The notes under the pieces: generated by a model
Database searches by the model: none
Told to the model about the DNA's origin: nothing
What the model saw: the letters and a program-made list of their open reading frames with translations, nothing else
DNA from: Hyphomicrobiales bacterium
GTDB taxonomy: Bacteria > Pseudomonadota > Alphaproteobacteria > Rhizobiales > RI-29
NCBI GenBank assembly: GCA_016125495.1
Contig: WGLQ01000002.1
Span: 26,969 to 90,968, forward strand
Direction: 5' to 3'
DNA length: 64,000 nucleotides
Shown here: positions 1-64,000 of the stretch, piece after piece
How the letters are laid out: each line of letters opens with the position of its first letter
How positions within the stretch are numbered: position 1 is the first letter of the stretch
Program-made: the position numbers and the translations under genes

Positions 1-1039
1 CCCTTATCTCGTGCGCAAGCTCGAGCGGGGCGAGGAGGACCGCGTGCGCCCCTGCATCGGCATGACCTATTGCATGGGCGAGACGCGACCCTCGTGCGTG
101 CACAATGCCGCATCGGGGCGCGAGTTGAAGCTGCCGCACATCATCACGCCCGCGAGCGGGCCACGCCGCAAGGCGGTGATCGTCGGAGCGGGGCCGGCCG
201 GGCTCGAGGCCGCGCGGGTGCTGGGCGAGCGGGGCCACGAGGTGGTGGTGCTCGAAGCGGCCGACCGGGCGGGCGGTCAGGTGCTGCTGGCGGTCAAGGC
301 GAGCTGGCGCAAGGACGTGATCGGCATCATCGACTGGCGGGTCGCGGAATTGCAGCGGCTCGGAGTCGATCTCAGGCTCAATACCTTCGCCGAGCCCGAC
401 GACGTGGTCGCCATGGCACCGGACATCGTGCTGATCGCGACCGGCGGCATGCCCGATCTCGGCTGGCTGCCGGGCGGTGAGCACTGCCACGATGCCTGGA
501 CGGCGCTGACCGAGACGCCGGCGCCGGGCGGCGAAACGCTGATCTTCGATGGTACAGGCCGGCATGTGGCGCCGACCGTTGCCGAACGGCTCCAGGCGGC
601 GGGCCAGGCGGTTTCGATCGCCAGCTTCGATGTGCAACCGGTGGCCGAGATGGGTTATGCGGAGCGGGCGATCTGGCGGCGGCGGCTGACCGAACTCGAG
701 ATCGCCTGGCGCGGCGAGGTGCGGCTCGAGGGCGTCGAGCGCAGGGGCAACCGGCTGGTGGCGCATCTACGCAGCGACCTCACGAACAAGCCGATCGACA
801 TCGAGGCGGATCGGGTCGTGGTCGAAAGCGGTACGTTGCCGGTCTCGGAGGTGTTCGAGGGCCTGCGTGCCGGATCGCGCAACGATGGGGTGACGGATCT
901 CGATGCCCTCATCGCGGCGCGGCCGCAACCGGCCATGCGTGACGATGGCTTCGAGCTGCACCGGATCGGGGATGCGGTCGCGAGCCGCAACATCCATGTC
1001 GCGGTGCTCGACGCCTTGCGGCTCTGCCACGTCATGTGA
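1..1039 (+). CDS. NADH:flavin oxidoreductase / 2,4-dienoyl-CoA reductase-like protein, C-terminal part (5' end lies outside the window)
   Basis: The frame is open from the window edge to TGA 1037-1039. Cys-rich linker CIGMTYCMGETRPSC is followed by the dinucleotide-binding motif VIVGAGPAGLEAARVLGERGHEVVVLEA, as in OYE-family Fe-S flavoenzymes. Confidence 0.8.
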   Translation, partial: PYLVRKLERGEEDRVRPCIGMTYCMGETRPSCVHNAASGRELKLPHIITPASGPRRKAVIVGAGPAGLEAARVLGERGHEVVVLEAADRAGGQVLLAVKASWRKDVIGIIDWRVAELQRLGVDLRLNTFAEPDDVVAMAPDIVLIATGGMPDLGWLPGGEHCHDAWTALTETPAPGGETLIFDGTGRHVAPTVAERLQAAGQAVSIASFDVQPVAEMGYAERAIWRRRLTELEIAWRGEVRLEGVERRGNRLVAHLRSDLTNKPIDIEADRVVVESGTLPVSEVFEGLRAGSRNDGVTDLDALIAARPQPAMRDDGFELHRIGDAVASRNIHVAVLDALRLCHVM

Positions 1040-1185
1040 GGCACGGCCTGAGCCGGGCGCGCTTCGGTTTGCCGGTTGGCAAGCCGACGGCTAGAGTGCC
1101 GACGAGCGCTGGCGCCTCGTTGCCGGGTGGGTCCGCCTGCGGGCACAGTCGCGTCGAGGCGAATGACCATCGAACGGAGGTGCTG

Positions 1186-2367
1186 GTGAGCGTTGTTGCA
1201 TGGTTGCGAACGCGGGGGCTGGTGATCGCGGCGCGGTGCGTCGTGTTGGCCGTCGGCGTCCTTTCGGCGCAATTCGCGGATCCTATCGCAGCCCGTGCCG
1301 ACTGGACGGAGAACGTCATCAACCGGGTGCTCGGTCTGCAGTTCGCGCAGGAGTGCTTCAAGGAGCCGAAATATCAGCGGCACGTGCACGTGCTCGGCGT
1401 CGAGGCGGGCGGCGTGACATTGCCGGATATCGAGCGCTCGCGCATGCTCAACACGCTCTCCGACAAGCTCGGCAGCGGCACGCGCAACCGCATCACCGTG
1501 GCGCCGGCCTTCCAGACCATCGCCGGATCGCAAGGCGCGTTCGACACCGATGCGGTCATCCGGATGGCGCGGCTCGACGAGGCGGCGCGCAATGCCGAGG
1601 TGACGATCCTGCTCCGGCCCCTGGAGGTGACGGCGCAGGAGACGCGCCTCGAAGTGGTGATGTGGGCCAACGATCCCTCGTCGGGCACGGGGCAATACAC
1701 CTGCGTGCGTCCGTTCAACGTCGCCGTGCCGATCGTGGCGCCGGTCGATCCGCGCTGCCTCGACGGCTGGTCGAAGGCAACGGCCATCAACACCGCGGAG
1801 GGCTATCGCTTCTTCATGAGCTTCTTCGGTGATTGTCCGCAGGCGGGCGAAGCGCAGGCGGCGGTGACGCGGCTCGACGGGGCAGCCTGCGATGGGGCTT
1901 GGCAGCAGGCCCGGGCACGCGGAACCGTCGACGGCTATCGGACCTTCGTGCGGGAAAACCCGAGCTGCACGCTCCAGGTCCAGGCGGCCAACGACATCAT
2001 CGCAGCGCTGGCGAATGCCGGGGGCGGGACGAGCAGCGGCGGCTCGGGTGGCTCGGGATCGGGCGGGGGAAGCGCCAGTTCGGGAAGCAATTCGGGCGGC
2101 GGCTCGAGCTTCGGTGCGCCGGTTGCGCAGCCGCCACGCACCCGTAGCTACCACTACGTCGGGCCCGTCAATCCGCCGGACGACTGGCTGGCACTGCGGA
2201 CCCGGCCCTCGTCGTCCAGCGGCCGACGGATCATGAAGATGCCGGAGGGCACGCCTTTCACGGTGATCGATCGGAGCGGGGCCTGGCTGCAGGTGCAGTT
2301 GCGTGACGGCACGCTGGGCTGGGCGCATGGGAACTGGATCAGATGCTGCAGGGAGTTGGCCGACTGA
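1186..2367 (+). CDS. SH3 domain-containing membrane-anchored or secreted protein
   Basis: ORF frame 1036-2367. Preferred start is GTG 1186, 5 nt after GGAGG (1176-1180). N-terminal hydrophobic anchor VSVVAWLRTRGLVIAARCVVLAVGVLSA, Gly/Ser-rich linker (GGTSSGGSGGSGSGGGSASSGSNSGGGSS), and C-terminal bacterial SH3-like segment GTPFTVIDRSGAWLQVQLRDGTLGWAHGNWI. Confidence 0.6.
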   Translation: MSVVAWLRTRGLVIAARCVVLAVGVLSAQFADPIAARADWTENVINRVLGLQFAQECFKEPKYQRHVHVLGVEAGGVTLPDIERSRMLNTLSDKLGSGTRNRITVAPAFQTIAGSQGAFDTDAVIRMARLDEAARNAEVTILLRPLEVTAQETRLEVVMWANDPSSGTGQYTCVRPFNVAVPIVAPVDPRCLDGWSKATAINTAEGYRFFMSFFGDCPQAGEAQAAVTRLDGAACDGAWQQARARGTVDGYRTFVRENPSCTLQVQAANDIIAALANAGGGTSSGGSGGSGSGGGSASSGSNSGGGSSFGAPVAQPPRTRSYHYVGPVNPPDDWLALRTRPSSSSGRRIMKMPEGTPFTVIDRSGAWLQVQLRDGTLGWAHGNWIRCCRELAD

Positions 2368-3263
2368 GGTGGTCCGAGGGGCGCACGACCCAGGGGACAC
2401 GGCTCTCCGCATCGCAATGGCGTGGGCGGGCCCACTTGCTTGTCGGGTTGGCGGGCGGGGCGGCTCTGATGACGTCGATCGCGCTGGCCGGAACGACTCC
2501 GGCCGAAGGGCCGCCGGTGCCCATCAGGACGCCGCATGCGGCGGGGGCTGTGCAGACGCCGGATGCGACCATCGAAACGCGGGACGACGCCGCAACGGCG
2601 CTCTGCCCATCCTGGCTCATTGCCATGAATCGGCTCGTGCTGGTGACGGTGGATCATTTCTCGACATCGGCCGCCCGCCTCGAGTTGCTGGAGCGAGATT
2701 CCGAGAGCCTCGCGTGGCGGCGGGTCGGTCGCTCGTTTCCCGCCCGGATCGGACGAAAGGGGCTCGGCTGGAGCTGGCCGTTGAGGCGGTTCGCCGAGGC
2801 CCGGCGCGAGCCCGTCAAGCGGGAAGGTGACGGACGGGCACCGGCCGGAGTCTTCGCACTCGACCGGCGATTCGGCTTCGGCGACGAGGCGGGGCCGAAC
2901 TACCTGCGCCTTCGAGCCGAGCAGAGCTATTGCGTCGACGACATCTCGTCGGCCCACTACAACCGGATCGTTCCGACGGCGATGGCCGGAAAGGGCGTCA
3001 CGGGCGAGCGCATGTGGTCCATCCCGCTCTATCGCCGCGGCTATCTGGTTGATTTTCCCACGAGCCGGGAGCAGGTCGGGGGCTCGTGCATCTTCATCCA
3101 TCTCTGGCGGTCGCCGAAATCGGGGACGTCCGGGTGCGTCGCGATCTCGGATGAAACGATGACGGCGCTCGATGCGTTCGTCGTGCCGGGGGCGACGGCG
3201 GTTGCGATCCTGCCGCAGGGCGATCGTGGTCTGGTGGACAAGTGCCACGGCGCCGGGCGCTGA
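2343..3263 (+). CDS. L,D-transpeptidase (YkuD-fold) family protein
   Basis: C-terminal catalytic-type motif SCIFIHLWRSPKSGTSGCVAIS (His ... S-x-G-C). Signal-like segment HLLVGLAGGAALMTSIALAGT. The start is uncertain (ATG 2343, TTG 2436 or ATG 2469). Confidence 0.6.
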   Translation: MLQGVGRLRWSEGRTTQGTRLSASQWRGRAHLLVGLAGGAALMTSIALAGTTPAEGPPVPIRTPHAAGAVQTPDATIETRDDAATALCPSWLIAMNRLVLVTVDHFSTSAARLELLERDSESLAWRRVGRSFPARIGRKGLGWSWPLRRFAEARREPVKREGDGRAPAGVFALDRRFGFGDEAGPNYLRLRAEQSYCVDDISSAHYNRIVPTAMAGKGVTGERMWSIPLYRRGYLVDFPTSREQVGGSCIFIHLWRSPKSGTSGCVAISDETMTALDAFVVPGATAVAILPQGDRGLVDKCHGAGR

Positions 3264-3333
3264 TGGGGGCCGCGCGGGCGGGCGTCGTCGATCGGGTTTC
3301 GGTGGCTGCTCGCGAATCTGCTAGCTGCGGGGG

Positions 3334-4641
3334 ATGGACAGCGAAACCATCGAGCGCCTCGGGCGCGAGTTCGGCGCGCATTTCGGTGAGATCCGGCAGG
3401 CGTTCGGGACGTTCCTGGCGTCCGGCATGGTCTGGCCGGTGGCCGCGATCCTGCTGCTGTTGGCGGCGCTCCTGCTGGCCGGGCTCGCCCTTTCGGCGCG
3501 CGCTCGCCGGCATGCTGGCCGCGAGGCGGAGGAACGGGCACTCTCGGCCCAACTCCTGCGCACCAACCAGGCGCTCGCCGAGCAGATCGTGGAACTGCGC
3601 GGTCGGATCGGGGCAATGGCCGAACTCGGCGCCCGCCATCAGGCCGACCTCGCAACGACCCTCGATGCCCGACTCGACCATGTGACGAGCGAAATGGTTC
3701 GCAGTCTCAAGGAAACGCGCACCGAAATGGACCGCCAGCTCGGCGAGGCGACGAGCCGGCTCGCAACCGGCCTCACGGCCTCGAGCGAAGGCACCGGCAG
3801 CCATCTCGAGCAGCTCGCCGAACGTCTCGCCGTGATCGACCGGGCGCAGCAGAGCCTCGCCGAACTCTCCGGTCGCGTGGTCTCGCTGCAGAACGTGCTC
3901 GCCAACAAGCAGGCACGCGGCGCCTTCGGGCAAGTGCGTATGGAGACCATCATTCAGGATGCGCTGCCGGCCAGCGCCTACAGTTTCCAGGCGACGCTTT
4001 CCAACGGCAAGCGGCCGGATTGTCTCATCCGACTGCCGAACGCGGCCGCCGGGATCGTGGTCGATGCCAAGTTCCCGCTCGAGGGGTTCGAGGCCTTGCG
4101 GCAGGCGACGACGCCGGAGGAGGATCGGCGGGCCGCGGCGGCGGTGCGTCAGGCGGTCGGCCGCCATATCGAGGAGATCGCCGGCAAGTATCTCATCGCA
4201 GGCGAGACCCAGGAGACGGCACTGATGTTCGTGCCGTCGGAGGCGGCCTATGCGGACCTGCACGAGCAGTTTCCCGACCTCATCCAGAAGGCGCACCGGG
4301 CGCACGTCTTCATCGTCTCGCCCAACATGCTCATGCTCGCGGTTCAGACCATGCAGGCGATCCTCAAGGACGTGAAGGTGCGCGAGGCGGCTGGTGCCAT
4401 CCAGCGCGAGGTGACGCTAATGCTGGAGGACGTGGCGCGGCTCGCCGAGCGGATCAGCGATCTCGAGCGCCAGTTCGGTCAGGCGCAGCGCTCGCTGGAA
4501 AAGGTCTCGACCTCGGCTGGGCGGATCGTATCGCGAGGGGCCCGCATCGAGGCGCTGGAACTGGACGAGGGGGGTCCGGGCGAAGTGGTGGCCGACGTCG
4601 CGACGGGCGGCGACCCGCGCCTCTTGGCGAAGGCCGTGTGA
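3334..4641 (+). CDS. rmuC: DNA recombination protein RmuC
   Basis: N-terminal TM helix, long coiled-coil region, then the conserved RmuC core QNVLANKQARGAFGQVRMETIIQDALP...RPDCLIRLPNAAAGIVVDAKFPLEGFEAL...VPSEAAYADL...FIVSPNMLMLAVQ. Confidence 0.9.
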   Translation: MDSETIERLGREFGAHFGEIRQAFGTFLASGMVWPVAAILLLLAALLLAGLALSARARRHAGREAEERALSAQLLRTNQALAEQIVELRGRIGAMAELGARHQADLATTLDARLDHVTSEMVRSLKETRTEMDRQLGEATSRLATGLTASSEGTGSHLEQLAERLAVIDRAQQSLAELSGRVVSLQNVLANKQARGAFGQVRMETIIQDALPASAYSFQATLSNGKRPDCLIRLPNAAAGIVVDAKFPLEGFEALRQATTPEEDRRAAAAVRQAVGRHIEEIAGKYLIAGETQETALMFVPSEAAYADLHEQFPDLIQKAHRAHVFIVSPNMLMLAVQTMQAILKDVKVREAAGAIQREVTLMLEDVARLAERISDLERQFGQAQRSLEKVSTSAGRIVSRGARIEALELDEGGPGEVVADVATGGDPRLLAKAV

Positions 4642-5070
4642 GACCACGGTAGGGCTCGCCGATCGGTCTCGCGCTTCCAATGGTGATGCAACACCTATCG
4701 ATTGCCTTGCCACGGGAGGACACCACGTGCCTAGGACCCTTCGCGTTTCAGATCTCGCCGTCGCCATGCTGGTCGGTCAGGCGACGGACCTTCCCGCCAA
4801 GGGGATCGAGATGGTGCCGCCAGCACCGCCAGCGCACGTCATCATGGCTCCTGCTCCGCGTCTCGTCCTCAGGCACGTGATCGAGCGGCTCATCGCCGAG
4901 CGCAATGTTGCGATCGTGGCGCCGCCGCTTCCCGTTCGATCCGATCCGACGTGGTCGGGATGTTGCGCCGACACGCTCGAATAGCCGGCGCAGGCTGGAG
5001 CAGAGGCCTGCGATGTGATAAGCTGTGGTCCTTCCGATCGACTTGCGCACGCTCCGTTCCGAGAAGGACT

Positions 5071-6957
5071 ATGCTGCAGATGCTTCGCAAGATCCTGCCT
5101 GTCCTCGTTTCCGCTGCCGCGCTGTTCGCCACCGCTCCCGCATCGGCGGAGAAATACGCCATCGTCATCGCCAACTCCGACTATCGCGTCGCCGACGACG
5201 TGAAATACGCCGCGAGCGATGCCGATGCGGTGACCGAGATGCTCGTCAACGTGCACGGGGTTGCACGGCGCAACGTGCTCCGGCTCGACAATGCCACGCT
5301 CGGGGAGATGCGCGCGCTGATGGGCGGCGAACGCGGCCTCGGGCGGCTCCCGGGGCTGGTGCGCGGCAGCAAGGCCGAACTCTTCGTCTATTTCGCCGGG
5401 CATGGCTCGCGCGAGGCCGCCGCCGACGGTCAGAGTTCGGTGCCGTACCTGCTCGGCGTCGATTCCGTTCCCGGCGCGCTCGAGGAGACGGGGTTCGCGC
5501 TCGATCAGTTCCTCGGCCAATTGCGCCGCCTCAAGCGCGAGGCGATGCCGGAAGGCACCATAACCGTGTTCCTCGAGAGTTGCTTTTCCGGCCGTTCCCA
5601 CGTTGGCGACCTGATCAAGGATCGTAGCGCGCCGTTGCATGGCGCGCCCGTCGTGCTCTCGCGGCATCTGACGGAAGTCTCGGGCGATCTCGTCGTCATG
5701 GCCGCCGCGAGAGGGGATCAGTTCGCGGTCTGGGACGGCGACCACGGGATGAGCGTGTTCACGGATGCGCTGGTCGCCGGCATGCATGGCGAGGCGGATG
5801 ATCCGAGCTATTCCGGCAATGGCGACGGGCAGGTCACGGCGCGCGAATTGCGGGACTTCGTCGATGCCCGCATGGCGCGCCGGCTGGCGAGCGTTCAGCC
5901 GGGGGTGGTGCAGACGCCGGATTTCGTCGGGCTCGCGGATGACGACGTGCTCGTCGAGGGACTCGCGGCGACGCCGAGGTGGCTGACCACCGAGCGGCGC
6001 AAGCAGCGCGAACGGCTCCGGGCGGCACTGCTGGCGACGACCGACGATGTCGCCGAGATCGACGGTTATCTTGCGACCTGCGTCTACTGTCCCGAGCGCG
6101 ATCCGTTGCGGGCGCGGCTCGCCGAGATCAAGCGGCGCGACGCCTTCTGCGCCGACGAGGCGCCGCTCACCGAACAACTCGCCAGTTCGGGCACGCGCGA
6201 GCAGATCACGGCATTCCTCGAGGTCGCGACCTGCGAGCGGGGCCGTAAGCAGCTCGGTGAACGGCTGGCGGCGCTGAATGCGAGCGCCAGTGGCGGGGCA
6301 GCCGCAGCCGGGCAACCGGGTGGTTCGCAGTTGGCGGCGGCCGACACGGCCTCGTCGCAGGGCGGCGAGAATGACCGTCAGATCCCGGCTGCGGCTGCGC
6401 TCGATGCCGACGCCCAGCGTGATCTCGTGGTGCGGCTGCAAACCGAGCTGCAACGGGTCGGGTGCCTCAAAGGCCGTGCCGATGGGATCTGGGGTCGGCA
6501 AGGTCGTCGGGCGATGACGCGCTTTCTCGAGGAGATCGAGGATGACGATGCCGGAGATGTGGAGCCGAGCGAGGAGTTGATCGAGCTGGTGGCGGGTGCC
6601 GAAACGGGGCTCTGCGAGCCGGACCAGGAGGCCGCGGCTCCGAGCACGAGCACGCCCTCGCGGGCGGCACGGCAGGCCGCTCCGAAGCGTCAGACCGTCG
6701 CGGCCTGCGCTTCCGGTCAAAAGCGCAACAGCCGCGGCAAGTGCTACACGCCGACGGCGCCCCGCGCTGCGCGGGCAACCGCGCCGAACCGGCCGAAGAA
6801 GGCCAGTGCCCCCACACGGACCCGAACCGCGACGCAAACCACGCCGAGGCGATCGGCCGCAACAACCCGTGCGCCTGCAAAAAAGCGCAGTGGGCTTTGC
6901 GCCAAAGCCTTCTCCACCGTCCACGGCACCGGGTTCACAGCGCAGTGCGGCCTCTGA
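5071..6957 (+). CDS. Secreted caspase-family (peptidase C14) protein with a peptidoglycan-binding-like domain and a basic C-terminal tail
   Basis: ATG 5071 follows GAGAAGGA. Signal peptide MLQMLRKILPVLVSAAALFATAPASA. C14 His/Cys dyad contexts FVYFAGHGS and VFLESCFSG. PG_binding-like segment LQTELQRVGCLKGRADGIWGRQGRRAMTRFL. Lys/Arg/Thr/Pro-rich tail. Confidence 0.8.
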   Translation: MLQMLRKILPVLVSAAALFATAPASAEKYAIVIANSDYRVADDVKYAASDADAVTEMLVNVHGVARRNVLRLDNATLGEMRALMGGERGLGRLPGLVRGSKAELFVYFAGHGSREAAADGQSSVPYLLGVDSVPGALEETGFALDQFLGQLRRLKREAMPEGTITVFLESCFSGRSHVGDLIKDRSAPLHGAPVVLSRHLTEVSGDLVVMAAARGDQFAVWDGDHGMSVFTDALVAGMHGEADDPSYSGNGDGQVTARELRDFVDARMARRLASVQPGVVQTPDFVGLADDDVLVEGLAATPRWLTTERRKQRERLRAALLATTDDVAEIDGYLATCVYCPERDPLRARLAEIKRRDAFCADEAPLTEQLASSGTREQITAFLEVATCERGRKQLGERLAALNASASGGAAAAGQPGGSQLAAADTASSQGGENDRQIPAAAALDADAQRDLVVRLQTELQRVGCLKGRADGIWGRQGRRAMTRFLEEIEDDDAGDVEPSEELIELVAGAETGLCEPDQEAAAPSTSTPSRAARQAAPKRQTVAACASGQKRNSRGKCYTPTAPRAARATAPNRPKKASAPTRTRTATQTTPRRSAATTRAPAKKRSGLCAKAFSTVHGTGFTAQCGL

Positions 6958-7157
6958 TCCGGTGGTCCCAAGGGGCGATGACGTGACACCGATCGCCATG
7001 GTCCTGGCGGTCGGGTGACCGGCATCGAGCGATCCGCTCGGCCTTGCACTCGCCGAGTTCGGGACTGGCCGGGAGATCAGATTGCACCTTGCCGCGGCCG
7101 GCAATGCGCGCCAGCATGGCCGGCGATCGGGCATTGCGGCGGCAAGGTGGATGGACG

Positions 7158-8411
7158 ATGGGGTTGCGGATCGACGGCGAGCGGCTCTGGGCAAGCCTCA
7201 TGGAGATGGCGCGGATCGGGGCGACCGCAAAGGGTGGCGTCAATCGCATCGCGTTCTCCGACCTCGACCGCCAGGCGCGCGATCTCTTCGCGCGCTGGGC
7301 GACTGAGGCGGGCTGCTCGGTGCGGGTCGATCCGTTCGGCAACATGTTCGCCCGTCGCCCGGGGCGCCTGATCGAGGCGCCTGCCGCGATGGCCGGAAGC
7401 CACCTCGACAGCCAGCCGACCGGCGGCAAATTCGATGGTCCGTTCGGTGTGCTGGCGGCGCTCGAGGCCGTTCGCGCGATGAACGATGCCGGCATCGAAA
7501 CGCGCCATCCGATCGACATCGTCAACTGGACGAACGAGGAGGGCTGCATCTTCAAGCCGATGATCGGCTCGGCGGTGTGGACCGGGCTCATCGGGCTCGA
7601 TGAGGCGCTCGCCATGCGTGAGCCGCGCGGCGGCTGGTCGATCGGGGAGGCGCTCGGGGAGATCGGTTATGCGGGGAGCGCACCGATGATGGTCGGCGCC
7701 CGGCCGCTCTGCTATCTCGAGGCGCACATCGAGCAGGGCCCGGTTCTGGAAGCGGCCGGTGAGTGGATCGGTGTCGTCGATGCCACGCAGGGTCAGCGCT
7801 GGTACGACATCGAACTCGTCGGGCGTGAGGCCCATGCGGGGCCGACGCCGATGGCGGCGCGGCGCGACGCGCTCGTCGGCACGAGTCGGATCGTCCTCGA
7901 GGTCGAGCGGATCGCACGGTCGCACGAGATGGGCTGCGGCACGGTCGGGCGCGTCGAGGTTTTCCCGAACTCGCCCAACACGATACCCGGGCGCGTGGCG
8001 TTCTCGGCGGACCTGCGCCATCCGCTCGATGCCGTTCTGAGCGAGATGGACCGCGAATTGCGCGAGGCGGCGCGCGAGATCGCGGCGCGCATGCACCTTT
8101 CGATTTCCCTCGCCGAGCGGATTTACATTCCTCCCCTCGACTTCTCCCGGTCGCTCGCGGATGCGGTCGAGGCTGCGGCGCGCGCCACCGCCAAGCCCTA
8201 CAGGCGGATGTATACCGGGGCCGGACACGATGCCTGCAACGTCGCGCGCTTCCTGCCGACGGCGATGATCTTCATTCCCTGCCGCGACGGGATCAGCCAC
8301 AACGAGGCCGAGCACGCCGAGCCGGAGCACGTGGCGGCCGGGGCTGAAGTGCTGGCGAACGCGCTGCTCGCGGCAGCGCAAGGCGAAATCGACTTCGGGG
8401 AGCATGCATGA
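7158..8411 (+). CDS. M20 Zn-dependent amidase (hydantoinase/carbamoylase family; allantoate amidohydrolase / N-carbamoyl-amino-acid hydrolase-like)
   Basis: MGLRIDGERLWASLMEMARIGATAKGGVNRIAFS... and GSHLDSQPTGGKFDGPFGVLAALEAVRAM are typical of this family. The stop overlaps the next start (ATGA at 8408-8411). Confidence 0.85.
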   Translation: MGLRIDGERLWASLMEMARIGATAKGGVNRIAFSDLDRQARDLFARWATEAGCSVRVDPFGNMFARRPGRLIEAPAAMAGSHLDSQPTGGKFDGPFGVLAALEAVRAMNDAGIETRHPIDIVNWTNEEGCIFKPMIGSAVWTGLIGLDEALAMREPRGGWSIGEALGEIGYAGSAPMMVGARPLCYLEAHIEQGPVLEAAGEWIGVVDATQGQRWYDIELVGREAHAGPTPMAARRDALVGTSRIVLEVERIARSHEMGCGTVGRVEVFPNSPNTIPGRVAFSADLRHPLDAVLSEMDRELREAAREIAARMHLSISLAERIYIPPLDFSRSLADAVEAAARATAKPYRRMYTGAGHDACNVARFLPTAMIFIPCRDGISHNEAEHAEPEHVAAGAEVLANALLAAAQGEIDFGEHA

Positions 8412-9784
8412 CCGACTATCCGATCGGCGGGCCGCAGGATCTCTTTTCATCCCGTTCGAACCGTGTGCCGCTGCCGCTCATCGTCAAGGCCGAGGGTGTG
8501 CGCATGTGGGACGACGGCGGCCGCGAGTACATCGACGTCTCCTCGGGTCCGGTCGTCAGCAACATCGGACACGGCAACGCGCGCGTCGCCGAAGCGATGG
8601 CGCGGCAGGCACGGACCATGGATTTCGCCTATACACGGGTTGCCCGCCACCAGCCGAACATCGATCTCGCCGAGCGCATCGCAAAGCTCGCGGGGCCCGG
8701 CTACGAGCGCGTCTGTCTCGCTTCGGGCGGCTCGGAATCGATGGAGATCGCGATAAAATTCCTGCGCCAGTACGTGGTCGCGACAGGCCGGCCCCAAAAG
8801 CGCAAGATCATCTCCCTCTCACCGTCCTACCACGGCGGAACGGTGGCCCTTCTCGGGGTCAGCGGCGACGAGGCCATGGACCCGTTCCTGGACGGTTTCG
8901 GCATCAAGGCGGAGCATGTTCCGGCGCCGTTCCAGTACCGGGTGCCCGCCAACCACACGCAAGAAACGTACCGGATGGCGTGTGCGAACGCGTTGGAGGA
9001 AAAGATCAAGGAACTCGGGGCGGACAACGTCCTGTGTTTCGTCGCCGAGCCGGTCGGTGGTCTGGCGACGGGCGCACAACCGCTGATGGAGGACTACGTC
9101 AACAAGGTCAGGGAGATTTGCTCGCGCCACGACATCTACCTCGTCTACGACGAAATTCTCTGCGGCACGGGGCGGACCGGGCATTTCCTGGCCAGCCATG
9201 CCTGGCCGAAGGGGCATGCCGACATCGTCGTGCTCGCCAAGGGGCTGGGCTCGGGCTATGCACCGCTGTCCGCGACGCTCGCGCCGGCGAAGATGGTGGA
9301 CGAACTCGCCGGGTTGACCGGGTTCAACCTCTCGCACACGTACTGCGCCAACCCGATCGCCTGCGCGACGGGGCTCGCGGTGCTGGACGAATACGAGCGG
9401 GGGGATCTCGTTTCGGCGGCGGGCGAGCGTGGCCGCACGCTCAAGCGGCGTCTCGAAGCGCTCGCGGAGCGTCACCCTTCGGTCGGTGACGTGCGTGGTG
9501 CCGGGCTCCTGCTCGCCGTCGAACTCGTGACCGACAAGGAGAGCAAAGGCAGATTTCCGGTCGAATTCTCTCCCACCGAGGAAGTGCGCATTTCGGGACT
9601 AGAGCACGGGCTCATCATCTATACGCGACGCACGGCGAACGGGCGCAACGGGGACTGGTTCATCGTTGCACCACCCCTTACCATCACCGAGGAAGAGTGC
9701 GACGAAATGGTGCGCCGTCTCGATCTGACGCTCACCGATTTCGAGACCCGGGCGGCGCCCTACATGGCGCGCAGAGCCGCGTGA
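8408..9784 (+). CDS. Class-III (omega) aminotransferase family protein
   Basis: SGPVVSNIGHGN, SGGSESMEIAIK and DEILCGTGRTG motifs of PLP fold-type I class III aminotransferases. Start overlaps the upstream stop. Confidence 0.9.
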   Translation: MTDYPIGGPQDLFSSRSNRVPLPLIVKAEGVRMWDDGGREYIDVSSGPVVSNIGHGNARVAEAMARQARTMDFAYTRVARHQPNIDLAERIAKLAGPGYERVCLASGGSESMEIAIKFLRQYVVATGRPQKRKIISLSPSYHGGTVALLGVSGDEAMDPFLDGFGIKAEHVPAPFQYRVPANHTQETYRMACANALEEKIKELGADNVLCFVAEPVGGLATGAQPLMEDYVNKVREICSRHDIYLVYDEILCGTGRTGHFLASHAWPKGHADIVVLAKGLGSGYAPLSATLAPAKMVDELAGLTGFNLSHTYCANPIACATGLAVLDEYERGDLVSAAGERGRTLKRRLEALAERHPSVGDVRGAGLLLAVELVTDKESKGRFPVEFSPTEEVRISGLEHGLIIYTRRTANGRNGDWFIVAPPLTITEEECDEMVRRLDLTLTDFETRAAPYMARRAA

Positions 9785-9805
9785 TCATCTGCCGGAGGAG
9801 AAATT

Positions 9806-10762
9806 ATGGCCGATCCCAAGTACCGTCCGGTCGATGCGTCCATCGTGCCGCGATTCTCGGATGTCGCGACGTTCCTCAGGACGCGGCGCGTCGAGATGAA
9901 TTCGGAGATCGATATCGGACTGGTCGGCGTGCCGTTCGACATCGGACTCAACTATCGCGGCGGGCCGCGTGAGGCGCCGGGGGCGGTTCGGCACGCCAGC
10001 CGGCTGATCCGCATGGCGCATCCGACCAGTGGGACGGAACCCTATGAACTCTGCAACATCGCCGATCTCGGCGATGCGCCGGTCAACCCGCTCGACAAGG
10101 ATCGCTCGATCGAGGCGATCCAGGCCTTCTTTGCCGAGTTGAAATCGCTCGACATCCGTCCAGTGGCGATCGGCGGCGATCACACCATCCCGACGCCGAT
10201 CCTGCGGGCGCTCGCGGCGGGCGGACCCGTCGGCATACTGCAAGTCGACAGTCACGCCGATACGCTCGATGAGATGTGCGGAACGAAAATCAACCACGCG
10301 ACCTTCATGCGGCGCGGTCTCGAAGAGGGACTGATCGATCCCTCGCGGGTCGTGCAGGTCGGGCTCCGTGGCTCGCGGTTTCGCCCGGACGACATCCAGT
10401 TCGGCATCGATGCGGGCTTCACGGTCGTCACCATCGACGACTACGAGGCGATGGGGCGGGCGGCTTTCATCGAGAGGATGAAAAGGACGCTCGCAGGCGG
10501 GCCGACCTACGTGACCATAGACATCGACGGGCTCGATCCCTCGTTCTGTCCCGGCACGGCGGTTCCGGAAATCGGTGGTCTGACGCCGCGTGACGTCCAG
10601 GTCATTCTGCGGGCGCTTTCCGGTATCGACGTCATCGGGGCGGATATCTGCGAGGTCGCCCCGTGCTACGATCCGACTGGCGTGACGTCGGTGACGGCGG
10701 CCAATCTCATGTTCGAACTGGTCTGCGTGATCGCCGAGGCGGTCGAGGCGGCCCGCAAGTGA
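9806..10762 (+). CDS. Agmatinase/arginase-family ureohydrolase (guanidino-compound hydrolase; substrate unknown)
   Basis: Mn-binding motifs GGDHTI, VDSHADT and IDIDGLDPSFCPGT. GGAGGAG lies 5 nt upstream of ATG 9806. Confidence 0.9.
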   Translation: MADPKYRPVDASIVPRFSDVATFLRTRRVEMNSEIDIGLVGVPFDIGLNYRGGPREAPGAVRHASRLIRMAHPTSGTEPYELCNIADLGDAPVNPLDKDRSIEAIQAFFAELKSLDIRPVAIGGDHTIPTPILRALAAGGPVGILQVDSHADTLDEMCGTKINHATFMRRGLEEGLIDPSRVVQVGLRGSRFRPDDIQFGIDAGFTVVTIDDYEAMGRAAFIERMKRTLAGGPTYVTIDIDGLDPSFCPGTAVPEIGGLTPRDVQVILRALSGIDVIGADICEVAPCYDPTGVTSVTAANLMFELVCVIAEAVEAARK

Positions 10763-10810
10763 AGTGCGGTGGGGAGTTGCCTCCCCGGGGCCGGCGCAGG
10801 AGTGCCCGAC

Positions 10811-11797
10811 ATGACCAGCCCGCTGATCGATTGCCTCCAGTACGCGAACTGGTCGGAGGCGGTGTTCCACGAGATGCGCGAGGGCGGCGTACATGCCGTG
10901 CACGCAACGATCGCCTACCACGAGACGTTCCGCGAGGCGGTCGCGAACGTCGAAGCCTGGAACGACCGGTTCAGGCGCTACGAAGACCTGATCTTTCACG
11001 GGCGGACGGGTGGAGATGTCCGGCGGGCCATGGCGGAGGGCAAGACCGCCATCTTCTTCGGATTCCAGACACCAGCACCGATCGAGGAAGATATAGGGCT
11101 GGTGGAGATCTGGCACCAGCTCGGCGTGCGCTTCATGCAGCTCACCTACAACAACCAATCGCTGCTCGCGACGGGCTGCTACGAAGCCGCGGACGCCGGA
11201 GTGACGCGCTTCGGGCGTGAAGTGATCGCGGAGATGAACCGGGTCGGGATGGTCATCGACATGAGCCATTCGGGAGAGCGCTCGACGCTGGAGGCGATCG
11301 AGATTTCCTTGCGCCCGATCGCCATCACGCACGCGAACCCGCACTGGTGGCACGGGGCGGTGCGGAACAAGTCCGATACGGTCTTGAGGGCGCTCGCGGA
11401 ATCGGGCGGCATGCTCGGGTTCTCGCTCTATCCACATCACTTGGCGCGCGGGTCCGACTGCACGATGGCTGAATTTTGCTCCATGGTTGCGCGTGCGGCG
11501 GAGCGCTACGGCACCGAGCGCCTCGGGATCGGTTCGGATCTCTGTCAGGGTCAGCCGGATTCGGTCGTTGCCTGGATGCGCAACGGGCGCTGGCTGCGGC
11601 AGATCGACAGTGGACGGGAAGCGGCCCCGCCGGCTGTGTTTCCGGCGCAGCCTGCCTGGTTCGGCGACAATCGCGATCTGGCAGGGATCGGCGACGGGCT
11701 CAGGCGAGCCGGCTTCTCGGTCGAGGAGGTCGCGGCGATCATGGGAGGAAACTGGCTGCGGTTCTTCGAGGCTTCGTTCGCAGGGACCGGGTCATGA
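10811..11797 (+). CDS. Membrane (renal) dipeptidase family protein, peptidase M19
   Basis: MTSPLIDCLQYANWSEAVFHEMREGGVHAVHAT..., FMQLTYNNQS and VIDMSHSGERS are characteristic of M19-fold proteins. Start taken at ATG 10811. Confidence 0.8.
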   Translation: MTSPLIDCLQYANWSEAVFHEMREGGVHAVHATIAYHETFREAVANVEAWNDRFRRYEDLIFHGRTGGDVRRAMAEGKTAIFFGFQTPAPIEEDIGLVEIWHQLGVRFMQLTYNNQSLLATGCYEAADAGVTRFGREVIAEMNRVGMVIDMSHSGERSTLEAIEISLRPIAITHANPHWWHGAVRNKSDTVLRALAESGGMLGFSLYPHHLARGSDCTMAEFCSMVARAAERYGTERLGIGSDLCQGQPDSVVAWMRNGRWLRQIDSGREAAPPAVFPAQPAWFGDNRDLAGIGDGLRRAGFSVEEVAAIMGGNWLRFFEASFAGTGS

Positions 11798-13488
11798 CGC
11801 GCGCACCGGCGATGCCCGGCCCGGCGGCGGGGTTGCGCCCACCCGGGGAGGTGATGCGTCTGGCGCGCATGGGGGCGTCCTATCCAACGCGCCTCAGCTT
11901 CGGGCGTACGCTGGTGCGGCGTCTGGTGCGCGACAGGGCGCGGGTGCGCAGACCGGTCTGGGAGATCGATCGCGATGGCCATGGGAGGGCGGTTTATTCG
12001 CTCGATCTCGGAGGGCGGACCTACAGCCTCGTTGCATTCTCGCAGGCGTTGGAGCCGGAGCGCCGGACGGACAGGGTGATCGCGGAGGCCTGGGATACGA
12101 GCTATGCGCTCGTCGACGGCGAACCGGCGCGCGCCGATCTCGATCGGCTCGAAGCGCAGGTGCCGCGCCAGGAAGCAGGGCGCTACCAGGCGGGTGACCT
12201 CGTCCTCAGCCGGGCGAACAAATCCGTCCGCCTCTTCGAGCACGTCGCCTCGAGGCTCGCTGAAGGTACGCAACCGGACAGGGAAGCGGTCGTGTCCACC
12301 GGCTATCTCATGCGCACGACAGCCGTCTATGGCAATGGCAAGTTCGGGATAGCGGACCGTGAGCGGATCGTGGAGCGACCGGAGCTTTCCGGTCCCTTCC
12401 AGGGGGAGATGCTGACGGTCTGGCTGATCCGTGGCTTTTCCCATGACCTCGTCGAGCACGTGGCGCGGATGCGCAGCCCGGAACGCGCCGTAACGCTCGA
12501 TCGCCGACTCAAACGTCATCTCGGGATCGGGAATGCCACCGGTCTTGGCATGGCGCCATTTCTCGTCAATCATCCCATACTCATCAACAATTGGATGATG
12601 GCGCGCGAAACGGCGCTTTCGCGCGTGCGCGGGGTGCGGACCTGCGACACGGAGCGGGCACGGGCGACCCGCGGTCTCCTGGCACGAGCCGGGGCACATC
12701 TCGAGGAGTGGAATGTCGGGGATGCGCGCCAGATGCGACGGATCGAAATTGCGCGCGAGGAGATCGCCACCATCACGCGGCGGGTCGATGCAGCGTTCTT
12801 TTCCGCGCCATTCGCATTCGACCGGCTGCTCGGACTGGCCGAGGGGTGTTCGCTGGAGACGCAGGAGCTCGTTGCCGCGCTCGTGCTCGAGCCGAACGGG
12901 GACCTCGTCGACGATCTCGCGGATTGCATGGCGAGTGGGGCGGGACCGCGGCTCGATCCGGCGATGCGTTTGGGAGCATTGCGTGACCTCATCGGCGAGC
13001 AATTCGCGTGGGCGCTCACGACGGATTTCAGCGATGCCCGCGAGACGGCACGGTTCTGGTACGTGTCGGAGGAGAAACTCGAGCCCCGACTCGGCCGCCG
13101 CCACGAGGAACCGGGGGCGGAACGGGAGTTGCGGCTCGACATCGCGCGGCAGGTTCAGTCCCTCGCCCGTGATCTCGACGGCGCGCCCGCAGGCACAACT
13201 CTGGCGGTTTTCCTCATGGAGCATCCCGAGCATCGCCACGCGGCGCGCCGGGTGCAAGCGAGCGCGACGCACCCTTACGCCGAGATCCACGACAACCTGA
13301 TCGGGGAGGACTGCGAGGCCATCGATCTCCTGCGCTGCAAGCTGGCCTTCTTCGGGGCGGCGAAATTCGATCCAAAGTCGGACCGGTGGACGCGCATCAC
13401 CCTCTTCCAGGGGGCGCCGCTCGCCGACGAGGTGGATGACGAGCGGGCCGACGACTGGTGGCTCCCCGTTCATGAGGGAGTGGAATGA
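11794..13488 (+). CDS. Conserved-looking hypothetical protein (564 aa), no family recognised
   Basis: ATG 11794 overlaps the M19 stop (ATGA). Balanced, non-repetitive composition, unlike the Arg/Pro/His-rich antisense ORF 11551-13473. The stop overlaps the next start. Confidence 0.65.
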   Translation: MTRAPAMPGPAAGLRPPGEVMRLARMGASYPTRLSFGRTLVRRLVRDRARVRRPVWEIDRDGHGRAVYSLDLGGRTYSLVAFSQALEPERRTDRVIAEAWDTSYALVDGEPARADLDRLEAQVPRQEAGRYQAGDLVLSRANKSVRLFEHVASRLAEGTQPDREAVVSTGYLMRTTAVYGNGKFGIADRERIVERPELSGPFQGEMLTVWLIRGFSHDLVEHVARMRSPERAVTLDRRLKRHLGIGNATGLGMAPFLVNHPILINNWMMARETALSRVRGVRTCDTERARATRGLLARAGAHLEEWNVGDARQMRRIEIAREEIATITRRVDAAFFSAPFAFDRLLGLAEGCSLETQELVAALVLEPNGDLVDDLADCMASGAGPRLDPAMRLGALRDLIGEQFAWALTTDFSDARETARFWYVSEEKLEPRLGRRHEEPGAERELRLDIARQVQSLARDLDGAPAGTTLAVFLMEHPEHRHAARRVQASATHPYAEIHDNLIGEDCEAIDLLRCKLAFFGAAKFDPKSDRWTRITLFQGAPLADEVDDERADDWWLPVHEGVE

Positions 13489-14141
13489 GACGATCGCTGA
13501 ACGAGATCGCAGGAGTTTTGACGAAGGCAGCGGGCGGGGCCGGTCTCGCGCTCGGGCTGGCGGAGGATGTGGCGCGGGCCGGGGTGTGGCTGACGCGGAG
13601 CGGGCTCGACGGGGTCGGTGCGGCGGCGCGGGCGATCGGCGAGGTGCAGGGCCCGGGGAGGTTCACCGATCACTGCAGGATGGTGGCGTTTCGCGGGGCG
13701 CGGGCCGCTCACGACGGGCCGAGTGCCGTCGATCTCCTCCTTGCCGGGTCGCGGGCCGAGAGCGTCGTGCTGGCGCCGATCGACGAGCCGCTGCTGGTTC
13801 TGGGTCTCGCCGGCGTGGCGGCCGAGGAGAGTGGCGTTGCACTGGCCGTGGAGATGGCCGGGCTCGGGCGGATCGTGGTCGGACCCGCCGGCCCCGCGAA
13901 GGGGGAGGCCCTTGCACGGCTGCTCGACGGCGAAGAGGCGGGGCGGGCGAGCCTGACGCTGTCGCGCCACCATGGTCCCATGAGCGAGGCGATCGCCGGG
14001 ATGGCCGTTCGGGGGGGCGGCGCCGAGGTCGCGGAGGCGGTCTGGGCACGGCTGGCGCTGCTGGCCGCCCGCACCTTGGTGCCCGCGGACGAGAACTCAC
14101 GCCAGCGGGGCGCAGGGGCGGGCGACATCGACAACGACTAG
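13485..14141 (+). CDS. Hypothetical protein (218 aa), possibly DUF3726-like
   Basis: ATG 13485 overlaps the upstream stop (ATGA). Ala/Gly-rich. I only weakly recall this family; there is no catalytic motif. Confidence 0.5.
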   Translation: MRRSLNEIAGVLTKAAGGAGLALGLAEDVARAGVWLTRSGLDGVGAAARAIGEVQGPGRFTDHCRMVAFRGARAAHDGPSAVDLLLAGSRAESVVLAPIDEPLLVLGLAGVAAEESGVALAVEMAGLGRIVVGPAGPAKGEALARLLDGEEAGRASLTLSRHHGPMSEAIAGMAVRGGGAEVAEAVWARLALLAARTLVPADENSRQRGAGAGDIDND

Positions 14142-14160
14142 CAACCCTTCGATCCCGAAC

Positions 14161-14622
14161 TCACTGACCGGTGTGGGAAGAATAAACCGTCGTCTGGCCA
14201 TCGGCGCCGAAGGCGATCACGTCATACGGTTCCGCGGATTGGCCGGGCACCTCCATTCCAGGGGAGCCGATCGGCATGCCCGGGACCGCAAGTCCGGCGA
14301 CTGGCGGGCGCTCGGCGAGTAGGCGCGCGATGTCCTGTGCGGGGACGTGACCCTCGACGAGATAGCCGGCAACCTTGGCGGTGTGGCAGGAGCGGAGCGG
14401 CTCCGGCACGCTCTTGCGCAGGGTGACCGCGGACATCGATCTCGCTTCGTCGACCACGACCTCGAAGCCGGCCGCGCGAAGATGGTCGACCCACTTCAGG
14501 CAGCAGCCGCACCCGGGCTGGCGCCAGACTTCGATCCGCTCGCCCGCCGTGGCGGAGAGACCGAAAAACTGGCCGGCGAGAATCAGCATGGCGATCAGCG
14601 TCGCGCGCTCTATGAGTCGCAT
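14161..14622 (-). CDS. DUF411 (CopG-like) periplasmic metal-binding protein
   Basis: Signal peptide MRLIERATLIAMLILAGQFFGLSA, then WRQPGCGCCLKWVDHLRAAGFEV...SCHTAKVAGYLVEGHVP...GMPIGSPGME, the DUF411 signature. The longer track ORF (to 15294) is an upstream shadow extension. Confidence 0.85.
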   Translation of the reverse strand: MRLIERATLIAMLILAGQFFGLSATAGERIEVWRQPGCGCCLKWVDHLRAAGFEVVVDEARSMSAVTLRKSVPEPLRSCHTAKVAGYLVEGHVPAQDIARLLAERPPVAGLAVPGMPIGSPGMEVPGQSAEPYDVIAFGADGQTTVYSSHTGQ

Positions 14623-15041
14623 GGGTCGTGCTCCTTGGAAATGCAGCCGATAGGTTCGGCCCCTGCAAGGCCGGCGATGATCGGGCAGTCGGGCCGCTCG
14701 TCGCCGTGACAATTCTCGATGAGGTGCGTCAGTGCGTCCGCCATGGCGCGCAATTCCGTCATCTTGCGTTCGATGTCGGACAAATGCTCCCGGGCCAGGG
14801 ATTTCACGTCCGCGCTCGCGCGCCCGCCGTCCTCGTAGAGGGCCAGGAGCTTGCGGCAGGTGCCGATGTCGAAGCCGAGGCCCCGGGCGCGGTGGATGAA
14901 TGCCAGAAGGTCGACCTCGCGGCTGCCATAGGCGCGGTAGCCGTTGGCGCGGCGCTGCGGCACGACGAGCCCGATCTGCTCGTAGTAGCGGATGGTCTTG
15001 GCGGGCAGACCGGAACGCGCGGCGGCTTGGGAGATGTTCAT
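14610..15041 (-). CDS. cueR: Cu(I)-responsive MerR-family regulator (CueR/HmrR type)
   Basis: MerR HTH MNISQAAARSGLPAKTIRYYEQIGLV and C-terminal metal loop NCHGDERPDCPI (C-x7-C as in CueR). The 3' end overlaps the DUF411 start by 13 nt. Confidence 0.85.
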   Translation of the reverse strand: MNISQAAARSGLPAKTIRYYEQIGLVVPQRRANGYRAYGSREVDLLAFIHRARGLGFDIGTCRKLLALYEDGGRASADVKSLAREHLSDIERKMTELRAMADALTHLIENCHGDERPDCPIIAGLAGAEPIGCISKEHDPCDS

Positions 15042-15062
15042 CGTGTCGTTTTCGCTTCTTGC

Positions 15063-16571
15063 TCAGCGCATCACGAATGGATTGGCGGCAGGAGCGTCCG
15101 AGGTGTTGATCCAGACGGATTTTGTGGAAAGAAATTCGCGGATCGCCTCCATGCCGTTCTCGCGCCCGAGCCCGGAGCGCTTGATGCCGCCGAACGGCAT
15201 CATGTAGCTGATGGCGCGGTAGGTGTTGATCCAGACGACGCCGGCCTTCAAGGCCTTGGCCATGCGGTGCGCGCGGGCGATGTCCTTGGTCCATACGCCG
15301 GCCGCGAGACCGTAGACCACGTCGTTGCCGATGCGCACCGCATCGGCCTCGTCGGAAAAGCCGATGATCGAAAGGACCGGTCCGAAAACCTCTTCCTGGG
15401 CGATGCGCATGTCGTTGCGAACGTCGGTGAAGATCGTCGGCTCGACGAACTGTCCGCCGGTGATGCCGGGCCCCGTTGCGGGGCGGCCACCGAGCAGGCG
15501 GCGCGCGCCTTCCGCCTCGGCGATGGAAATGTATTCGAGGACCTTGGCGTACTGCGGCGGCGTGGTGACCGGGCCGATGTTGGTCGCGGGATCACGCGGG
15601 TCGCCGATGCGGGCCGAGCGGGCGATGGTGAGGAGTTTTTCGGTGAATGCTTCGCGCACGGAGTTCTGGACGAGCAGCCGGGAGCCGGCGACGCAAGTCT
15701 GGCCGGTGGCGGCAAAGATGCCGGAGACCGCCCCGGCGGCGGCGGCATCGAGGTCGGCGTCGGCAAAGACGATGTTCGGCGACTTGCCACCGAGCTCGAG
15801 GGAGACGCGCTTCAGCGACCGGGCCGCCGCTTCGTAGATGGCAGCGCCAGTCCGGTCGGAGCCGGTGAACGATATCTTGGCGACGTCGGGATGCTCGACG
15901 AGCGCCTTTCCAGCCTCGTGGCCGAAGCCGGCAACGACATTGAAGACGCCGTCCGGAAATCCGGCCTCCTTGGTCAGGGCAGCGAACTCCAGGGTCGATG
16001 CGGACGTGAACTCGGAGGGCTTGACGACGACGGTGCAGCCGGCGGCAAGCGCCGGGGCGCACTTCCATGCAATGAACAACAGCGGCGAGTTCCATGCCGT
16101 GATAGCGCCGACGACGCCAACGGGCTCGTTGGTGGTGAAGGCGAAGTGGTCGGCCTTGTCCAGCGGGACGACCGTACCCTCGATCTTGTCGGCGAGACCG
16201 CCATAGTAGTACCACCACTCGGGATGGTAGCGAAGTTGGGCCAGCATCTCGGACATCAGCTTTCCGTTGTCGCGGACCTCGATTTCGGCGAGCCGTTCGG
16301 CGTTTGCGGCCACGAGGTCGCCGAGCCGGCGCATGAGCTTTCCGCGCGCGCTCGGCGTCATGGAAGGCCAGGGGCCGCTTTCGAGGGCACGTTTGGCGAC
16401 CTTGGCGGCGCGTTCGACGTCCTCGGCCGTGCCGCGTGCGATCCGGGCCCAGATGGCGCCCGAATAGGGGTCCAGGCTGTCGAACCAGGCGCCTGCGGCG
16501 GGCGCGACGTACGCGCCGTCGATGTAATGGTTGTATGTGACGACGCCAGCTTTGGCATGGGGCGCGTTCAT
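15063..16571 (-). CDS. NAD(P)-dependent aldehyde dehydrogenase
   Basis: ELGGKSPNIVF and GQTCVAGSR (catalytic Glu and Cys contexts). Start taken at ATG 16571 (MNAPHAKAGVVTYNHYIDG). Confidence 0.9.
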   Translation of the reverse strand: MNAPHAKAGVVTYNHYIDGAYVAPAAGAWFDSLDPYSGAIWARIARGTAEDVERAAKVAKRALESGPWPSMTPSARGKLMRRLGDLVAANAERLAEIEVRDNGKLMSEMLAQLRYHPEWWYYYGGLADKIEGTVVPLDKADHFAFTTNEPVGVVGAITAWNSPLLFIAWKCAPALAAGCTVVVKPSEFTSASTLEFAALTKEAGFPDGVFNVVAGFGHEAGKALVEHPDVAKISFTGSDRTGAAIYEAAARSLKRVSLELGGKSPNIVFADADLDAAAAGAVSGIFAATGQTCVAGSRLLVQNSVREAFTEKLLTIARSARIGDPRDPATNIGPVTTPPQYAKVLEYISIAEAEGARRLLGGRPATGPGITGGQFVEPTIFTDVRNDMRIAQEEVFGPVLSIIGFSDEADAVRIGNDVVYGLAAGVWTKDIARAHRMAKALKAGVVWINTYRAISYMMPFGGIKRSGLGRENGMEAIREFLSTKSVWINTSDAPAANPFVMR

Positions 16572-16856
16572 GGCCGAGGTCTCTCGTGCGCTGCTGCGTG
16601 AGGTCGAGCCCGCTCCGGGGTTCGACGCAAGGGAAGCACGCGACTGCCACCTCGCCAAGTCGTTTGCGCGTTCGCCACGGCACCGGAGCGCAGAAGTGAT
16701 CCGCAGCCGGGTGCAAATCCGGCCCTGGCAAATCCAATCACGGTGTCGTGAGGCCTTCGCCAGGCTGTGGGATCAGGATTGGAGCCACCATGACCGCGGA
16801 CTTGGCGCGGCGGGTGTGAACTGGCGGCGCGGGCATCACGACGGAAGGTTTGAGCG

Positions 16857-17381
16857 ATGAGCCAGACGCAAAATGGCGGATCGACGCCCAAGGGCCACGG
16901 CACGGGAAGCGAGGATGGCGTGCACATTTTCCTCGAGGGACTCGACGAGGCCGGCTGGCGTCTCATCCGCCGGCACGGCGAGGCGCAGGTGTTCGCACCT
17001 GGTGAAGTGTTGGTCGGTGAGGGCGAGCGCGACGAGGCGATCTTCATCATCGAGGCGGGGAGCGCGGAAGTGGTGCTCGGCCTCGTCGACGATGGCGATG
17101 CCGGCGGATGGTCCATGGCCGGGCAACGGCGCGGCGGGCGGGTGATCGCGCAATTGCCCACTGGAACAGTGTTCGGTGAAATCGCGTTTTTCGACCGAAT
17201 GCCACGCAGCGCAACGGTTCGGGCGACCTCGGCGGGCCGGATGCTGCGCCTGACGCGGGACGGGTTCGAGCGGCTTGCGGCCTGGGAGCCGCACCTCGGT
17301 CGTCGCATCCTTCTCGAACTCGGGCGGATTCTTGCGCTTCGACTGCGCTGGGTCCAGAGCCAATCAACGGTGCGGCGCTAG
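16857..17381 (+). CDS. Stand-alone cyclic-nucleotide-binding domain protein
   Basis: cNMP-binding beta-barrel with VFGEIAFFDRMPRSATVRA. GGAAGG lies 8 nt upstream of ATG 16857. Confidence 0.8.
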   Translation: MSQTQNGGSTPKGHGTGSEDGVHIFLEGLDEAGWRLIRRHGEAQVFAPGEVLVGEGERDEAIFIIEAGSAEVVLGLVDDGDAGGWSMAGQRRGGRVIAQLPTGTVFGEIAFFDRMPRSATVRATSAGRMLRLTRDGFERLAAWEPHLGRRILLELGRILALRLRWVQSQSTVRR

Positions 17382-17395
17382 TCCGCACCCGAGGA

Positions 17396-20300
17396 ATGCG
17401 AGGAGTGACGATCGTGGCGGACGGATCGGACAATCGCATGGGGGGCGGCACGGCACGGCTGATCGGTGGGGACGATCCCTTCAAGCCCTATACCGAGATG
17501 CGGTCCTGGCTGCCCAAAGCCTTCTGGTTGATGCTGCGCGTTCTGACGCTCATGGCGGCCCTGGCGCTCGCGGTCACGCTCGTGGTCGCGCCGGAGATCG
17601 GTGTCACCGTATTCTGGAAGATCGTCATCCCGTCGCTGCCGATCGTGCTCGCGGTCGTGCCGGGTCTCTGGCGCCAGATCTGTCCGATGGCGTTCGCCAA
17701 CCAGATCCCTGTGCAGCTCGGCTGGTCGGCGAACAGGACACTGCCGATCTGGCTGAAGGAATCCTCCTATCTCTACGCCATCCTGGCGTTCATCGTGCTG
17801 GTCGCCCTCAAGCACGTGACGCTCTACAACTCGCCCGGACCGTTGCTTGCGATGGTGCTCGGGGCGCTCGTTCTCGCGTTCCTCGGCGGCCTCGTCTACA
17901 AGGGGCGAAGCGGCTGGTGCGGCACGTTCTGCCCGCTCGGACCGTTGCAGAAGGTCTACGGCCACACGCCTGTCGTCGTGGTGAAGAACGGGTATTGCCC
18001 GACCTGTGTCGGCTGCCAGAAGAACTGCTACGATTTCAGTCCGCGCTCGGCGTTCTTCCAGGATCTCTACGACAAGGACCCGTGGTACGCGGGCCACCGC
18101 CGCTTCTTCGTCGGTGTGCTGCCGGGGCTGATCATCTCGTTCTGGCTCGGGCGCAATCCGGAAGAAATCGGCTACGTCCGCTATGTGCAGGAGCTGTTGT
18201 TCTGGCTGCTGCTCTCGGCCGGCAGCTTCTTCGTGATGACCAGTGTCCTGCGCACGAGCGTCTACAAGGTGGCCGCGGCCTACGGCGTCGTTGCGATTTT
18301 CCTCTACTATTGGTTCGCGGCGCCGGTGGTGCTCGAATCCATGCGCGAATTGTTCGATGTCGCGCTGCCGGATGCGCTCGCCTATGGCGTCATCGGGCTC
18401 GTGGTGCTGGTCGCGGCGCGCAATCTCTTCGCCGGATACCGCCTCGAGCGCCTCTACTGGGCGCGGGAGGCGGGCGAGGAGCCGCGGCTCGGGGTCTCGG
18501 GGCAAGCGGCGGGTGCCCCGACGGGTCCCTCGATCCTCGAGAAGGCGAGTGGCAAGCGCATTCCGCTCGATCCGAACCGGCCCATCCTCGATCTCCTCGA
18601 ATCGTCCGGGATAAGAATAGACTTCGGCTGCCGGACCGGCATGTGCGGCGCCGATCCGATCGTCGTCGAGGCAGGGGAGGAGAATCTTTCGCCGCCGTCG
18701 GCCATCGAACTCGAGACGTTGCGGCGGATGGGCCTCGAAGGGCGGGCGCGGCTCGCCTGCGTCTGCCGGGCGCGGGGCAGCGTCACCATCGATCTCGCCA
18801 AGGACCCGATGAGCCTTGCAGCGGCAGGTCCGGTGCCGCGCACGGTCGACCTCGCGGCGATGGCGGGCGTCGGGCGGGTCGTCATCATCGGCAACGGTGT
18901 GGCGGGAGTGACCGCGGCCGACCGGATTCGCCGGGCGAGCCCGAGCTGCCGCATCGACCTCGTCACGCGCGAGAACCATCATTTCTACAACCGGATGGCG
19001 ATCGGGCGCGCGATCTACGGGCGCGGCGGCCTCGACGGCCTCGGCCTCCTGCCCGAGAGTTGGGATAAAAAGAACGACGTCACCGTCTGGCTCAACACCA
19101 TCGCGCGCTCGATCGATCGCCAGTCGAAGGAAGTGGTTCTCGGAACGGGTGAGCGGCTCGCTTACGACAAACTCATCCTGGCCACGGGCGGAAGGCCGGC
19201 GGTGCCGCCGGCACCGGGCGTCGACCTCGGCGGCTGCTTCGTGCTGCGCGAGGCGCGTGATGCGTTCGAAATCCGCGCCTGGAGCCAGGCGCACGCCTGC
19301 CGCCATGCCGTGGTCGTCGGTGGCGGCGTGCTCGGCATCGAGGCGGCCGATGCGCTCCGTCAGCTCGGGCTCGGTGTCAGCATCGTGCACCGCTCGGTCC
19401 ATCTCATGGACCGCAACCTCGATGCGGAGGGTAGCCTTCTTCTCGAACATTATCTGCGCGGCCTCGGCGTCGATGTCCTGACGCGCTCGCAGGTTGCGAG
19501 CATCGACGGAGAAGAGAACGTCGAGGGCGTGACGCTCGCGGACGGTCGGCACGTCGAGGCACAGATCGTGCTGTTCTGCATCGGCGTGCGCGGGGAGACC
19601 GCGCTCGCGGAGGCGGCGGGATTGCAGACCGGGCGCGGCGTGATCGTCGACACCGCCATGCGCACGAGCGATCCCGACATCTACGCAATCGGCGACGTCG
19701 CCGAATTCGGCGACGGACCGTCCGGCCTGTGGACGGTTGCGACCCAGCATGCGCAGCTGGCAGCCGATGACCTCCTCAAGCGGCGGGAGGGCAGCCATGT
19801 GCCGCGCACGGTCATGCAGCTCAAGATGGATGGTGTCGATGTGGTCGCCTATGGCGAGCACGAACTCACCCGACTCGGACAGGAGTTGATCGTCGACGAC
19901 GACGAACCCGGACATGCCCGGCGCCTCCTGCTGGTGGAAAACGGACGCATCATCGGGGCGGTGTTCGTCGGTCCGCCCGGTACCGCCCTCGGTGTGGCGG
20001 ATGCGATCCTCAGCGAGCGCGACATTACCGGCGTGCTCGGGGAATTGAGGCGGGGGAACTGGCAGGCGCTGGCCGGCCAGAGCGAGATCGTCGAGAGCGA
20101 GGACGACGCGCCACAGTCCACGACCCGGGTCGAGGAGCGACGGCCAGCCCTCTCGGGACCGCTCGGCTGGGGCATCGCCATGCTCGTCGGGGCGATGGTG
20201 ACGGCGGGCGCGGCGGTCTGGGTCGGCATGGTTCCAAACGAAATGCGAATCGAGCGGATGATGTCCGCGATGGAGGAGGCGTTCACGGCACGCGGCTCCA

Positions 20301-21154
20301 AACATGGGGTCGGCGGGGCAGCCGGCGGCCAGATCGACAGCACCACCGTCGCGCCACGGCCGGACCGGGCGAAGGAGCCGGCACAGCCCGCGGCCACCGT
20401 GACCGAGGTGGCCGATGCGACGCCGACGCAGGACGTGCGTGCTCCGGAAGGTGCGCCGACCGGAGCAACGCCCGTTGCGATCGTCGAGCAGTCGCCTCGG
20501 ACTGAGCCGGCGTCCACGCCGGCACCGGGCCGTGGCGTCGAGGTCGAGGCACCGCAGGCCGAGCCGATCGGCCCAGTTGCCGACACCGCGCCGGCCGCCG
20601 ATGGCGCCTCGGCATTGCCAGCCGTTCCAGCGATACCCGCGCCGGTTCCGACACCGGCTGGCGGATCGACGCCTCCGGCCGCACCGAGCCAGACGGCGGC
20701 CACGCCGGCCACGTCGACCGCCACCGAGCCCGGCGGTGAAGCGGCCGCTCCTGTTACGCCGACGGTGCCGGGAGCGGCGACGACCGAGCCGCAGCCGCAG
20801 CCGCAGCCGCAGCCGAGCGAGCCGGAGGTGCCTACAGGGCCCCTCACGGGCGAAGACCTTCGCCAGGCGGTCAGCGGGCGCATGATCTCCGGTGGCGGGT
20901 TCTTCGGGACACGCCGGTTCGAGATGCGGTTGGCTGCCGGTGGTGCCGTGCAGGGGCGGTTCATGCATCAAGACAGTTTCGGATCGCAATTGGTCGACAA
21001 CGGTCGCTGGACCCTGCGCAACGATCAGCTTTGTGTGACGTTCTCGTTCACCGGCGGCGGGCGCACGGCATGCGTCGCCGTTGAGAAGTCCGCGACAGGC
21101 ATGCGTTTTCTCGGATCGGGTCAACGTCCGCTCGACTGGCGCATCGAGCCGTGA
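17396..21154 (+). CDS. Large fusion protein: polytopic membrane Cys-motif (NapH/NosR-like polyferredoxin) domain, 2Fe-2S ferredoxin-like domain, FAD/NAD(P)-dependent pyridine-nucleotide-disulfide oxidoreductase, TM helix, Pro/Ala-rich linker and an unknown C-terminal domain
   Basis: Motifs WRQICPMAF, GRSGWCGTFCPLGPLQ and NGYCPTCVGCQKNCYDF sit within multiple hydrophobic helices. IDFGCRTGMCGADPIVV...ARLACVCRA is 2Fe-2S-like. RVVIIGNGVAGVTAADRI, HAVVVGGGVLGIEAADAL and IYAIGDVAEF mark the FAD and NAD sites. TM helix GWGIAMLVGAMVTAGAAVWVGMV. The start is uncertain (ATG 17396, GTG 17414 after GAGGAG, or ATG 17498). Confidence 0.75.
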   Translation: MRGVTIVADGSDNRMGGGTARLIGGDDPFKPYTEMRSWLPKAFWLMLRVLTLMAALALAVTLVVAPEIGVTVFWKIVIPSLPIVLAVVPGLWRQICPMAFANQIPVQLGWSANRTLPIWLKESSYLYAILAFIVLVALKHVTLYNSPGPLLAMVLGALVLAFLGGLVYKGRSGWCGTFCPLGPLQKVYGHTPVVVVKNGYCPTCVGCQKNCYDFSPRSAFFQDLYDKDPWYAGHRRFFVGVLPGLIISFWLGRNPEEIGYVRYVQELLFWLLLSAGSFFVMTSVLRTSVYKVAAAYGVVAIFLYYWFAAPVVLESMRELFDVALPDALAYGVIGLVVLVAARNLFAGYRLERLYWAREAGEEPRLGVSGQAAGAPTGPSILEKASGKRIPLDPNRPILDLLESSGIRIDFGCRTGMCGADPIVVEAGEENLSPPSAIELETLRRMGLEGRARLACVCRARGSVTIDLAKDPMSLAAAGPVPRTVDLAAMAGVGRVVIIGNGVAGVTAADRIRRASPSCRIDLVTRENHHFYNRMAIGRAIYGRGGLDGLGLLPESWDKKNDVTVWLNTIARSIDRQSKEVVLGTGERLAYDKLILATGGRPAVPPAPGVDLGGCFVLREARDAFEIRAWSQAHACRHAVVVGGGVLGIEAADALRQLGLGVSIVHRSVHLMDRNLDAEGSLLLEHYLRGLGVDVLTRSQVASIDGEENVEGVTLADGRHVEAQIVLFCIGVRGETALAEAAGLQTGRGVIVDTAMRTSDPDIYAIGDVAEFGDGPSGLWTVATQHAQLAADDLLKRREGSHVPRTVMQLKMDGVDVVAYGEHELTRLGQELIVDDDEPGHARRLLLVENGRIIGAVFVGPPGTALGVADAILSERDITGVLGELRRGNWQALAGQSEIVESEDDAPQSTTRVEERRPALSGPLGWGIAMLVGAMVTAGAAVWVGMVPNEMRIERMMSAMEEAFTARGSKHGVGGAAGGQIDSTTVAPRPDRAKEPAQPAATVTEVADATPTQDVRAPEGAPTGATPVAIVEQSPRTEPASTPAPGRGVEVEAPQAEPIGPVADTAPAADGASALPAVPAIPAPVPTPAGGSTPPAAPSQTAATPATSTATEPGGEAAAPVTPTVPGAATTEPQPQPQPQPSEPEVPTGPLTGEDLRQAVSGRMISGGGFFGTRRFEMRLAAGGAVQGRFMHQDSFGSQLVDNGRWTLRNDQLCVTFSFTGGGRTACVAVEKSATGMRFLGSGQRPLDWRIEP
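20791..20814 (+). repeat. Hexanucleotide tandem repeat (GCAGCC)x4 encoding PQPQPQPQ inside the Pro/Ala-rich linker
   Basis: Read directly: gagcc gcagcc gcagcc gcagcc gcagcc gagcgagccg. Translates to EPQPQPQPQPSEPE. Confidence 0.9.
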
Positions 21155-21278
21155 GGCTTGCCCGGCCGGATCGGAACGATCCCGCCGGGGCTGGCGCGGC
21201 GGCACGTCTGGTGGCAAGAACCGGGGCCCCGGGCGGCGGTCGTCGCGTCGTTCCTGCCGGGCGATCGCGGGAGGGCGA

Positions 21279-22076
21279 ATGAAGCTGCTGATGATGACCG
21301 ATCTGCACCTCGTTGCGCCGGGTGCGGAGATGGCTGGCGTCGATCCGCGCGTCGGGGTCGAACTCTGCCTTGCCGATATGCAGCGCTGGCATGGTGATGC
21401 GGCGCTCTGCGTGATCGCGGGTGACCTCACGGATCGCGGCGAGGTCGATGCCTATCGCTGGCTGGCGGACCGGCTCACGGCGTTCACCCTGCCGGTGCAA
21501 TTGATGATGGGCAACCACGACGACCGAGAAGCGATGGCGGCTGCATTGCCGCAGGTCGAGCGCGACGCGAACGGCTTCCTCCAGAGTATGCGTGAGACCG
21601 AAGAGGGGGTGCTGCTGTTTCTCGATACGTACAAGGGGCCGACCTCGGAAGGGGCATTTTGTGAGCTGCGCCGGGCCTGGCTCGCCGAGCGCCTCGAGAG
21701 TGTCCGCGGCCGTCCGGTCTGGATCTTCATGCACCACCCGCCATTTCCGATCGGCCACACCTTCATGGATCGGATCCGGTTGGACGAAACGGACGCGCTA
21801 GCGCTCGGCCAGCTGCTTTCGGCGCACGACAACATCCGCCACATCTTCACGGGCCATGTGCATCGCGCCGTGCAGACGATCTGGCACGGCATTCCGGCCA
21901 CGTGCCTGCCGGGAACGAGCCACATCATGGCCATGAAGCGGCGCACGCATGGGCTCGCTTATCCGACGGGCAGGCCCATGTACGGCATCGTCCTCATCGA
22001 AGGCGAGCGCACGACCGTGCATTTCGAGACCGTGCCCGAGGAGCCGGCAGGACAACCCGAACTCGCCGCACCGTGA
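21279..22076 (+). CDS. Metallophosphoesterase, class III cyclic-nucleotide phosphodiesterase (CpdA/GpdQ)-like
   Basis: Calcineurin-like motif series MMTDLHL, AGDLTDRG, MGNHDD, FMHHPP and TGHVHR. ATG 21279 follows GGGAGGG. Confidence 0.8.
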   Translation: MKLLMMTDLHLVAPGAEMAGVDPRVGVELCLADMQRWHGDAALCVIAGDLTDRGEVDAYRWLADRLTAFTLPVQLMMGNHDDREAMAAALPQVERDANGFLQSMRETEEGVLLFLDTYKGPTSEGAFCELRRAWLAERLESVRGRPVWIFMHHPPFPIGHTFMDRIRLDETDALALGQLLSAHDNIRHIFTGHVHRAVQTIWHGIPATCLPGTSHIMAMKRRTHGLAYPTGRPMYGIVLIEGERTTVHFETVPEEPAGQPELAAP

Positions 22077-22459
22077 GGAGCGCGCGGCGGCGAGGCAGCG
22101 ACACCCGCGGCTTCGATGGTTGTTCCCGGCCCATGTCGATTGCAGTAAATTTTAATTAAATCAAATCGTTAGCGCCGGCCCGCGCCGGACGACCGAAGCG
22201 TTCCGTCCACGGTAAAAAAAGTGTTATGAAAAAATGCTTGAACCCGATGGTGGTTGATTCATAGTGGTTCGGAGGTTGCCGGACGATCGGTTGATGCCGG
22301 CCGTTCGCACGAATTGCCGGGCTCGAGCGATACGCTGGTCACTCGGGCGTAGCGACTATTTGATTTGGGTGATGCTGGTGTAGGCGGCAGCGTGGTGTCG
22401 CTCCGATCTCGAGGGGCAAGCCGAACCCCGAGGGCGTTCCGGCTGTGTGGGGGGCCGAA

Positions 22460-23692
22460 ATGGGTTCGCACGAGTCGTTGCGCCTTCTTATTTACAGCCA
22501 CGATTCCTTCGGGCTCGGGCACCTCCGGCGCTGCCGGGCGATCGCGCACTCGCTGGTCGAGCACAGGCGCGATCTGTCGGTGCTGATTCTCACGGGCTCG
22601 CCGATCATCGGCAGCTACAATTTCCGCTCGCGCGTCGACTTCGTGCGGTTCCCTGGCGTCGTCAAATTGCGCAACGGCGGCTACACGTCGCACGGCCTCG
22701 ACATCTCGATCGAGGCGGCCATCGCCATCCGCCAGACCATCATTCGGTGTTCCGCCGAGGAGTTCGACCCACATATCTTCCTCGTCGACAAGGAGCCGAT
22801 GGGACTGCGCGGGGAGGTGATGCCGACGCTGGCGCTGCTCAAGTCGCGCGGGGCGCGCCTCGTTCTCGGACTGCGTGACATTCTCGACGACCAGGAGATG
22901 CTGCGCGAGGAGTGGGAACGAAAAGGCTCCATGCAGGCGCTCAGGGACTATTACGACGATATCTGGGTCTACGGCTCGAAGCTCGTTGCCGATCCGCTCG
23001 AGGGAATCGATGTGCCGGACAGTGTGCGTCGGCGGATGACGTTCACGGGCTATCTGCGGCGTACCGCCAGCGGCATGGGCGAGGCACTCAACTTCGATGG
23101 CGTCGAGATCGAGGAACCCTACATCCTCGTCACGACCGGTGGCGGGGGCGATGGCACGGCGCTGGTCGACAGCGTGCTCAGGGCCTACGAACACGACCGG
23201 ACACTGCCGCATCGCGCGCTCGTCGTGATGGGCCCGTTCATGGATCGCGATGCGCAGGCGAATTTCCTTGCACGCATCGGGCGGCTCGAGATGGTTCAGG
23301 CCATCGATTTCGTCCCCAACATGGAGGACCTCATGATCCGTTCCATCGGCGTCGTGGCGATGGGCGGATACAACACGGTCTGCGAGATCCTTTCTTTCGA
23401 CAAGCCGGCCCTCATCGTGCCGCGCTCGGTGCCACGCCTCGAGCAGACGATACGGGCGGAGCGGATGCAGGATCTCGGTCTGCTCGGCATGCTGAGCGAA
23501 TACGATGCCTACGATCCCATGCTCATGGCGGCGCGAATTCGTCAGCTTCCCCATCAGCCACGCCCTTCGAGCGCGGGGCGGTCGGGCCTCCTCGATGGCT
23601 TTTCGATGATCCGCTCGATCGTCGATCGGTGGGCCGCGATGGGAGGCAACATGGGGCCACAACTGGCCGTCGTCAGCGGCTCTGCCGAGTGA
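22460..23692 (+). CDS. Glycosyltransferase family protein (GT-B, GT28-C-terminal-like; COG4671-type)
   Basis: N-terminal LLIYSHDSFGLGHLRRCRAIAHSL. Shares the GxGHLRR N-terminal motif and overall layout with the paralogue at 26166-27377. C-terminal half is GT-B like (VAMGGYNTVCEILSFDKPALIVP). Confidence 0.7.
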   Translation: MGSHESLRLLIYSHDSFGLGHLRRCRAIAHSLVEHRRDLSVLILTGSPIIGSYNFRSRVDFVRFPGVVKLRNGGYTSHGLDISIEAAIAIRQTIIRCSAEEFDPHIFLVDKEPMGLRGEVMPTLALLKSRGARLVLGLRDILDDQEMLREEWERKGSMQALRDYYDDIWVYGSKLVADPLEGIDVPDSVRRRMTFTGYLRRTASGMGEALNFDGVEIEEPYILVTTGGGGDGTALVDSVLRAYEHDRTLPHRALVVMGPFMDRDAQANFLARIGRLEMVQAIDFVPNMEDLMIRSIGVVAMGGYNTVCEILSFDKPALIVPRSVPRLEQTIRAERMQDLGLLGMLSEYDAYDPMLMAARIRQLPHQPRPSSAGRSGLLDGFSMIRSIVDRWAAMGGNMGPQLAVVSGSAE

Positions 23693-23701
23693 GGCCGCAA
23701 G

Positions 23702-25012
23702 GTGAGTCTCGCGATCGTCCTCAAGGGATATCCGAGGCTCTCGGAGACGTTCATCGCGCAAGAGCTCAAAGGGCTCGAGGATCGGGGGATCGACTTTTCG
23801 ATCCATGCCTTGCGCCGGCCGCACGACGGCAAGGTGCATCCGATCCACGGTGAAATCACCGCACCGGTTCATTATCTTCCGGAATACATTCATGACGAGC
23901 CGCTCCGGGTGCTGCGCGCCTGGCTCGCGGTGCGCCGGCGGCCGGGCTATCGCAGGGCCCGTGCCAAATGGCTCGCCGATCTGTGGCGGCAGCCGACGCG
24001 AAACCGGTTCCGGCGCTTCGGCCAGGCCATGGTGCTCGCGGCGGAGATGCCGGCGGATGTCCGCCACATCCATGTTCATTTTCTCCACACGCCTGCCTCG
24101 GTGGCGCGATACGCGGCGGACGCGCTCGGGATCGGATGGAGCTGTTCGGCCCATGCCAAGGACATCTACACGACGCCGGCTTGGGAAATCAGTGAGAAGC
24201 TCGACGATCTCGAATGGCTCGTGACGTGCACGGCGGCGAACGTCGGGCATCTGAAATCGCTCGCACCGGCGGCGGCGAACAAGATCGAACTCGTCTACCA
24301 CGGCATCGACCTGGCGCGCCTCGACGGGGAGGAAAACAGAGCCATGAATGACGATCGGGGCGGGCTGCGCGCAGGTCCCGAGGAAGCGGCGGAGACGAGG
24401 CGACCAAGGACCGTCGAAATCCTCTCGGTCGGCCGGGCGGTGCCGAAGAAGGGCTATGACGACCTCCTCGAAGCGCTGGCGCGGCTGCCGGCCGGGCTCG
24501 ACTGGCGGTTCACGCACATCGGAGGAGGAGATCTGCGCAAGCGGCTCGAGGCACGAGCGAGCGCGCTCGGGCTCGACGGGCGGATCACCTGGCGCGGGGC
24601 GCAGGCGCAAGCAGAGGTGCTGGAGGCTTATCGGCGCTCCGATATTTTCGTCCTGACGAGCCGGATCGCGGACGACGGCGATCGCGACGGGCTGCCCAAC
24701 GTGCTGATGGAGGCCCAGAGCCAGGGGGTTGCCTGCCTCTCGACCCGTGTCTCGGCGATCCCGGAGCTCATCGAGGATGGCGTCACCGGCAGGCTTGTCG
24801 ATCCCGGCGACGTCGAGGCGATCGCGGCGGCTCTCGGGGAACTCATCCGCGATGAGGACCAGAGGAAGCGACTGGCGGCCGCAGGCCACCGGCGGGTGCG
24901 CCGGGATTTCACGCACGAGGCCGGGATCGAACGGGTGGCGCGCAGGTTGCGGGCGCACATTTGCGATCGCGAAGGGGTGGAGTCCCGCGAGGTCGGGGCA
25001 GCGGTCGGGTGA
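23702..25012 (+). CDS. Glycosyltransferase family 4 (WcaL-like)
   Basis: MSLAIVLKGYPRLSETFIAQELKGLE N-terminus, and the C-terminal GT4 motif block FVLTSRIADDGDRDGLPNVLMEAQSQGVACLSTRVSAIPELIEDGVTGRLV. Confidence 0.8.
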   Translation: MSLAIVLKGYPRLSETFIAQELKGLEDRGIDFSIHALRRPHDGKVHPIHGEITAPVHYLPEYIHDEPLRVLRAWLAVRRRPGYRRARAKWLADLWRQPTRNRFRRFGQAMVLAAEMPADVRHIHVHFLHTPASVARYAADALGIGWSCSAHAKDIYTTPAWEISEKLDDLEWLVTCTAANVGHLKSLAPAAANKIELVYHGIDLARLDGEENRAMNDDRGGLRAGPEEAAETRRPRTVEILSVGRAVPKKGYDDLLEALARLPAGLDWRFTHIGGGDLRKRLEARASALGLDGRITWRGAQAQAEVLEAYRRSDIFVLTSRIADDGDRDGLPNVLMEAQSQGVACLSTRVSAIPELIEDGVTGRLVDPGDVEAIAAALGELIRDEDQRKRLAAAGHRRVRRDFTHEAGIERVARRLRAHICDREGVESREVGAAVG

Positions 25013-26169
25013 TGCGCATCGCCTTTCATGCCCCGCTCAAAGCTCCGGACTGGCCCGTTCCTTCGGGGGATCGGACGATCGCGAGGGCGATCGTTGCGAG
25101 CCTCCAGGCGGTGGGCCACGAGGTGATCGTGGCATGCCGACTGCGGACCTTCGATGGCAAGGGGGATCGCGCCCGGCAGGAGGCGTTGCGCGAGCGGGGT
25201 GAGCGGCTCGCGCGCGGCCTCGTGGAGCGGTATCGCGGACCGGGAGTTCGCCGGCCCGATCTCTGGCTGACCTATCACCTCTACCACAAGGCTCCCGATC
25301 ATGTCGGCCCCCTGGTCTGCCGGGAACTGGGGCTGCCCTACGTGGTGATCGAAGCGTCCCACTCGCCGCGCCAGAGCGAGGGGCCTTGGCGCGAGGGCAA
25401 TGGGCTGGTGGCGGCGGCCCTTCTGCAGGCGGCGCTCGTCGTTTCGCTCAATCGGCGGGACCCGCCCGCGATCGCGGCTTTGGGTGTCGATGCGGGACGC
25501 ATGCGGCTGCTGGCCGTGCCGGCGGATCTCAATGCGTTTGCACGGGCGGCCGACGAGCGGGCCCGGCATCGCGCCGTCATCGCCGCCCGCCACGGCCTCG
25601 CGGCAGAGGAACCCCGTCTGATCACCGCCGCCATGATGCGCGCCGGCGACAAGGTGGCATCGTACCAGCTGCTTGCCGAGGCGCTCGACCTGCTCGGGGA
25701 GCGGGCGTGGCGTCTCCTCGTTGCCGGGGACGGGGCCGCCCGAGGGGAAATGGAGGATATGTTCGTGCGGCACGGGCGCAGGGTGGTGTTCCTCGGCGCG
25801 CTCGGGCGCGAGGCACTGGCCGAATATCTTTCCGCGGCCGATCTCTTCGTATGGCCCGCCATCAACGAGGCGATCGGCATGGCGATCCTCGAGGCGCAGG
25901 CGGCCGGCCTCGCCGCCGTGGTCGGGGATGCGGGCGATGTGCGGTCTGTCTGCGAGGACGGCGTGACGGCGCGCGTGGTCCCGATTCGCGACGCCCGAGC
26001 ATTCGCGCGGGCGGTGCGTGACTATCTCGATGCACCGGGCGTATTGGTGGGAGACGGGGAGGCGGCCCGCGAGCGGGCGCTCAGGGTGCACTCCCTGGAG
26101 GCGGCCGGCCGGCAGCTCGATGGCTGGCTGCGGGAGGTCGTTCCGGACCGGCGGGGAGAGAAACGGTGA
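25012..26169 (+). CDS. Glycosyltransferase family 4
   Basis: ATG 25012 overlaps the upstream TGA (gTGATG). MRIAFHAPLKAPDWPVPSGDRTIARA..., with C-terminal FVWPAINEAIGMAILEAQAAGLAAVVGDAGDVRSVCEDGVTARVV. Confidence 0.75.
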   Translation: MRIAFHAPLKAPDWPVPSGDRTIARAIVASLQAVGHEVIVACRLRTFDGKGDRARQEALRERGERLARGLVERYRGPGVRRPDLWLTYHLYHKAPDHVGPLVCRELGLPYVVIEASHSPRQSEGPWREGNGLVAAALLQAALVVSLNRRDPPAIAALGVDAGRMRLLAVPADLNAFARAADERARHRAVIAARHGLAAEEPRLITAAMMRAGDKVASYQLLAEALDLLGERAWRLLVAGDGAARGEMEDMFVRHGRRVVFLGALGREALAEYLSAADLFVWPAINEAIGMAILEAQAAGLAAVVGDAGDVRSVCEDGVTARVVPIRDARAFARAVRDYLDAPGVLVGDGEAARERALRVHSLEAAGRQLDGWLREVVPDRRGEKR

Positions 26170-27377
26170 CGAACCGAATTCTCATCCATGTGCAGCACCT
26201 GCTCGGGGTCGGGCACCTGCGCCGGGCGGCGGCGCTCTCGCGGGCATTCGCCCGGAGTGGTTATGAAGTGGTCGTGCTTTCGGGTGGGCGGCTGGTTGCG
26301 GGAACGGATGTCGGGGGCGGGCGCCTCGTGCAACTCGCGCCGGCGCACGCGGCGGATGTGTCATTCAGCGCCGTGCTCGATGACGACGGCAAGCCGATCG
26401 ACGAGGCGTTCGAGAGACGACGGCGCGAGGTGGTGGTGGCCGAGACGCTACGGTTCGCGCCGGACGTGGTCGTCACGGAGCATTATCCGTTCGGGCGGCG
26501 GCGCTTTCGCGGCGAGATCACCGCGCTGTTCGATGCCGCGCCGCGCGGTGCCCTCGTGCTCTCCTCGGTGCGCGACGTCCTGGTGCGCAGCGCCGGGCAC
26601 GGCGAGAAGGCCGCGCGGATCGTCGATCTCATCAGGAAGCGTTACGATGGCGTTCTCGTGCATGGTGATCCCGGCATCATCGCGCTCACGGATTCGTTCC
26701 CGGCGGCCGATGGGATCGCCGATCGTCTCCATTACACCGGCTACGTGGTCGAGGAAGCGCCGGGGGAGGTTTTCCCGGCGGACACGCAAGGTGCTCACAC
26801 CGGCTGCAAGGGCCCTGGGGAGGTCGTCGTCTCGGTCGGTGGGGGAGCGGTCGGCCTCGGACTCCTCGGGGCCGCACTCGAGGCACGGCGCGGCGGCTTG
26901 CTGGACGACCGGCGATGGCGTCTCCTGGTCGGGCGGAACCTCGGCGGGGCGGCGTTCGCCCAATTGCGGGCATCGGCACCCGACGGGGTCGTCGTCGAGT
27001 GGGCGCGACCGGACTTCCGGGCGCTGCTCTCGCGGGCCTCGCTCTCGATCTCGCAGGCGGGCTACAATACGTTGATGGACATTCTGATCGCGGGCGTCCC
27101 GGCCGTGGTGGTGCCGTTCGAGGCGGGCGCCGAGAGCGAACAGCGCGAGCGTGCCGAGCTGTTCGCTCGTCGCGGGCTGCTTGCGGTGCTGCCCGAAAGC
27201 GAACTCGATGGCCGGCGGCTGGCGGTGGCGGCGCTCGAGGCGATCGTGCGGCTGGATCGCGTGTGCCTCTCGGAGCGGGTTGCCGCAATCCGGCTCGAAG
27301 GGGCCGACGAGAGCGTGCGGATCGTCACGCGACTGCTCGGGCGAAAGCGCCGGGGCGAAGCCATGGGAGACGGCTGA
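26166..27377 (+). CDS. Glycosyltransferase family protein (paralogue of 22460-23692)
   Basis: GTG 26166 overlaps the upstream TGA. ILIHVQHLLGVGHLRRAAALSRAF, with C-terminal SISQAGYNTLMDILIAGVPAVVVPF. Confidence 0.7.
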   Translation: MTNRILIHVQHLLGVGHLRRAAALSRAFARSGYEVVVLSGGRLVAGTDVGGGRLVQLAPAHAADVSFSAVLDDDGKPIDEAFERRRREVVVAETLRFAPDVVVTEHYPFGRRRFRGEITALFDAAPRGALVLSSVRDVLVRSAGHGEKAARIVDLIRKRYDGVLVHGDPGIIALTDSFPAADGIADRLHYTGYVVEEAPGEVFPADTQGAHTGCKGPGEVVVSVGGGAVGLGLLGAALEARRGGLLDDRRWRLLVGRNLGGAAFAQLRASAPDGVVVEWARPDFRALLSRASLSISQAGYNTLMDILIAGVPAVVVPFEAGAESEQRERAELFARRGLLAVLPESELDGRRLAVAALEAIVRLDRVCLSERVAAIRLEGADESVRIVTRLLGRKRRGEAMGDG

Positions 27378-28189
27378 TGGCGGCTTCGGGGACGAGCTGG
27401 GCCGATCTCGAACGGGAACTCGACCATTGGCGGCGGGCAGGGCGACGCGCCAGCCTCTGGTGGCGCGACGACGATGCACATCAGAGGAACGATGCATTCA
27501 TTCGGCTGGCGGCGCTAGCGGCGCAGCACCGGGTGGCGCTGATGTGCGCGGTCGTTCCGGTCTGGCTGGCGCGGTCGGATGGCGAACGGGGCACGGTTCC
27601 ACTCCGGCCGGAGCCGATGGTCACCTACGTTCAGCATGGTCTCGCCCACGTCAATCATGAGCCTCAAGGAACCAGAGGCGCGGAATTCGGGGGCTCGCGG
27701 AGCGAGGAGGCCCTGCGCGACGACCTGGTTGCGGGCGGCCGATTGATCGCCGACCGCTTGCAGGATGCGCTCGCTGTCTTCGTGCCACCTTGGAACCGGG
27801 CCGATGATCGCCTCGCGGGCGTGCTGGCGCGGGCGGACTATATCGGATTGTCGATGGCGGGCCCCCGGGCCGCGCCCGAGGCGGCGCCGGGCGTCAAGCT
27901 CGCCAACGTGCACGCCGACATCATCGACTGGCGCGCGGGCAGGGTGTTTCGTGGTGAGGGGCGGGTGCTGGGAACGGTCGTGGAGCACCTGGCGGCACGA
28001 CGCACCGGGGCGCTCGACGCGGAGGAGGCGACGGGCATCATGAGCCATCATCTGGCCCACGATGCAGGTTGCTGGGCATTCCTCGAGCGCTTTCTCGAAT
28101 TGACGGCGGGGCACGAGGCCGTAGTCTGGCGCTCGGCGCAGGACCTCTTCGGTGCTCGCAAGCTCGGGCAAACGGGAAGTGGGGCGTGA
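27377..28189 (+). CDS. Polysaccharide deacetylase-like protein
   Basis: ATG 27377 shares its A with the upstream [13 protein letters not shown]...ALMCAVVP...[12 protein letters not shown] pattern, recalled from NodB/DUF2334-like deacetylases. Confidence 0.55.
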
Positions 28190-30090
28190 TGCAACGGGCA
28201 ATGGCGAGCGAACTCCTCAAGGTCGAGAACCTCGCGGTGACCTTCGCGGGCCCTACCGGTGAGGTGCAGGCGGTGCGCGACGTCTCGTTCCGCGTGCGGC
28301 CCGGCTCGTGCGTGGCCATTGTCGGCGAGAGCGGTTCGGGCAAGAGCGTGACGGCGCGCGCGATCCTCGGCATCCTGCCAAGGTCGGCACGGATCGTCGG
28401 CGGGCGCATCCTGTTCGCCGACAAGGGCTATGCGACGGCGCGTGATCTCGCGGCCCTGGCACCGGACTCGGAGGCCTATCGGGCGGTGCGCGGCGGACGC
28501 ATCTCCATGATCTTCCAAGAGCCGATGACCTCGCTTTCACCGCTGCACACGGTCGGCAATCAGATCGCTGAGGCGCTCGAGCTGCATCAGGATCTGAAAT
28601 CCGGTGAGGTGGAGGCGCGGTGCCTCGAGATGCTGCGGCTGGTGCGCTTTCCCGATCCCGATCGGGCCTTCAGGAGCTACCCGTTCGAACTCTCGGGCGG
28701 CTTGCGCCAGCGGGCGATGATCGCGATGGCGCTCGTTTGCGGACCGGCTCTCCTCATCGCCGACGAGCCGACGACCGCGCTCGACGTCACGGTTCAGGCG
28801 CAAATACTCGGACTTATCAAAGATTTGCAGCGGGATCTCGGCATGGCGGTCCTGCTCATCACGCACGACATGGGCGTGGTGGCGAACATCGCCGAAGAGG
28901 TGGTCGTCGTCTACAAGGGCGAGGTCATGGAGGCCGGCACGATCGGCGACATCCTCGGCGACCCGCAGCACGATTATCTCAAGGCGCTGCTGCGGGCGGT
29001 GCCGCGCATCGAGGGGGGTGGCACGATGCGCCTCCAGCCCTTGAGGGAGATCAATCCCGAGATCGGCAAGATGCTCGGCGCGCGGACAGAGGCCGAGACA
29101 GCGGGCCAGCACGCGGGCGCCGGGCCGCTCCTCGAGGTGCGCGGGCTCGTCAAGCGCTATACGATCCGCAACGCTCGGCGCGGCCTGCTGCGCAACACCG
29201 ACGAGCAACACACGGCGGTCGATCGGGTCTCGTTCAGCATCGAGCGCGGGGAGTGCCTCGGCCTCGTCGGCGAGAGCGGCTGCGGCAAAACGACCGTCTC
29301 GAAGATGATCCTCGGTGGCATCAGTTCGGACGAAGGGGAGATCCTCTTTCGTGCCGAGGATGGCGGGCAAGTCGACATGGCGCGGCTCGACGATTCCGCC
29401 ATGCGGCCTTACCGCAAGCGCATCCAGTACGTGTTCCAGGATCCGTTCGGCTCGCTCAATCCGCGCATGACGACCTTCGACATCCTCAGCGAGCCGCTGC
29501 AGATCCATGGGATCGGCGACAAAGCGTGGCGGCGCGAGATGGTGCAGGAAGCCATGCGGCTGGTCGGGCTCGATCCGCGATACCTCAACCGCTACCCGCA
29601 CAGCTTTTCGGGCGGTCAGCGCCAGCGCATCGGCATCGCGCGGGCCTTGATGCTGCGGCCGGAACTGGTCATCTGCGACGAACCCGTGTCCGCCCTCGAT
29701 GTCTCGACGCAGGCGCAAGTCCTCAATCTTCTCAAGGATTTGCAGGAACGGCTTGCGCTCACCTTCTTGTTCATCTCGCACGACCTCGCGGTGGTCAATT
29801 ACATCGCGGACCGCATCGCGGTGATGAGCCGCGGCAAACTCGTGGAAGTCGGCCCGCGCGAGGCCATCTTCAATAGACCGCGCCATCCTTACACGCGAGC
29901 GCTGCTCGGATCGGTGCCGACGCCCGACCTCGGCCGTCTGCTCGATTTCGAAGCGATCAGGGATACCGGGCTGACCGAGCCGGAGAACTGGCCCTATCCG
30001 TTCGGCGGCGAGGGGGGCAGCCAGCCGAGCCTTCTCGATCTCGGCGGCGGGCACATGGTGCGTGCGTACGAGGCGACCGAGGCCTCATGA
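28189..30090 (+). CDS. Peptide/opine/nickel-type ABC transporter ATP-binding protein, fused double ATPase (YejF/DppDF-like)
   Basis: Two ABC cassettes: Walker A GESGSGKS and GESGCGKT, signatures LSGGLRQR and FSGGQRQR, Walker [13 protein letters not shown] and [15 protein letters not shown] 28189 overlaps the upstream TGA. Confidence 0.9.
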
Positions 30091-31475
30091 CGGGGCGCCG
30101 CCGATCCAGATGGGGCAAGTCGATGCCGAAATGGCGATCGTCAGCGGGCGCGACGGGGACAGCGGGCGGGCTTCTCGTCCTCTGCGCAGAGGAGCCAGCG
30201 GACGTGGCGCTGGATGCCATCGCCGAAACTTGCCTCGGCGCCGGTCTCGCCCCGCCTCGGATCGAATTGTCGACGTCGGCGAACAATGGCGTGGCGGAAG
30301 ACGGTGCTACCTGGATCGAGCGCGCGCTCGAGGTGGCCGAGGCGCGACCGTGGACGCTGCTGTGGTTGATCGGACCCGACGAGGAACCGGTCGCCGATAG
30401 CCTCGCGATCGTGCTGGGTCTTCTCGACGTGGCTGGTGCCGTGTTCGGTGGGTGCGCGCTGGACGATGGGTTGGGTGCGACACCAGGCCTCCAACAGGTT
30501 CCAAAGATTGCGCGCTATACGGGCCAGGGTCGCCTCGCGCTGACCCATGGCGCGCTCGAATGGTGGATCGGGCCATCGCACATCGTCACGCGCGACGCAT
30601 TCTCGCTCGCCCGGGCGAGGATGCGCGAATTCGGTGGCGGCGTTCCGGGTTACGCCGCCGCACTCTGGGAGGCAGGATCATCCTTGAAGATCGCCGCGCC
30701 GCTCACCCGGGCGACGACGGGCGCGTTGCCAGGATCGATTGTCGGTGACGGAGCCGGCCTTCGCTGCCACCTCGAGCGCTCGCACGATCTCTGGATCCCC
30801 GTTTCGGCGCATGGGCGGTCGTTCGAGATGGCCTACACGGGCCGCAACCCGGCGATCGAGCGCGTGCAAATGCGCGGCCTCTTCTTCGAGGCCGGTGAGC
30901 TCGATTGCGTGCGATCGTACCTTGCCGGTCGCCAGGGAGGGATTGCGGTCGATGTCGGGGCGAACACGGGCAACCACGCCATCTACTTGGGGACGTTGAC
31001 GAACCTCGAGCGGGTGGTGGCGCTGGAGCCGGTTCCGGCAACATGTCGCTGGTTGGAGAGCGTGGTGGCCCGCAACGGGGCGAACCGTGTCGACCTCTCG
31101 CGGCTCGGGATCGCGGTTGGCGGGGCGCCGGGCCATGCACGGGCGGACGCGGGGCGACGCGGCCACCTCGGCTCGACGAGGCTCCATGCGGATGGCTCGG
31201 GCAGCATCGAGGTGGCAAGGCTCGACGACCTCGGGTTCAACAACGTGGCACTCTTGAAGATCGACGTCGAAGGTGGCGAAATCGCCGTGATCGAAGGGGC
31301 GAAGGGGCTGCTCGCCGAGAATTCGCCACTCATCCTCGTCGAGGTGATGGACGACAATCTCGCGTCGTTCCTCGCGTTCATGTCTCAATTGCGCTATCGA
31401 GTTGCGCAAGCGTTTGCCGAGCCGGGATATATCAACCTGGTGCTCGAAAGGGAGGGGTCGAATGATCGTTCTTAG
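30087..31475 (+). CDS. FkbM-family methyltransferase with an uncharacterised ~230-aa N-terminal domain
   Basis: C-terminal half carries [15 protein letters not shown]...[15 protein letters not shown]...[22 protein letters not shown] (FkbM signature). ATG 30087 overlaps the ATPase stop (ATGA). The exact start is uncertain. Confidence 0.7.
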
Positions 31476-33432
31476 GGTGGCAGCTTCGGCGCGCGTCTCG
31501 CTCGAGCCGGCATTGCACGTCCGGTCATGGGTCGCGCGCGTTCGGATGCTCACAGTGGCGCTCGTGGTGCTGTCGGCATGTTTCGGGGCGACGAATTCGG
31601 CGGTGCGCGCCGGGGAACTGGTCGAACCACCCGCGCTGGCTGAAGAGGTCGCGGCCGGCAGATTGCCACCGCTCGCCGAGCGTTTGCCCGCACAGCCCAT
31701 GGTCATGAACGTTGCAGATGCCGGGCGGCATGGCGGCTCGCTTCGGATGCTCTTTGCGCGCGCCAAGGACATCCGCATCGTCACTGTCTACAGCTACGCC
31801 CGGCTGGTGCGTTACAATGAGGATCTGGAAATCGTGCCGGACATCGCCGAGGCGGTGGAGGTCGAGGAAGGGCGCTCGTTCACGATCCGCATCAGGGCCG
31901 GGCACAAGTGGTCCGACGGCCAACCCTTCACGAGCGAAGACTTCCGCTACTACTGGGAGGACATGGCAACGAATGCCGTCATCTCCCCGCTGGGGCCGGA
32001 GAGCATGCTGGTCGTGGACGGAAAACCGGCGACCTTCGAGGTGATCGACGAGCGCACGGTGCGCTATACGTGGGAGAAGCCGAACCCCTACTTCCTGCCG
32101 GCTCTCGCGGCGCCGCGGCCGCCGTTCATCTACCGGCCTGCCCACTACCTCCGGCAATTCCACGAACGCTATGCACCAGCGGACCGCCTCGCCGCGCTCG
32201 TTGCGGAACACTCGCAGCGCGATTGGCGGGCGCTGCACTACTTCATGGACAAGCCCTATACGGCCGACAACATCGCGTTTCCGAGCCTGCAACCGTGGGT
32301 CAATACGACGAACTCCCCCTCCGAGCGCTTCATCTTCAAGCGCAATCCCTATTTCCACCGGGTCGATCAGAACGGCAGGCAGTTGCCCTATCTCGACCAG
32401 CTCGTCGCGGGCATCACATCCGGTGATCTCATTCCGGCCAAGGTGGGCACGGGCGATGCGGACCTCCAGGCGCGGGGGCTCGAGTTCAAGAACTATACCT
32501 TCCTCAAGAACGGCGAGGATCGAAACGGTTACGATGTCCGCCTCTGGCGCACTGCCCAGGGCGCACGCGTCGCGCTGTTTCCCAACCTGCACGTGTCGGA
32601 CCCCGTGCAGCGGACACTGGCGCGCGATGTGCGGTTCCGCAGGGCGCTTTCACTGGCCATCGACAGGGGAGAGATCAACCAGACCCTGTTCTTCGGACTG
32701 GCGGAAGAATCGAACAACACCGTGATCCCGGACAGCCCGCTCTTCAAGGACGAATATCAGTCGAGTTGGGCGACCTACGACATCGACGAGGCCAATCGAC
32801 TGCTGGACGAAATCGGGCTGGTCCAGCGCGATGGGGAAGGTTATCGACTGATGTCGGACGGGCGCCGTCTGGAGATCATCGTGGAGACGGCAGGCGAGGA
32901 TCAGGAGCAGACGGACGTTCTGCAACTGGTCCGGGATACCTGGCGCAAGGCCGGAATCGCGCTCTTCATAAAGCCGTCGCGGCGCGAGGTGATGCGCGAT
33001 CATGCCAAGTCGGGCACGGCGTGGGTCACCATCTTCTATGGCATCGACAATGGACTGGCGGGCCCGGACACGGCGCCGATCGAATTCGTGCCGACGAGCG
33101 AGGACCAGCTGCAGTGGCCGCTCTGGGGGAGGTATTACGAGACCGCCGGCAAGAGCGGCGAGGCACCCGACATGCCGGAGGGCCAAAAGCTCGCAATGCT
33201 CCACGAGCGCTGGGCGAGTTCGCTCGACTCGGACGAGCGCGAGACCATCTGGCATGATATCCTTGCCACCCATGCCGAGAACGTCTTCACCATCGGGGTG
33301 GTCTGCCGGGTGCCGCAGCCTGTCGTCGTGAGCCGCAAGCTGCACAACGTGCCCGAAGATGGGATCTACAGCTGGGATCCAGGTGCCCACTTCGGTCTCT
33401 ACAGTCCCGATACGTTCTGGATGGACCAGTAG
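31462..33432 (+). CDS. ABC transporter substrate-binding protein, family 5 (peptide/opine/nickel type), large YejA-like form
   Basis: ATG 31462 lies after GGAGGGG and overlaps the upstream 3' end by 14 nt. Signal-like MLTVALVVLSACFGATNSAVRA, then RLPPLAERLPAQPMVMNV...GHKWSDGQPFTSEDFRYYWED, typical of family-5 SBPs. Alternative start at 31546. Confidence 0.8.
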   Translation: MIVLRVAASARVSLEPALHVRSWVARVRMLTVALVVLSACFGATNSAVRAGELVEPPALAEEVAAGRLPPLAERLPAQPMVMNVADAGRHGGSLRMLFARAKDIRIVTVYSYARLVRYNEDLEIVPDIAEAVEVEEGRSFTIRIRAGHKWSDGQPFTSEDFRYYWEDMATNAVISPLGPESMLVVDGKPATFEVIDERTVRYTWEKPNPYFLPALAAPRPPFIYRPAHYLRQFHERYAPADRLAALVAEHSQRDWRALHYFMDKPYTADNIAFPSLQPWVNTTNSPSERFIFKRNPYFHRVDQNGRQLPYLDQLVAGITSGDLIPAKVGTGDADLQARGLEFKNYTFLKNGEDRNGYDVRLWRTAQGARVALFPNLHVSDPVQRTLARDVRFRRALSLAIDRGEINQTLFFGLAEESNNTVIPDSPLFKDEYQSSWATYDIDEANRLLDEIGLVQRDGEGYRLMSDGRRLEIIVETAGEDQEQTDVLQLVRDTWRKAGIALFIKPSRREVMRDHAKSGTAWVTIFYGIDNGLAGPDTAPIEFVPTSEDQLQWPLWGRYYETAGKSGEAPDMPEGQKLAMLHERWASSLDSDERETIWHDILATHAENVFTIGVVCRVPQPVVVSRKLHNVPEDGIYSWDPGAHFGLYSPDTFWMDQ

Positions 33433-33524
33433 TCTGAGAAAGGCGCCCACCGTTCGGCGGGCGTCGGATCGGCGGCGGGCGCATCGCGTTCGCGAGCATG
33501 CAGTCAACGGAGGCGGCGGTCGGG

Positions 33525-34523
33525 ATGCTCGGATATCTGCTCCGCAGAACGGTGACGATGGCGGTGACCCTCTGGGTCATTTCGCTGCTCGTCTTCGTCA
33601 TTATCCAGCTCCCTCCGGGAGATTATCTCACCAGCCACCTCGACGAACTCAAGGCCCAAGGCGAGGCGGTCGATCCCAGGAAGATCGCCTTCCTCAGGGA
33701 GCAATACGGCCTCGACAAGCCGCTCTGGCAGCAATACCTGACCTGGGCGACGGGCCTCTTGCGGGGCGATCTAGGCTACAGCTTCGAATACAATCTGCCG
33801 GTCACAGAGGTCGTCGGGGACCGCTTGTGGCTCTCGATGCTGCTGAATTTCGCGACGGTGCTCTTCATCTACGTCGTTTCCTTCCCGATCGGTTTCTACT
33901 CCGCGACGCACCAGTACAGCTGGAGCGACTACGGGATCACTTTCCTCGGCCTCCTCGGGCTCGCGACGCCCAACTTCCTGCTCGCCCTGATCCTCCTCTA
34001 TCTGGCCAATTCCTGGTTCGGAATCTCGATCGGTGGCCTGATGGACCCCAAGTACATCGACCAACCCTGGACCTGGGGCAAGGCATTGTCGGTGCTCGAG
34101 CATCTGGCGGTGCCAGTGATCGTGATCGGAACCTCGGGCACGGCCGGCATGATCCGTCGGCTGCGGGCGAACCTGCTCGATGAACTGCAGAAGCAATATG
34201 TCGAGACGGGGCGGGCCAAGGGGCTGCCGGAGGGACGGCTGCTCAGGAAGTATCCGCTGCGCATGTCGCTCAACCCGTTCATCGCCGATATCGGGAGCCT
34301 GCTGCCGCAGATCGTCTCGGGCTCGGTGATCGTCTCGGCGGTGATGTCGTTGCCGACGACGGGGCCGATGCTGCTGCAGGCCTTGCAGAGCCAGGACATG
34401 TATCTCGCCGGTTCCTTCCTCATGTTCCTCGCACTGCTGACCGTGGTCGGAATGTTCGTCTCCGATGTCCTGCTCGCCGTTCTCGATCCGCGCATTCGGC
34501 TCGAGGGAGGGGTGCGGCGGTGA
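33525..34523 (+). CDS. ABC transporter permease (DppB/OppB/YejB-like)
   Basis: MLGYLLRRTVTMAVTLWVISLLVFVIIQL N-terminus and ETGRAKGLPEGRLLRKYPLR loop. GGAGG at 33509-33513. The track ORF begins at 33498 (alternative start). Confidence 0.85.
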   Translation: MLGYLLRRTVTMAVTLWVISLLVFVIIQLPPGDYLTSHLDELKAQGEAVDPRKIAFLREQYGLDKPLWQQYLTWATGLLRGDLGYSFEYNLPVTEVVGDRLWLSMLLNFATVLFIYVVSFPIGFYSATHQYSWSDYGITFLGLLGLATPNFLLALILLYLANSWFGISIGGLMDPKYIDQPWTWGKALSVLEHLAVPVIVIGTSGTAGMIRRLRANLLDELQKQYVETGRAKGLPEGRLLRKYPLRMSLNPFIADIGSLLPQIVSGSVIVSAVMSLPTTGPMLLQALQSQDMYLAGSFLMFLALLTVVGMFVSDVLLAVLDPRIRLEGGVRR

Positions 34524-35698
34524 AGGAGAGGAACAACGAAGGTCTCGAACCGCTCGCGCACTACGTTTCGCCGCGCCCCTTCGTGGTCGATGACGACGAG
34601 CGCCTGACGCCCGAGCAGGAGCGCTATTTCCTCGCCTCGCAATGGACGATGATGTGGTGGCGGTTCAAGCGCCACAAGGTCGCGCTGTGGTGCGGCATCA
34701 TCCTGCTGTTCGCCTATCTCTCAATTCTCATCACCGAAGTGCTGGCGCCCTATGCGCTGGAGACGCGTAACTCGCGCTTCATCTATGCGCCGCCGCAGTC
34801 GGTGCATCTCTTCCACGAGGGTTCCTTCGTCGGACCATTCGTCTATCCGCTGTCGTTCAAGCTCAACATGCAGACGCTGCAGCGCGAGTATTCCGTCGAC
34901 ACGCGGAAGCCGCAGCCGCTGCGCTTCTTTTGCGAAGGGGACCGATACCGATTCTGGGGGCTGGTCGAATCGCGCTTTCATCTCGTGTGCCCGCCGAAGG
35001 GGGGAACGCTCTTCATTGCCGGCACCGACAAGCTCGGGCGCGACGTGTTCAGCCGCCTCCTCTATGGCGCGCGCATTTCGCTCACCGTCGGGCTGGTCGG
35101 GATCGCCATCAGCTTCGTGCTCGGCATGACGCTCGGCGGTATCGCGGGTTATTTCGGTGGCTGGATCGACAATGTCATCCAGCGCGTCATCGAGATCCTG
35201 CGGTCGCTGCCGGAACTGCCGCTCTGGCTGGCGCTCTCGGCCGCCCTGCCGGTCACATGGAGCCCGATTCTCGTCTATTTCGGCATCACCGTGATCCTCG
35301 GGTTGCTGGACTGGCCGGGCCTCGCGCGGGCAGTTCGCTCCAAGCTGCTTTCGTTGCGCGAGGAGGATTTCGCAGTCGCATCGCGGCTCATGGGCGCGCG
35401 TCCACGCCACATCATCGCGCGCCACCTGCTGCCCAACTTCATGAGCCACCTCATCGCTTCGGCGACGCTTTCGATCCCTTCCATGATCCTCGGAGAGACG
35501 GCGCTCTCCTATCTCGGGCTCGGTCTGCGCCCGCCGATCACGAGCTGGGGTGTCATGCTCTCGGAAGCGCAGAACATCGAAGCCGTGGTGCTCTATCCCT
35601 GGCTGATGCTGCCGATGTTGCCGGTGGTGATCGTCGTTCTCGCCTTCAACTTTCTCGGCGATGGCCTGCGCGATGCGGCTGATCCCTACAGGAGCTGA
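34520..35698 (+). CDS. ABC transporter permease (DppC/OppC/YejE-like, with N-terminal extension)
   Basis: GTG 34520 overlaps the upstream TGA. WWRFKRHKVALWCGIILLF, GTDKLGRDVFSRLLYGARISL and ASRLMGARPRHIIARHLLPN are typical of this family. Confidence 0.85.
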   Translation: MKERNNEGLEPLAHYVSPRPFVVDDDERLTPEQERYFLASQWTMMWWRFKRHKVALWCGIILLFAYLSILITEVLAPYALETRNSRFIYAPPQSVHLFHEGSFVGPFVYPLSFKLNMQTLQREYSVDTRKPQPLRFFCEGDRYRFWGLVESRFHLVCPPKGGTLFIAGTDKLGRDVFSRLLYGARISLTVGLVGIAISFVLGMTLGGIAGYFGGWIDNVIQRVIEILRSLPELPLWLALSAALPVTWSPILVYFGITVILGLLDWPGLARAVRSKLLSLREEDFAVASRLMGARPRHIIARHLLPNFMSHLIASATLSIPSMILGETALSYLGLGLRPPITSWGVMLSEAQNIEAVVLYPWLMLPMLPVVIVVLAFNFLGDGLRDAADPYRS

Positions 35699-35703
35699 AA
35701 CCG

Positions 35704-36204
35704 GTGTCCAGGCTCGACAGCTTCATCCGCCGCATGATGGCGCAGCGCGATCTCATCAACGAAGCGGCCGCCATGATCGCCGAGGTACCCGGCGTCGTCT
35801 TCGAACTCGGCCTCGGCAACGGGCGCACTTTCGATCATCTGCGCGAACGGCTCCCGGGGCGCGAGATTTTCGTCTTCGACCGACGCGTCGCGGCGCATCC
35901 CTCCTCGGTGCCGGATGCAGGACACATGATCCTCGGAGAGGTCGGAGAAACGCTGCCGGCCGCGGTTGCCCGCCATCGGGGACGAGTGGCGATGGTGCAC
36001 AACGATCTCGGCGACGGTACGCCTGAGAACACGGCCGCGATCCGCACGATGCTCGAGGGGGCGCTCGCCCCAGCCCTCGCGCCGGGAGCGCTGGTTCTTT
36101 CGAATGCGCCGCTCATCATCGAGGGCACGCGCGAGCTGGCGCTGCCCGAGGGTATTGCGACGGGGCGTTATTTCCTCTACCGGCGGCAAGACGCGCGGGG
36201 TTGA
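35704..36204 (+). CDS. Small class I SAM-dependent methyltransferase-like protein (166 aa)
   Basis: GTG 35704 lies 9 nt after GGAG. VVFELGLGNGRTFDHLRERLPGREIFVFDR resembles a Rossmann SAM-binding G-x-G-x-G segment. Family recalled from alphaproteobacterial annotations. Confidence 0.55.
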   Translation: MSRLDSFIRRMMAQRDLINEAAAMIAEVPGVVFELGLGNGRTFDHLRERLPGREIFVFDRRVAAHPSSVPDAGHMILGEVGETLPAAVARHRGRVAMVHNDLGDGTPENTAAIRTMLEGALAPALAPGALVLSNAPLIIEGTRELALPEGIATGRYFLYRRQDARG

Positions 36205-36334
36205 TCCGGGGCGCGATCGCCGCCACGCAGGGGCTGCGCAATTGCCAAGCGGTCGCCGTTACGCCATGATCGTCCAGCGCGATCGGAGCGATGGCAAGGC
36301 CGCACGTCCGGTTGCATCTCCCGGAGGCGCCCAG

Positions 36335-37669
36335 ATGTCGTCGTCACCTTTTTCCATCGCCAAGCCCAAGATCGACCCGTCCCGTCGCCCTCAGGGCGGC
36401 ATGCGGCCGGACAACACACCCGACGACAACGACCGAGTGGAGATAGGGCCGACGCCATTGGCATTCGCGGAGTGGGAGGCGGCGGGGCTCGCGTGTCCCG
36501 ACCTGCCGGCCATGCGCGCGTTCCGGCTGAAGCGGCTGGTGGATGCCATCATAGCGCGCGATCTCGCAGGGCTGTTGATGTACGATCCGCTCAGCATCCG
36601 TTATGCGACCGACACGACGGACATGCAACTCTGGGCGGCGCACAATCCGTTCCGCGCCTGTCTCGTGCTCGCCGACGGGCACATGGTGCTCTGGGAATAC
36701 GCCGGGCTCAAGTATCTATCGGAATACAATCCTCTCGTCTCGGAGGTGCGGGGCGGCGGCTCGTTCTTCTATTTCGCGACCGGTGACCGAACGGAGGAGA
36801 AGGCAGCGCGCTTTGCCGGACAGGTCGACGAGCTCATGCGGACCCATGCTGGCACCAACCGGCGGCTCGCGGTCGACAAGATCCAGATCGCCGGTCTTCG
36901 GGCCCTCGAGCGGCTCGGCATCGAGGTCCACGATGGTGAGGAGGTGACGGAGCGCACGCGTGCGATCAAGGGGCCGGACGAAATCAAAGCGATGCGCTGC
37001 GCCATGTGGGCCTGCGAGCAGTCGGTGGCGGCCATGCGGATCGCGGCGCAACCGGGCGTTACGGAAAACGACGTTTGGGCGGAGTTGCACAAGGAGAACA
37101 TCAGACGGGGAGGGGAATGGATCGAGACCCGCATTCTGGCGTCAGGGCCGCGGACCAACCCGTGGTTCCAGGAATGCGGGCCGCGGGTGATCCAAAACAA
37201 CGAGATCCTGAGCTTCGATACCGATCTCATCGGGTGCTACGGGATGTGCGCGGACATCTCGAGGTCGTGGTTCATCGGCGACGGTCAACCGACGAACGAG
37301 CAGCGCCGCCTGCACGCGGTCGCCCATGAACACATCATGACGAACATGCAACTCTTGAGGCCCGGAGTGAGCTTCCGGGAACTGGCCTTTTCCGGCCACG
37401 CCCTGCCCGAGGAGTTCGTGCCGCAGCGCTACGGATCGAAATACCACGGCGTCGGGCTCTGCGACGAGTGGCCGGCGATCAAGTATCCGATGGACTACGA
37501 GGAACGCGGCTACGACGGCGTGTTGGAGCCCGGCATGATGCTTTGCGTCGAGGCCTATGTCGGCGCCGTCGGTGGCAAGGAGGGGATCAAGCTGGAGGAT
37601 CAGGTTCTCATCACCGAGACCGGCTATGAGAACCTGACGCGCTGTCCGTTCGACGAGAAGCTGATCTGA
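36335..37669 (+). CDS. dddP: DddP-like M24-family metalloenzyme (dimethylsulfoniopropionate lyase DddP family; substrate unverified)
   Basis: KIDPSRR...DNDRVEIGPTPLAFAEWEAAGL...DPLSIRYATDTTDMQLW...GGEWIETRILASGPRTNPWFQECGPRV...HGVGLCDEWP...IKLEDQVLITETGYENLT closely follows my recollection of DddP sequences (creatinase/prolidase fold). ATG 36335 after CCGGAGG; alternative start at 36266. Confidence 0.6.
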   Translation: MSSSPFSIAKPKIDPSRRPQGGMRPDNTPDDNDRVEIGPTPLAFAEWEAAGLACPDLPAMRAFRLKRLVDAIIARDLAGLLMYDPLSIRYATDTTDMQLWAAHNPFRACLVLADGHMVLWEYAGLKYLSEYNPLVSEVRGGGSFFYFATGDRTEEKAARFAGQVDELMRTHAGTNRRLAVDKIQIAGLRALERLGIEVHDGEEVTERTRAIKGPDEIKAMRCAMWACEQSVAAMRIAAQPGVTENDVWAELHKENIRRGGEWIETRILASGPRTNPWFQECGPRVIQNNEILSFDTDLIGCYGMCADISRSWFIGDGQPTNEQRRLHAVAHEHIMTNMQLLRPGVSFRELAFSGHALPEEFVPQRYGSKYHGVGLCDEWPAIKYPMDYEERGYDGVLEPGMMLCVEAYVGAVGGKEGIKLEDQVLITETGYENLTRCPFDEKLI

Positions 37670-37741
37670 AGTCCTCGACCGGTCGGGGAACGGCCCGGTC
37701 ACCCCGCAGGCACGGAAAAGCGCCGGCGATGGCGCCGCTTG

Positions 37742-38527
37742 TCAGCGCCCCTTCCAGACGGGGTCACGCCTTTCCGCGAAGGCGCGCTGGCCTTCCTTCT
37801 GATCCTCGCTTTGATAGAGGGTGCGGCAGGTGGCGAGGGACCCGTCCGCCGTCATGCGGATGGCCTCGTGGAAGCTGCGTCCCTCGGCCTCGCGAACGAC
37901 CTCCTTCAGTGCCGCATAGACCAGCGGAGGACCGGAAGCGAGGAGGGAGGCCAGTTCGCGTGCCTTCGCCATCAACTCGCCGGCCGGTACGATCTCCTTG
38001 ACGAGCCCGAGGCGGTGGGCCTCGGCTGCGTCCATCCAGCGTCCGGTGAGGAGGAGGTCCATCGCCGTGTGGTAGGGGATGCGTTTCGGGAGCTTTATCG
38101 TGGCGGCATCGGCGAGCGTGCCGGCACGAATCTCGGGAAGTGCGAAGCTCGCATGTTCGGCGGCGATGATGAGATCAGCCGAGAGCGCGATCTCGAAGCC
38201 GCCGCCAACAGCCATGCCGTTGACGGCCGCGATGATCGGCTTGTTCAGGTTGGGCAATTCCTGCATGCCCCCGAATCCGCCGATGCCGTAGTCGGATTCG
38301 TAACCCTCCATGGCCGCGGCTTCCTTGAGGTCCCAGCCGGCGGAAAAGAATTTCTCGCCCGCCCCGGTGACGATGGCTACGCGCAAATCGGGATCGTCCC
38401 TGAAGTCGCGGAAGATTTCGCCCATGAGGCGGCTGGTCGCGTAGCTGATCGCGTTCGCCTTGGGGCGGTCGATGGTGACTTCGAGGACGTGGCCGTTGCG
38501 GGTGGTGCGGACGGGGGTGTCGGTCAT
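37742..38527 (-). CDS. caiD: Carnitinyl-CoA dehydratase / crotonobetainyl-CoA hydratase (crotonase family)
   Basis: Near-colinear with E. coli CaiD as I recall it: TRNGHVLEVTIDRPKANAI, LRVAIVTGAGEKFFSAGWDLK, AAVNGMAVGGGFEIALSADLIIAAEHASFALPE, and the C-terminal FAERRDPVWKGR. Confidence 0.85.
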   Translation of the reverse strand: MTDTPVRTTRNGHVLEVTIDRPKANAISYATSRLMGEIFRDFRDDPDLRVAIVTGAGEKFFSAGWDLKEAAAMEGYESDYGIGGFGGMQELPNLNKPIIAAVNGMAVGGGFEIALSADLIIAAEHASFALPEIRAGTLADAATIKLPKRIPYHTAMDLLLTGRWMDAAEAHRLGLVKEIVPAGELMAKARELASLLASGPPLVYAALKEVVREAEGRSFHEAIRMTADGSLATCRTLYQSEDQKEGQRAFAERRDPVWKGR

Positions 38528-38554
38528 CGGCGGCTCCTTGAGGCTCGGGATTGG

Positions 38555-40669
38555 TCAGGTTCGGGTGGCGGTCGGCTCGCGGTCGTGGATGACGACGGCA
38601 TCGACGGCGAGCGCGCCGCGCCCTTCGGGCAGGACCATCAACGGATTGACGTCGATGGCAACGAGGCTCGAGGCGTTTGCCTCGGCATATCGCGCGACCG
38701 CCAGGATTGCATCGATCGCGGCCTCAGTGTCGCCGCGCGCTCCGCCGCGCCAGCCCTCGAGGAGGCGGGAAATCCGCAAGCGGGCCAGACCTGCCGAAAT
38801 CTCCTCGCGTGTCGTGGGCAGGAGCAGCAGGGTCTTGTCGTTCAGCAGTTCGGCGAACACGCCGCCGGCACCGAGGAGCAGAACGAGTCCGGCGATTGGA
38901 TCACGATTGACGCCCACGATGAGTTCCGCCACTGGGCGCGGCGCCATACGCTCGACCAGGATGCGGTCGGAGAGGGCAAGGAGGTCGGCGGCGGAGCCAC
39001 GTACCGATGCCTCGTCGCCGAGCCCGAGGCGGACCCCGCCAATTTCCGTCTTGTGGAGAAATTCAGCGCCGACGACCTTGAGGGCAACGGGAAAGCCGAT
39101 GTCGAGGGCGGCGGCAACCGCCTCGGACTGCGTTCTGCAGACGCGAGACGAAGGTACCGGGAGGCCAAATTCGGCAAGTGCCGTCTTGGAGGCGGGCTCA
39201 TCGAGCGGCCGACCGGAGGCGTCGGGGTCGTGGCCGGCCGTTGCGCGCGCGCCGAGGGGGGAGTAGGGCGGGCGTTCGCGGCCGGCTTTCGCTGCGATCG
39301 CGATTGCGGCGAGGGCGGCGTCGATGTCGATGAGGGGGGCAATCCCCCGAGCGAGGAGGGCGGCGCCCTGGAGCTCCGGGATGCTTTCGCCGAGCGTTGC
39401 AATAACGGCCGCTCGAGCGCCAGTCGTGGCGGCGGCGGCGGCGAAGGCTTCGGTCGCGACGTCCCAATCGGCAGGATCGCAGCGGTCGCGGCGCGGCGGG
39501 TCGTTGATGAGGGCGGTCATGTCGAAGGAAGAGCGCATGACGGCGGTAAAGGTCGCCTCGAGGCGTGTGCGGTCGCCCCAGTCGAAGGTGTGATAGTCGA
39601 ACGGATTGCCGAGGTGGACGAGGTCGTGGAGGGTCGGGCGGATGCGGGCGTGGTCCTCGGGAGTGAAATCGGCGACCTGCACGTCGTGATGGCGCGCGGC
39701 GTCGGCAACGAGGAGGGCCTCGCCGCCGGAACAGCTCATGGTGCAGATGCGGTTGGCGGGAAGCGGCCCGAAGACATGGAGCAATTTCATGGCCTCGAGA
39801 TAGACGGCGAGATTGTCGACGCGGGCAATGCCGATCCGCTCGAGGAGGAGGTCCATCACATCGTCGCTTCCGGCCATGGAGCCGGTGTGCGTCATGGCGA
39901 TGTCGGAGCCGGCGGCGCTTCGCCCGGCCTTGAGGGCGATGACCGGCACGCCGAGCCGATGGGCAGCGGCGGTCGCTTCGGAAAGGCGCGTCGGATCGCC
40001 TAATCCCTCCATCAAGAGGCCGATCGCCGTGACGCGGCCGGTCTCAGCGAGTGCCTCGATCATGTCGGGCATGGCGACGTTGGCCTGATTGCCCATGGCG
40101 CAGACATACGCGATCGGAAGGCTGCGGCGGTTCATCGTCACGTTGCAGGCGATGTTGCCGGATTGCAGGAGGAGGGCAACTCCCCGCTCGAGGGGGGCGC
40201 CGCCGTGCTCGTCGGGCCAGAGGAGAGCATTGTCGATGTAGTTGATGAGCCCGTAACAGTTCGGGCCGAGGAAGGGCATCGGGCCGGCCGCGGCCGACAG
40301 CCTGTCCTGCAGGGCCTTTCCGTCCGGTCCGGTCTCGGCGAAGCCGGAGGCGAAGCAGACCGCACCGCCCGCACCCATTGCCGCCAGGTCGCCGATCACG
40401 CGCACGCTTTCGTGACGGTTGACGGCGACGAAAGCGGCGTCCGGCGCAGCGGGAAGGGCGGCCAGATCGGGAAACGTCGGCAGGCCGCACATTTCGGTCC
40501 GCGTCGGCGTCACCGGCCAGAGGTTGCCCCTGAAGCCGGTTGCAAGGCAACGCTTGACGACGCGTTCGGCCCAGCGGCCGCCGAGGACGGCGATGCTGCG
40601 CGGGGCGAGCAGGCGGGAGAAGTCGCGGCGGCCAGGGCCCGTCGGTCGGGGGGGTGCGGTGGTGCTCAT
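38555..40669 (-). CDS. ADP-forming acyl-CoA synthetase (acetate--CoA ligase family: CoA-binding, ligase-CoA and ATP-grasp domains)
   Basis: 704 aa. N-terminal CoA-binding SIAVLGG...VNRHESVRVIGDLAAMGAGGAVCFASGFAE, and C-terminal ATP-grasp-like FPVALKVVGAEFLHKTEIGGVRLGL. The start abuts the ACAD stop with no gap. Confidence 0.8.
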   Translation of the reverse strand: MSTTAPPRPTGPGRRDFSRLLAPRSIAVLGGRWAERVVKRCLATGFRGNLWPVTPTRTEMCGLPTFPDLAALPAAPDAAFVAVNRHESVRVIGDLAAMGAGGAVCFASGFAETGPDGKALQDRLSAAAGPMPFLGPNCYGLINYIDNALLWPDEHGGAPLERGVALLLQSGNIACNVTMNRRSLPIAYVCAMGNQANVAMPDMIEALAETGRVTAIGLLMEGLGDPTRLSEATAAAHRLGVPVIALKAGRSAAGSDIAMTHTGSMAGSDDVMDLLLERIGIARVDNLAVYLEAMKLLHVFGPLPANRICTMSCSGGEALLVADAARHHDVQVADFTPEDHARIRPTLHDLVHLGNPFDYHTFDWGDRTRLEATFTAVMRSSFDMTALINDPPRRDRCDPADWDVATEAFAAAAATTGARAAVIATLGESIPELQGAALLARGIAPLIDIDAALAAIAIAAKAGRERPPYSPLGARATAGHDPDASGRPLDEPASKTALAEFGLPVPSSRVCRTQSEAVAAALDIGFPVALKVVGAEFLHKTEIGGVRLGLGDEASVRGSAADLLALSDRILVERMAPRPVAELIVGVNRDPIAGLVLLLGAGGVFAELLNDKTLLLLPTTREEISAGLARLRISRLLEGWRGGARGDTEAAIDAILAVARYAEANASSLVAIDVNPLMVLPEGRGALAVDAVVIHDREPTATRT

Positions 40670-41833
40670 CTAGGCTCCGAGAGGACGCAAAAGGGCACGC
40701 GAGATGATATGGCGCTGGATTTCGCTCGTTCCTTCCCAGATGCGCTCGACGCGCGCGTCGCGCCAGATGCGCTCCAGAGGCAGGTCCGACATGAGGCCCA
40801 TGCCGCCGTGGATCTGGATGGCCTCGTCGGCGACCATGGCGAGCACCTCGGTCGCCTTGAGCTTGGCCATCGCCATGTCCTCGTCGCGCACGGTGCCGTG
40901 GTCGAATTTCCACGCCGCCTCGAAGGTGAGGAGTTCGGCGGCCCTCAATTCCATGGCCATGTCGGCGAGCTTGAACGACACGCCCTGGAACTTGCCGATC
41001 TGCTGGCCGAACTGGCGCCGGTTGGCGGCCCAATCGACGGCATGGCCGAGGGCACGGTCGGCGCGACCGAGGCAAGTGGCCGCGACCTGGAGGCGGGTCG
41101 CGCCCAGCCACTGGTTCGCGACTTCGAAGCCCTTGTGCACCTCGCCGAGGACCTGGCTCTTTGGCAACCGGCAATCGGTGAACTCGAGGATGCAATTGGT
41201 GTAGCCGCGATGGGAGACGTTGCGGTAGCCGGGGCGGACGGTGAAGCCGGGGTGGCCCTTGTCGACGAGGAAAGCGGTGATCAGTTTTTTCGGTCCGCGG
41301 GGCGTTGTCTCCTCGCCGGTTGCCGCGAACAGGACGACGAAACTCGCCTCGTCGGCGTGGCTGATGAAATGCTTGACGCCATTGACGACGAAATCGTCCC
41401 CGTCGGCGCGCGCAAACGTCTTCATGCCGCGCAGGTCCGAGCCGTGGTCGGGCTCGGTCATGGCAAGGCAATCGGTTTTCTCGCCACGCACCGCCGGCAG
41501 CAGGTAACGCTCGCGCTGCTCGCCCTCACAGGCCATGAGGATGTTGGAGGGACGGAACACACAGCACCAGTGCAGTGCATAGTTGGCGCGGCCGAGTTCG
41601 CGCTCGTAAAGGACCCAGGTGAGGGTGTCGAGGCCGGCGCCGCCGACGCTTTCGGGCATGTTGGCGGCATAGAGGCCGGCGGCCATGGCCTTGGCGCGCA
41701 GTTCATCGCGCAACTCGGGACGCAGGACGCCGGTCCGCTCGATTTCGTCCTCGTGCGGATAAAGTTCCTTTTCGACGAAGCCACGCGTCGTGGCGACGAT
41801 CATCTCCTGCTCCTCGGTCAAGGCGAAGTGCAT
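40670..41833 (-). CDS. Acyl-CoA dehydrogenase
   Basis: MHFALTEEQEMIVATTRGFVEKEL..., CLAMTEPDHGSDL, and the C-terminal IHGGMGLMSDLPLERIWRDARVERIWEGTSEIQ are canonical ACAD motifs. Start at ATG 41833. Confidence 0.9.
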   Translation of the reverse strand: MHFALTEEQEMIVATTRGFVEKELYPHEDEIERTGVLRPELRDELRAKAMAAGLYAANMPESVGGAGLDTLTWVLYERELGRANYALHWCCVFRPSNILMACEGEQRERYLLPAVRGEKTDCLAMTEPDHGSDLRGMKTFARADGDDFVVNGVKHFISHADEASFVVLFAATGEETTPRGPKKLITAFLVDKGHPGFTVRPGYRNVSHRGYTNCILEFTDCRLPKSQVLGEVHKGFEVANQWLGATRLQVAATCLGRADRALGHAVDWAANRRQFGQQIGKFQGVSFKLADMAMELRAAELLTFEAAWKFDHGTVRDEDMAMAKLKATEVLAMVADEAIQIHGGMGLMSDLPLERIWRDARVERIWEGTSEIQRHIISRALLRPLGA

Positions 41834-41876
41834 CGGTCGGACCCTCCTGGCGCACCCGGTCGCGGGCAAATGGAAA

Positions 41877-43367
41877 TCAGGCGCGCGGCGCGCCGACGTG
41901 GCGACCGGCCTCGGCCGGACGGGGGAGGGCGGCGTGAGCCTCGGCGACGGCACGCAGCCTTGCTTCGACTTCGGGTGCGGCCGGTGTCACCCGGCGCGCC
42001 TTCAGATCGACGTGCAGCAGCATGTGCTCGCCGGTGGCCAGCAGGGTGTCGTTGCGCCCGTTGTAGAGCCTGTGGAAGAGGTGCATGCGTTTGTCATCCG
42101 CACCGAGGACCTGGGTGGTGACGTAGATCGGCTCGAGGGCCTGCACCTCGTCCTTGTGGATGATATGGGTTTCGCCCGTGAAATAGCTCCGTCCAGCGGC
42201 GATGTAGCTGTCGTCTGCGCCGACGAAGTGCATCATGGCGTCGGTGGCGTTCGTGAAGGTTTCGAGATAGCGGCTCTCGTTCATGTGGTTGTTGTAGTCG
42301 GTCCACTCGGGTCGCACCTGGTCCTCGTAGAGGCGCAAAGGGCGGGAGAGGTCGTGACTGCCGGCGTCGGGAGCCGAGGCATGCGTGCGAGCGAGGAGGC
42401 TCGCCTCGTACTCGGAGAGCGTCCTGCCGGCGCCCCAACGGTTCTGGCGGAGCGACTGCATGATGGCAATGAGGTTGTCGTCACGGATGCGCTCGAGCTC
42501 GCGGATGGAAAGACCGGCGGCCTGTTCCTCGCACTGGACGGCGATCTTCTCGACCAGTTCGTCCGTCATCTCGGGCGTGTCCATGAGCTTGGTCCACGGC
42601 CATTTGAGCGCGGGGCCGAACTGCGCCATGAAATGGCGCATGCCCGCCTCGCCACCGGCGATGTTGAAGACCTGGAAGGTGCCCATCTGGGCCCAGCGGA
42701 GGCCGCAACCATAGCGGATAGCGTCGTCGATCTCGGCGGCCGTCGCGATGTCGTCGTGAACGAGCCAGAGGGCCTCGCGCCAAAGGGCCTCCATGAGGCG
42801 GTCGGCGATGAAGGCGTCGATTTCCTTGCGCACGACCAGGGGATGCATTCCGAGCGAGGCATAGAACGATTTCGCGGTCGCGGTCACGGCGAGGGCCGTT
42901 GCGGGGCTCGGCACGATCTCGACCAAAGGAAGGAGATAAACCGGATTAAAGGGGTGGCCGACGAGGAGCCGTTCCGGATTGCGCATGCCTTCCTGGAGAT
43001 CGCTCGGCTTGTAGCCGGAGGTCGAGGAGGCGATCACGACGTCCTGCGGAACGAGCGCCTCGATGTCGGCAAAAAGGCGCCTTTTCAATTCGATACGCTC
43101 GGGCGCGGCCTCCTGGATGAACTGCGCGCCAGCGAGAGCCTCGGCAAGGTCGGTCGTGACCCGAACACTGCCTTGCCGACCGAGCGGGGCGAGGGTCAGC
43201 TTGGACTGGGCGCGGCGGGCGAGGCGCATCACCTCGTCGACCTTGCGTGGCGCCTCGGGATCAGGGTCGACGACGACGACGTCGATGCCGTTGGCCGAGA
43301 AGCGGGCGGCCCAGGCTGCCCCGATCACGCCACCGCCGATGCAGGCGGCCTTTTCCACTGCGCTCAT
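41877..43367 (-). CDS. lcdH: L-carnitine 3-dehydrogenase fused to a C-terminal hotdog-fold thioesterase
   Basis: AACIGGGVIGAAWAARFSANGIDVVVVDP (3-hydroxyacyl-CoA dehydrogenase NAD fold), HPFNPVYLLPLVEIV and IRYGCGLRWAQMGTF. C-terminal ~150 aa is 4HBT-like (PEWTDYNNHMNESRYLETF...GETHIIHKDEV). ATG 43367 after GAGGAAAGAA. Confidence 0.8.
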   Translation of the reverse strand: MSAVEKAACIGGGVIGAAWAARFSANGIDVVVVDPDPEAPRKVDEVMRLARRAQSKLTLAPLGRQGSVRVTTDLAEALAGAQFIQEAAPERIELKRRLFADIEALVPQDVVIASSTSGYKPSDLQEGMRNPERLLVGHPFNPVYLLPLVEIVPSPATALAVTATAKSFYASLGMHPLVVRKEIDAFIADRLMEALWREALWLVHDDIATAAEIDDAIRYGCGLRWAQMGTFQVFNIAGGEAGMRHFMAQFGPALKWPWTKLMDTPEMTDELVEKIAVQCEEQAAGLSIRELERIRDDNLIAIMQSLRQNRWGAGRTLSEYEASLLARTHASAPDAGSHDLSRPLRLYEDQVRPEWTDYNNHMNESRYLETFTNATDAMMHFVGADDSYIAAGRSYFTGETHIIHKDEVQALEPIYVTTQVLGADDKRMHLFHRLYNGRNDTLLATGEHMLLHVDLKARRVTPAAPEVEARLRAVAEAHAALPRPAEAGRHVGAPRA

Positions 43368-43411
43368 TTCTTTCCTCGTTCGACTGACGTCGGGTTGGCG
43401 GCGCGCGGCGC

Positions 43412-44308
43412 TCAGCCGCGCTTCGTGAGAGCGAGGCGCTTGCGAACATCCGCCGGGCCGATGACGGTCGCGCCCATCGCCTCGAGGATGGTCACGGCGC
43501 GCTCGACGAGTTGCCCGTTCGTTGCGAGCACGCCGCGCGAGAGGTAAATATTGTCCTCGAGACCGACCCTGACGTTGCCGCCGGCCAGCGCCGAATGGGC
43601 AACCCAGGGCATCTGCATGCGGCCGATGGCAAAGCTGGACCAGATCGAGCCGGGTGGCAGGTTGTTGACCATGCCCATGAACGTGTTGGTGTCGGCCGGC
43701 GCGCCATAGGGAATGCCCATGCAGAGCTGGATGAGGGCGGGAGAGTCGATCAATCCCTCCCGCATCAGGTCCTTGACCTGCCAGAGGTGGCCGGTGTCGA
43801 AGACCTCGCATTCGGGCTTGACGCCGAGTTCCTTGATCCTCTTGGCCATGGCGCGGAGCATGTCGACGGAGTTGACCATGATGTAGTCGCCACCGGCGAG
43901 GAAGTTCATGGTGCCGCAGTCGAGGGTGCAGATCTCGGGGAGCAATTCGGCGACGTGGGCGAGACGCTCCTCGGCGCCGGCCATGTCGGTGCCCTTTTCC
44001 TTGAGCGGCAGGGGGCGCTCGGGCGAGCCGAGCACGAGGTCGCCGCCCATGCCGGCGGTGAGGTTGATGACGGCATCGACGCCCGAGGAGCGGATGCGGT
44101 CGACAGCTTCCTTGTAGAGGGCAACGGAGCGGGAACCGGCACCCGTTGCGGGATCGCGGACGTGGAGGTGGACGACGGCGGCGCCCGCCTTGGCGGCCTC
44201 GATAGCCGAGGCGGCGATTTCCGCGGGGGTGACCGGAACCTTGTCGCTCTTGTCGGTGGTGGCGCCGGCGCCAGTCACGGCGCAGGTGACGAAGACCTCC
44301 CAGTTCAT
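43412..44308 (-). CDS. Beta-keto acid cleavage enzyme (BKACE/DUF849; 3-dehydrocarnitine cleavage enzyme type)
   Basis: [49 protein letters not shown], the BKACE signature. ATG 44308 after GAGGAG. The longer track ORF extends to 44380. Confidence 0.85.
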
Positions 44309-44379
44309 CGTGGATCGTCTCCTCTTGCTCAGCATGGTGCGAGCCGAGATGCTATTGCGGGTGGCATCGGCATGCTTCA

Positions 44380-44409
44380 CAATTTGCGTGGAAACTCATG
44401 CAATTTGCG
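44380..44409. promoter_or_regulatory. Direct repeat CAATTTGCG x2 (21-bp register) in the divergent BKACE/regulator promoter region; candidate operator
   Basis: Read directly: CAATTTGCG at 44380-44388 and 44401-44409, within the 166-bp intergenic region between start codons 44308 (-) and 44475 (+). Confidence 0.4.
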
Positions 44410-44474
44410 CAACGCCGCATATCGCCGGACATGCCACGCACGCGGCCGCGCCGGCAACGGTTGGAGGAGGCACG

Positions 44475-45494
44475 ATGCTCTTTCAGGCTCGTGGTGGCAC
44501 CGCGCCGCTCAGACTCGACTTCCTCTTGCTGGAGGAGTTCACGCTTCTCGGGCTGGCGGCGGCCATGGAGCCGCTTCGGGCGGCGAATCGGGCGGCCGGT
44601 CAGGCGCTCTATCGTTGGCGGGTGCTTTCGGCGGACGGGCGACCCGTGGCTTCCTCCAGCGGCATGCAGATGATCGTGGAGGGGGAGTTCAACGCCGAGG
44701 CCGAGCGGGATGCGGTGATCTGTGTGGCCTCGTTCGGGGTGGCGCGTCAGGCGGCGGCTCTGGCGCGGCGATTGCGGACGCTGGCGCGCCGAGGGGTGAC
44801 GCTCGGCGGTATCGATTCGGGTGCCTGGGTGCTGGCGGCGGCGGGGTTGCTCGACGGCTATCGAGCGACCACGCACTGGGAGGATCTGGCCTCGTTCGCG
44901 GCGTCGCACCCGGAGGTCGAGGTCGTGCCGGATCGCTACGTCGTCGACCGGGGGCGGATCACGACGGGTGGCGCGACACCGGCCCTCGAGATGGCGCTCG
45001 ACCTCATCGCCGCCAACCATGGTCTCAACCTCTCGCTGATGGTCGCCAACGCGTTCATCTACGACCACCGCATGCGGGCCGGCGAGCCGCAACCGCTGGT
45101 GCCGGTCGGGCGGCTGGCGCTCGATGCGCCGGAGGTGGCGGAGGCGATCCGGATCATGGAACGGACACTCGCCGCGCCGATCGGCGTCGAGGCGATCGCG
45201 CGCCGGGTGGGGGTGGCGCGGCGCACGCTCGAGGTTGCGTTCCGCCGTGCGCTGGCGACATCGATCAACGCCTACTATCTCGATCTGCGGCTCGGGCATG
45301 CCCGCCGCCTGTTGCAGCACTCGCGGTTGAGCGTCACTGAAATCGCCGACCGCTCAGGCTTTTCCTCCAGCGCGGCGTTCGCACGTGCCTTCCGACGGCA
45401 GTTCGGCGAAACGCCTGGGGCCGCGCGGCGAACGGTCAGCGGCGCGGCGGATCGGCCGGGAGAGGCGATTGCAGGTCGCCGCCTTCGGGACTGA
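44475..45494 (+). CDS. GlxA-family (DJ-1/PfpI domain plus AraC HTH) transcriptional regulator, CdhR/GbdR-like
   Basis: ATG 44475 after GGAGGAGG. LDFLLLEEFTLLGLAAAMEPLRAANR (GATase1-like domain), with C-terminal AraC HTH SVTEIADRSGFSSSAAFARAFRRQFGETPG. Divergent from the carnitine genes. Confidence 0.8.
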   Translation: MLFQARGGTAPLRLDFLLLEEFTLLGLAAAMEPLRAANRAAGQALYRWRVLSADGRPVASSSGMQMIVEGEFNAEAERDAVICVASFGVARQAAALARRLRTLARRGVTLGGIDSGAWVLAAAGLLDGYRATTHWEDLASFAASHPEVEVVPDRYVVDRGRITTGGATPALEMALDLIAANHGLNLSLMVANAFIYDHRMRAGEPQPLVPVGRLALDAPEVAEAIRIMERTLAAPIGVEAIARRVGVARRTLEVAFRRALATSINAYYLDLRLGHARRLLQHSRLSVTEIADRSGFSSSAAFARAFRRQFGETPGAARRTVSGAADRPGEAIAGRRLRD

Positions 45495-46374
45495 CGGCAA
45501 GTGGCTGGCGGCGCTTGCGAACCAGAACCATGGCGAAGGCGATGACGGCTACGCCGAGCCATGTGTGGTCCTCGGGCCGCTCGGACCAGACGAGGTAGCC
45601 GATCGCCGCGGAAAAGAGGAAAATCGAGTAGTCGAACGGCGCTAGTACGCCGATCGACGCAAAACGGCATGCCTGGATGATGAGAATGGTGGCGGCGCCG
45701 CCGAGGAGACCAACACCCGTAAAGGCGAGCCACTCGTCCTGCCAGCCGATATCCCAAGCGGGCAAGGCAACAGGCAGTGCGAGGAGGGACATGCCGAGGG
45801 GCGTTGCGAGCAGCATGGTGTCCGACTCGCCGCGTGCCGCAAGCTCGCGGGTCATCAGCATCGCCGCGCAATAAAAGACCGTTGCGCCAAGTGCGAGCAG
45901 GATGCCTAGAGCCGAGGTATCGTGCCAGTCGAGGCTCCATGGCGAGACGATGAGCAGACCTCCGACGAGGCCGAGGGCGACGAGCCCAGCCTGCCTCAGG
46001 CCTATTTTCTCCATACCGAGGAGCCCTGCACTGATGGTCATGAGCACGGGAGCCAGCAGCGTGATGGCGGCCGCCTTGGCCAGGATGAGATACTTGAGGG
46101 AGATGAAAAATAAGGCGGTGGCGATCGCCGCCGTCGCGATGCGCGCGAGTTGCATGGCCGGACTGGAGGTCGAGAGGACGAAACGCCGCCGCGTCGCGAG
46201 GATGAAGGCGAGGACGGGCAAAAGCGCGAAGGCGCCGCGAAAGAACACGATCTGCGCGAAATCGAAGGTCGCAACGAGATGCTTGGCAAGCGCATCCATC
46301 GCAGCGAGGAGGGCGATGGCGATCGTGTAGAGGCCAGCGCCCAGGAGCGGATCGGAGGACAATTGTCCCTTCAC
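45436..46374 (-). CDS. EamA/DMT-superfamily transporter (putative exporter)
   Basis: About 10 hydrophobic helices in two EamA-like halves (YTIAIALLAAMDALAKHLV...; LLALGATVFYCAAMLMTREL...). GTG start 46374 overlaps the tfuA stop (GTGA at 46371-46374), indicating translational coupling. Confidence 0.8.
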   Translation of the reverse strand: MKGQLSSDPLLGAGLYTIAIALLAAMDALAKHLVATFDFAQIVFFRGAFALLPVLAFILATRRRFVLSTSSPAMQLARIATAAIATALFFISLKYLILAKAAAITLLAPVLMTISAGLLGMEKIGLRQAGLVALGLVGGLLIVSPWSLDWHDTSALGILLALGATVFYCAAMLMTRELAARGESDTMLLATPLGMSLLALPVALPAWDIGWQDEWLAFTGVGLLGGAATILIIQACRFASIGVLAPFDYSIFLFSAAIGYLVWSERPEDHTWLGVAVIAFAMVLVRKRRQPLAVSPEGGDLQSPLPADPPRR

Positions 46375-47138
46375 GGTGTGATGCCACGCTCGGCGAGGAG
46401 ACCAACGAACTGGGCCGTGAGGGGGACGGGCGGGCGCGCGGCCCGGGCGATGCCATCGCCGGGATCGTTTCCCCCGTCCGTCGTCGCGCCGGCGGCGCAG
46501 GCCGAAAGGCGGTCGAGCAGGGCGATGCCATCCTTGCGCTTCAGGTCGAAATCGCCGCCCGACCACCAGGCGGCGAAGCGCTGGCCTAGGTCGTTGCCCT
46601 CGTTGCCGGCACCTTCGAGGGCCGCGACGACGGCCTCGCAGGTGCGTTCCTTGTAGTCGAGGGACTTTGCCGTCGCGACGATCACGCTTGCCTCTTCAGA
46701 GGTTAGCCGGCCGGCCGTGAGCGCCAGTTCGCAGGCGTGGCGAATGTTCACCATCGCCTCGGACAGCGGCATGTAGCCGGCCTCGGCGGGGCCATGGATC
46801 AGCGCCACCTCGTCGTCGTCCTCATGAACCAGGTCGCGGTAGTCGGCGAAGATGCGGCCGACACCTTCCATGCCGAGGGCGTGGAGCTCGGCGGCACGCA
46901 GAGCGCCCATGCTGGATGCGCCGTAGACCCTCGCGCCACGCTCCATGGCCCAGACGATCTCCTTGTGCCAGACCGCACGGGTGGTCTCGAAGAAGCCGTC
47001 GATGATCGCGATGTGGCGTGCGCCGTCTGCAACCGCGGTGGCAACATCCCCGGCCGCGGCGGGGGGGCGAAACTCCAATGACGGCCAGCGCGAGAGGTCG
47101 CACGCCGAGAGGGTGGGGCCGGCAAAAACGACGATCAT
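46371..47138 (-). CDS. tfuA: TfuA-like protein
   Basis: MIVVFAGPTLSACDL...HIAIIDGFFETTRAVWHKEIVWAMERGARVYGASSMGALRAAELHALGMEGVGRIF is the TfuA signature. ATG 47138 lies 8 nt after GAGAGGAG. Confidence 0.9.
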   Translation of the reverse strand: MIVVFAGPTLSACDLSRWPSLEFRPPAAAGDVATAVADGARHIAIIDGFFETTRAVWHKEIVWAMERGARVYGASSMGALRAAELHALGMEGVGRIFADYRDLVHEDDDEVALIHGPAEAGYMPLSEAMVNIRHACELALTAGRLTSEEASVIVATAKSLDYKERTCEAVVAALEGAGNEGNDLGQRFAAWWSGGDFDLKRKDGIALLDRLSACAAGATTDGGNDPGDGIARAARPPVPLTAQFVGLLAERGITP

Positions 47139-47214
47139 CCATTCAGCTCCTCTCGATACGGCGGCCTGCGGCAGAAGACTGGTCAGGCACCCGCGGTCGG
47201 TCCCCCTTCGGAAC

Positions 47215-47236
47215 GGTTGCGATCCTGCACGCAACC
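47215..47236 (-). other. 7-bp GC-rich stem-loop in the ycaO-tfuA intergenic gap
   Basis: GGTTGCG (47215-47221) pairs with CGCAACC (47230-47236), with an 8-nt loop. There is no U-tract, so this is probably an mRNA processing or stability element rather than a terminator. Confidence 0.3.
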
Positions 47237-47294
47237 TCGAACGTGGTCAAATGCCTGGTGGTCCCGCCGTCGATCGCGAACGGTGTGCGCCGCT

Positions 47295-48596
47295 TCATCC
47301 GATGCCGAGTGGAGCGAGCACGCGTGGCCCCGGTTGGTAACCGACATCGTCATGGGGCGGTTCGAGGCCCGGAACAACGACCTTGGCGACGGAAATATCG
47401 GGATGCTCGGGCCAGCCGAGGTCCACCGCGACAGCTTCCTCGATCCCGACGGCCGCAAGGTTCGCGCAGACGCGGCGCAATTCGGCGTCGTAGGTCGGGG
47501 TGCACGGATCCGCGGGCCATGAGGGGGCGACCGGGGGGCGCGTGTCGATCTCGAGGCTCTCGCGAATGCGATCGGCGAAATCGCCGTCGATCACATAGTT
47601 GCGGGCGAGGAGATCGTCACGGGCGCCGGCGATCAGGGTGAGCCGGTCCTGGGCGGCCTCCGTTATGGCGCGTGACATGGCGATGGACGGACTGGCATGA
47701 CAACCTGAACCGATGGTGGCGCGCGCCTTCGAGCGCGACGCGGCGAGTCCCTCCCAGATCATGCAATAGGCGCATGGCACGCCGACGTCGCTGGTGATGT
47801 CCCAGAGATGGACTTCCATGCCGAGCGAATGGATGCGCTCGATCAGGGCACGGGGGCCATCGAGACAGGGATGGTCGAGGTCGAGGCGGGGAAAGGCGCG
47901 CACACGACCGAAGTGGTAATGAAACAGTGTGATGGCATCGCGCTCGATGATCTCATAGAGCGCATGCGTGATCGCCTCGAGGACGTTGTTGCCGGATGCC
48001 AGACCGTTCGAGCCCTTGAAAAAAATCCCCTCGGGTCCGCGATCCACCCCGATCGTGAAGTCGTTGGTAACGGTTTCGAGCGGCAAGAGGCGCGGCGTTT
48101 GCCCGAGGATGTCGAAGCCCTCGACCCAGGCGAGCGGAGCCTCGTCGAGCGGCGGGGCATCGTCGCGCATGGGCAGGCGCGTGAGGTCGACGGGGCGGCC
48201 GAGGCGGGCGACGGTGGCCACTGTCGTGCGGTGAACGGGCAGGCGCAGGTTCTCGGCATGGTGGGCCTCGATCGACTCCATGATCCCCGAGACCTTGGCG
48301 GCTTCGAGCGACACCCCCTTGCCGGTGGAAACGCTGACGGAGCGCGACAGCGGGCGCACCACATTGACGACGGGCAGCCCGATCCTGTCGAGCCCTGTGA
48401 TGTTGGCTACCCGGGTGATCCCGTAACGCGGCAGGAGCGGCATCACGCGATCCAGTGTTTCGCCGGGCGGGCGCGAGCGGAACGTGCCATCGTAAGCGTG
48501 GCGGGCCCCGGGCTCGAGGGCGGCCGGGTGGATCAAGTGTGTTGTGGTCCCGGCGGGGGCGGTCGCGAGGCGGGGTCCGGGAGCGGCGTCATCCAT
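47295..48596 (-). CDS. ycaO: YcaO-like family protein (TfuA-associated class)
   Basis: GKGVSLEAAKVSGIMESIEAHHAE and ALYEIIERDAITLF (the ATP/Mg-binding Glu motifs of the YcaO superfamily). ATG 48596 (GGAG 12 nt upstream), with alternatives GTG 48599 and TTG 48632 (track start). Confidence 0.9.
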   Translation of the reverse strand: MDDAAPGPRLATAPAGTTTHLIHPAALEPGARHAYDGTFRSRPPGETLDRVMPLLPRYGITRVANITGLDRIGLPVVNVVRPLSRSVSVSTGKGVSLEAAKVSGIMESIEAHHAENLRLPVHRTTVATVARLGRPVDLTRLPMRDDAPPLDEAPLAWVEGFDILGQTPRLLPLETVTNDFTIGVDRGPEGIFFKGSNGLASGNNVLEAITHALYEIIERDAITLFHYHFGRVRAFPRLDLDHPCLDGPRALIERIHSLGMEVHLWDITSDVGVPCAYCMIWEGLAASRSKARATIGSGCHASPSIAMSRAITEAAQDRLTLIAGARDDLLARNYVIDGDFADRIRESLEIDTRPPVAPSWPADPCTPTYDAELRRVCANLAAVGIEEAVAVDLGWPEHPDISVAKVVVPGLEPPHDDVGYQPGPRVLAPLGIG

Positions 48597-48923
48597 CACG
48601 AGGCGGGGCTCCAGTAGCGGCTGTGAAGGCAATGGTCATCGTTCGCGTCGGCGACATGGAGCGCCGAAACGCGAGGGCATGAGCTCTTTGCGCCCTGTGA
48701 CACCACGGGACTGCCTCCACTTCAGCCGACCGGGTGGGTAACGATGGTCGGATCGACAGCGACCGCCCCGATCCGGTCCTGTCGGGCGGTCCGTCGGGCG
48801 GGGGCTCCGACGATCTCCCTATACTCAAGAACCGCCGGGAACCCTCAGCCCCGAACAGTCCTGCGATCGATCGTCACGGGCTTTCAAGCGCGCGCTGGAG
48901 GCCGCTTCGATCGGTCATTGTTA

Positions 48924-49015
48924 TCACCCGGGACTAATCCGAATCGCCCTTTGATATTCAAGTCGAATTCAAACGTTCCATTCATCCGGGATTTAATCCA
49001 TCCATTCATCCGGGA
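48924..49015. repeat. Three copies of a TCAYCCGGGA motif in the low-GC spacer between the small ORF and ycaO
   Basis: TCACCCGGGA at 48924-48933, TCATCCGGGA at 48982-48991 and TCATCCGGGA at 49006-49015. The last two extend to CCATTCATCCGGGA, 24 bp apart. Copies 1 and 2 share a flanking ...AATCC. Confidence 0.6.
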
Positions 49016-49317
49016 CCAAAACTAGCGGAATCGTTAAACCCCGCGACCTCGACCCTCTCGCATTATCCCTGCGCGATTGATCCTCCTTCAAGCGGGCATG
49101 CCGAACCGATCGGCTGCATCCGCCGACGAATTTTGCGACATGGGTTCGGGTGTCGCGTTCAATCGGCAGGGTGCGGGGACAATCCGCCGCACATGCGAGC
49201 GAGCGCTTGGCATCGAAAATTTCAATCTGTTCTAAACAATTGATTCTTCGTCTATATTTTCCTTCTCACCTGAGCAGCGCAAGCGTTTCGACCGTGAGGA
49301 GAGATCGATTGTCGACC

Positions 49318-49360
49318 GTCGCGGACCGGAACGAATAATCGCTCCACGGCGATCCGCGAC
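49318..49360 (-). terminator. Imperfect stem-loop about 10 nt downstream of the small-ORF stop (possible attenuator or partial terminator)
   Basis: On the minus strand, GTCGCGGA (49360-49353) pairs with TCCGCGAC (49325-49318). The 27-nt loop has an internal GGA/TCC pairing, and there is no U-run immediately after. Confidence 0.3.
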
Positions 49361-49370
49361 GGTGCATAAG

Positions 49371-49520
49371 TCAGCGAATGCGTCCGCCGACCTGGGCGGG
49401 CGTAACCGCGGTCGCGGAAATACGACCGCCAACTTGAGCCGGAGTCACGGCCTTGGGAGCGATGCGTCCACCAACGTTCGAGGGCGTCTCGATCGCGGTC
49501 GTCGCCGTGGATTTTGTCAT
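49371..49520 (-). CDS. Unannotated 49-aa peptide with three VGGRI cassettes; candidate RiPP precursor (putative YcaO/TfuA substrate)
   Basis: Manual translation of the minus strand gives ATG (49520-49518) ... TGA (49373-49371): MTKSTATTAIETPSNVGGRIAPKAVTPAQVGGRISATAVTPAQVGGRIR. Strong SD lies directly upstream. The two AVTPAQVGGRI units differ at 9 of 11 codons, all synonymously. Same strand as, and upstream of, ycaO-tfuA-DMT. Confidence 0.75.
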   Translation of the reverse strand: MTKSTATTAIETPSNVGGRIAPKAVTPAQVGGRISATAVTPAQVGGRIR

Positions 49521-49531
49521 TTTCCTCTCCT
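49521..49531 (-). promoter_or_regulatory. Shine-Dalgarno sequence of the small ORF
   Basis: The reverse complement of 49521-49531 is AGGAGAGGAAA, immediately preceding the ATG. Confidence 0.7.
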
Positions 49532-49592
49532 GTTGACAGGTTTCTTAACGCGTCAAGTCAATCATTCAATCGGATGCGTGCAAACGGTATTA

Positions 49593-51335
49593 ATGATGGA
49601 TTCATCTTCTCCGGTTCGTTGGCAATCGGTTCTCTATGCCGATGCCGTGGCATATTCAGAATCAATGCGGTTGTGCAGATCGGAGACGATCGAGGCAATC
49701 GGGGCCGCGCGTCGGTCGTTCTGCGAAGCTGCCGCGCAGTATCACGGCCGCATCGTGGAGATGACGGGCGACAGCGTGCTCGCCGTCTTCAACACCAGCC
49801 AGGCGGCCATGCGGGCGGCGCTTTCGGTCCAGCACGCGCTGAGCCGCGGTCACGGCGAGGGCGATGGTCGGGCTCTGAGATTCCGAATCGCCATATGCGA
49901 AGGGGAAACCACGGAGGGTGAGGGCGGGCTCTTCGGAGAAGTGATCATCAAGGCGGCCCGCCTCCAGTCCCTGACGGCTCCCGGTTGCATCGGAGTCGAC
50001 GAGGATGTTTTTCAGGCCCTCGCCCCCAGTCTGCGCGTCTTCGAGCCGAGGCGGATCGGGGGGGTCGCAAAGGCGGGGTCGATGCCTATTCGCGGCATCG
50101 AGATCGACCCGGCGGCGATATCGACCGGTTGCCCGCCACCGGTTCCGCGTGGCGCCGGCAGTCGCCTCAGGGCGGTCACCGCGGTCGAGGTGCTGGTGGC
50201 CGGAACGACGGACGACGAGGTCCGCGATGTGCTGGCCGGCCGGGTGGTCGATCATCTCGTCGGCGCGGCGTTCGACGTGACGGCGCGACAGGTGCAGCGT
50301 GGCCTCAGGAATCTCCTCTCGCGAATGGCCAGGGATGGGGCAGGCTGCGGCGACTACCTGGTGCTGATCGAAGGCGAGCCCGGTTTCGGGCGGTCGGTCA
50401 AGCTCGGCATCTACAGCCGCCAGCAACGGAGATTCCTTCTCTCGCGACACTTTGGCTGCCTGGAGTTCGGACACGGTCGAGGACACAATGTCGCGGGGGC
50501 GCCGGGTGGCGCGAGCGTCGATACGGTCGCCTCCTATGTCGTCGATACGATCGAGGTCGGTGAGATCGAAGCGAGCGACAACCAGGTCCTCTCCCCCCGT
50601 GGCAGTTTCCATCACTACCTCAAGGGAAAGCGTTTGCTTTCCACATACAGCCGGATCGGCATACTGGAAGGCATAAGGGCACTCAGGGAGGCCCTCCATT
50701 TCGATCCCGACTATGCGAGGGCACATGCCCTCCTGGCGCGTGGCTATGCCATAGCGTGGCGCTTCGACTGGGCTTGCGGACCGGCTCAGCCGCTCGAGAC
50801 GGCGATCGAGCACGCGAGCCGGGCGGTGCAGATCGACCCGATCGATCCCGTCTGCGAGCATCAGCTCGGGTTCTGTCACTTCTGGTCGGGTGAGCGCGAT
50901 CGCGCAGTCTATGCGCTCGAGCGGGCGCGGCGCATGCGGCCAGGGTGCGCGGGTGTGGCCGGCGACCTCGGCATGGTATTCAGCTATCTCGATCGCTGCG
51001 ACGAGGCGATCGATCTCTTGCAGGCATCGCTCGCCCTCGACGAGACGAATCCGGATTATCGTCTCTGGTCGCTCGGGGATGCCCACTTCGAGAGGGGCGA
51101 CGACGAGGCGGTTCTGCGCGTGCTCAGCCGGATGCGGGATCCGACTCAATCCTATCGCCTGCTCGCCGCCGCGACCGCGCGCCTCGGCGGTGACCCGCGC
51201 CGGCACGTGGACCGCCTCTTGCGGTACCAGCCCGATTTTTCCGTCGAGCGCTGGATCGCCGTGCAGCCGACCATGACCGAGGAGGGGAAAACGGTCTATG
51301 CCGAAGCGCTGCGTGCGGCGGGGCTGCCGGGCTGA
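49593..51335 (+). CDS. Class III adenylate/guanylate cyclase domain protein with C-terminal TPR-like repeats
   Basis: Cyclase catalytic motifs VLYADAVAYSESM, EMTGDSVLAVF and FRIAICEGE...GEVIIKAARLQSLTAPGCIGV. C-terminal helical repeats (ARAHALLARGYAIAW, PDYRLWSLGDAHFERGDDEAV). Start taken at ATG 49593; the track start 49362 is rejected (see the rejected list). Confidence 0.8.
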   Translation: MMDSSSPVRWQSVLYADAVAYSESMRLCRSETIEAIGAARRSFCEAAAQYHGRIVEMTGDSVLAVFNTSQAAMRAALSVQHALSRGHGEGDGRALRFRIAICEGETTEGEGGLFGEVIIKAARLQSLTAPGCIGVDEDVFQALAPSLRVFEPRRIGGVAKAGSMPIRGIEIDPAAISTGCPPPVPRGAGSRLRAVTAVEVLVAGTTDDEVRDVLAGRVVDHLVGAAFDVTARQVQRGLRNLLSRMARDGAGCGDYLVLIEGEPGFGRSVKLGIYSRQQRRFLLSRHFGCLEFGHGRGHNVAGAPGGASVDTVASYVVDTIEVGEIEASDNQVLSPRGSFHHYLKGKRLLSTYSRIGILEGIRALREALHFDPDYARAHALLARGYAIAWRFDWACGPAQPLETAIEHASRAVQIDPIDPVCEHQLGFCHFWSGERDRAVYALERARRMRPGCAGVAGDLGMVFSYLDRCDEAIDLLQASLALDETNPDYRLWSLGDAHFERGDDEAVLRVLSRMRDPTQSYRLLAAATARLGGDPRRHVDRLLRYQPDFSVERWIAVQPTMTEEGKTVYAEALRAAGLPG

Positions 51336-51562
51336 TCGGGATCGCTAGGTGTGCGGCCGTTGGTACCGCCTTGCGACGCACGTTTCATCGATGGGATGAT
51401 GCAACGTGTTACTGCGGTTTTCCTAACAGCGCCCGGTTGGTTTTCGCCCCTGCTTGGCACAAGAGGTTTACCGGTAGGCGATATAACAATGTCCACGGCC
51501 GAAGGCGGGTGCTTCTCGTCGTATGCGAGCGCGGCTCGAGGGGGGACGAATTGGGGGCAGGG

Positions 51563-52294
51563 ATGAAAGGGGGAAGCTGCGCGCAGCGGCAGTTGCGGAG
51601 GCTCGTCGACAAGGTGGAGCTCTTCCGGGGGATCGGTGAGCACACGGTGGCAGAAATCAGCCGTCGCGCGCGAGCTGTTTCGTTCGCCGGGGGCGAGGAG
51701 ATCGTGCGGCTGGGCGAGCCTGCCACGTCACTTTATCTTCTGGCGCTTGGCCGGGCGGAGGTCTCGGTGCTCGGTCTCGATGGACGCAAGGTCGTGGTCA
51801 ATGTGATCGGCGCGCCCGATCTCTTCGGAGAGATCGCGATCGCCGATGGCGGGCCGCGAACGGCGACGGTGACCGCACTCGAGGCCATCGATTGCTGGAT
51901 GATCGGGCGCGACGACCTGTTGGCCGCACTGGCGTCCGATGCGTGCCTGTCTCGACGGCTCCTCGAATTGCTGGCGAGACGCTTGCGGGCGATAAACGAA
52001 CAGTATTTCGAAGCGACGACCCTGTCCGTACCGGTTCGGGCGGCGCGCCAGCTGTTGCGGCTGGAGGGCCGGGCCGGGGTGTCCGGCCAGCCGGTGCGAA
52101 TTTCGCAGGAGGCGCTCGCGCATCAGGTGGCGGCCTCGCGCGAGCACATGAACCGGGTGCTGACCGGCTGGCGGCGCGGCGGTATCGTGGAGGTGGTACG
52201 CGGGGCGATCATCATCCGTGACGGCTCGCGGCTCAGCAAGCTCGCCGGGTTCGATCACGATCGGCCGGCGGGGACGGCGCGCGCCCTGGGTTGA
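51563..52294 (+). CDS. Crp/Fnr-family transcriptional regulator
   Basis: cNMP-binding domain LFGEIAIADGGPRTATVTALE and C-terminal HTH ISQEALAHQVAASREHMNRVLTGWRRGGIV. Start at ATG 51563. Confidence 0.85.
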   Translation: MKGGSCAQRQLRRLVDKVELFRGIGEHTVAEISRRARAVSFAGGEEIVRLGEPATSLYLLALGRAEVSVLGLDGRKVVVNVIGAPDLFGEIAIADGGPRTATVTALEAIDCWMIGRDDLLAALASDACLSRRLLELLARRLRAINEQYFEATTLSVPVRAARQLLRLEGRAGVSGQPVRISQEALAHQVAASREHMNRVLTGWRRGGIVEVVRGAIIIRDGSRLSKLAGFDHDRPAGTARALG

Positions 52295-52325
52295 CCGACA
52301 ACGAGCCTGCCGGAGCGCCGCCTAT

Positions 52326-53195
52326 TCAAGCGCCCTTGCGGGCGCGGGCTTCGGCCAATGCCATGTCGATGTAGAGCGCGCGCAGCCGCTTGGCGATGGG
52401 GCCCGGTGTGCCATCGCCGAGGGCGATACCGTCGATGCGCACGACGGGGCACACGAACGAAGACGCCGAAGTGATGAACGCTTCGCGCGCGGTCTTGGCC
52501 TCCTCGGGCGTGAAACGGCGTTCCTCGACACGCAACTGCGCCTCGCGGGCGAGGTCGAGAACGGCCTTGCGGGTGATGCCGTGCAGGATCTCGTTGCCGA
52601 GATGCCGGGTGACGATGGTCCCGTCGGCGGTCACGATGTAGGCGTTGTTCGACGTGCCCTCGGTCACGTATCCGTCCTCGACCATCCAGGCGTCGTCGGC
52701 GCCGGCGTCGATCGCCTGCTGTTTTGCGAGGCTCGGGGCGAGCAGCGCGACGGTCTTGATGTCGCGCCGCTTCCAGCGGATGTCCTCCAGGGTGATGACC
52801 GAAATGCCTCGTGCCGCGCGCGGGCTGTCGAGAATGCTGGCCGTCTGGGTGAAGAGAACGAGCGAGGGCTTGGGGTCCTTCGGCAGGGCGAAGTCGCGGT
52901 CGGCCGCGCCTCGCGTCACCTGCAGATAGACCATGCCTTCGCGCAGCTCGTTGCGCGCGACGAGTTCGCGCTGGACCGCCTCGATCTCCTCGGCGCTCGC
53001 GGGGGCCGGCATCGAGAGTTCGCGCATGGAGCGCTCGAGCCTCGTCATGTGGGCGGCATTGTCGATGAGTTCGCCCTCAAGCACCGACGTCACTTCATAG
53101 ACGCCGTCCGCAAAGAGGAAGCCACGGTCGAAGACGGAGATCTTGGCTTCCGCCTCGGGCAGGAAATGGCCATTCACGTAGACGATGCGGCTCAT
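52326..53195 (-). CDS. dat: D-amino-acid transaminase (class IV aminotransferase)
   Basis: MSRIVYVNGHFLPEAEAKISVFDRGFLFADGVYEV and MVYLQVTRGAADRDF are typical of Dat and fold-type IV enzymes. Start at ATG 53195. Confidence 0.8.
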   Translation of the reverse strand: MSRIVYVNGHFLPEAEAKISVFDRGFLFADGVYEVTSVLEGELIDNAAHMTRLERSMRELSMPAPASAEEIEAVQRELVARNELREGMVYLQVTRGAADRDFALPKDPKPSLVLFTQTASILDSPRAARGISVITLEDIRWKRRDIKTVALLAPSLAKQQAIDAGADDAWMVEDGYVTEGTSNNAYIVTADGTIVTRHLGNEILHGITRKAVLDLAREAQLRVEERRFTPEEAKTAREAFITSASSFVCPVVRIDGIALGDGTPGPIAKRLRALYIDMALAEARARKGA

Positions 53196-53297
53196 GGTCG
53201 GTCCTCGATCGCTTTGACCAGCGGATGGGCGGCGATACAATCACCATCGAGGAAGTCGAGGCAAGCGCCTTGATCGCGAGGCTGGCGGTCGGGCGGC

Positions 53298-53795
53298 GTG
53301 GTGGGAGTGGTGCGGAACGTGACCGTCGGCAACGGCAAGCGGCTGCTGATCGTGGCCCATGCGCCATCTGCCAACACCTTGCGATTGCGCGAGGCGGTTG
53401 AACGGGGCGCGCGCCGCGAGCCGGACGTTTGCGTCGAGGTGGTCGTCAAGGCGCCGCTCGAGGCCGGCCCCGACGACGTGCGCGCGTGCCAGGCGATCGT
53501 GCTCGGCACCACCGAGAACCTCGGCACCATGTCCGGTGCGCTCAAGGACTTCTTCGACCGCACCTATTATCCGGTGTTGGAGGAAAAGCAGGGCCTGGCC
53601 TACGCCCTCTACGTTCGCGCAGGGCACGATGGAACGGGCACCTGCCGCGCGGTCGCCTCCATCACGACGGGGCTGCGCTGGCGGGCGGTGGCCGAGCCGC
53701 TGGTGATGCGTGGGACGTGGCGGGACGGGTTCGTCGGCGAGTGCGAGGAACTCGGCGCGCTGATGGCGGCCGGGCTCGATGCGGGCATCTTTTGA
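53298..53795 (+). CDS. Flavodoxin-like fold family protein
   Basis: KRLLIVAHAPSANTLRLREAV...IVLGTTENLGTMSGALKDFFDRTYY. The start is uncertain (several GTGs at 53298-53319). Confidence 0.6.
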   Translation: MVGVVRNVTVGNGKRLLIVAHAPSANTLRLREAVERGARREPDVCVEVVVKAPLEAGPDDVRACQAIVLGTTENLGTMSGALKDFFDRTYYPVLEEKQGLAYALYVRAGHDGTGTCRAVASITTGLRWRAVAEPLVMRGTWRDGFVGECEELGALMAAGLDAGIF

Positions 53796-53859
53796 CGGCA
53801 CCGAACGAGCGGCGCTCGCATGCGCTGGGGCAGGGGCGGCACGCTCCGAAGCTCGGCTT

Positions 53860-54936
53860 TCAATCTCCGACCGGCTCGTCGCCGTCCCGCCGAGGGGCTG
53901 CCGCCGGTCCCCAGACGCCGGAGATGAGGTTCGCGGCGAGGAGAGCGGCCGTGTCCGGAGGGCCGGATGTGAACGTGGTGATGGCCCGCTCGAGACGGCA
54001 AAGTTCGGCCTCGTGGGCGCGTGCGGCGGCGGATGCCTCGTCCGGTGCGACAGCTGCGAAGCGAAAGCGGGCGCCGGGCGCCATTCGGCCGAGGTGAGGC
54101 AGGTCGGCCGAGATCACCGTGGCGATCTTGGGATAGCCGCCGGTCGTCTGGCGATCGGCGAGGAGGACGATCGGTTGGCCGGAGCCGGGCACCTGTATGG
54201 CGCCGGTGGCGATGCCGTCGGAGGCGATATTGTAGCCGCCCGCGTGTTCGATCGGGGGGCCGTCGAGGCGCAGGCCCATCCGGTCGGCCTCGCTGCTGAC
54301 CGTCCACTCGGCTTCGAGAAGTGTCGCAAATCCGCGATCGGTGAAGTGGTCGCGTTGAGGGCCGGGTACGACGCGGATGTAGTCGGCGGGTTGGATCGGC
54401 CAGGGCGGCAGGCGGCGCTCGAGGCCGGCTGGGGGACCGTCTTGGCAGAGCGAAAGGCGGTCGCCAACGGCAAGTGCGCGCCCTTCGTGACCACCGAAAC
54501 GGCCGCGCACATAGGTCGAGGCGCTCCCCATGATCAGCGGTACGTCGAGGCCACCAGCGACCGCGAGGTAGGCGGTCGCGCTCGACGCGAGGGGACCGAC
54601 AGCGACGCGTTCACCGGCACGCACCGTGACGCTTTCACCCGACTTCACCCGGCGTGGTCCGGAGCCCCCTGTGCCAGCGATCTCGAGGCTTGCCTCAGCC
54701 CCGACGACAGCGAGGCGGACCGGTCCGCCCACGGCCTCCAAAGTGGGGCCGACGAGGCGCATCTCGAGGGCGGCGGCACCCGCCGGGGCCCCAGCCAGCG
54801 CGTTGGCGAGCCGGTAGGACGCCGCATCGAGCGCGCCCGAGGTCGGCACGCCGAGGCGCTGGTGGCCGAAGCGGCCGCGATCCTGGACGGTCGTGAAGAA
54901 GCCCGGCTGACGGACGAGGAGAGCGGCACGGGTCAT
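53860..54936 (-). CDS. pxpC: 5-oxoprolinase subunit C (PxpC; biotin-independent carboxyltransferase/KipA family)
   Basis: MTRAALLVRQPGFFTTVQDRGRFGHQRLGVPTSGALD and QTTGGYPKIATVISADL, the family signature. Start overlaps the pxpB stop. Confidence 0.85.
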   Translation of the reverse strand: MTRAALLVRQPGFFTTVQDRGRFGHQRLGVPTSGALDAASYRLANALAGAPAGAAALEMRLVGPTLEAVGGPVRLAVVGAEASLEIAGTGGSGPRRVKSGESVTVRAGERVAVGPLASSATAYLAVAGGLDVPLIMGSASTYVRGRFGGHEGRALAVGDRLSLCQDGPPAGLERRLPPWPIQPADYIRVVPGPQRDHFTDRGFATLLEAEWTVSSEADRMGLRLDGPPIEHAGGYNIASDGIATGAIQVPGSGQPIVLLADRQTTGGYPKIATVISADLPHLGRMAPGARFRFAAVAPDEASAAARAHEAELCRLERAITTFTSGPPDTAALLAANLISGVWGPAAAPRRDGDEPVGD

Positions 54937-55673
54937 CGGCGGCCTCCCGTCGATGCGGGGGCTTGCCAGCGGCTCCAGTCGGCGGCCTCGGGCGTGCCCT
55001 CGAGCCTGTCGTAATCGGCCCGCGGGATGGCGATGAAGCGCACGCTGTCACCCGGCGCAAGGAGGGTCGGGGGCTCGCGCTCGAGGGTAAAGAGCGGAAC
55101 CGGCGTGCGCCCGAGGATGTGCCAGCCGCCCGGGCTCTCGAGCGGGTAGACGATGGTGAGGCCGACGGCAATCGACACCGAACCGCGCGGCACACGCACG
55201 CGTGGATCGAGGCGGCGTGGCAGGTCGATGGCCGGGGCGATGTCGCCCATGTAGGGCAGGCCCGGAAGGAAGCCGATCATGTAGACGAGGTAGGTGGCGT
55301 CGCTGTGGAGGCGCACGACCTCGTCGACGGACAGTTCGCGGGAGCGGGCCACGTCGTCGAGGTCGAGGCCGAATTCGGGATCGTAACAGACCGGGATGTG
55401 CCAGGTGCGCGGGGAATCCTCGATGGACGTGAGGCCGGCGACGAGGCCCTGCAACTCCGCCTCGAGGTCGGACGGCTTCCAGACGAGCGGATCATAGTGA
55501 ACGGTGAGCGAGCGGAACGTCGGGATGGTCTCGACGATGCCGGCGAGCGCGGCCTCTGCGACCCGGCGGTCGAGCGCCAGGATGCGGCGGCTCGTCTCTC
55601 GCTCGACGTTGGTCGCGAACTCGATCGTCAGCGCCGTGTCGCCCATGGGCAGGAAGCGAGGTGATGTCGTCAT
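54933..55673 (-). CDS. pxpB: 5-oxoprolinase subunit B (PxpB; KipI family)
   Basis: FLPMGDTALTIEF...ETIPTFRSLTVHYDP...YLVYMIGFLPGLPYMG...PGGWHILGRTP. Start at ATG 55673; the track ORF upstream extension is spurious. Confidence 0.85.
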   Translation of the reverse strand: MTTSPRFLPMGDTALTIEFATNVERETSRRILALDRRVAEAALAGIVETIPTFRSLTVHYDPLVWKPSDLEAELQGLVAGLTSIEDSPRTWHIPVCYDPEFGLDLDDVARSRELSVDEVVRLHSDATYLVYMIGFLPGLPYMGDIAPAIDLPRRLDPRVRVPRGSVSIAVGLTIVYPLESPGGWHILGRTPVPLFTLEREPPTLLAPGDSVRFIAIPRADYDRLEGTPEAADWSRWQAPASTGGRR

Positions 55674-55838
55674 GGCTGTGGCTCGGCTCCGACCCGCGAC
55701 ACTGCGGCAACCGTCGAGGATGCGCCGCTTGCGCGATGCGAGGATGGCGTCTTGGGACCGCCCGATTGGACAGGCCGACACGGGCCGGGCCATAGTGCGC
55801 GGGTCGATCTCTTTGTCCAGCCCGCACCGGTGAATGCC

Positions 55839-56624
55839 ATGTCCGACCGCATCAACATCAACGCCGACATGGCGGAAGGCTTCGGGGCCTACGACATCGG
55901 CGACGACGACGCGTTGCTCGATATCGTGCGAACGGCCAACGTCGCCTGCGGATTTCATGGAGGCGATGCGGCAACCATGCGGCGGGTCGCGATCGCGGCG
56001 GCGGCCAAGGGGGTCAGCATCGGGGCGCATCCCGGGTTCGACGATCTGTGGGGCTTCGGGCGGCGGCAGATCAGGATGAATGCCGACGAACTCGAGTATC
56101 AGTGCGCCTATCAGATCGGGGCGATGCAGGCGATGGCGCACTACGCGGGCATCGCCGTCACGCATGTCAAGGCGCACGGGGCGCTCAACAACATGGCCTG
56201 CACCGACCGGGGCTATGCAATGGCGATCGCGCGGGCGGTCAAGGTGGTGGATGCCGGCCTCATTCATCTGGTGATGCCGGGCACGGAGTTGGAGCGGGTC
56301 TCGCGCGAGCTGGGGCTGGTGACGGCGCTCGAAGCGTTCGTCGATCGCACCTACGAGGACGATGGTACGCTGACGCCGAGGAGCATGGCCGGCTCCGTGA
56401 TCCGCGACGAGGCGGTGGCGAGCGCGCGGGCGGTGCGTATGGTGACGACCGGCGAGATCGTCGCACGGAGCGGCAAAGTACTGCGCCTGCCGTTCCATTC
56501 GCTCTGCGTGCATGGCGACGAGCCGACGGCGGTCGCGGTGGCACGGGCGGTGAGGCGCGGGCTCGAGGCGGCCGGCGTCTCGGTCGTGACGCTGCCGGAA
56601 ATGCTGGTGGACGGGGCGGCCTAG
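55839..56624 (+). CDS. pxpA: 5-oxoprolinase subunit A (PxpA; LamB/YcsF family)
   Basis: ININADMAEGFGAYDIGDDDALLDIVRTANVACGFHGGDAATM...IGAHPGFDDLWGFGRR. Divergent from pxpBC. Confidence 0.85.
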   Translation: MSDRININADMAEGFGAYDIGDDDALLDIVRTANVACGFHGGDAATMRRVAIAAAAKGVSIGAHPGFDDLWGFGRRQIRMNADELEYQCAYQIGAMQAMAHYAGIAVTHVKAHGALNNMACTDRGYAMAIARAVKVVDAGLIHLVMPGTELERVSRELGLVTALEAFVDRTYEDDGTLTPRSMAGSVIRDEAVASARAVRMVTTGEIVARSGKVLRLPFHSLCVHGDEPTAVAVARAVRRGLEAAGVSVVTLPEMLVDGAA

Positions 56625-56652
56625 CGCTGCTGGTTCCTCATTGTTCTGCCTC

Positions 56653-57798
56653 TCAGTTCTCCACTGCCTTGAGGACGGCAACGAAGACTGCGACCGGTAG
56701 CCGCCAGGCCTCCGGCGCATTGTAGTTGCCCGCCGTCACGACCACGACGAGGTCGAGCGACGGAACGACGGCAAGCCTCTGGCCACCATTGCCGAAGCCA
56801 GCGAACCAGCGCTTTCCATTGCGCAGCGCGCCGATCCACCAGCCGTAGCCGTAGGCCAGTCCCTCCGGCGTCAGGGCATGCAGGCCGGATGACCGCCGGA
56901 GCCAGTTCGCTGGGACAACCCTACGGCCGTTCCAGACGCCGCCCTCGAGAGCCATCTGGCCGATGCGCGCCAGGTCGGCAGGGCGCATTCGCAGGCCGGA
57001 AGCCGCAGCGGGCCGGCCGTCGGAGCCTCGTATCCATTCCACTTGCTCGATCCCGAGCGGAGCGAAGAGTCTCGATCGCGCGTAGCTTTCGAGATCGGTA
57101 CCGGTACCCTCCTCAATGAGGCGGCCGATGAGAGCGGTGGCCCCGCCGGAATACGTCCAGGCTTCGCCCGGAGCCGCGACCTGCGGCCGCGAGAGCACAT
57201 AACGGATGCGGTCGGGCGAGTTCTCCATGGCGATCTCGCTGTTGCGGGGATCGTCGTAGGGAAGGTTTTCATTCCAATCGAGACCGAGCGTCATGGACAG
57301 CGCGTGTTCGACGCGGATGGCCCGGCGGCCGGGAATTGCGGCGAGATCCTCCTGGCCCAGGAACTGGTCGTAGAGCGGGGCATCCAGCGGCGGAACTTTT
57401 CCCTCCGCAAGGGCGATGCCGTAGAGGAGGGATACGATGCTCTTGGAGACCGAGCGCACGTCGTGAAGTGTCGAGGCCTCGAAGGTGACGTGACCAAGCC
57501 GTTCGCCCCACCGATAGTCCTCACCCGAAAAGTAGCGTTCGTGGACGAGGCGTCCCTTGCGAACGACGACGACACCGTGGAGACCTGCCAGACCCTCGGC
57601 CGAAACCGCGGCCTCGATCCGTTCGCCGAGGTTGGCGGCAAGCCCCACCTCGCCCGGCTCTGCCCGAGCCCATCCGGCATCGTCGTCAGCCATTGCGAAC
57701 GTTCCCATCGAAGGTTGAGAAAAAGCGATCGTCACCGCGGCGGCGAGCATGCAAACCACGAGCCTGATCGCGTTCGAGAGCGGTGGATAATTCTGCAT
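56653..57798 (-). CDS. Serine hydrolase (beta-lactamase/transpeptidase-like, class C-related), secreted
   Basis: Signal-like IRLVVCMLAAAVTIAFS. S-x-x-K motif in HDVRSVSKSIVSLLYGIAL. Start at ATG 57798. Confidence 0.8.
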   Translation of the reverse strand: MQNYPPLSNAIRLVVCMLAAAVTIAFSQPSMGTFAMADDDAGWARAEPGEVGLAANLGERIEAAVSAEGLAGLHGVVVVRKGRLVHERYFSGEDYRWGERLGHVTFEASTLHDVRSVSKSIVSLLYGIALAEGKVPPLDAPLYDQFLGQEDLAAIPGRRAIRVEHALSMTLGLDWNENLPYDDPRNSEIAMENSPDRIRYVLSRPQVAAPGEAWTYSGGATALIGRLIEEGTGTDLESYARSRLFAPLGIEQVEWIRGSDGRPAAASGLRMRPADLARIGQMALEGGVWNGRRVVPANWLRRSSGLHALTPEGLAYGYGWWIGALRNGKRWFAGFGNGGQRLAVVPSLDLVVVVTAGNYNAPEAWRLPVAVFVAVLKAVEN

Positions 57799-57922
57799 CG
57801 GGTGTCTTCCCAAAGTGGCTCGTCGCGGCACACGCAAGCCGCCTCCGGAGGACGGGCGCGCCGACGTTGGTTGGCTCGAATGCGGCGGCCGACCGCCCCT
57901 CCCAGTTGCCGAAGGGCACGCG

Positions 57923-58453
57923 TCAGCGACCGCCTGCCCGGGCGATGCCCTCGCGGATGACGCGCTTGGCCACCTCGTGGTTGCCCCATTCGGCGACGCG
58001 CACCCACTTTTCCTTCTCGAGGTCCTTGTAGTGCTCGAAGAAGTGACCGATCTGCCGGCGGACCACGTCGGGCAGATCGGCGACGTCGTGGACACCGACG
58101 AAGCGCTGGGAAACGCGGGCGCTCGGCACGGCGATCACTTTTTCATCCTTGCCGGCCTCGTCCTCCATGAAGAGAACCCCGATCGGCCGGCAGTTGATGA
58201 CGCATCCTGGCATGAGCGGCCGGTTGTTGGCGATCAGCACGTCGACGGGATCGCCGTCGTCGGAGATCGTGTGCGGAATGAAACCGTAGTTTCCGGGATA
58301 GCGCATCGCGGTGTGCAGGATGCGGTCGACGAACATCGTGCCGGAAGCCTTGTCCATCTCGTACTTGATCGGCTCGCCGCCGATCGAGACCTCGACCAGC
58401 ACGTTGATGTCGTCGGGCGGATTGTCGCCGATGGGGATCGCTTCGATGCGCAT
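57923..58453 (-). CDS. ppa: Inorganic pyrophosphatase
   Basis: [20 protein letters not shown]...[22 protein letters not shown]...KVIAVP, the family I PPase signature. Start at ATG 58453. Confidence 0.95.
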
Positions 58454-58540
58454 GGGACCTCCTCGGGCAGTTGGGCGGCTGCGGCTTTGCACGGTGCTGC
58501 GGTGACCGTCGAGCAGCTCTGGCGCCGACTGTCCGTGCGA

Positions 58541-60193
58541 TCAAGCCCGACCATAGGACTGTCGCGCGGCCTGCGGCGAGACGTAGCCCTCGGCGATGTC
58601 GTGGTCGAGGGCGGCCTGGTCGCGGGCGGCCGGTGGGCCGTAGCCGCCACCGCCGGGCATCGCCACGGTGACGACAGTGCCGGGCTTGAGGGTGCGGGTG
58701 AGCTTGGGGGCGATCTCGAGCGGTTCGTGGCGCCCGTCGGCCGAGCGGACCTCGGCGGAAAGCCGGCCGCTGGCCCCCGGCGAGCCACCGGCAAGGCCGG
58801 GCGCGGCATGGCGGGTGCGCTCGTAGAGGCCCGAGAAAAGGAACGATCGGTCGGTCAGGACCTCGAACGTCATTTCCTGGCCGAGGCCGCCCCGGTAGGT
58901 GCCAGGCCCGCCCGAATCACAGCGCAGTTCGCGGCTGTGAACCAGAAGGGGAGCGATCGTCTCCATCACCTCGACGGGAACGCCGGCGATGCCGGAGGGG
59001 TAAGCGGTGGCGGAAAGCCCGTCCCGATCGGCCATGGCGCCGACTCCGCCCGAGGAGAACCAGGTGTAGGAAAAATGCTTGCCGGTGCGCGGATCGAAAC
59101 CGGCGACGTGGGTGTCCCAGAGGCCGTCGGCGCCGGGCGCGATGACGGTTTCGGGCAGCGAGCCCGCCAGCGCCCCCATCACGGCCGAAGGAAGGAAATG
59201 ACCGACGAGATGGCGGCCGGCGACGGCGCTCGGATAGGCGGCGTTCAGGATGCCGCCCTCGGGGGCTTCGATCTCGATCGGGCGGAAGCTGCCCTCGTTG
59301 TTGGGCACATCCGGCGAGATGGCGCACTTGACGCCGTAGGTGGTGTAGGCGCGGGTGTAGTTGAGGCAGACGTTGATGCCCATGTGGGAGGGACCCGAGG
59401 AACCGGCGTAGTCGACGAGCAGGCGGTCGCCGGCGACGTGGATGCGAACCTTTATTGCGATGGGCTCCTCGAAGCCGTCAATGGTGAGCGCGTAGGAATA
59501 ATCACCGTCCGGGAGCGCGCGGATCCGCTCGCGCATCGCAGCCTCGGTTCGCTCGACGATGCGATCGGACAATTCCTCGATGTCGGAAAGGCCGAACTCC
59601 TCGAGGAAGGAGACGAGCTGACGTGCGCCGACCTCGTTGCCGGTGATCTGGGAGTGGAGGTCGCCAAGTACCTCCTCGGGCGTGCGCACGTTGGCAGCGA
59701 GCATGGCAAAGAGAGTCTCATTCGGTCGGCCGGCCTCGGCGAGCTTCATAATCGGGATGAAAAGCCCCTCTTCGTGGATCGAGCGGCTGTCGGCCGAGAG
59801 GCCGCGCCCGCCGATGTCGAGGGCATGGCAGCAACTGGCGAAGAAGGCGACGACGCGGCCCTTGTAAAAGACCGGGGTCGCAACTGTAATATCGTTGAGC
59901 TGGCTTGCCGTTTTCCATGGGTCGTTCGTGACGAGGACGTCGCCGGGGGCGAGCGTGTCGACCGGATAGCGCGCGAGGAAGTGGATCATTCCGGTCGCCA
60001 TGGAGTTTATGTGACCGGGCGTGCCGGTCACGGCCTGGGCGACCATGCGGCCGCGGCGGTCGAAGACGCCGGCCGAGAGGTCGCCCGCCTCGCGCACGAT
60101 GGAGGTGAACGAGGAGCGGATGAGGGCGGCAGCCTGTTCGTTGACGGTCGAAATCAGGCGGTTCCAGAGAATGTCGAGGGTGACCTGGTCCAT
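58541..60193 (-). CDS. hyuB: Hydantoinase B/oxoprolinase family protein
   Basis: MDQVTLDILWNRLISTVNEQAAALIRSSFTSIVREAGDLSAGVFD and YRGGLGQEM...GGGGYGPP. ATG 60193 after GGGAG. Confidence 0.85.
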   Translation of the reverse strand: MDQVTLDILWNRLISTVNEQAAALIRSSFTSIVREAGDLSAGVFDRRGRMVAQAVTGTPGHINSMATGMIHFLARYPVDTLAPGDVLVTNDPWKTASQLNDITVATPVFYKGRVVAFFASCCHALDIGGRGLSADSRSIHEEGLFIPIMKLAEAGRPNETLFAMLAANVRTPEEVLGDLHSQITGNEVGARQLVSFLEEFGLSDIEELSDRIVERTEAAMRERIRALPDGDYSYALTIDGFEEPIAIKVRIHVAGDRLLVDYAGSSGPSHMGINVCLNYTRAYTTYGVKCAISPDVPNNEGSFRPIEIEAPEGGILNAAYPSAVAGRHLVGHFLPSAVMGALAGSLPETVIAPGADGLWDTHVAGFDPRTGKHFSYTWFSSGGVGAMADRDGLSATAYPSGIAGVPVEVMETIAPLLVHSRELRCDSGGPGTYRGGLGQEMTFEVLTDRSFLFSGLYERTRHAAPGLAGGSPGASGRLSAEVRSADGRHEPLEIAPKLTRTLKPGTVVTVAMPGGGGYGPPAARDQAALDHDIAEGYVSPQAARQSYGRA

Positions 60194-60215
60194 GGGTTCT
60201 ACTCCCTTATCCGGC

Positions 60216-62324
60216 TCACGCGCGTGGCGCCCGGTCGATCTCGACCACGAGGTTGGCGAAGGCATCGACCGAGATCCGGGCGGGACCGTCGACGACGACG
60301 GTCGATTCCTTTTCCTCGATGATCGCGGGACCCGAGAACGATGTGCCGGGCGCCAGACGGTAGCGGTCGTAAACCGGTGTCGGACGGTGGCCCGCCTCGC
60401 CCTGCCGGTAGGCGAGGCGCTCGCCTTTGAGGGCTGCCCCGGCGCCGGTGGACGGGGCGGCGGCTGCCGCCAGCTTCGCAGCGAGGGGGGAGGCCGGAAG
60501 GGGGCCCGATGCGATGACACGCCAGGAGACGACGTCGATCTCGGCGTCCGGTACCGTATGGCCGTAGAGCGCGGCATAGGTCTGCTCGAAACGCTCGCGG
60601 ATTGTGGCAACGCTTTGCGCGCTCAAGCGGCCATCGGGGATCGGAACGCGAATCTCGTAGCCCTGCTTACGATAGCGCATATCCGCAAAGCGGGCGAACG
60701 TCAGTTCGCTCTCTGGGACCGTGCGGCCGAGGACCTGGCGACCTTCGGCCTCCATCTCTTCGATGGCGGACATGGCAGCGGTCCAGTCGAGCGTCGCAAG
60801 CGGGGCCGGCTGGCTGCGCACGAAGTCGAAGGAGAGCGGAGCGGAAAGAAAACCGATGGCCGACATGACGCCCGCCCGCAGCGGGTAAACGATGCGCCCC
60901 AAACGCAGGATGCGCGCGACGCCGAAGGCGTGCACGGGACCGGCGCCGCCGAAGGCGAACATGGTGAAGCGGTCGATGTCGAGGCCGCGCTCGATGGCAT
61001 GCATGCGGGCGGCCGAGGCCATGCTCTCGTTGGCGAGCTGGTGGATGCCGGCGGCGGCCTCCTCGACGCCGAGCCCCAAGGGGCGGGCGACGTGCGTTTC
61101 GATGGCGGCGCGGGCGCGCGCGACGTCGAGCGCCATCTCGCCGCCGAGGAAGAAATCGGGATCGAGGAAGCCGAGTACAAGATCGGCGTCGGTGACGGTC
61201 GGGCGGTCGCCGCCGAGACCGTAGCTGGCGGGGCCCGGCTTGGAGCCGGCGCTGCGCGGCCCGACCTGGAGGCGGCGCATGGCGTCGATGCCCGCGATTG
61301 AGCCTCCGCCGGTGCCGATCTCGATCATCTCGATCACGGGGACCTTGACCGGAAAGCCGCTGCCCTTCTTGAAGAGATACTGGCGGTCGACCTCGAAATC
61401 GGGCGCGATCAAGGGCTTGCCATCGACGATGAGGCAGGCCTTGGCGGTCGTGCCGCCCATGTCGAACGAGAGGATATCCGGGCGGTCGGTGGCGGCGGCA
61501 AAACTGGCGGCGGCGATCGCGCCGGCGGCGGGACCCGACTCGATGAGGCGGACCGGATAGCGTGCCGCGATGTCGACCTCGGACAGCCCACCGTTCGACT
61601 GCATCACGAAGAGCTTTCCGGCAACGGCCGTCTCATCCGTGAGGCGGCGGCGCAGTCGCGAAAGATAACGCTCCGCGATCCCCTTGACATAGACGTTGAC
61701 CAGCGTTGTCGAGGTTCGTTCGTATTCGCGTATCTCGGGCACCAGATCGGACGAGCGGGTGATCGCGAGTGCCGGCATGCGGGCGCGCACGATTTCCTCG
61801 ATGCGGCGTTCGTGGGTGTCGTTGGCGTAGGCGTGCAGGAGGCAAATGGCGAGCGCCTCGATGCCCTCCTCCACGAGCCGGTCGACGACGTGGTGGACGC
61901 TCGCCTCGTCGAGTGCGGTGTGGATGCGTCCGTCGGCAAGGGTTCGCTCGGTGACCTCGAAGCGCAGGCGGCGCGGGGCGAGCGGGGCGGGCCGGCGCAT
62001 CTTCAGATCGTACATGTCGTAGCGGTGCTCGCGGCCGATCTCCACGGCGTCGCGAAAGCCGCGGGTGGTGACGAGGGCGGTCGGCGCGCCCTTGCGCTCG
62101 ATGACGGCATTGGTAAAGAGCGTCGTGCCGTGCACGACCTGGTCGACCCGGGCGCCCGGGCAGTCGGCGGCGGCGAGCAGGTTGCGCACGCCCGTCATCA
62201 CCGCCTCGTCCGGGGCGTCCGGCGTGGTCAGCACCTTGTCGATCAGCACACGCCCGCCGCGATCGTCGACGAGCACGAGATCGGTGAACGTGCCGCCGAT
62301 ATCAGCCCCGATCCTCACCGTCAT
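60216..62324 (-). CDS. hyuA: Hydantoinase/oxoprolinase family protein (A subunit)
   Basis: [33 protein letters not shown] and [13 protein letters not shown] 62324 after GGAAGGA. Confidence 0.85.
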
Positions 62325-62451
62325 GGTCTGTCCTTCCCACTGCTCGACCCGGCCGGCATCGGACGTTGACGCGGGCCGCAAGTCAAGCATTCTACCCGCA
62401 TGCGCGCCATGCGTGCGGCCTTCGCCGCGAGAGCCCCAGGAAGGGAACACC

Positions 62452-63465
62452 ATGCTCGAAAAGTTCGAACGCTATCGCCTGACCTTCGGGCCGACCGCCA
62501 TCGAGCTGTTGTCGCGGCTCACCGCGCATCTCGGCGGGGCGGTCGAAATCTATGCCAAGCGGGACGACTGCAATTCGGGCCTCGCGTTCGGGGGAAACAA
62601 GCTGCGCAAGCTCGAATACATCGTGCCCGATGCGATCGCCAAGGGGGCGGACACGCTCGTGACGATCGGCGGTGTGCAGTCGAACCACACGCGGCAGGTG
62701 GCGGCGGTGGCGGCCAAGATCGGCATGAAGTGCCGGCTGGTTCAGGAGAGTTGGGTGCCGTTCGAGGATGCCGTCTACGACCGGGTTGGCAACATCCTGA
62801 TGAGCCGAGTTATGGGGGCCGAGATCGAACTGGTCGACGAGGGCTTCGACATCGGCATCCGCGAGAGCTGGGAGCGGGCCATCGCGGACGTCGAGGCAAG
62901 AGGCGGCAAGCCCTATCCGATCCCGGCGGGGGCCTCGGTGCATCCGCTCGGCGGGCTCGGCTACGTCGGGTTCGCCGAGGAGGTGCGGGCGCAGGAGGCG
63001 GCGCAGGGTTTCGCGTTCGACTACATCGTCGTCTGTACGGTGACGGGTTCGACGCACGCCGGCATGCTGGTCGGCTTCGCCAAGGACGGGGGCGCCAACC
63101 GGGTCATCGGCATCGATGCCTCGGGCACGCTCGCGCAGACGCGGGCGCAGGTGATGGCGATCGCACAGGGCACGGCGGACCTCGTCGGGCTCGGCCGTGC
63201 GATCACGGACGACGACCTCGTCCTGATGGATGGATATTCCTATCCGGCCTACGGCGTGCCGTCGAAGGAAACCAACGAGGCGATCCGCATGGCGGCGCGG
63301 CTCGAAGGCATGATGACGGACCCGGTCTACGAGGGCAAGTCCATGCAGGGGTTGATCGACCTCGTGCGCAAGGGATATTTTCCCGCAGGCTCCAAGGTTC
63401 TCTACGCTCACCTCGGCGGCGTGCCCGCCATCAACGGCTACAGCTACGTATACCGCAACGGTTGA
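62452..63465 (+). CDS. acdS: 1-aminocyclopropane-1-carboxylate (ACC) deaminase
   Basis: Colinear with AcdS as recalled: [33 protein letters not shown] (PLP Lys), [28 protein letters not shown] and KVLYAHLGG (the Glu and Leu that distinguish AcdS from D-cysteine desulfhydrase). ATG 62452 after AGGAAGGGA. Confidence 0.9.
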
Positions 63466-63477
63466 GGGCAAGAGGCA

Positions 63478-63507
63478 GGCGGGAGCGAAAACACGTCGGC
63501 TCCCGCC
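63478..63507. terminator. Perfect 9-bp GC-rich hairpin between convergent acdS and the agmatine deiminase gene
   Basis: GGCGGGAGC (63478-63486), 12-nt loop, GCTCCCGCC (63499-63507). No clear U-tract on either strand. Confidence 0.45.
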
Positions 63508-63525
63508 GCGAGGCGGGGATCGGCC

Positions 63526-64000
63526 TCAGACGGCGGGCTGCTGCTGCGTGATGCAATGGATGCCGCCACCGCCGATCGCGACGTCGACGATCGGGACCAT
63601 GACGATCTCGCGATCCGGGCAGGCGGCGGAGAGGATTTCACGCGCCTGATCGTCCTCTCGGATGCCGTAGCTCGGGGCGATCACGGCGCCGTTGGCGAGA
63701 TAGAAATTGACGTAGGAGCGGCAGAACCGGTCCTCGAGGTGACGCGGCAGGCGGAGGCTCTCGGCCTCGGTGATGCGGACCATCTCGATCGGGCGGCCGG
63801 CAGCGTCCGTCTTGCCTTCGAGGGCGCGGATGTTGGCCTTCATGATGGGGCCCCAGGGGTGGCCGGGGCCGGCAGGCGCCTCGATGACCACGCGCCCCGG
63901 GGCGACGAACTGGGCAATCCCGTCGACGTGGCCATCGGTCTCGCGCTCCTCGACGTTGCCGGGCAGCCAGATGATCTTCTCAGCGCCGAGCACGCGGGAG
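63526..64000 (-). CDS. Agmatine deiminase / porphyromonas-type peptidyl-arginine deiminase family protein, C-terminal part (5' end outside window)
   Basis: ETDGHVDGIAQFVAPGRVV...SYVNFYLANGAVIAPSYG...GGGGIHCITQQQP (catalytic Cys context). The frame remains open to the window end. Confidence 0.85.
   Translation of the reverse strand, partial: SRVLGAEKIIWLPGNVEERETDGHVDGIAQFVAPGRVVIEAPAGPGHPWGPIMKANIRALEGKTDAAGRPIEMVRITEAESLRLPRHLEDRFCRSYVNFYLANGAVIAPSYGIREDDQAREILSAACPDREIVMVPIVDVAIGGGGIHCITQQQPAV

Follow-up and report, generated by a model that had tools for sequence, protein, structure and literature searches.

The open reading frame at 17396..21154 (+ strand) of the 64,000-nucleotide stretch analyzed here (the window) encodes a 1252-aa fusion protein, which we read, with slightly better than even confidence, as an NAD(P)H-driven membrane Fe-S reductase under second-messenger control, bearing an accessory periplasmic sensor or tether. 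From the domain identities and cofactor ligands, electrons would pass from NAD(P)H to FAD in a ferredoxin-reductase-type domain, from FAD to a fused [2Fe-2S] ferredoxin domain, and from there to the Fe-S cluster(s) held by seven cysteines at the cytoplasmic face of an eight-helix, NapH-related membrane domain. Gene order and domain fusions suggest that a cyclic-nucleotide-binding (CNB) protein encoded directly upstream controls the enzyme and that, in other lineages, an FHA protein (a phospho-threonine reader) may also be involved. The C-terminal tail would tune or localize the enzyme by binding a ligand in the periplasm or a component of the envelope, and would not itself be an electron carrier. 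The cluster types, the preference for NADH or NADPH, and the effect of cyclic nucleotides we infer from sequence only.

The frame is a single one of 1252 aa, as the preliminary description gave it, and third-position GC is high throughout, the low-complexity linker and terminal domain included. Misassembly, or a frameshift fusing a reductase gene to an unrelated one downstream, would account for the rarity of the tail, and the linker does blur the coding statistics locally; however, the frame is unbroken, with coding-type third-position GC on either side of the linker. Two diverged orthologs, P0002 (1181 aa) and P0003 (1232 aa), both in other Hyphomicrobiales MAGs, have the same layout of TM helix, linker and terminal domain, with 43% identity in the terminal domain, and the identical protein is found in two sources, a Logan assembly and NCBI (MBI1383434.1). 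An artefact is thus scarcely credible, and the frameshift or sequencing error that had been named as a threat to the reading was not borne out. Translation probably begins at GTG 17414 rather than ATG 17396, giving 1246 aa: GAGGAG lies 8 nt upstream of the GTG, whereas the Shine-Dalgarno sequence of the ATG abuts the start codon, and the Logan form of the protein is 1246 aa, matching the GTG start. Pfam assigned Fer2 (residues 385-459) and Pyr_redox_2 (494-786, E 5e-61) in the full frame and, when the N-terminal part was scanned alone, Fer4_5 (152-188, 23.5 bits against a cut-off of 22); no match was found past residue 900. The earlier parse into NapH-type membrane Fe-S, 2Fe-2S, FAD/NAD(P)H reductase, extra TM helix, linker and terminal domain was right.

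The membrane Fe-S domain (aa 1-350, 17396..18445, + strand) was identified from hydropathy, the positive-inside rule, an AF2 model, Fer4_5 and hhalign. Modeling of residues 1-480 (pLDDT 86.7, pTM 0.85) placed membrane helices at 41-64, 66-87, 118-143, 147-167, 229-251, 260-284, 289-320 and 327-361, and the predicted topology is N-in with eight TM helices and every Cys motif on the cytoplasmic face. The cysteine motifs quoted earlier, CPMAF (C96), WCGTFCPLGP (C175, C179) and CPTCVGCQKNC (C201, C204, C207, C211), are all present, in loops (aa 93-122 and 169-235) that hydropathy and the positive-inside rule make cytoplasmic. Six of these seven cysteines are invariant in 89 sequences, and C96 is conserved in at least 90%. 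Seven cysteines do not fit a pair of standard [4Fe-4S] sites, which leaves the cluster content uncertain.

Alignment with E. coli NapH (hhalign, 92% probability, E 6.4e-7, 116 columns) ties the domain to the PF12801 Fer4_5 superfamily of NapH, NosR and PceC, in which TM pairs flank cytoplasmic WCGxxCP motifs followed by a CxxCxxCxxxC ferredoxin motif; a search for a solved structural relative found none. NapH has four TM helices, against eight here. The fusion protein also differs from this group in having one full CX3CP motif, a half motif (RQxCP) and a single ferredoxin-type motif, which together supply its seven cysteines; in lacking nap, nos or rdh neighbors and a periplasmic NapG or FMN-binding partner; and in carrying its own NAD(P)H/FAD/2Fe-2S input module.

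The input module begins with a plant-type [2Fe-2S] ferredoxin domain (aa 378-466, 18527..18793, + strand; Fer2, 27.4 bits against a cut-off of 21) with ligands C412, C417, C455 and C457, the residues of the previously noted GCRTGMCGADP...ACVC signature. The first three are invariant in the 89 sequences and C457 is present in at least 90%. Foldseek placed the R. capsulatus ferredoxin FdC (9i2a) first, with a TM-score of 0.81-0.83 on the target and 31-33% identity, and also returned plant-type ferredoxins. The following FAD/NAD(P)H ferredoxin-reductase-type flavoprotein domain (aa 494-880, 18875..20035, + strand; Pyr_redox_2) retains the GNGVAGV, GGGVLGIE and IGDVAEF motifs reported earlier, and also matches Pyr_redox (E 7e-20) and, weakly, Rubredoxin_C; a NirB N-terminal-domain model reached E 6e-80, under that model's cut-off.

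Among solved structures, the flavoprotein domain is nearest to NADH oxidases and to the Tod, putidaredoxin, BphA4 and rubredoxin reductases. With TodA, BphA4 and putidaredoxin/rubredoxin reductase it aligns over approximately 290-390 residues (E 1e-30 to 1e-39, PDB), and it resembles the reductases of three-component oxygenases in having two GxGxxG motifs and a 2Fe-2S ferredoxin partner. Unlike NADH oxidase and CoA-disulfide reductase, it lacks the active-site cysteine; the stretch aligned with the position of that residue reads HHFYNRM. In contrast to TodA/BphA4-type pairs, ferredoxin and reductase are here in one chain, anchored to a membrane Fe-S domain, and the cysteines of the ferredoxin are unusually spaced (Cx4C...CxC). 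The fusion protein has neither an oxygenase nor a sirohaem partner.

Phyletic spread and gene neighborhoods, left for assessment by the preliminary description, yielded a widespread core and one conserved partner. At least 138 GTDB species, spread over Alpha-, Beta- and Gammaproteobacteria, encode the core of approximately 880 aa, named only “FAD-dependent oxidoreductase”, and no characterized member was found among the source names of the homologs or in the literature searched. On their sequences, the family is one of widespread, unstudied membrane Fe-S/flavin enzymes: the view that the architecture is not a characterized system stood, and the fear that it might prove a common and already characterized one did not materialize, but its core is far from singular.

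The partner is a stand-alone CNB protein (174 aa, 16857..17381, + strand; Pfam cNMP_binding, E 2.7e-15), which the preliminary description had overlooked and which is the most informative feature of the locus. It has a canonical phosphate-binding cassette (FGEIAFF...PRSATVRA), whose key residues are conserved in most of the family, and is separated from the reductase by 15-33 bp, with no terminator-like site between the two genes. In 69 of 80 related loci a CNB homolog of approximately 160 aa immediately precedes the reductase gene in the same orientation, the gap being mostly 0-60 bp. A TagH-like FHA gene is found upstream in 31 of the 80, and clustering of ORFs within approximately 6 kb on either side revealed no other conserved neighbor. 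The two closest relatives, which share the tail, have no upstream CNB gene; CNB control is therefore not obligatory.

Distant paralogs of the membrane domain carry CNB or FHA domains as fusions, or have non-homologous NAD(P)H/FAD/2Fe-2S reductases as partners, which gives our reading both Rosetta-stone and analogous-replacement evidence. The paralog of Synechocystis PCC 6714 is fused to a CNB domain; that of Agrobacterium pAt3 is an FHA fusion, followed by a gene for an FNR-type FAD/NAD/2Fe-2S reductase; and the Leptolyngbya gene order is Ser/Thr kinase, membrane-domain paralog, FHA-FNR-2Fe-2S reductase. The association of the family with signaling modules (CNB, FHA, Ser/Thr kinase and an EF-hand annotation), a tail held in common with cyclases, and the lack of any conserved substrate-related neighbor could also point to a protein that is primarily a sensor rather than a catalyst. 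Its flavin/Fe-S chain would then read the NAD(P)H/NAD(P)+ ratio, O2, NO or the state of the quinone pool and inform the CNB and FHA partners. We consider this unlikely: CNB and FHA domains are readers and not outputs, so that information flowing towards the enzyme is more natural, and the rebuilding of a complete three-cofactor chain in the paralogs with a non-homologous reductase suggests that electron throughput is the selected function. A regulated reductase would resemble, as a functional analogy only, NOX5 and DUOX, the EF-hand-regulated NADPH oxidases with bis-haem transmembrane electron transfer, in that a membrane electron chain runs from NAD(P)H to flavin with a second-messenger-reading domain as the switch. 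However, the membrane part is not homologous to NOX, its Fe-S centers lie at the cytoplasmic face in place of bis-haem transfer, and the reader is a CNB or FHA domain.

As no dedicated partner gene is conserved, the acceptor is likely a general one, in the membrane or at the cytoplasmic face; by analogy with quinol/quinone-interacting proteins of the NapH type, quinone is our favored guess. Another candidate is a metal ion, Cu(II) or Fe(III), which the membrane Fe-S domain would reduce with NAD(P)H on the cytoplasmic side of the membrane. There is a precedent in CcoG, a membrane polyferredoxin of the Fer4_5 family for which cupric reductase activity has been described (for example PMC7558416), and an invariant acidic motif (D223/D226/D228) beside the cluster motifs could bind a cation. 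This motif is not retained in the distant paralogs, however; Pfam gave Fer4_5 alone in the membrane part, with no other CcoG/FixG-type domain; and the 80 loci show no conserved metal-handling gene close to the family members. A DUF411 (CopG-type) ORF does lie approximately 2 kb upstream, but on the other strand and separated from the reductase operon, to which it does not belong, by an aldehyde dehydrogenase gene. Metal reduction is, in our judgment, a shade less probable still than sensing.

Beyond the redox core, a ninth TM helix (aa 922-948, 20159..20239, + strand; hydropathy peak 1.95), kept in P0002 and P0003, is predicted to place the remainder of the protein outside the cytoplasm. It is followed by an Ala/Pro/Thr-rich low-complexity linker (aa 949-1148, 20240..20839, + strand), described earlier as Pro/Ala/Thr-rich, with 40 Ala, 38 Pro and 24 Thr among the 190 residues 961-1150; its length and sequence vary among the three long forms. 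The terminal domain (aa 1149-1252, 20840..21151, + strand) was modeled confidently by AF2 (pLDDT 93.9, pTM 0.85) as a lipocalin-like beta-barrel with an N-terminal helix, a short internal helix and eight strands, although Foldseek returned only weak lipocalin-type matches (the NlpE N-domain, Bacteroides lipocalin-like proteins, YedD and ToxS). Pfam has no family covering it. Among its 113 relatives in a profile search, the best are class III cyclases, and others are small proteins bearing signal peptides; C1213 and C1226 are invariant in 39 of 39 sequences. Hydropathy and the positive-inside rule, the AF2 model of residues 1-480 and the secreted relatives all agree with the earlier placement of this domain across the membrane from the flavin domain.

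The class III adenylate/guanylate cyclases P0121-P0123 share the domain (profile E 1e-20 to 1e-25) with its two invariant cysteines, and the layout of cytoplasmic enzyme, one TM helix, Pro/Thr/Ala-rich linker and barrel; the linkers of P0121 and P0122 resemble that of the fusion protein, whose cytoplasmic enzyme is, however, a redox chain and not a cyclase. We propose from these comparisons that the tail, present in 3 of 120 family homologs among the matches listed and at 2 of 80 loci, is a rare accessory module gained in a single Hyphomicrobiales lineage and shared with class III cyclases, its barrel apparently taken over from adenylate cyclases. Its most likely role is that of a periplasmic sensor or tether, binding a ligand there or part of the envelope and thereby tuning or localizing the enzyme; a flexible linker of 200 aa conveys allosteric signals poorly, and the sensor could be a tether.

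The preliminary description had instead seen a self-contained NAD(P)H-to-periplasm conduit. In such a scheme electrons would traverse the membrane by way of the NapH-like domain and finally reach the tethered domain, for instance its Cys pair. Transfer of this kind, linking an extracytosolic FMN-binding domain with the membrane or the cytoplasm, has been proposed for the NapH-like (PF12801) proteins NosR and PceC (PMC8238504); moreover, residues 949-1252 are predicted to lie outside the cytoplasm, and the two invariant cysteines could in principle be redox-active. That conduit nevertheless seems very improbable, and the claim did not hold up. More than 97% of the family members listed lack the tail yet keep the full redox core; the barrel has no FMN_bind, haem or Fe-S motif and occurs also on adenylate cyclases and secreted small proteins without a redox partner; the Fe-S ligands are all cytoplasmic, and the TM region has no invariant His able to hold haem in the 89 sequences; and a disordered linker of approximately 200 aa holds no fixed electron-transfer distance.

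Downstream of the reductase by 124 bp is a gene for an SpdA/CpdA-like class III cyclic-nucleotide phosphodiesterase (21279..22076, + strand; Pfam Metallophos; NCBIfam SpdA E 3.4e-60 and CpdA E 4.2e-24, both under cut-offs), which likely starts at ATG 21279, with GGGAGGG upstream. No homolog of it was found in 87 related loci, making it a local neighbor that is not conserved in the family. Together with a cyclase-homology/TPR gene and a Crp-family regulator approximately 28 kb from the reductase, it gives the window a local cyclic-nucleotide theme.

The open reading frame claimed in the preliminary description, at 17396..21154 on the forward strand and encoding 1252 aa, is present in the window, and its translation carries every motif quoted for it. 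Its parsing as a fusion also proved correct: Fer4_5, Fer2 and Pyr_redox_2 domains, a further TM helix, a linker and a terminal domain were all found. The G+C content of the whole window is ~63-70%, and the codon-position profile of the reductase ORF is of coding type (GC1/2/3 = 0.70/0.51/0.83), with third-position GC highest in the reductase frame from ~17450 to 21150 and dipping in the Ala/Pro-rich linker alone, a stretch that is rich in GC in every frame. A Logan assembly encodes the identical protein at 1246 aa, and MBI1383434.1 in NCBI, derived from a Rhizobiales/Hyphomicrobiales MAG, is the 1252-aa form. The diverged orthologs P0002 and P0003 are 55-57% identical overall to the window protein and share its layout from end to end. 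The possibility that a frameshift or chimera had joined separate genes was rejected in view of the frame-specific GC3, the identical copies in Logan and NCBI, and the like layout of these two orthologs. The annotated start, ATG 17396, directly abuts a Shine-Dalgarno-like GAGGA; GTG 17414 has GAGGAG 8 nt upstream and agrees with the 1246-aa form in another assembly. Given this spacing and this match, GTG 17414 is probably the true start, which would make the protein six residues shorter.

The membrane domain was modeled with AlphaFold2 as residues 1-480, using an 89-sequence alignment (pLDDT 86.7, pTM 0.85). Hydropathy, charge distribution, and this model agree on a predicted topology of eight TM helices with the N-terminus inside, which would place the Cys-bearing loops (93-122 and 169-235), the ferredoxin domain, and the flavin domain in the cytoplasm. 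Invariant among 89 family members are C175, C179, C201, C204, C207, C211, C412, C417, and C455, and C96 and C457 are kept in at least 90% of them. In these 89 sequences the membrane part has no His that is invariant or close to it, and this speaks against b-type haems and against a transmembrane relay through haem.

Pfam places Fer4_5 at 152-188 (23.5 bits on aa 1-385, cut-off 22), and hhalign aligned E. coli NapH to the membrane-domain profile with a probability of 92% (E 6.4e-7), the xCP, GWCGxxCP, and CxxCxxCxxxC motifs falling in register. The TM plus CX3CP region is thus predicted, at the profile level, to be homologous to the NapH/PF12801 superfamily. NapH has two CX3CP and two CX2CX2CX3CP motifs, with twelve Cys; the reductase, in contrast, has one full CX3CP (C175/C179), one half motif (C96-P97), and a single CX2CX2CX3C (C201-C211), so that its membrane domain carries seven conserved Cys in all, together with four further helices. 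Nor are the nap, nos, or rdh genes, a periplasmic NapG, or an FMN-binding partner conserved near the reductase, as they would be for NapH-type proteins, in the 80 related loci that we compared. NapH-like modular electron-transfer systems with extracytosolic FMN-binding domains have been discussed (PMC8238504); the window protein, unlike these, has no such domain. It also differs from the cupric reductase CcoG/FixG in having no CcoG/FixG-specific domain, the membrane part yielding Fer4_5 only. A phmmer search of the PDB returned no solved structure resembling the membrane part, and the 50 Foldseek matches listed were nearly all ferredoxin-type folds, with no membrane protein among them.

The Fer2 domain (PF00111) lies at residues 385-459, with 27.4 bits against a cut-off of 21, and its ferredoxin fold was matched by Foldseek to FdC (9i2a; TM 0.81-0.83 on target). 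Its ligand spacing, C412-x4-C417...C455-x-C457, departs from the canonical CX4CX2C...C: the third Cys gives way to another residue (CGAD), and the CVC pair supplies two ligands. Pyr_redox_2 follows at 494-786 (E 5e-61), spanning the full 291-position model and including the FAD and NAD(P)H Rossmann motifs GNGVAG and GGGVLG. With both GxGxxG motifs in place, this part is predicted to be a flavoprotein domain of the glutathione-reductase-type ferredoxin/rubredoxin reductases, and the closest solved structures are those of NADH oxidases and of the ferredoxin or rubredoxin reductases TodA, BphA4, putidaredoxin reductase, and RubB. Rubredoxin_C was matched weakly, and Pfam gave no match past residue 900. 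The best NCBIfam model was the N-terminal FAD/NADH part of NirB (TIGR02374), at 269.8 bits against a cut-off of 578; the reductase covers only positions 1-390 of the 794 in this model, and the sirohaem/4Fe-4S half of NirB is absent. The protein would seem to work like a fused pair of ferredoxin and ferredoxin reductase that supplies a membrane Fe-S domain of the NapH superfamily. Because the defining features of each were tested and are absent, we conclude from sequence that it is not an ortholog of NapH, NosR, CcoG, or NirB.

The core of the protein (membrane domain, Fer2, and reductase; ~880 aa) is common. At least 120 homologs were listed, at 62-100% query coverage and 43-53% identity (P0001, which is identical, excepted), and nearly all are ~880 aa long. 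When one genome per GTDB species was scanned by pattern, the core turned up in at least 138 species of Alpha-, Beta-, and Gammaproteobacteria, including Rhodospirillales, Hoeflea, Devosia, Methylovirgula, Rhodoblastus, Accumulibacter, Rubrivivax, and Marinobacterium. Database names are generic (“FAD-dependent oxidoreductase”) or transferred (“nitrite reductase large subunit”), and full-text literature searches yielded no paper on the family, only general NapH-like context. This agrees with the preliminary description, which did not recognise the architecture as a characterised system; the core itself is widespread. We classify the protein within a signal-associated, uncharacterised branch of the membrane Fe-S proteins that resemble NapH; the copy in the window is a rare form that bears a tail.

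The signal association comes from the conserved neighbors. Immediately 5' of the core gene, and co-oriented with it, 69 of the 80 fetched loci, as well as the window (16857..17381, forward strand, 174 aa), encode a protein of ~150-180 aa that consists only of a cyclic-nucleotide-binding (CNB) domain; the gap is mostly 0-60 bp. The window protein matches the Pfam cNMP model with E 2.7e-15 and has a textbook phosphate-binding cassette (FGEIAFF...PRSATVRA, pattern G-E...R-[ST]-A), and is thus a predicted cyclic-nucleotide-binding domain. Further 5' of the CNB gene, on the same strand, 31 of the 80 loci, mainly from Betaproteobacteria, carry a TagH-like gene for a phospho-threonine-reading FHA protein (TIGR03354, above cut-off). 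In loci L027, L030, L031, L051, L056, and others (Accumulibacter, Rubrivivax, Leptothrix), ~1-2.4 kb separate this gene from the core gene, and a tandem pair of FHA matches is seen in Accumulibacter. The flanks fetched for the FHA-bearing loci showed no type VI secretion genes.

When every ORF of the 80 loci was clustered all against all, CNB and FHA were the only conserved partners: there were no conserved cytochromes, quinone enzymes, or metal transporters, and nothing was conserved downstream of the core gene. The other large clusters were mostly shadow ORFs of the core gene, and the remainder occurred in at most 13 loci. We also considered an anti-phage, Pycsar-like role. The CNB protein resembles only the CNB portion of Pycsar effectors, PADLOC returned no match for the reductase, and adenylate/guanylate cyclases occur near the gene in just 6 of the 80 loci; these comparisons do not place the reductase in any known defence system.

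Distant paralogs of the membrane domain repeat this association in other forms. A tblastn search of plasmids found relatives that are 25-32% identical and span TM2-TM5 and the Cys motifs. In Synechocystis PCC 6714, the paralog has a CNB domain at the C-terminus of the same polypeptide. The paralog on Agrobacterium fabrum pAt3 (locus L089, 4806-9813) has an FHA domain in its own chain and is followed by a gene for a reductase of FNR type (FAD_binding_6/NAD_binding_1/Fer2); upstream, genes on the opposite strand encode a cytochrome c peroxidase and a two-component system. On Leptolyngbya boryana plasmid2 (locus L092, 1860-6973), the order is a WD40 Ser/Thr kinase, the paralog, and an FHA-FNR-type reductase-Fer2 protein. 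As judged by domain content, then, a triad of membrane Fe-S domain, NAD(P)H/flavin/2Fe-2S donor, and CNB or FHA reader has been built repeatedly, either by fusion or with a non-homologous flavoprotein. This recurrence is good evidence that electrons from NAD(P)H would reach the membrane domain via a flavin and a 2Fe-2S centre, and that a second messenger or phospho-signal would control their flow; it also suggests a general design, so far unnoticed.

The route that we propose would run from NAD(P)H to FAD, to the [2Fe-2S] centre, to the membrane-domain Fe-S cluster(s), and on to an acceptor, with the cNMP-bound CNB protein gating reductase activity. As no dedicated acceptor protein is conserved, the acceptor is expected to be something that every cell has. 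By analogy with NapH-type proteins we favour a quinone as the final acceptor; Cu(II)/Fe(III), as for CcoG, or O2 may serve instead.

The tail of the window protein (ninth TM helix, linker, and 104-aa terminal domain) is found in only three of the 120 homologs listed, P0001-P0003, and among the 80 loci only in L008 and L009. These three proteins are one another's closest relatives (N-terminal domains 65-68% identical, and no more than 50% to all others), which points to a single acquisition within a Hyphomicrobiales lineage. An exhaustive profile search of 1.84 billion representatives found 113 relatives of the terminal domain, of which the top three outside the family are class III adenylate/guanylate cyclases (E 1e-20 to 1e-25). 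Two of these, P0121 and P0122, repeat the layout of the reductase tail, with a catalytic domain, one TM helix, a Pro/Thr/Ala-rich linker, and the domain; in the third, P0123, the connector is short and the domain is duplicated in tandem. Many of the other relatives are proteins of 110-160 aa that bear a clear Sec signal peptide, or consist of tandem copies. Between them, P0123, P0127, P0131, and P0126 show the domain repeated in tandem and attached to TPR/BTAD-like regions.

All 39 aligned sequences of the terminal domain keep two Cys (C1213 and C1226), as would suit a disulfide outside the cytoplasm. AlphaFold2 predicts an eight-stranded barrel with a helix at its N-terminal end (pLDDT 93.9), for which Foldseek gave weak matches of the lipocalin class (best E 1.3e-2; TM 0.43-0.60 on query), namely the NlpE N-domain, Bacteroides lipocalin-like proteins, YedD, and the ToxS periplasmic domain; a lipocalin/calycin-like fold class is thus plausible for the model. 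No Pfam family matched the domain even at E = 10, or its stand-alone relatives, and it bears no cofactor signature. It appears to represent an extracytoplasmic domain family, shared with cyclases, that has no Pfam model and is unannotated.

The domain identities, the predicted cytoplasmic redox ligands, and the predicted extracytoplasmic tail follow from sequence and structure prediction. The terminal and flavin domains would thus lie on opposite sides of the membrane, as had been suggested. The accompanying idea of an NAD(P)H-to-periplasm electron conduit, however, does not find support: the redox ligands are all placed in the cytoplasm, the membrane part has no invariant His, the tail is rare, and its terminal domain lacks a cofactor signature. 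We suggest instead that the tail may be an accessory periplasmic module for ligand binding or tethering; as the linker is 200 aa long and flexible, clustering or localisation would be more plausible than rigid allostery.

Our overall reading, offered tentatively and at somewhat less than even likelihood, is that cAMP or cGMP, through the co-operonic CNB protein, or Ser/Thr phosphorylation, through FHA, switches an NAD(P)H-driven membrane Fe-S reductase, and that the window variant is in addition connected to a lipocalin-like periplasmic sensor, a module that elsewhere serves adenylate cyclases. Apart from Crp-type transcription factors, few effectors of cAMP/cGMP are known from bacteria. If the reading is true, an operon of a stand-alone cNMP receptor and a membrane redox enzyme would form a direct, post-translational link from second messenger to electron flow or NAD(P)H balance, and the family would be a prokaryotic functional counterpart of the EF-hand-gated NADPH oxidases. 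The family also offers a simple, single-polypeptide system for probing the function of NapH-type membrane Fe-S domains.

Several other genes in the window have a cyclic-nucleotide theme. An SpdA/CpdA-like class III cyclic-nucleotide phosphodiesterase (Metallophos; SpdA is rhizobial) is encoded at 21279..22076 on the forward strand, 124 bp 3' of the reductase, so that a reader of cNMP, the reductase, and an eraser of cNMP stand side by side here. A conserved role for it was rejected, as no homolog occurred among the 87 loci compared, and we treat it as a local observation. About 28 kb from the reductase, a second cNMP signalling cluster comprises two forward-strand genes: a class III cyclase-homology/TPR protein (49362-51335; 32% identity over 128 aa to a cyclase, with Pfam giving TPR repeats only) and, 3' of it, a Crp/Fnr-family cNMP-binding transcription regulator (51371-52294). 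Because these neighbors are not conserved in other genomes, their bearing on the reductase is counted as suggestive only. On the reverse strand, a YcaO cyclodehydratase-family gene (47295-48632; Pfam YcaO, E 2.6e-70) may be part of a RiPP or thioamide cluster. Also on that strand, a 377-aa ORF at 14161-15294 has a C-terminal DUF411 (CopG-type, copper-related) domain, the real gene probably being much shorter, and a reverse-strand aldehyde dehydrogenase gene (15063-16658) stands between this ORF and the reductase operon.

Follow-up and report, generated by a model that had tools for sequence, protein, structure and literature searches.

A glycosyltransferase-ABC importer gene chain of a Hyphomicrobiales bacterium corresponding to the redA/redB cluster of Sinorhizobium meliloti

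The genes g1-g11 (22460-36204) are, on balance, best explained as one operon-like unit that forms a reduced variant of a cluster widely conserved among proteobacteria and represented in Sinorhizobium meliloti by SMb21252-SMb21271 (redA/redB). They lie in a 64-kb stretch of DNA from a Hyphomicrobiales bacterium, hereafter referred to as the window. Under this explanation, the chain would be the copy carried here of a cluster that is widespread but little studied and that aids phazolicin resistance in Sinorhizobium.

Gene content and organization

The plus-strand run of 12 genes described in an earlier, sequence-only reading was recovered at the same coordinates, and the third-position GC of 0.78-0.85 in the assigned frames indicates that all 12 plus-strand ORFs are coding. 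In the public assembly of the same DNA, an independent gene caller gives products of 410, 436, 385, 403, and 270 aa for g1-g5, which match the lengths found here. The genes of the chain and the region preceding it are as follows:

21081..22076, plus strand: cyclic-nucleotide phosphodiesterase-like gene (SpdA-like, 204 bits, below the 400-bit cutoff; CpdA-like, 85 bits)
22077..22459, plus strand: non-coding stretch of 383 nt before g1, the sole long one before the chain, locally AT-rich
22460..23692, plus strand: g1, COG4671-type GT-B glycosyltransferase, counterpart of S. meliloti RedA (SMb21264)
23702..25012, plus strand: g2, GT4 glycosyltransferase (Glycos_transf_1, E = 1e-34), counterpart of RedB (SMb21265)
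25012..26169, plus strand: g3, second GT4 glycosyltransferase (Glyco_trans_1_4, E = 3e-24), counterpart of SMb21252
26166..27377, plus strand: g4, second COG4671-type glycosyltransferase (Glyco_tran_28_C, E = 2e-12), counterpart of SMb21266
27377..28189, plus strand: g5, predicted deacetylase with a divergent CE4 (NodB) fold, counterpart of SMb21253
28189..30090, plus strand: g6, fused double ATPase of an Opp/Dpp-type ABC importer (two ABC_tran and two oligo_HPY domains)
30087..31475, plus strand: g7, FkbM-family methyltransferase lying as an insertion within the importer operon (FkbM domain, residues 289-438)
31462..33432, plus strand: g8, periplasmic substrate-binding protein (SBP) of family 5 (SBP_bac_5, E = 4e-55)
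33525..34523, plus strand: g9, OppB-like importer permease (BPD_transp_1 and BPD_transp_1_N)
34520..35698, plus strand: g10, OppC-like importer permease (OppC_N and BPD_transp_1)
35704..36204, plus strand: g11, small SAM-dependent methyltransferase (Methyltransf_17, PF12692, E = 8e-57, full length)

The junctions are tight. A single nucleotide is shared by the g2 stop and the g3 start (TGA 25010-25012, ATG 25012), and likewise by the g5 stop and the g6 start (TGA 28187-28189, ATG 28189), and the codons at g3/g4 (GTG 26166, TGA 26167-26169), g4/g5 (TGA 27375-27377, ATG 27377), g6/g7 (ATG 30087, TGA 30088-30090), g7/g8 (ATG 31462, g7 end 31475), and g9/g10 (GTG 34520, TGA 34521-34523) are similarly placed; 9 nt separate g1 from g2 and 5 nt separate g10 from g11. 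The only sizeable gaps in the chain are 33433-33524 (92 nt) and 36205-36334 (130 nt). All of these positions agree with those reported from the sequence alone. Overlap of stop and start codons is ordinary inside operons and, together with co-direction, common in compact high-GC genomes. The glycosyltransferase-importer linkage is meaningful because it is conserved in other genomes, not because of the codon overlaps.

Among the glycosyltransferases, g1 matches Glyco_tran_28_C with 27.2 bits (cutoff 22), and 54 of the 80 related loci have a counterpart of it (median identity 57%); no solved relative was found for it, the best profile match against the PDB having E = 0.11. The best solved relatives of g2 are PimB', BshA, and MshA, at about 40-50 bits. 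The two COG4671-type enzymes were originally regarded as paralogs sharing a GxGHLRR motif; the motif is present in both (GLGHLRR at residue 18 of g1, GVGHLRR at residue 14 of g4), but their kinship is only distant (35% identity over 65 residues, E = 6e-7). Neither a signal peptide nor a convincing membrane anchor was predicted in g1-g4.

The product of g5, in which a signal peptide was likewise not seen at the N-terminus, is 100% identical to a protein of a MAG labeled 'Rhizobiales bacterium', and 303 relatives were found. Its designation as a deacetylase lacks a family-profile match, as the protein has no Pfam or NCBIfam match of its own and weak DUF2334 or Polysacc_deac_1 matches occur in some relatives only. 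The label is nevertheless suggested by a high-confidence AlphaFold model (pLDDT 95.1), whose best Foldseek matches are CE4 deacetylases (PgdA, ArnD, and chitin deacetylases; E = 1e-7 to 1e-4, TM about 0.5), and by the conserved DD and HxxxH motifs, the invariant residues being W-R-D-D-D (residues 28-33) and H87/H91.

The importer ATPase g6 is GsiA-like (608 bits) and shares 56% identity with the ATPase of the S. meliloti cluster, while g9 and g10 are the best-conserved genes of the cluster, with median identities of 71% and 70% across related loci. The SBP g8 carries a hydrophobic N-terminal segment (residues 23-48). Its nearest solved relative by score is 5IPW (298 bits), followed among those of known ligand by SPH1118 (227 bits), which binds pectin, and 6EPY (123 bits), which binds alpha-galactosides, whereas peptide binders reach at most 50 bits. 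The assignment of this importer to a peptide/opine class holds for the transporter family but is not supported for the SBP, which, judging from its sequence relatives, probably binds oligosaccharides.

The two methyltransferases differ in distribution. A g7-type insertion in the importer operon occurs in three related loci only (L001, L013, and L016), and the N-terminal part of g7 (about 280 residues) has no Pfam match across its first 285 residues. Of the 80 related loci, 30 have a g11 counterpart, which follows the permeases (L010, L036, and L017) or lies beside the exporter in divergent orientation. The last gene of the run, g12 (Peptidase_M24/DddP), is a genuine DddP by family match. Its proposed membership in the chain is not borne out, given that it follows the largest gap and was found in none of 80 related loci; it is probably an unrelated neighbor.

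The phazolicin-related counterpart in S. meliloti

Counterparts of g1-g6 and g8-g10 are located within 822-845 kb of pSymB, at 35-66% identity. The pSymB genes at 837144-838358, 838365-839612, and 822580-823677 correspond to g1 (50.5% identity over 99% of its length), g2 (54%), and g3 (38% over 98% of its length), respectively, and g4 shares 36% identity with the SMb21266 protein over its full length. In the available part of Travin et al. (PMC10128002), the first of these genes is listed as SMb21264 redA, of COG4671, and SMb21266 is also given as COG4671; the pSymB coordinates coincide with those of SMb21252, SMb21264 (redA), SMb21265 (redB), SMb21266, and SMb21269 in its Data Set S1.

The region SMb21252-SMb21271 was flagged by Tn-seq as a proposed 'phazolicin-protecting polysaccharide' (PPP) cluster, 'polysaccharide' being the authors' provisional label (Travin et al. 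2023, PMC10128002), and a 2026 preprint gives the region as an uncharacterised EPS cluster. The remark in the sequence-only reading that no described system with this layout could be named is superseded by this ortholog. According to the available part of the 2023 study, the genes most depleted under phazolicin (log2 about -4 to -5) include those for the glycosyltransferases, the deacetylase, the exporter, and the FkbM protein, and independent smb21252 and smb21265 mutants show 8-fold greater sensitivity (PMC10128002). The four importer genes do not appear among the affected genes in that part of the source, where the SMb2126x tags listed are limited to SMb21264, 21265, 21266, and 21269.

The S. 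meliloti cluster shares with the window its pairs of COG4671 and GT4 glycosyltransferases, its CE4-like putative deacetylase, and its Opp-type importer, whose ATPase is likewise fused, and an FkbM-family methyltransferase adjoins it. No BLAST-detectable relationship was found between g7 and this FkbM protein (SMb21271). Unlike the chain, the S. meliloti cluster is split and reordered, a different small methyltransferase replaces Methyltransf_17, and it additionally encodes an MsbA-like exporter, a cNMP-binding protein, a cyclase, a nucleotide-sugar dehydrogenase, a polysaccharide lyase, an MBL hydrolase, and a DUF3095 protein, which have no homolog in the window. The two products may differ, because the sugar dehydrogenase and lyase have no window counterpart.

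Conservation across genomes

A total of 594 confirmed g5 relatives occur among GTDB species representatives, and linkage was counted in the 46 species-representative loci flanked on either side by at least 8 kb. At least two glycosyltransferases are present in 43 of these, at least two importer parts in 38, and both in 37, although the loci show about 30 distinct gene-order strings. The pairing spans Alpha-, Beta-, and Gammaproteobacteria as well as other phyla, and the modules stay together in the clusters of Azospirillum thermophilum, S. meliloti, and Motiliproteus, rearranged though these are. An SBP-dependent importer is thus truly coupled to the glycosyltransferases and the putative deacetylase, the linkage being retained in most of the other loci; scans with E. 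coli-type consensus sequences also gave no excess of promoter- or terminator-like sites over chance.

An importer in place of an exporter, as the chain had first been taken to show, does not hold for most relatives. An MsbA-like exporter (best family match MsbA, 191 bits) is encoded in 33 of 46 loci and a cNMP-binding protein in 30 of 46, and most relatives also carry a histidine phosphatase. The exporter, the histidine phosphatase, and a 163-aa membrane protein were not found within the window. Since the exporter is absent from these 64 kb, the product may stay intracellular in this organism, or the exporter may be encoded elsewhere.

Proposed function and alternative explanations

The cluster probably serves to build, in the cytoplasm, an envelope glycan that is methylated and de-N-acetylated in part, and the importer would retrieve oligosaccharide. 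The glycan would be built in the cytoplasm from nucleotide sugars by g1-g4, the CE4-fold enzyme g5 would strip the N-acetyl group from an amino sugar, and the Methyltransf_17 (g11) and FkbM (g7) enzymes would methylate it. In most relatives, the dedicated MsbA-like ABC exporter and the small cNMP-binding protein would bring the product across the inner membrane, and the SBP-dependent importer would take an oligosaccharide form of it, or breakdown fragments, back from the periplasm. The importer would thus serve as a recapture or recycling arm and not as a precursor supplier, and DddP would stand apart. Recapture is suggested here, rather than supply, because the importer genes are absent among the affected S. 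meliloti genes in the available part of the Tn-seq source (PMC10128002), and it is consistent with the family-level similarity of the SBP to sugar binders. No Wzx/Wzy, ABC-2, or priming-transferase domains were found among the 12 chain proteins or in two related loci with precomputed gene tables. An oligosaccharide or a glycolipid would be just as possible a product as a polysaccharide.

A specifically membrane-bound product, in which a GT4 enzyme places GlcNAc on a lipid, de-N-acetylation and further sugars follow, an MsbA-like flippase acts, and the importer recovers released head groups (as in GPI, PIM, or GlcN-phosphatidylglycerol-like lipids), seems unlikely. The best solved relatives of g2 include the phosphatidylinositol mannosyltransferases PimA and PimB', g2 and g3 weakly match GlcNAc-phosphatidylglycerol synthase, the exporter is closest to MsbA, and polymerase and chain-length genes were not found in the chain or in the two related loci with gene tables. 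The pairing of a GT4 enzyme with a deacetylase, as present here, is also typical of GPI, mycothiol, and bacillithiol pathways. Against this, all of these similarities are family-level and far below curated cutoffs, and a convincing membrane anchor is missing from all four glycosyltransferases.

Import of a precursor, whereby the transporter would supply a primer or aglycone, for instance a peptide, an opine, or an oligosaccharide of plant origin, for intracellular decoration by the four glycosyltransferases, is improbable. This idea, raised in the sequence-only reading, accords with the PepT family of the transporter, its strict co-conservation with the glycosyltransferases in the same operon-like unit, and the exporter-less window, which fits an intracellular product. 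It is weakened by the S. meliloti data: an essential precursor importer should score as strongly as the glycosyltransferase, deacetylase, and exporter mutants, and the four importer genes are not listed alongside them in the available part of the source (PMC10128002). Moreover, an exporter is paired with the glycosyltransferases in most relatives, and the SBP relatives of known ligand are sugar binders, not peptide or opine binders.

A catabolic or salvage system, with imported oligosaccharides, GT-B enzymes run in reverse as phosphorylases, and a deacetylase processing N-acetylated sugars, is very improbable. Uptake of chitobiose-type sugars by Opp-family transporters accompanied by deacetylases is a known pattern that, with the sugar-binding branch of the SBP and the lack of an exporter in the window, would fit such a role. 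However, no glycoside hydrolase, sugar kinase, or isomerase was found in the chain or in those canonical related clusters for which gene tables exist, methyltransferases are unexpected in catabolism, most relatives carry the exporter, and the mutant phenotype in S. meliloti, in the available part of the report, concerns an envelope barrier and not a growth substrate (PMC10128002). Chance packing of the importer and glycan genes in this genome is hardly credible: the codon overlaps and the extent of the plus-strand run (16854 to 37669), which includes unrelated genes such as DddP, would allow it, but the pairing in 37 of 46 well-flanked loci has persisted through many rearrangements, the 35-70% identities of the related loci argue against one recently transferred island, and DddP, the phosphodiesterase-like gene, and a large FeS flavoprotein, by contrast, occur in none of 80 related loci.

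Comparison with known systems

The proposed envelope-glycan route resembles NdvB/NdvA (ChvB/ChvA), in which cytoplasmic cyclic beta-1,2-glucan reaches the periplasm through an MsbA-type ABC exporter, and the exporter of related loci matches glucan exporter models at family level (142 and 97 bits). That system relies on one giant synthase instead of four separate GT-B enzymes and has no deacetylase, methyltransferases, or linked importer, and the window itself has no exporter. In Nod factor synthesis (NodC/NodB/NodS/NodIJ), a cytoplasmic glycosyltransferase is followed by a cytoplasmic CE4 de-N-acetylase, a SAM-dependent methyltransferase, and ABC export. The chemical logic is similar, and g5 has the NodB (CE4) fold; the cluster, however, has no GT2 chitin-oligosaccharide synthase or acyltransferase, its exporter belongs to a different class, and no dedicated importer is known for Nod factor.

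The MshA/MshB (mycothiol), BshA/BshB (bacillithiol), and PIG-A/PIG-L (GPI) pairs share the order of a GT4 enzyme followed by a de-N-acetylase, and most related clusters include a phosphatase. The matches of g2 and g3 to MshA and BshA are family-level and far below curated cutoffs, g5 has a CE4 fold and not that of LmbE/PIG-L, there are four glycosyltransferases instead of one, and the cluster has no cysteine ligase. SBP-dependent ABC retrieval of extracytoplasmic sugars is likewise seen in the mycobacterial LpqY-SugABC (trehalose) and in pectin/alginate uptake by Sphingomonas sp. A1 (SPH1118, of modest identity to g8), but these importers are not known to be fused into a biosynthetic operon.

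Upstream region and possible regulation

The non-coding stretch at 22077..22459 is likely the promoter region of the chain; neither a sigma-70 consensus site nor a CRP/Clr box was found within it. Promoter- and terminator-like sites show no excess over chance, a result obtained with E. coli-type consensus sequences that says little for an alphaproteobacterium of 67% GC. The phosphodiesterase-like gene directly upstream, for which the independent gene caller places a later start (265 aa), is not a conserved cluster member. It may possibly be tied to the cluster through cNMP control in this organism, since cNMP-binding proteins and cyclases adjoin the cluster elsewhere.

Organization of the gene chain

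The chain at 22460-37669 consists of twelve consecutive plus-strand genes (g1-g12), and a third-position GC of 0.78-0.85 in all twelve frames, in a window of ~67% G+C, indicates that each of them is coding. The products of g1-g5 have 410, 436, 385, 403, and 270 residues, in agreement with an independent gene call on the public assembly of the same DNA. The twelve genes described by the sequence-only reading are confirmed, and each stop/start junction falls at the coordinates it had given: 1-nt overlaps at 25012, 27377, and 28189; 4-nt overlaps at 26166, 30087, and 34520; a 14-nt overlap between g7 and g8 (31462-31475); and short gaps of 9 nt (23693-23701) and 5 nt (35699-35703). Two larger gaps, of 92 nt (33433-33524) and 130 nt (36205-36334), are also present.

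Genes of the chain and its upstream neighbours (window coordinates)
16854-17381, +, stand-alone cNMP-binding protein, upstream of the chain
17396-21154, +, 1252-aa protein with ~8 membrane spans, Fer2 and Pyr_redox_2, upstream of the chain
21081-22076, +, SpdA/CpdA-like cyclic-nucleotide phosphodiesterase, directly upstream of the chain
g1 and g4, +, GT28-C-like glycosyltransferases by domain searches (GT28a and GT28b)
g2 and g3, +, GT4 glycosyltransferases by domain searches (GT4a and GT4b)
g5, +, putative deacetylase
g6, +, fused double ABC ATPase with oligo_HPY tails
g7, +, FkbM methyltransferase
g8, +, family-5 substrate-binding protein (SBP)
g9 and g10, +, OppB/OppC-type permeases
g11, +, Methyltransf_17
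36335-37669, +, g12, M24 protein, DddP

The COG4671-type glycosyltransferases (GTs) g1 and g4 had been taken for paralogues. Both carry the GxGHLRR motif (GLGHLRR at residue 18 of g1, GVGHLRR at residue 14 of g4), but the proteins are only remotely alike. No sequence match to g1 was found in the PDB, a profile search against the same database returned only marginal GT1/MurG C-terminal matches (E = 0.1-0.5), and no literature was found under the name COG4671. A distant g1 homologue (28% identity) is located on the Streptomyces sp. ADI95-16 plasmid NZ_CP033582.1 (44036-45073), where the annotated features that it overlaps are a glycosyltransferase and a polysaccharide deacetylase family protein; the GT-deacetylase pair may therefore predate the proteobacterial cluster.

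The FkbM gene g7 is placed between the ATPase and SBP genes with overlapping codons on both sides, an insertion that recurs in only three related loci. No match was found for its residues 1-285.

Conservation of the glycan-importer linkage

The sequence-only reading had set conservation in other genomes as the test of the GT-deacetylase-importer linkage. Scanned with the g5 alignment, a GTDB set with a single genome for each species yielded 594 confirmed relatives, and the best 80 of these loci were taken with 10-kb flanks and compared with all window proteins by tblastn. Features within 10 kb were counted in a well-flanked set, the 46 loci that have 8 kb or more of sequence on each side.

Cluster features in the well-flanked loci
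At least two of the four glycosyltransferases, 43/46
At least two importer parts, 38/46
Glycosyltransferases and importer parts together, 37/46

The linkage is thus conserved beyond the window, and it survives considerable reshuffling of gene order. In the commonest alphaproteobacterial arrangement, Methyltransf_17, a cNMP-binding protein, and an ABC exporter occupy one strand, and GT28a, GT4a, GT4b, a histidine phosphatase, GT28b, the deacetylase, a 163-aa membrane protein, the ABC ATPase, the SBP, and two permeases follow one another on the opposite strand. The gammaproteobacterial version (Motiliproteus, Marinobacterium) is split into three divergent blocks, the transporters come first in Azospirillum thermophilum, and in Sinorhizobium meliloti the importer precedes GT28a-GT4a-GT28b, with the GT4b-deacetylase pair 6 kb off. 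The pairing of glycan enzymes with the importer is kept through all these rearrangements, and conservation within the cluster is highest for the permeases (median identity 70-71%; deacetylase 41%). The linkage is genuine and functionally meaningful.

Several related loci deserve separate mention. Near-complete copies of the cluster occur in metagenome-assembled genomes (MAGs) labelled Terriglobia, Verrucomicrobiia, Flavobacteriales, and Methylomirabilota (loci L063, L073, L043, and L035); their identities to the window equal those of proteobacterial copies, which points to horizontal transfer or mis-binned contigs. On the Rhizobium ruizarguesonis plasmid NZ_CP071680.1 (100650-105276; locus L085), a mini-module of an adenylate/guanylate cyclase and an FkbM gene, of a kind found on Rhizobium plasmids, diverges from a GT4b-deacetylase pair, and a COG4671 GT homologue (hit H52) lies ~37 kb from it. 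An MBL-fold hydrolase (L087 1273-2103 (-)) adjoins the cluster in 13 related loci, L083:17578-18462 (-) among them, and neighbours the deacetylase gene SMb21253 in S. meliloti; none is encoded in the 64-kb window.

The S. meliloti counterpart

The sequence-only reading could not put the name of a described system to the layout. An orthologous cluster containing redA/redB has been described in S. meliloti as the proposed 'phazolicin-protecting polysaccharide' cluster (pSymB SMb21252-SMb21271; Travin et al. 2023, PMC10128002), so this kind of cluster is already partly described and the window holds one member of it. By tblastn/blastp, g1 is 50.5% identical to SMb21264, g4 36% to SMb21266, g2 54% to SMb21265, g3 38% to SMb21252, and g5 35% to SMb21253, over alignments spanning 93-99% of length. 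For the importer, the identities are 56% for the fused ATPase, 50% for the SBP, and 64% and 66% for the permeases. In a cluster look-up, the S. meliloti homologue of GT28a carries the name RedA. S. meliloti gene identities were assigned by coordinates in Data Set S1 (PMC10128002), which coincide with those of the window homologues on pSymB.

S. meliloti cluster genes as given in Data Set S1 (PMC10128002)
SMb21252, pSymB 822580-823677, glycosyltransferase, COG0438
SMb21264 (redA), pSymB 837144-838358, COG4671
SMb21265 (redB), pSymB 838365-839612, GT4
SMb21266, pSymB 839609-840796, COG4671
SMb21269, pSymB 842345-844435, ABC exporter

Loss of smb21252 or smb21265 raises phazolicin sensitivity 8-fold, a phenotype of gene loss known for S. 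meliloti only (PMC10128002). Nine genes of the cluster score by Tn-seq, namely four GTs, the deacetylase, a nucleotide-sugar dehydrogenase, a polysaccharide lyase, the exporter, and an FkbM-type gene, and cyaA (adenylate cyclase) and a cyclic-nucleotide phosphodiesterase also score in the phazolicin screen. The only SMb2126x tags among the Data Set S1 entries listed are 21264, 21265, 21266, and 21269 (PMC10128002); the four genes of this stretch that align as the importer (SMb21260-21263) are absent among those entries. Seven of the nine scoring genes are induced under Myxococcus predation, according to a transcriptome study, and Travin et al. cite screens that connect Agrobacterium tumefaciens orthologues with sensitivity to pyocyanin and genes of the cluster with symbiosis (PMC10128002). 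As late as 2026, a preprint counts SM_b21220-SM_b21274 as an EPS cluster yet to be characterised.

The correspondence is partial. The nucleotide-sugar dehydrogenase and polysaccharide lyase of S. meliloti have no homologue in the 64-kb window, and g7 gave no BLAST match to SMb21271, the FkbM family alone being common to the two. Three other S. meliloti candidates were set aside: the msbA2 operon (SMb21188-21191) is a different locus at 938 kb, the Clr-regulated nodP2-SMb21248 sulfated-polysaccharide cluster is neighbouring but different, and CyaK (SMb20776) is unrelated. A literature search for redA in meliloti by gene name found nothing relevant.

Exporter and missing parts

The MsbA-like exporter is a protein of ~880 aa (e.g., L083:1797-4463 (-)) with equivalents in 33 of the 46 well-flanked loci. 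In nearly all cases the next gene encodes a cNMP-binding protein of 150 aa, which has a below-cutoff match to the 'bacteriocin-type transport-associated' model TIGR03896. In the 64-kb window, tblastn with the exporter recovered only the nucleotide-binding domain (NBD) of g6 (E = 4.5e-4), the stand-alone cNMP-binding ORF 5 kb upstream shows an identity of only 28%, and the histidine phosphatase and 163-aa membrane protein have no counterpart. The reduced order of the window, with Methyltransf_17 after the permeases, is shared by two Hyphomicrobiaceae-type loci, L010 and L036; a third such locus, L066, retains the exporter. The NBD of the exporter holds a ~270-residue insert that matched no Pfam family.

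Wzx/Wzy flippase/polymerase, ABC-2 exporter (Wzm/Wzt or KpsMT), GT2 synthase, OPX/PCP, and polyprenyl-phosphate priming transferase domains were found in none of the twelve chain proteins, and the same classical polysaccharide-export domains, including the chain-length regulator, were found in none of the related loci with gene tables. In view of these absences from both sets, a long polysaccharide is not assumed here; an oligosaccharide and a glycolipid are equally open as products.

The deacetylase

The g5 protein is 100% identical to a hypothetical protein from a MAG labelled 'Rhizobiales bacterium', and hundreds of relatives at ~45% identity are named polysaccharide deacetylase in their sources. 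It matched no Pfam or NCBIfam model, including Polysacc_deac_1 (PF01522) above threshold, and searches of the PDB gave no sequence match and profile noise only. Among 31 relatives, three match Polysacc_deac_1 at E = 0.011 or weaker and eight match DUF2334 (best E 7.5e-5). The W-R-D-D-D motif with D31/D32/D33, H87, and H91 are invariant in the 31-sequence alignment; the Asp-Asp and H-x3-H were assigned to CE4 motifs 1 and 2 by eye, without superposition. An AlphaFold model built from this alignment (pLDDT 95.1, pTM 0.91) is predicted to contain a distorted (beta/alpha) barrel of NodB type, and its best Foldseek matches are CE4 enzymes (E = 1e-7 to 1e-4, TM 0.45-0.57), including PgdA, chitin deacetylases, acetylxylan esterases, and ArnD. 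Neither a signal peptide nor a membrane span was seen in g5. The g5 protein is accordingly taken to be a divergent CE4-fold deacetylase, probably located in the cytoplasm.

The importer and its ligand

The importer had been assigned to the peptide/opine class. As a transporter family this holds, since the SBP_bac_5 protein, OppB/OppC-type permeases, and oligo_HPY ATPases are those of the peptide/opine/nickel (PepT) family, but among solved relatives of the SBP whose ligand is known, the nearest are binders of pectin oligosaccharides and alpha-galactosides. Against solved structures, g8 scores 298 bits with 5IPW and 227 bits with the pectin-binding SPH1118 of Sphingomonas sp. A1; the S. meliloti alpha-galactoside binder gives 123 bits, and chitin-oligosaccharide binders and true peptide binders at most 50 bits. 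The SBP of the S. meliloti cluster ranks its solved relatives in the same way. This ranking makes an oligosaccharide ligand likelier than a peptide, and, judged from family-level similarity, the importer is probably a sugar importer.

Possible function of the cluster

Four GT-B glycosyltransferases and a CE4-fold deacetylase without an evident signal peptide are combined with two methyltransferases and a periplasmic SBP with its type-I importer. Their genes are conservedly co-located, with an MsbA-like exporter in most relatives, and the S. meliloti counterparts have an envelope-barrier phenotype. The enzymes would make a glycan with a de-N-acetylated, methylated amino sugar; the order of a CE4 enzyme and then a SAM methyltransferase in the cytoplasm is reminiscent of NodB/NodS. 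In clusters that include the histidine phosphatase, the acceptor may be phosphorylated. Outward transport of the product would fall to the exporter, and the importer would recover an oligosaccharide form of it. Such recapture, as opposed to supply of a precursor, fits the co-expression of the importer with synthesis. It also fits the importer's apparent dispensability for phazolicin tolerance, as judged from the Data Set S1 entries listed, and the presence of the scoring lyase immediately upstream of the S. meliloti importer.

A more specific scheme, put forward tentatively and judged rather unlikely as a whole, is a secrete-and-retrieve cycle of a small, partly de-N-acetylated, methylated amino-oligosaccharide, not a polymer, with cNMP-controlled MsbA-like export and its own high-affinity importer. 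The oligosaccharide would be made in the cytoplasm. If true, hundreds of proteobacterial species would share a class of periplasmic or extracellular glycan that has so far gone unrecognised and whose role would be protective, osmotic, or signalling. The cluster is present in hundreds of species, among them S. meliloti, Rhizobium leguminosarum, Azospirillum, and many marine bacteria; its product has never been isolated, and in S. meliloti few determinants of tolerance to phazolicin, a peptide antibiotic, are as strong. New relative to the published accounts found are the recognition that the importer belongs to the highly conserved core of the cluster, the core status of the exporter with its cNMP-binding partner and of the histidine phosphatase, and the existence of reduced versions such as that in the window. 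Handles on the product are offered by the SBP, as bait for its ligand, and by importer mutants, in which the exported form would accumulate.

Regulatory signals and neighbouring genes

Promoter-like and terminator-like sites in 21000-39000 number 3 (1.8 expected) and 7 (8.3 expected), respectively, and both scans are uninformative for a high-GC alphaproteobacterium. The two larger gaps contain no such site except a weak promoter-like one before dddP (36242-36270), the sole plus-strand site of the promoter scan. RNA-folding z-scores lay between -0.3 and +0.6 for 33425-33530, 36195-36340, and the dddP 3' end. A GC-rich hairpin without a U-tract stands right after the SBP stop (33442-33465 (+)), but the whole 92-nt gap is no more stably folded than shuffled sequence (z = -0.29). 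The Clr box HGTYHCNNNNGRWACA had 0 matches in the window, and a CRP box with two mismatches had 3, where 11 were expected; the region upstream of g1 contains neither box.

The cluster has cyclases or cNMP-binding proteins as neighbours in most alphaproteobacterial loci, and also in Motiliproteus, S. meliloti, and R. ruizarguesonis. The cNMP-binding ORF and phosphodiesterase upstream of g1 echo these cyclic-nucleotide genes and are not orthologous members of the cluster.

The g12 product is a genuine DddP, a DMSP lyase, and scores above the curated equivalog cutoff over its full length (NF043017, 699.8 bits against 600). Its inclusion in the chain is not upheld: DddP, like the upstream phosphodiesterase and the large FeS flavoprotein, occurs in 0 of the 80 related loci, and the longest gap of the chain (130 nt) precedes it. 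The earlier interpretation is partly supported: it stands in its linkage, fails in its unnamed layout and DddP membership, and is modified by an importer that is probably for sugar. The DddP gene is read as a separate, DMSP/acrylate-related neighbour. It converges on genes for an enoyl-CoA hydratase, an ADP-forming acyl-CoA synthetase, and an acyl-CoA dehydrogenase (37742-41953 (-)), with which it may make up a small island for DMSP/acrylate catabolism that has no relation to the glycan cluster.

Follow-up and report, generated by a model that had tools for sequence, protein, structure and literature searches.

The 64-kb window examined here (the whole stretch of DNA that was analysed, 64,000 nucleotides) comes from a Hyphomicrobiales (Rhizobiales) MAG, a soil/water alphaproteobacterium, and is best read from its sequence as containing a six-gene RiPP-type cluster. 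Genes for a precursor peptide, a YcaO, a TfuA and an EamA/DMT transporter share one strand, and a cyclase-like/TPR gene and a crp gene are divergent (Table 1). The cluster probably specifies a leaderless, multi-core, thiovarsolin-like pathway to a thioamidated RiPP or small peptide, with a dedicated small-cargo exporter. A preliminary description had placed a ycaO-tfuA-DMT module in a proteobacterium; both the module and the taxonomic label hold, and the membership is refined here by including the cyclase-like/TPR and Crp genes. The present analysis establishes which genes are present, the families they belong to, the conservation of their order, the selection acting on the peptide and the conservation of its core.

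Table 1. Features of the cluster in window coordinates
Feature	Position	Strand	Basis or remark
EamA/DMT transporter, 312 aa	45436..46374	-	Pfam EamA, hydropathy, GTG start
tfuA, 255 aa	46371..47138	-	Pfam PF07812, NCBIfam NF033432, solved TfuA 6XP8
ycaO, stand-alone YcaO, 433 aa	47295..48596	-	Pfam PF02624, NCBIfam TIGR03266, PDB MJ1094
Two exact 15-bp direct repeats (TCCCGGATGAATGGA), 24 bp apart	48977..49015	-	Within the precursor-ycaO spacer
Stable RNA hairpin, 10 nt past the precursor stop codon	49315..49363	-	MFE -35 kcal/mol, z = -3.6
Precursor peptide gene, 49 aa	49371..49520	-	ORF with RBS; independent call; homologous peptides in relatives
Class-III-cyclase-like/TPR protein, divergent	49593..51335	+	TPR families; L001 and L002 homologues
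Crp/FNR-family regulator, cNMP-binding domain and HTH_Crp_2	51563..52294	+	Pfam; same position in L002

The repeat-cassette precursor proposed earlier exists. Its sequence, MTKSTATTAIETPSNVGGRIAPKAVTPAQVGGRISATAVTPAQVGGRIR, is preceded by a ribosome-binding site (AGGAGAGG), and the ORF was also called independently in the Logan assembly (P0121). A short, non-conserved N-terminus is followed by three repeats with a 14-aa period (repeat unit AVTPAQVGGRISAT), in which the core (T-P-A/S-Q/N)-V-G-G-R-I supplies three VGGRI copies. This ORF is a genuine gene under purifying selection, because its repeats differ almost solely at synonymous sites: seven of nine codons differ between repeats 2 and 3, all synonymously, and the between-repeat codon differences amount to 16 synonymous versus 4 non-synonymous (28 versus 9 in the related L001 precursor). 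Tandem Repeats Finder missed the peptide repeats at the DNA level since the copies diverge at synonymous sites, and the miss is therefore itself evidence of selection. No Pfam or NCBIfam model matches the precursor peptides. A word-indexed search with the window peptide returned only the peptide itself, and an exhaustive phmmer search gave as true matches itself and P0144, an L002-type peptide; ten further phmmer matches were rejected as unrelated repeat proteins, for example FG-nucleoporin-like ones. With two matches among 1.84 billion representatives, the clade is rare.

The same layout of repeat peptide, hairpin, YcaO, TfuA and DMT was found in five lineages (window/L085, L001, L002 with L146, L003/L086 and L004), most of them on short metagenomic contigs. 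Their YcaOs share 52–61% identity and are monophyletic in an unbootstrapped NJ tree rooted on MJ1094. In 5/5 lineages the repeat peptide lies upstream of YcaO and the DMT directly after tfuA, while the outer flanking genes differ at every locus; the triad is not widespread without the peptide. Likewise, tfuA adjoins ycaO in every examined locus whose contig runs past ycaO. The precursors carry four repeats of TPAQVGGRIRP (L001), four of TPTQVCGKISPKAV (L002) and at least three of APASVGARVA (L004), and that of L003 ends ...VGGKIRPQAVI*. The shared core is [V/L/T]-[G/C]-[G/A]-[R/K]-[I/V]; one lineage has a Cys in it (QVCGKIS), where the others have Gly. Repeat number varies even between near-identical strains (three in P0144, four in L002).

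A sister family, with YcaO identities of 39–47%, occurs in Ruegeria, Leisingera, Labrenzia, Mesorhizobium, Afifella and other hosts, and pairs YcaO-TfuA with repeat peptides at at least 49 loci. Its precursors end in 5–9 back-to-back pentapeptide repeats, V-[S/G]-G-[A/G]-[R/K]. The tandem cores are thus of the same type, and cyclase/TPR and Crp genes also recur nearby. The sister clusters differ from the clade, however: the precursor starts with a long conserved domain (W-x-Y-D-K-x-D-x-x-I-R-x-D...E-Q-x-L-L) at its N-terminus and is encoded downstream of the enzymes, tfuA and the precursor gene are separated by genes for two further conserved proteins (~220 aa and ~450 aa), and a DMT is missing. 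The window contains no homologue of the leader domain, the 450-aa protein or the TfuA-adjacent 220-aa protein, and the absence of these three elements from the clade makes "minimal", as the module had been called, an apt term. Because the sister precursors end in the same kind of repeats, their sequences point to a small-small-basic core specificity shared with the clade. At the ~135 YcaO-TfuA loci further removed, many of which carry precursors and accessory proteins of the sister type, a DMT HMM detected no adjacent DMT; this gene is confined to the window clade. A literature search returned no description of the clade or of the pentapeptide-repeat family, and the sister family is apparently uncharacterised.

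The ycaO gene can be read from TTG 48632 (the longest ORF, 445 aa) or from ATG 48596 (433 aa, the choice of an independent gene caller). The Pfam YcaO profile (PF02624) matches over its full length at residues 104–424 of the TTG-start translation (E = 2.6e-70). Both motifs quoted previously, SGIMESIEAHH and YEIIERDA, occur in the translation, and the ATP/Mg2+-binding motifs are intact, with S103/E107/E110, E207/E215/E218-R-D and R309/E313/Q316/R318 invariant in alignment A1 (433-aa numbering). Among PDB entries MJ1094 ranks first (1e-26), ahead of LynD (2e-14) and TruD (1e-12); among NCBIfam models TIGR03266 (McrA-glycine thioamidation) is top at 183 bits, followed by SagD (110 bits) and YcaO_for_S12 (uL16-type/housekeeping, 17 bits). 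By this HMM and PDB ranking, the enzyme lies nearer to thioamide-forming YcaOs than to those that act as cyclodehydratases or have housekeeping roles. Its partner, 156 nt downstream, contains the segment IAIIDGFF...GASSMGALRAAEL on which the earlier TfuA call was based, matches PF07812 (E = 8.7e-46) and can be aligned over its full length to the solved TfuA 6XP8 (3e-29). Its probable start is the ATG at 47138, with AGAGGAG ahead of it, its ORF ends at 46371, and its NCBI annotation is MBI1383455. Since the scores fall below the NCBIfam equivalog cut-offs (182.9 against 365 bits for YcaO on TIGR03266; 182 against 235.2 bits for TfuA on NF033432), both proteins are related to the proven McrA enzymes but are not their orthologues.

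The features of azoline-type systems (TOMM, LAP, cyanobactin) are absent: the YcaO is stand-alone, no E1-like/Ocin-ThiF/fused RRE partner or dehydrogenase lies nearby, and the core has no conserved nucleophile. Pfam annotation of ~7–10 kb on either side bears out the earlier claim that an E1/Ocin-ThiF partner, an azoline dehydrogenase, a peptidase and an ABC exporter are all absent; besides the cyclase-like/TPR and Crp genes, this region encodes a GlxA/AraC regulator, BKACE, carnitine dehydrogenase, an aminotransferase and 5-oxoprolinase subunits. Altogether, these features support assigning the window YcaO to the TfuA-associated, thioamide-forming type. Of the checks proposed with the preliminary description, all those open to sequence analysis favoured its interpretation.

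The transporter shows two EamA stretches (PF00892, E = 3.2e-18) and nine hydropathy peaks that reach 1.5 or more, with a tenth, shorter stretch, WLGVAVIAFAMVLV, in a 5+5 TM pattern, in keeping with the earlier 10-TM assignment. A GTGA overlap at 46371-46374 had also been described. The GTG at 46374-46372 does overlap the tfuA TGA at 46373-46371 (context ...ACA CCG TGA AGG...), but it is only one of two plausible DMT starts, NCBI's lying four codons downstream (308 aa). The two EamA repeats and the 5+5 TM pattern are those of the EamA/DMT superfamily, in which the protein has no close characterised member, and no solved homologue was detectable by sequence. Its nearest non-cluster homologues share 33–35% identity and are not YcaO-linked; the DMT failed as a query for finding more clusters, these homologues (P0133–P0135) sitting in unrelated contexts. 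The substrates known for DMT carriers such as EamA, RhtA and YddG are the size of amino acids or metabolites and not 4–6 kDa peptides. The cluster DMT would be a dedicated small-cargo exporter of the products.

The closest functional parallel is thiovarsolin from Streptomyces varsoviensis (Santos-Aberturas et al., 2019), for which varA, varY and varT suffice to yield thioamidated APR tripeptides that host peptidases release, VarA consisting of five repeats of GATDAHFSAPRAQTVR (PMC6511847). Both systems have tandem 14–16-residue modules, each with a very short core ending in Arg (three modules in the window precursor, three to four or more in its relatives), and both lack a dedicated protease and include a secondary-transporter gene. 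YcaO and TfuA are the sole essential tailoring machinery for thiovarsolin and, as predicted from its genes, for the window cluster. Each thiovarsolin precursor gives several copies of a tiny thioamidated peptide, and the same may hold for the window cluster. The thiovarsolin transporter is dispensable (PMC6511847); therefore, a transporter beside the enzymes does not prove product export. The two systems differ in host (Actinobacteria versus Alphaproteobacteria), in core (APR versus GGR/CGK/GAR in the clade), in N-terminal region (a leader of ~30 aa in VarA versus 7–26 non-conserved residues) and in transporter (MFS versus a translationally coupled DMT). The window precursor shows no detectable similarity to VarA (RiPPER supplement sequence), with which it shares no motif beyond the small-residue-Arg core. 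In addition, no varO (heme-oxygenase-like), varL (ATP-grasp) or varS (amidinotransferase) occurs among the neighbours within ~7–10 kb either side, and the window cluster instead has the linked cyclase-like/TPR and Crp pair. Among solved proteins, both enzymes are closest to the McrA-glycine thioamidation YcaO and TfuA of methanogens (MJ1094, PDB 6PE3/6PEU; TfuA 6XP8), likewise a stand-alone YcaO with TfuA, leader-free substrate recognition and a Gly-rich target. In methanogens the modification falls on a single site of a large enzyme subunit, whereas the window pair has a dedicated repeat peptide as partner; the window organism, unlike methanogens, has no MCR, and its scores lie well under the equivalog cut-offs.

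From these comparisons we infer the following course of thioamide formation, excision, export and regulation. The 49-aa peptide would be translated as three self-contained 14-residue modules with no leader domain. YcaO, with ATP, would activate a backbone amide in each V-G-G-R-I core for conversion to a thioamide, and TfuA would bring sulfide equivalents from a housekeeping ThiS-type thiocarboxylate, along the lines of the TfuA/ThiS sulfur delivery of Liu et al. (2021), as summarised in PMC13063428; no ThiS-like ORF ending in Gly-Gly was found in the 64-kb window. By analogy with the A-Pψ[CS]-R of thiovarsolin, the modified bond would most likely be the Gly carbonyl right before Arg/Lys. As the cluster encodes no protease, housekeeping peptidases would trim the unmodified linkers, leaving several short thioamide-protected peptides, from G-Gψ[CS]-R up to V-G-Gψ[CS]-R-I, for export by the translationally coupled DMT carrier. 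Thiovarsolin provides the experimental precedent for small cargo in many copies per precursor.

A rather unlikely alternative is that the final product is the whole or most of the peptide, an unexcised poly-thioamidated linear chain with one thioamide per repeat (for instance Cu(I)/metal-binding or antibiotic), the DMT serving immunity/efflux or another small solute. The missing protease would fit this, and thioamitides do bear several thioamides on a single peptide. Moreover, the linkers (T-P-A/S-Q before the core, I-R/S-P after) are conserved within and partly between loci, which mere spacers would not need; this conservation is equally explicable, however, if they form the recognition element of each leaderless module. 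Excision is favoured by the thiovarsolin precedent, by the size of typical DMT substrates and by the variable repeat number, from three to four or more, which suits unit dosage better than a defined structure.

The post-precursor hairpin is well supported in four of five loci (z -2.6 to -6.7) and weak in L001 (z -1.6); its position is common to the loci and its sequence is not conserved. It probably acts as a partial terminator or stabilises the mRNA, thereby setting the ratio of precursor to enzyme, and would keep precursor mRNA in excess over enzyme mRNA. In the window, the spacer between precursor and ycaO measures 774 bp, a gap that weakens the case for one transcript. A further gene hidden in the spacer was rejected, as it holds merely two short ORFs without homologues or RBS. 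The 15-bp direct repeats (two matches against 0.19 expected by chance) are possibly a regulator site. An Rfam scan of 48400-49800 gave no match, and a sigma-70/terminator consensus scan gave counts near chance.

The cyclase-like/TPR and Crp pair would regulate the locus. With its probable start at MMDSSS, the cyclase-like/TPR gene is separated from the precursor gene by 72 bp. Each of the three loci with sequence upstream of the precursor contains this divergent gene, its homologues holding the same position in L001 and L002, and both loci long enough to include the Crp position contain the Crp gene. Homologues in L002 and L043 match Guanylate_cyc; in alignment A3 the window protein keeps both metal-binding Asp residues and has Ile at the catalytic Asn position, and would therefore be a sensor or scaffold at best. 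TPR domains bind short peptides, as in RRNPP quorum-sensing receptors. A speculative reading, to which only a slim chance is given, is that the excised thioamidated oligopeptides are DMT-exported signals rather than antibiotics, sensed by the TPR protein, with the cyclase(-like) domain setting cNMP and Crp reading it to control the precursor operon. Cyclase/TPR and Crp homologues also recur beside distant YcaO-TfuA repeat-peptide clusters, which is compatible with this reading. If true, it would represent a peptide-based, cNMP-coupled cell-cell circuit in Alphaproteobacteria, in which the thioamide makes the signal protease-resistant.

It is very improbable that the peptide undergoes a different YcaO reaction, whether azoline formation, amidine formation, ATP-dependent cleavage or the like. 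The Cys of QVCGKIS could in principle cyclise, and the YcaO scores under the thioamidation-family equivalog cut-off, but the core has no conserved Cys, Ser or Thr, no E1-like/RRE partner or dehydrogenase is near, thioamide enzymes outrank cyclodehydratases in both PDB and NCBIfam, and TfuA, which in the window matches the solved TfuA over its full length, adjoins the enzyme in every examined locus whose contig runs past ycaO. It is highly improbable that YcaO-TfuA modifies a housekeeping protein (as with McrA or uL16) and that the repeat ORF and DMT are bystanders: protein-modifying YcaOs do occur in Pseudomonadota (PMC13063428) and the 774-bp gap loosens the operon argument, but a selected, same-core repeat peptide stays upstream of YcaO in every lineage while outer neighbours change, the sister family makes the same pairing, and uL16-type YcaOs, whose model scores so low here, are without TfuA (PMC13063428).

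Characterised YcaO-TfuA natural products all come from Actinobacteria, and ~60–70% of the clusters predicted lie in Proteobacteria and have no assignment (PMC8120280). The clade described here is a very small, well-delimited proteobacterial system, made up of a leaderless peptide substrate of 49 aa, a pair of enzymes and a single carrier, and is suited to direct tests of leaderless thioamidation, of the rule by which an amide is chosen, and of the release and export of ribosome-derived mini-peptides. Furthermore, the small-small-basic core ties it to the much larger, unrecognised family of pentapeptide-repeat precursors, so that a single reconstitution could show what type of substrate dozens of orphan clusters use.

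The preliminary description had placed genes for a YcaO, a TfuA and an EamA/DMT transporter in one operon. This arrangement, co-oriented on the minus strand, was confirmed by Pfam matches, and all the motifs quoted were found in the translations. In a separate assembly of this DNA with its own gene calls (Logan, L085), all three genes and their starts agree, and a 49-aa ORF is called upstream. Exact sequence matches assign the window to a Hyphomicrobiales (Rhizobiales) MAG, whose 390,639-bp contig carries the NCBI proteins MBI1383451-65. The preferred tfuA start carries AGAGGAG eight bases ahead. The proposed GTGA overlap is present in the DNA (...ACA CCG TGA AGG GAC..., with the DMT GTG at 46374-46372 and the tfuA stop at 46373-46371), but since NCBI places the transporter start on this contig four codons further downstream, it is plausible rather than certain. 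Of the ten transmembrane segments claimed for the two-repeat transporter, hydropathy gave nine clear hydrophobic segments, the tenth being shorter. The reported absence of an E1/Ocin-ThiF partner, dehydrogenase, peptidase or ABC exporter was borne out for the roughly 7-10 kb flanking the cluster at each end.

YcaO enzymes use ATP to activate a backbone amide, and together with TfuA and a sulfide source they generate a thioamide. The nearest solved structure to the window YcaO is MJ1094 of Methanocaldococcus (1e-26), the TfuA-dependent YcaO of McrA thioamidation, with the cyclodehydratases LynD, TruD and MusD ranking lower. The NCBIfam models ranked likewise, with McrA thioamidation (183 bits) first, followed by the generic YcaO domain and SagD (110 bits), while the S12/uL16-type housekeeping model reached 17 bits. 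The window TfuA aligned end to end with the solved 6XP8 (3e-29). Both proteins score under the NCBIfam equivalog cut-offs, which marks them as relatives, not orthologues, of the methanogen enzymes. The YcaO is stand-alone, with no fused E1/RRE domain. A recent study reported that the uL16-modifying YcaO works without TfuA and that TfuA-type systems use a ThiS thiocarboxylate (2026 paper, PMC13063428). The modification is probably a thioamide.

The precursor consists of three modules with a period of 14 residues. Between units 2 and 3 of TPAQVGGRI, seven of nine codons differ, all synonymously, and the codon changes summed across every repeat pair are 16 synonymous against 4 non-synonymous, showing that the amino-acid sequence in this frame is under selection. 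Owing to this synonymous divergence, a tandem-repeat finder run on the window DNA did not detect the repeats. The repeat-cassette precursor previously proposed is a real ORF, and on sequence grounds its peptide is quite likely the substrate of the YcaO-TfuA pair; AVTPAQVGGRISAT and the full precursor peptide may both serve as candidate substrates. The ORF was called in the Logan assembly (P0121) and is seemingly absent from the NCBI annotation of the MAG, judging by the protein accession numbers, of which only two are free between the YcaO and a D-amino-acid transaminase, enough for the cyclase/TPR and Crp proteins.

Features of the window cluster and of related loci
Feature	Position or locus	Strand	Details
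Precursor ORF	49520-49371	minus	49 aa, MTKSTATTAIETPSNVGGRIAPKAVTPAQVGGRISATAVTPAQVGGRIR; five bases after AGGAGAGG
ycaO	48632 (TTG) or 48596 (ATG) to 47295	minus	Pfam PF02624, full profile length, E=2.6e-70
tfuA	47138 (likeliest ATG) to 46371	minus	PF07812, 8.7e-46
EamA/DMT	46374-45436	minus	two EamA repeats, PF00892
Cyclase-like/TPR	49593-51335	plus	likelier start MMDSSS at 49593
Two exact TCCCGGATGAATGGA copies in precursor-ycaO spacer	48977-49015	minus	24 bp apart; nowhere else in window
Genes downstream of cluster	41877-45494		carnitine 3-dehydrogenase-thioesterase fusion, BKACE enzyme, GbdR/CdhR-like GlxA-AraC regulator
CGTTA(A/G) elements around precursor genes	L001 1900-1973; L002 5400-5471; L003 40-75; window 49521-49570		some palindromic
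L001 precursor			MSASNLNTPAQVGGRIRPMTKTPAQTGGRIRPVTETPSQVGGRIRPAASTPSQLGGRIR
L002 precursor	5472-5714		...NAPTQVCGKISPKAVTPTQVCGKISPKAVTPTQVCGKISPKAVTPTQVCGKVSATA
L003 precursor (contig end)			...VGGKIRPQAVI*
L004 precursor (contig end)			...ASVGARVAAPASVGARVAAPASVGARVAQPTR*
Long repeat protein directly upstream of YcaO	L055 6772-7812		~20 copies DADAGRWA(I/V)(T/S)P
Long repeat protein directly upstream of YcaO	L045 7326-7844		8 copies AGRMAIEAxDxx
Long repeat protein directly upstream of YcaO	L042 7426-7800		5 copies DHASARQVIEPG
Long repeat protein directly upstream of YcaO	L070 7462-7749		ASARH repeats
Sister precursors	L008, L014, L016, L018-L022, L033, L035, L043, L047, L050, L053, L056		typically ~11.8-12.9 kb of locus
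Sister precursors, continued	L058, L063, L066, L074, L075, L081, L090-L096, L102-L120, L136		typically ~11.8-12.9 kb

A search of 5.8 billion proteins returned one identical YcaO and close relatives at 61, 58, 58 and 52% identity, below which identity falls to 47% or less. In a neighbour-joining tree of 129 YcaOs, rooted on MJ1094 and without bootstrap, the five lineages (the window and the relatives' loci L001-L004) form one clade, whose sister group is made up of all other proteobacterial TfuA-linked YcaOs in the tree. Contigs were fetched for all close relatives, and a repeat peptide lies upstream of YcaO in every clade locus reaching that far. These precursors share the core [V/L/T]-[G/C]-[G/A]-[R/K]-[I/V], preceded by N-termini of 7-26 residues that are not conserved. 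The L001 repeats differ by 28 synonymous versus 9 non-synonymous changes; in L002 and L004 the repeat DNA is nearly identical among copies, indicating recent expansion. Repeat copy number also varies: the L002 peptide, a Cys-containing precursor with TPTQVCGKISPKAV repeats, has four copies, versus three in the 66-aa form from another sample (P0144), the two clusters being near-identical. The clade is rare, with two precursor families detectable among 1.84 billion representative proteins.

The ycaO-tfuA-DMT triad and the small ORF are conserved in the clade's loci wherever contigs reach. The DMT gene directly follows tfuA in every clade locus extending downstream, overlapping its stop codon in four of five lineages (L003, L004, the window and L146, a companion locus of L002) and separated from it by 56 nt in L001. 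When about 135 more distant YcaO-TfuA loci were scanned with an HMM of the clade DMTs, none had a DMT next to the pair, and the one match (L019) was weak and non-adjacent; other DMTs at 33-35% identity do not lie near a YcaO. Beyond the DMT, genes vary by locus: the window has carnitine catabolism genes, L146 a mechanosensitive channel and the remaining loci other genes, and the carnitine-type genes are not kept next to the cluster in relatives. In the window, the GlxA-AraC regulator and DMT genes are convergent, their 3' ends overlapping by 59 nt. At the opposite end, the window, L001 and L002 each carry a cyclase-like/TPR gene divergent to that of the precursor, and in L002 and the window a gene for a Crp-family regulator comes next. 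The unit is therefore counted as six genes: precursor, ycaO, tfuA, DMT, cyclase-like/TPR and crp.

For the cyclase-like/TPR gene, the start tabulated is more likely than the Logan call at 49665, which falls inside the cyclase domain. Both metal-binding Asp motifs (YADAVAYS, TGD) are kept, but the catalytic Asn of 'VNxAAR' is replaced by Ile, unlike in homologues from L001, L002, L043 and L014, so the window protein may lack cNMP synthesis. The precursor stop is followed, at a distance of 10-16 nt, by an RNA hairpin that is well supported in four of five loci (z -3.6, -6.7, -2.6, -3.1) and weak in L001 (z -1.6), with no sequence conservation between loci. Such hairpins are common in RiPP operons, where the precursor transcript must exceed that of the enzymes. 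The window precursor-ycaO spacer is unusually long and lower in GC (774 bp, versus 166-480 bp in relatives). In addition, CGTTA(A/G) elements occur as GCGTTAGCAA...TTGCTAACGC upstream in L001, as CGTTAG...CTAACG in the L003 hairpin and as CGTTAA in L002 and the window; they possibly represent a shared operator, or chance.

The nearest characterised system is thiovarsolin biosynthesis. Its precursor VarA consists of MRKDSDLRLDDLAHVNPEQLQGFLEERSTAAVH and then five repeats of 16 residues, GATDAHFSAPRAQTVR; varA, varY (YcaO) and varT (TfuA) suffice for N-acetyl-A-Pψ[CS]-R tripeptides, whose release by host peptidases was proposed by the authors, and the MFS transporter is dispensable (PMC6511847). 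Architecture and logic are alike, whereas sequences, accessory genes, transporter class and phylum differ, as does the core (GGR/CGK/GAR here, APR there). In a global survey, most predicted TfuA clusters were proteobacterial and uncharacterised (PMC8120280); a text search of it gave no mention of repeat precursors or EamA.

Downstream of tfuA, at a distance of 2.5-3.5 kb, many distant loci (39-47% identity) encode a longer protein; they belong to Ruegeria, Leisingera, Labrenzia, Afifella, Mesorhizobium, Paracoccus, gammaproteobacterial MAGs and others. This sister precursor combines the N-terminal motif W-x-Y-D-K-x-D-x-x-I-R-x-D-x-x-x-G-x-x-E-Q-x-L-L with 5-9 back-to-back C-terminal pentapeptides (VSGAK, VSGAR, VGGGR, VSGGR, VAGGR, VGGGK, GASVR, GMNAR, GINAR) or, in some, hexapeptides such as YSGGKA and SRSDLA. 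The interval between tfuA and this precursor encodes two more conserved proteins, one of about 220 aa, with homologues in 68 fetched loci, and one of about 450 aa, with homologues in 73; precursor homologues occur in 49. None of the three has a Pfam family, and the ~220-aa protein faintly matches NCBIfam TIGR04500, 'putative peptide maturation system protein'. Both groups share the small-small-basic core, but the window clade holds it in self-contained 10-14-residue modules, adds a DMT, and is without leader domain and accessory proteins. As the window contains no homologues of the three components, its clade is a stripped-down relative, for which 'minimal', the term first applied to it, is accurate. 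Separately, the repeat units of the long proteins in L055, L045, L042 and L070, further YcaO-TfuA loci, each hold a small-residue-Arg pair. The literature search, incomplete in coverage, returned no description of the window clade or the pentapeptide-repeat family, both of which are thus provisionally undescribed.

Altogether, the comparisons support the original interpretation as far as sequence can show. The cluster probably encodes a multi-core thioamidated RiPP resembling the thiovarsolins. The thiovarsolin analogy and the conserved core suggest that the carbonyl of the small residue ahead of Arg/Lys would be modified, with one thioamide per module; housekeeping peptidases would trim the rest, and the locus would be regulated by the cyclase-like/TPR and Crp pair. 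Export of the excised units, as 3-5-residue thiopeptides, by the DMT is plausible and proposed tentatively. The cluster has clear boundaries, lends itself well to reconstitution, and offers a way into a larger, unrecognised family of pentapeptide-repeat precursors.
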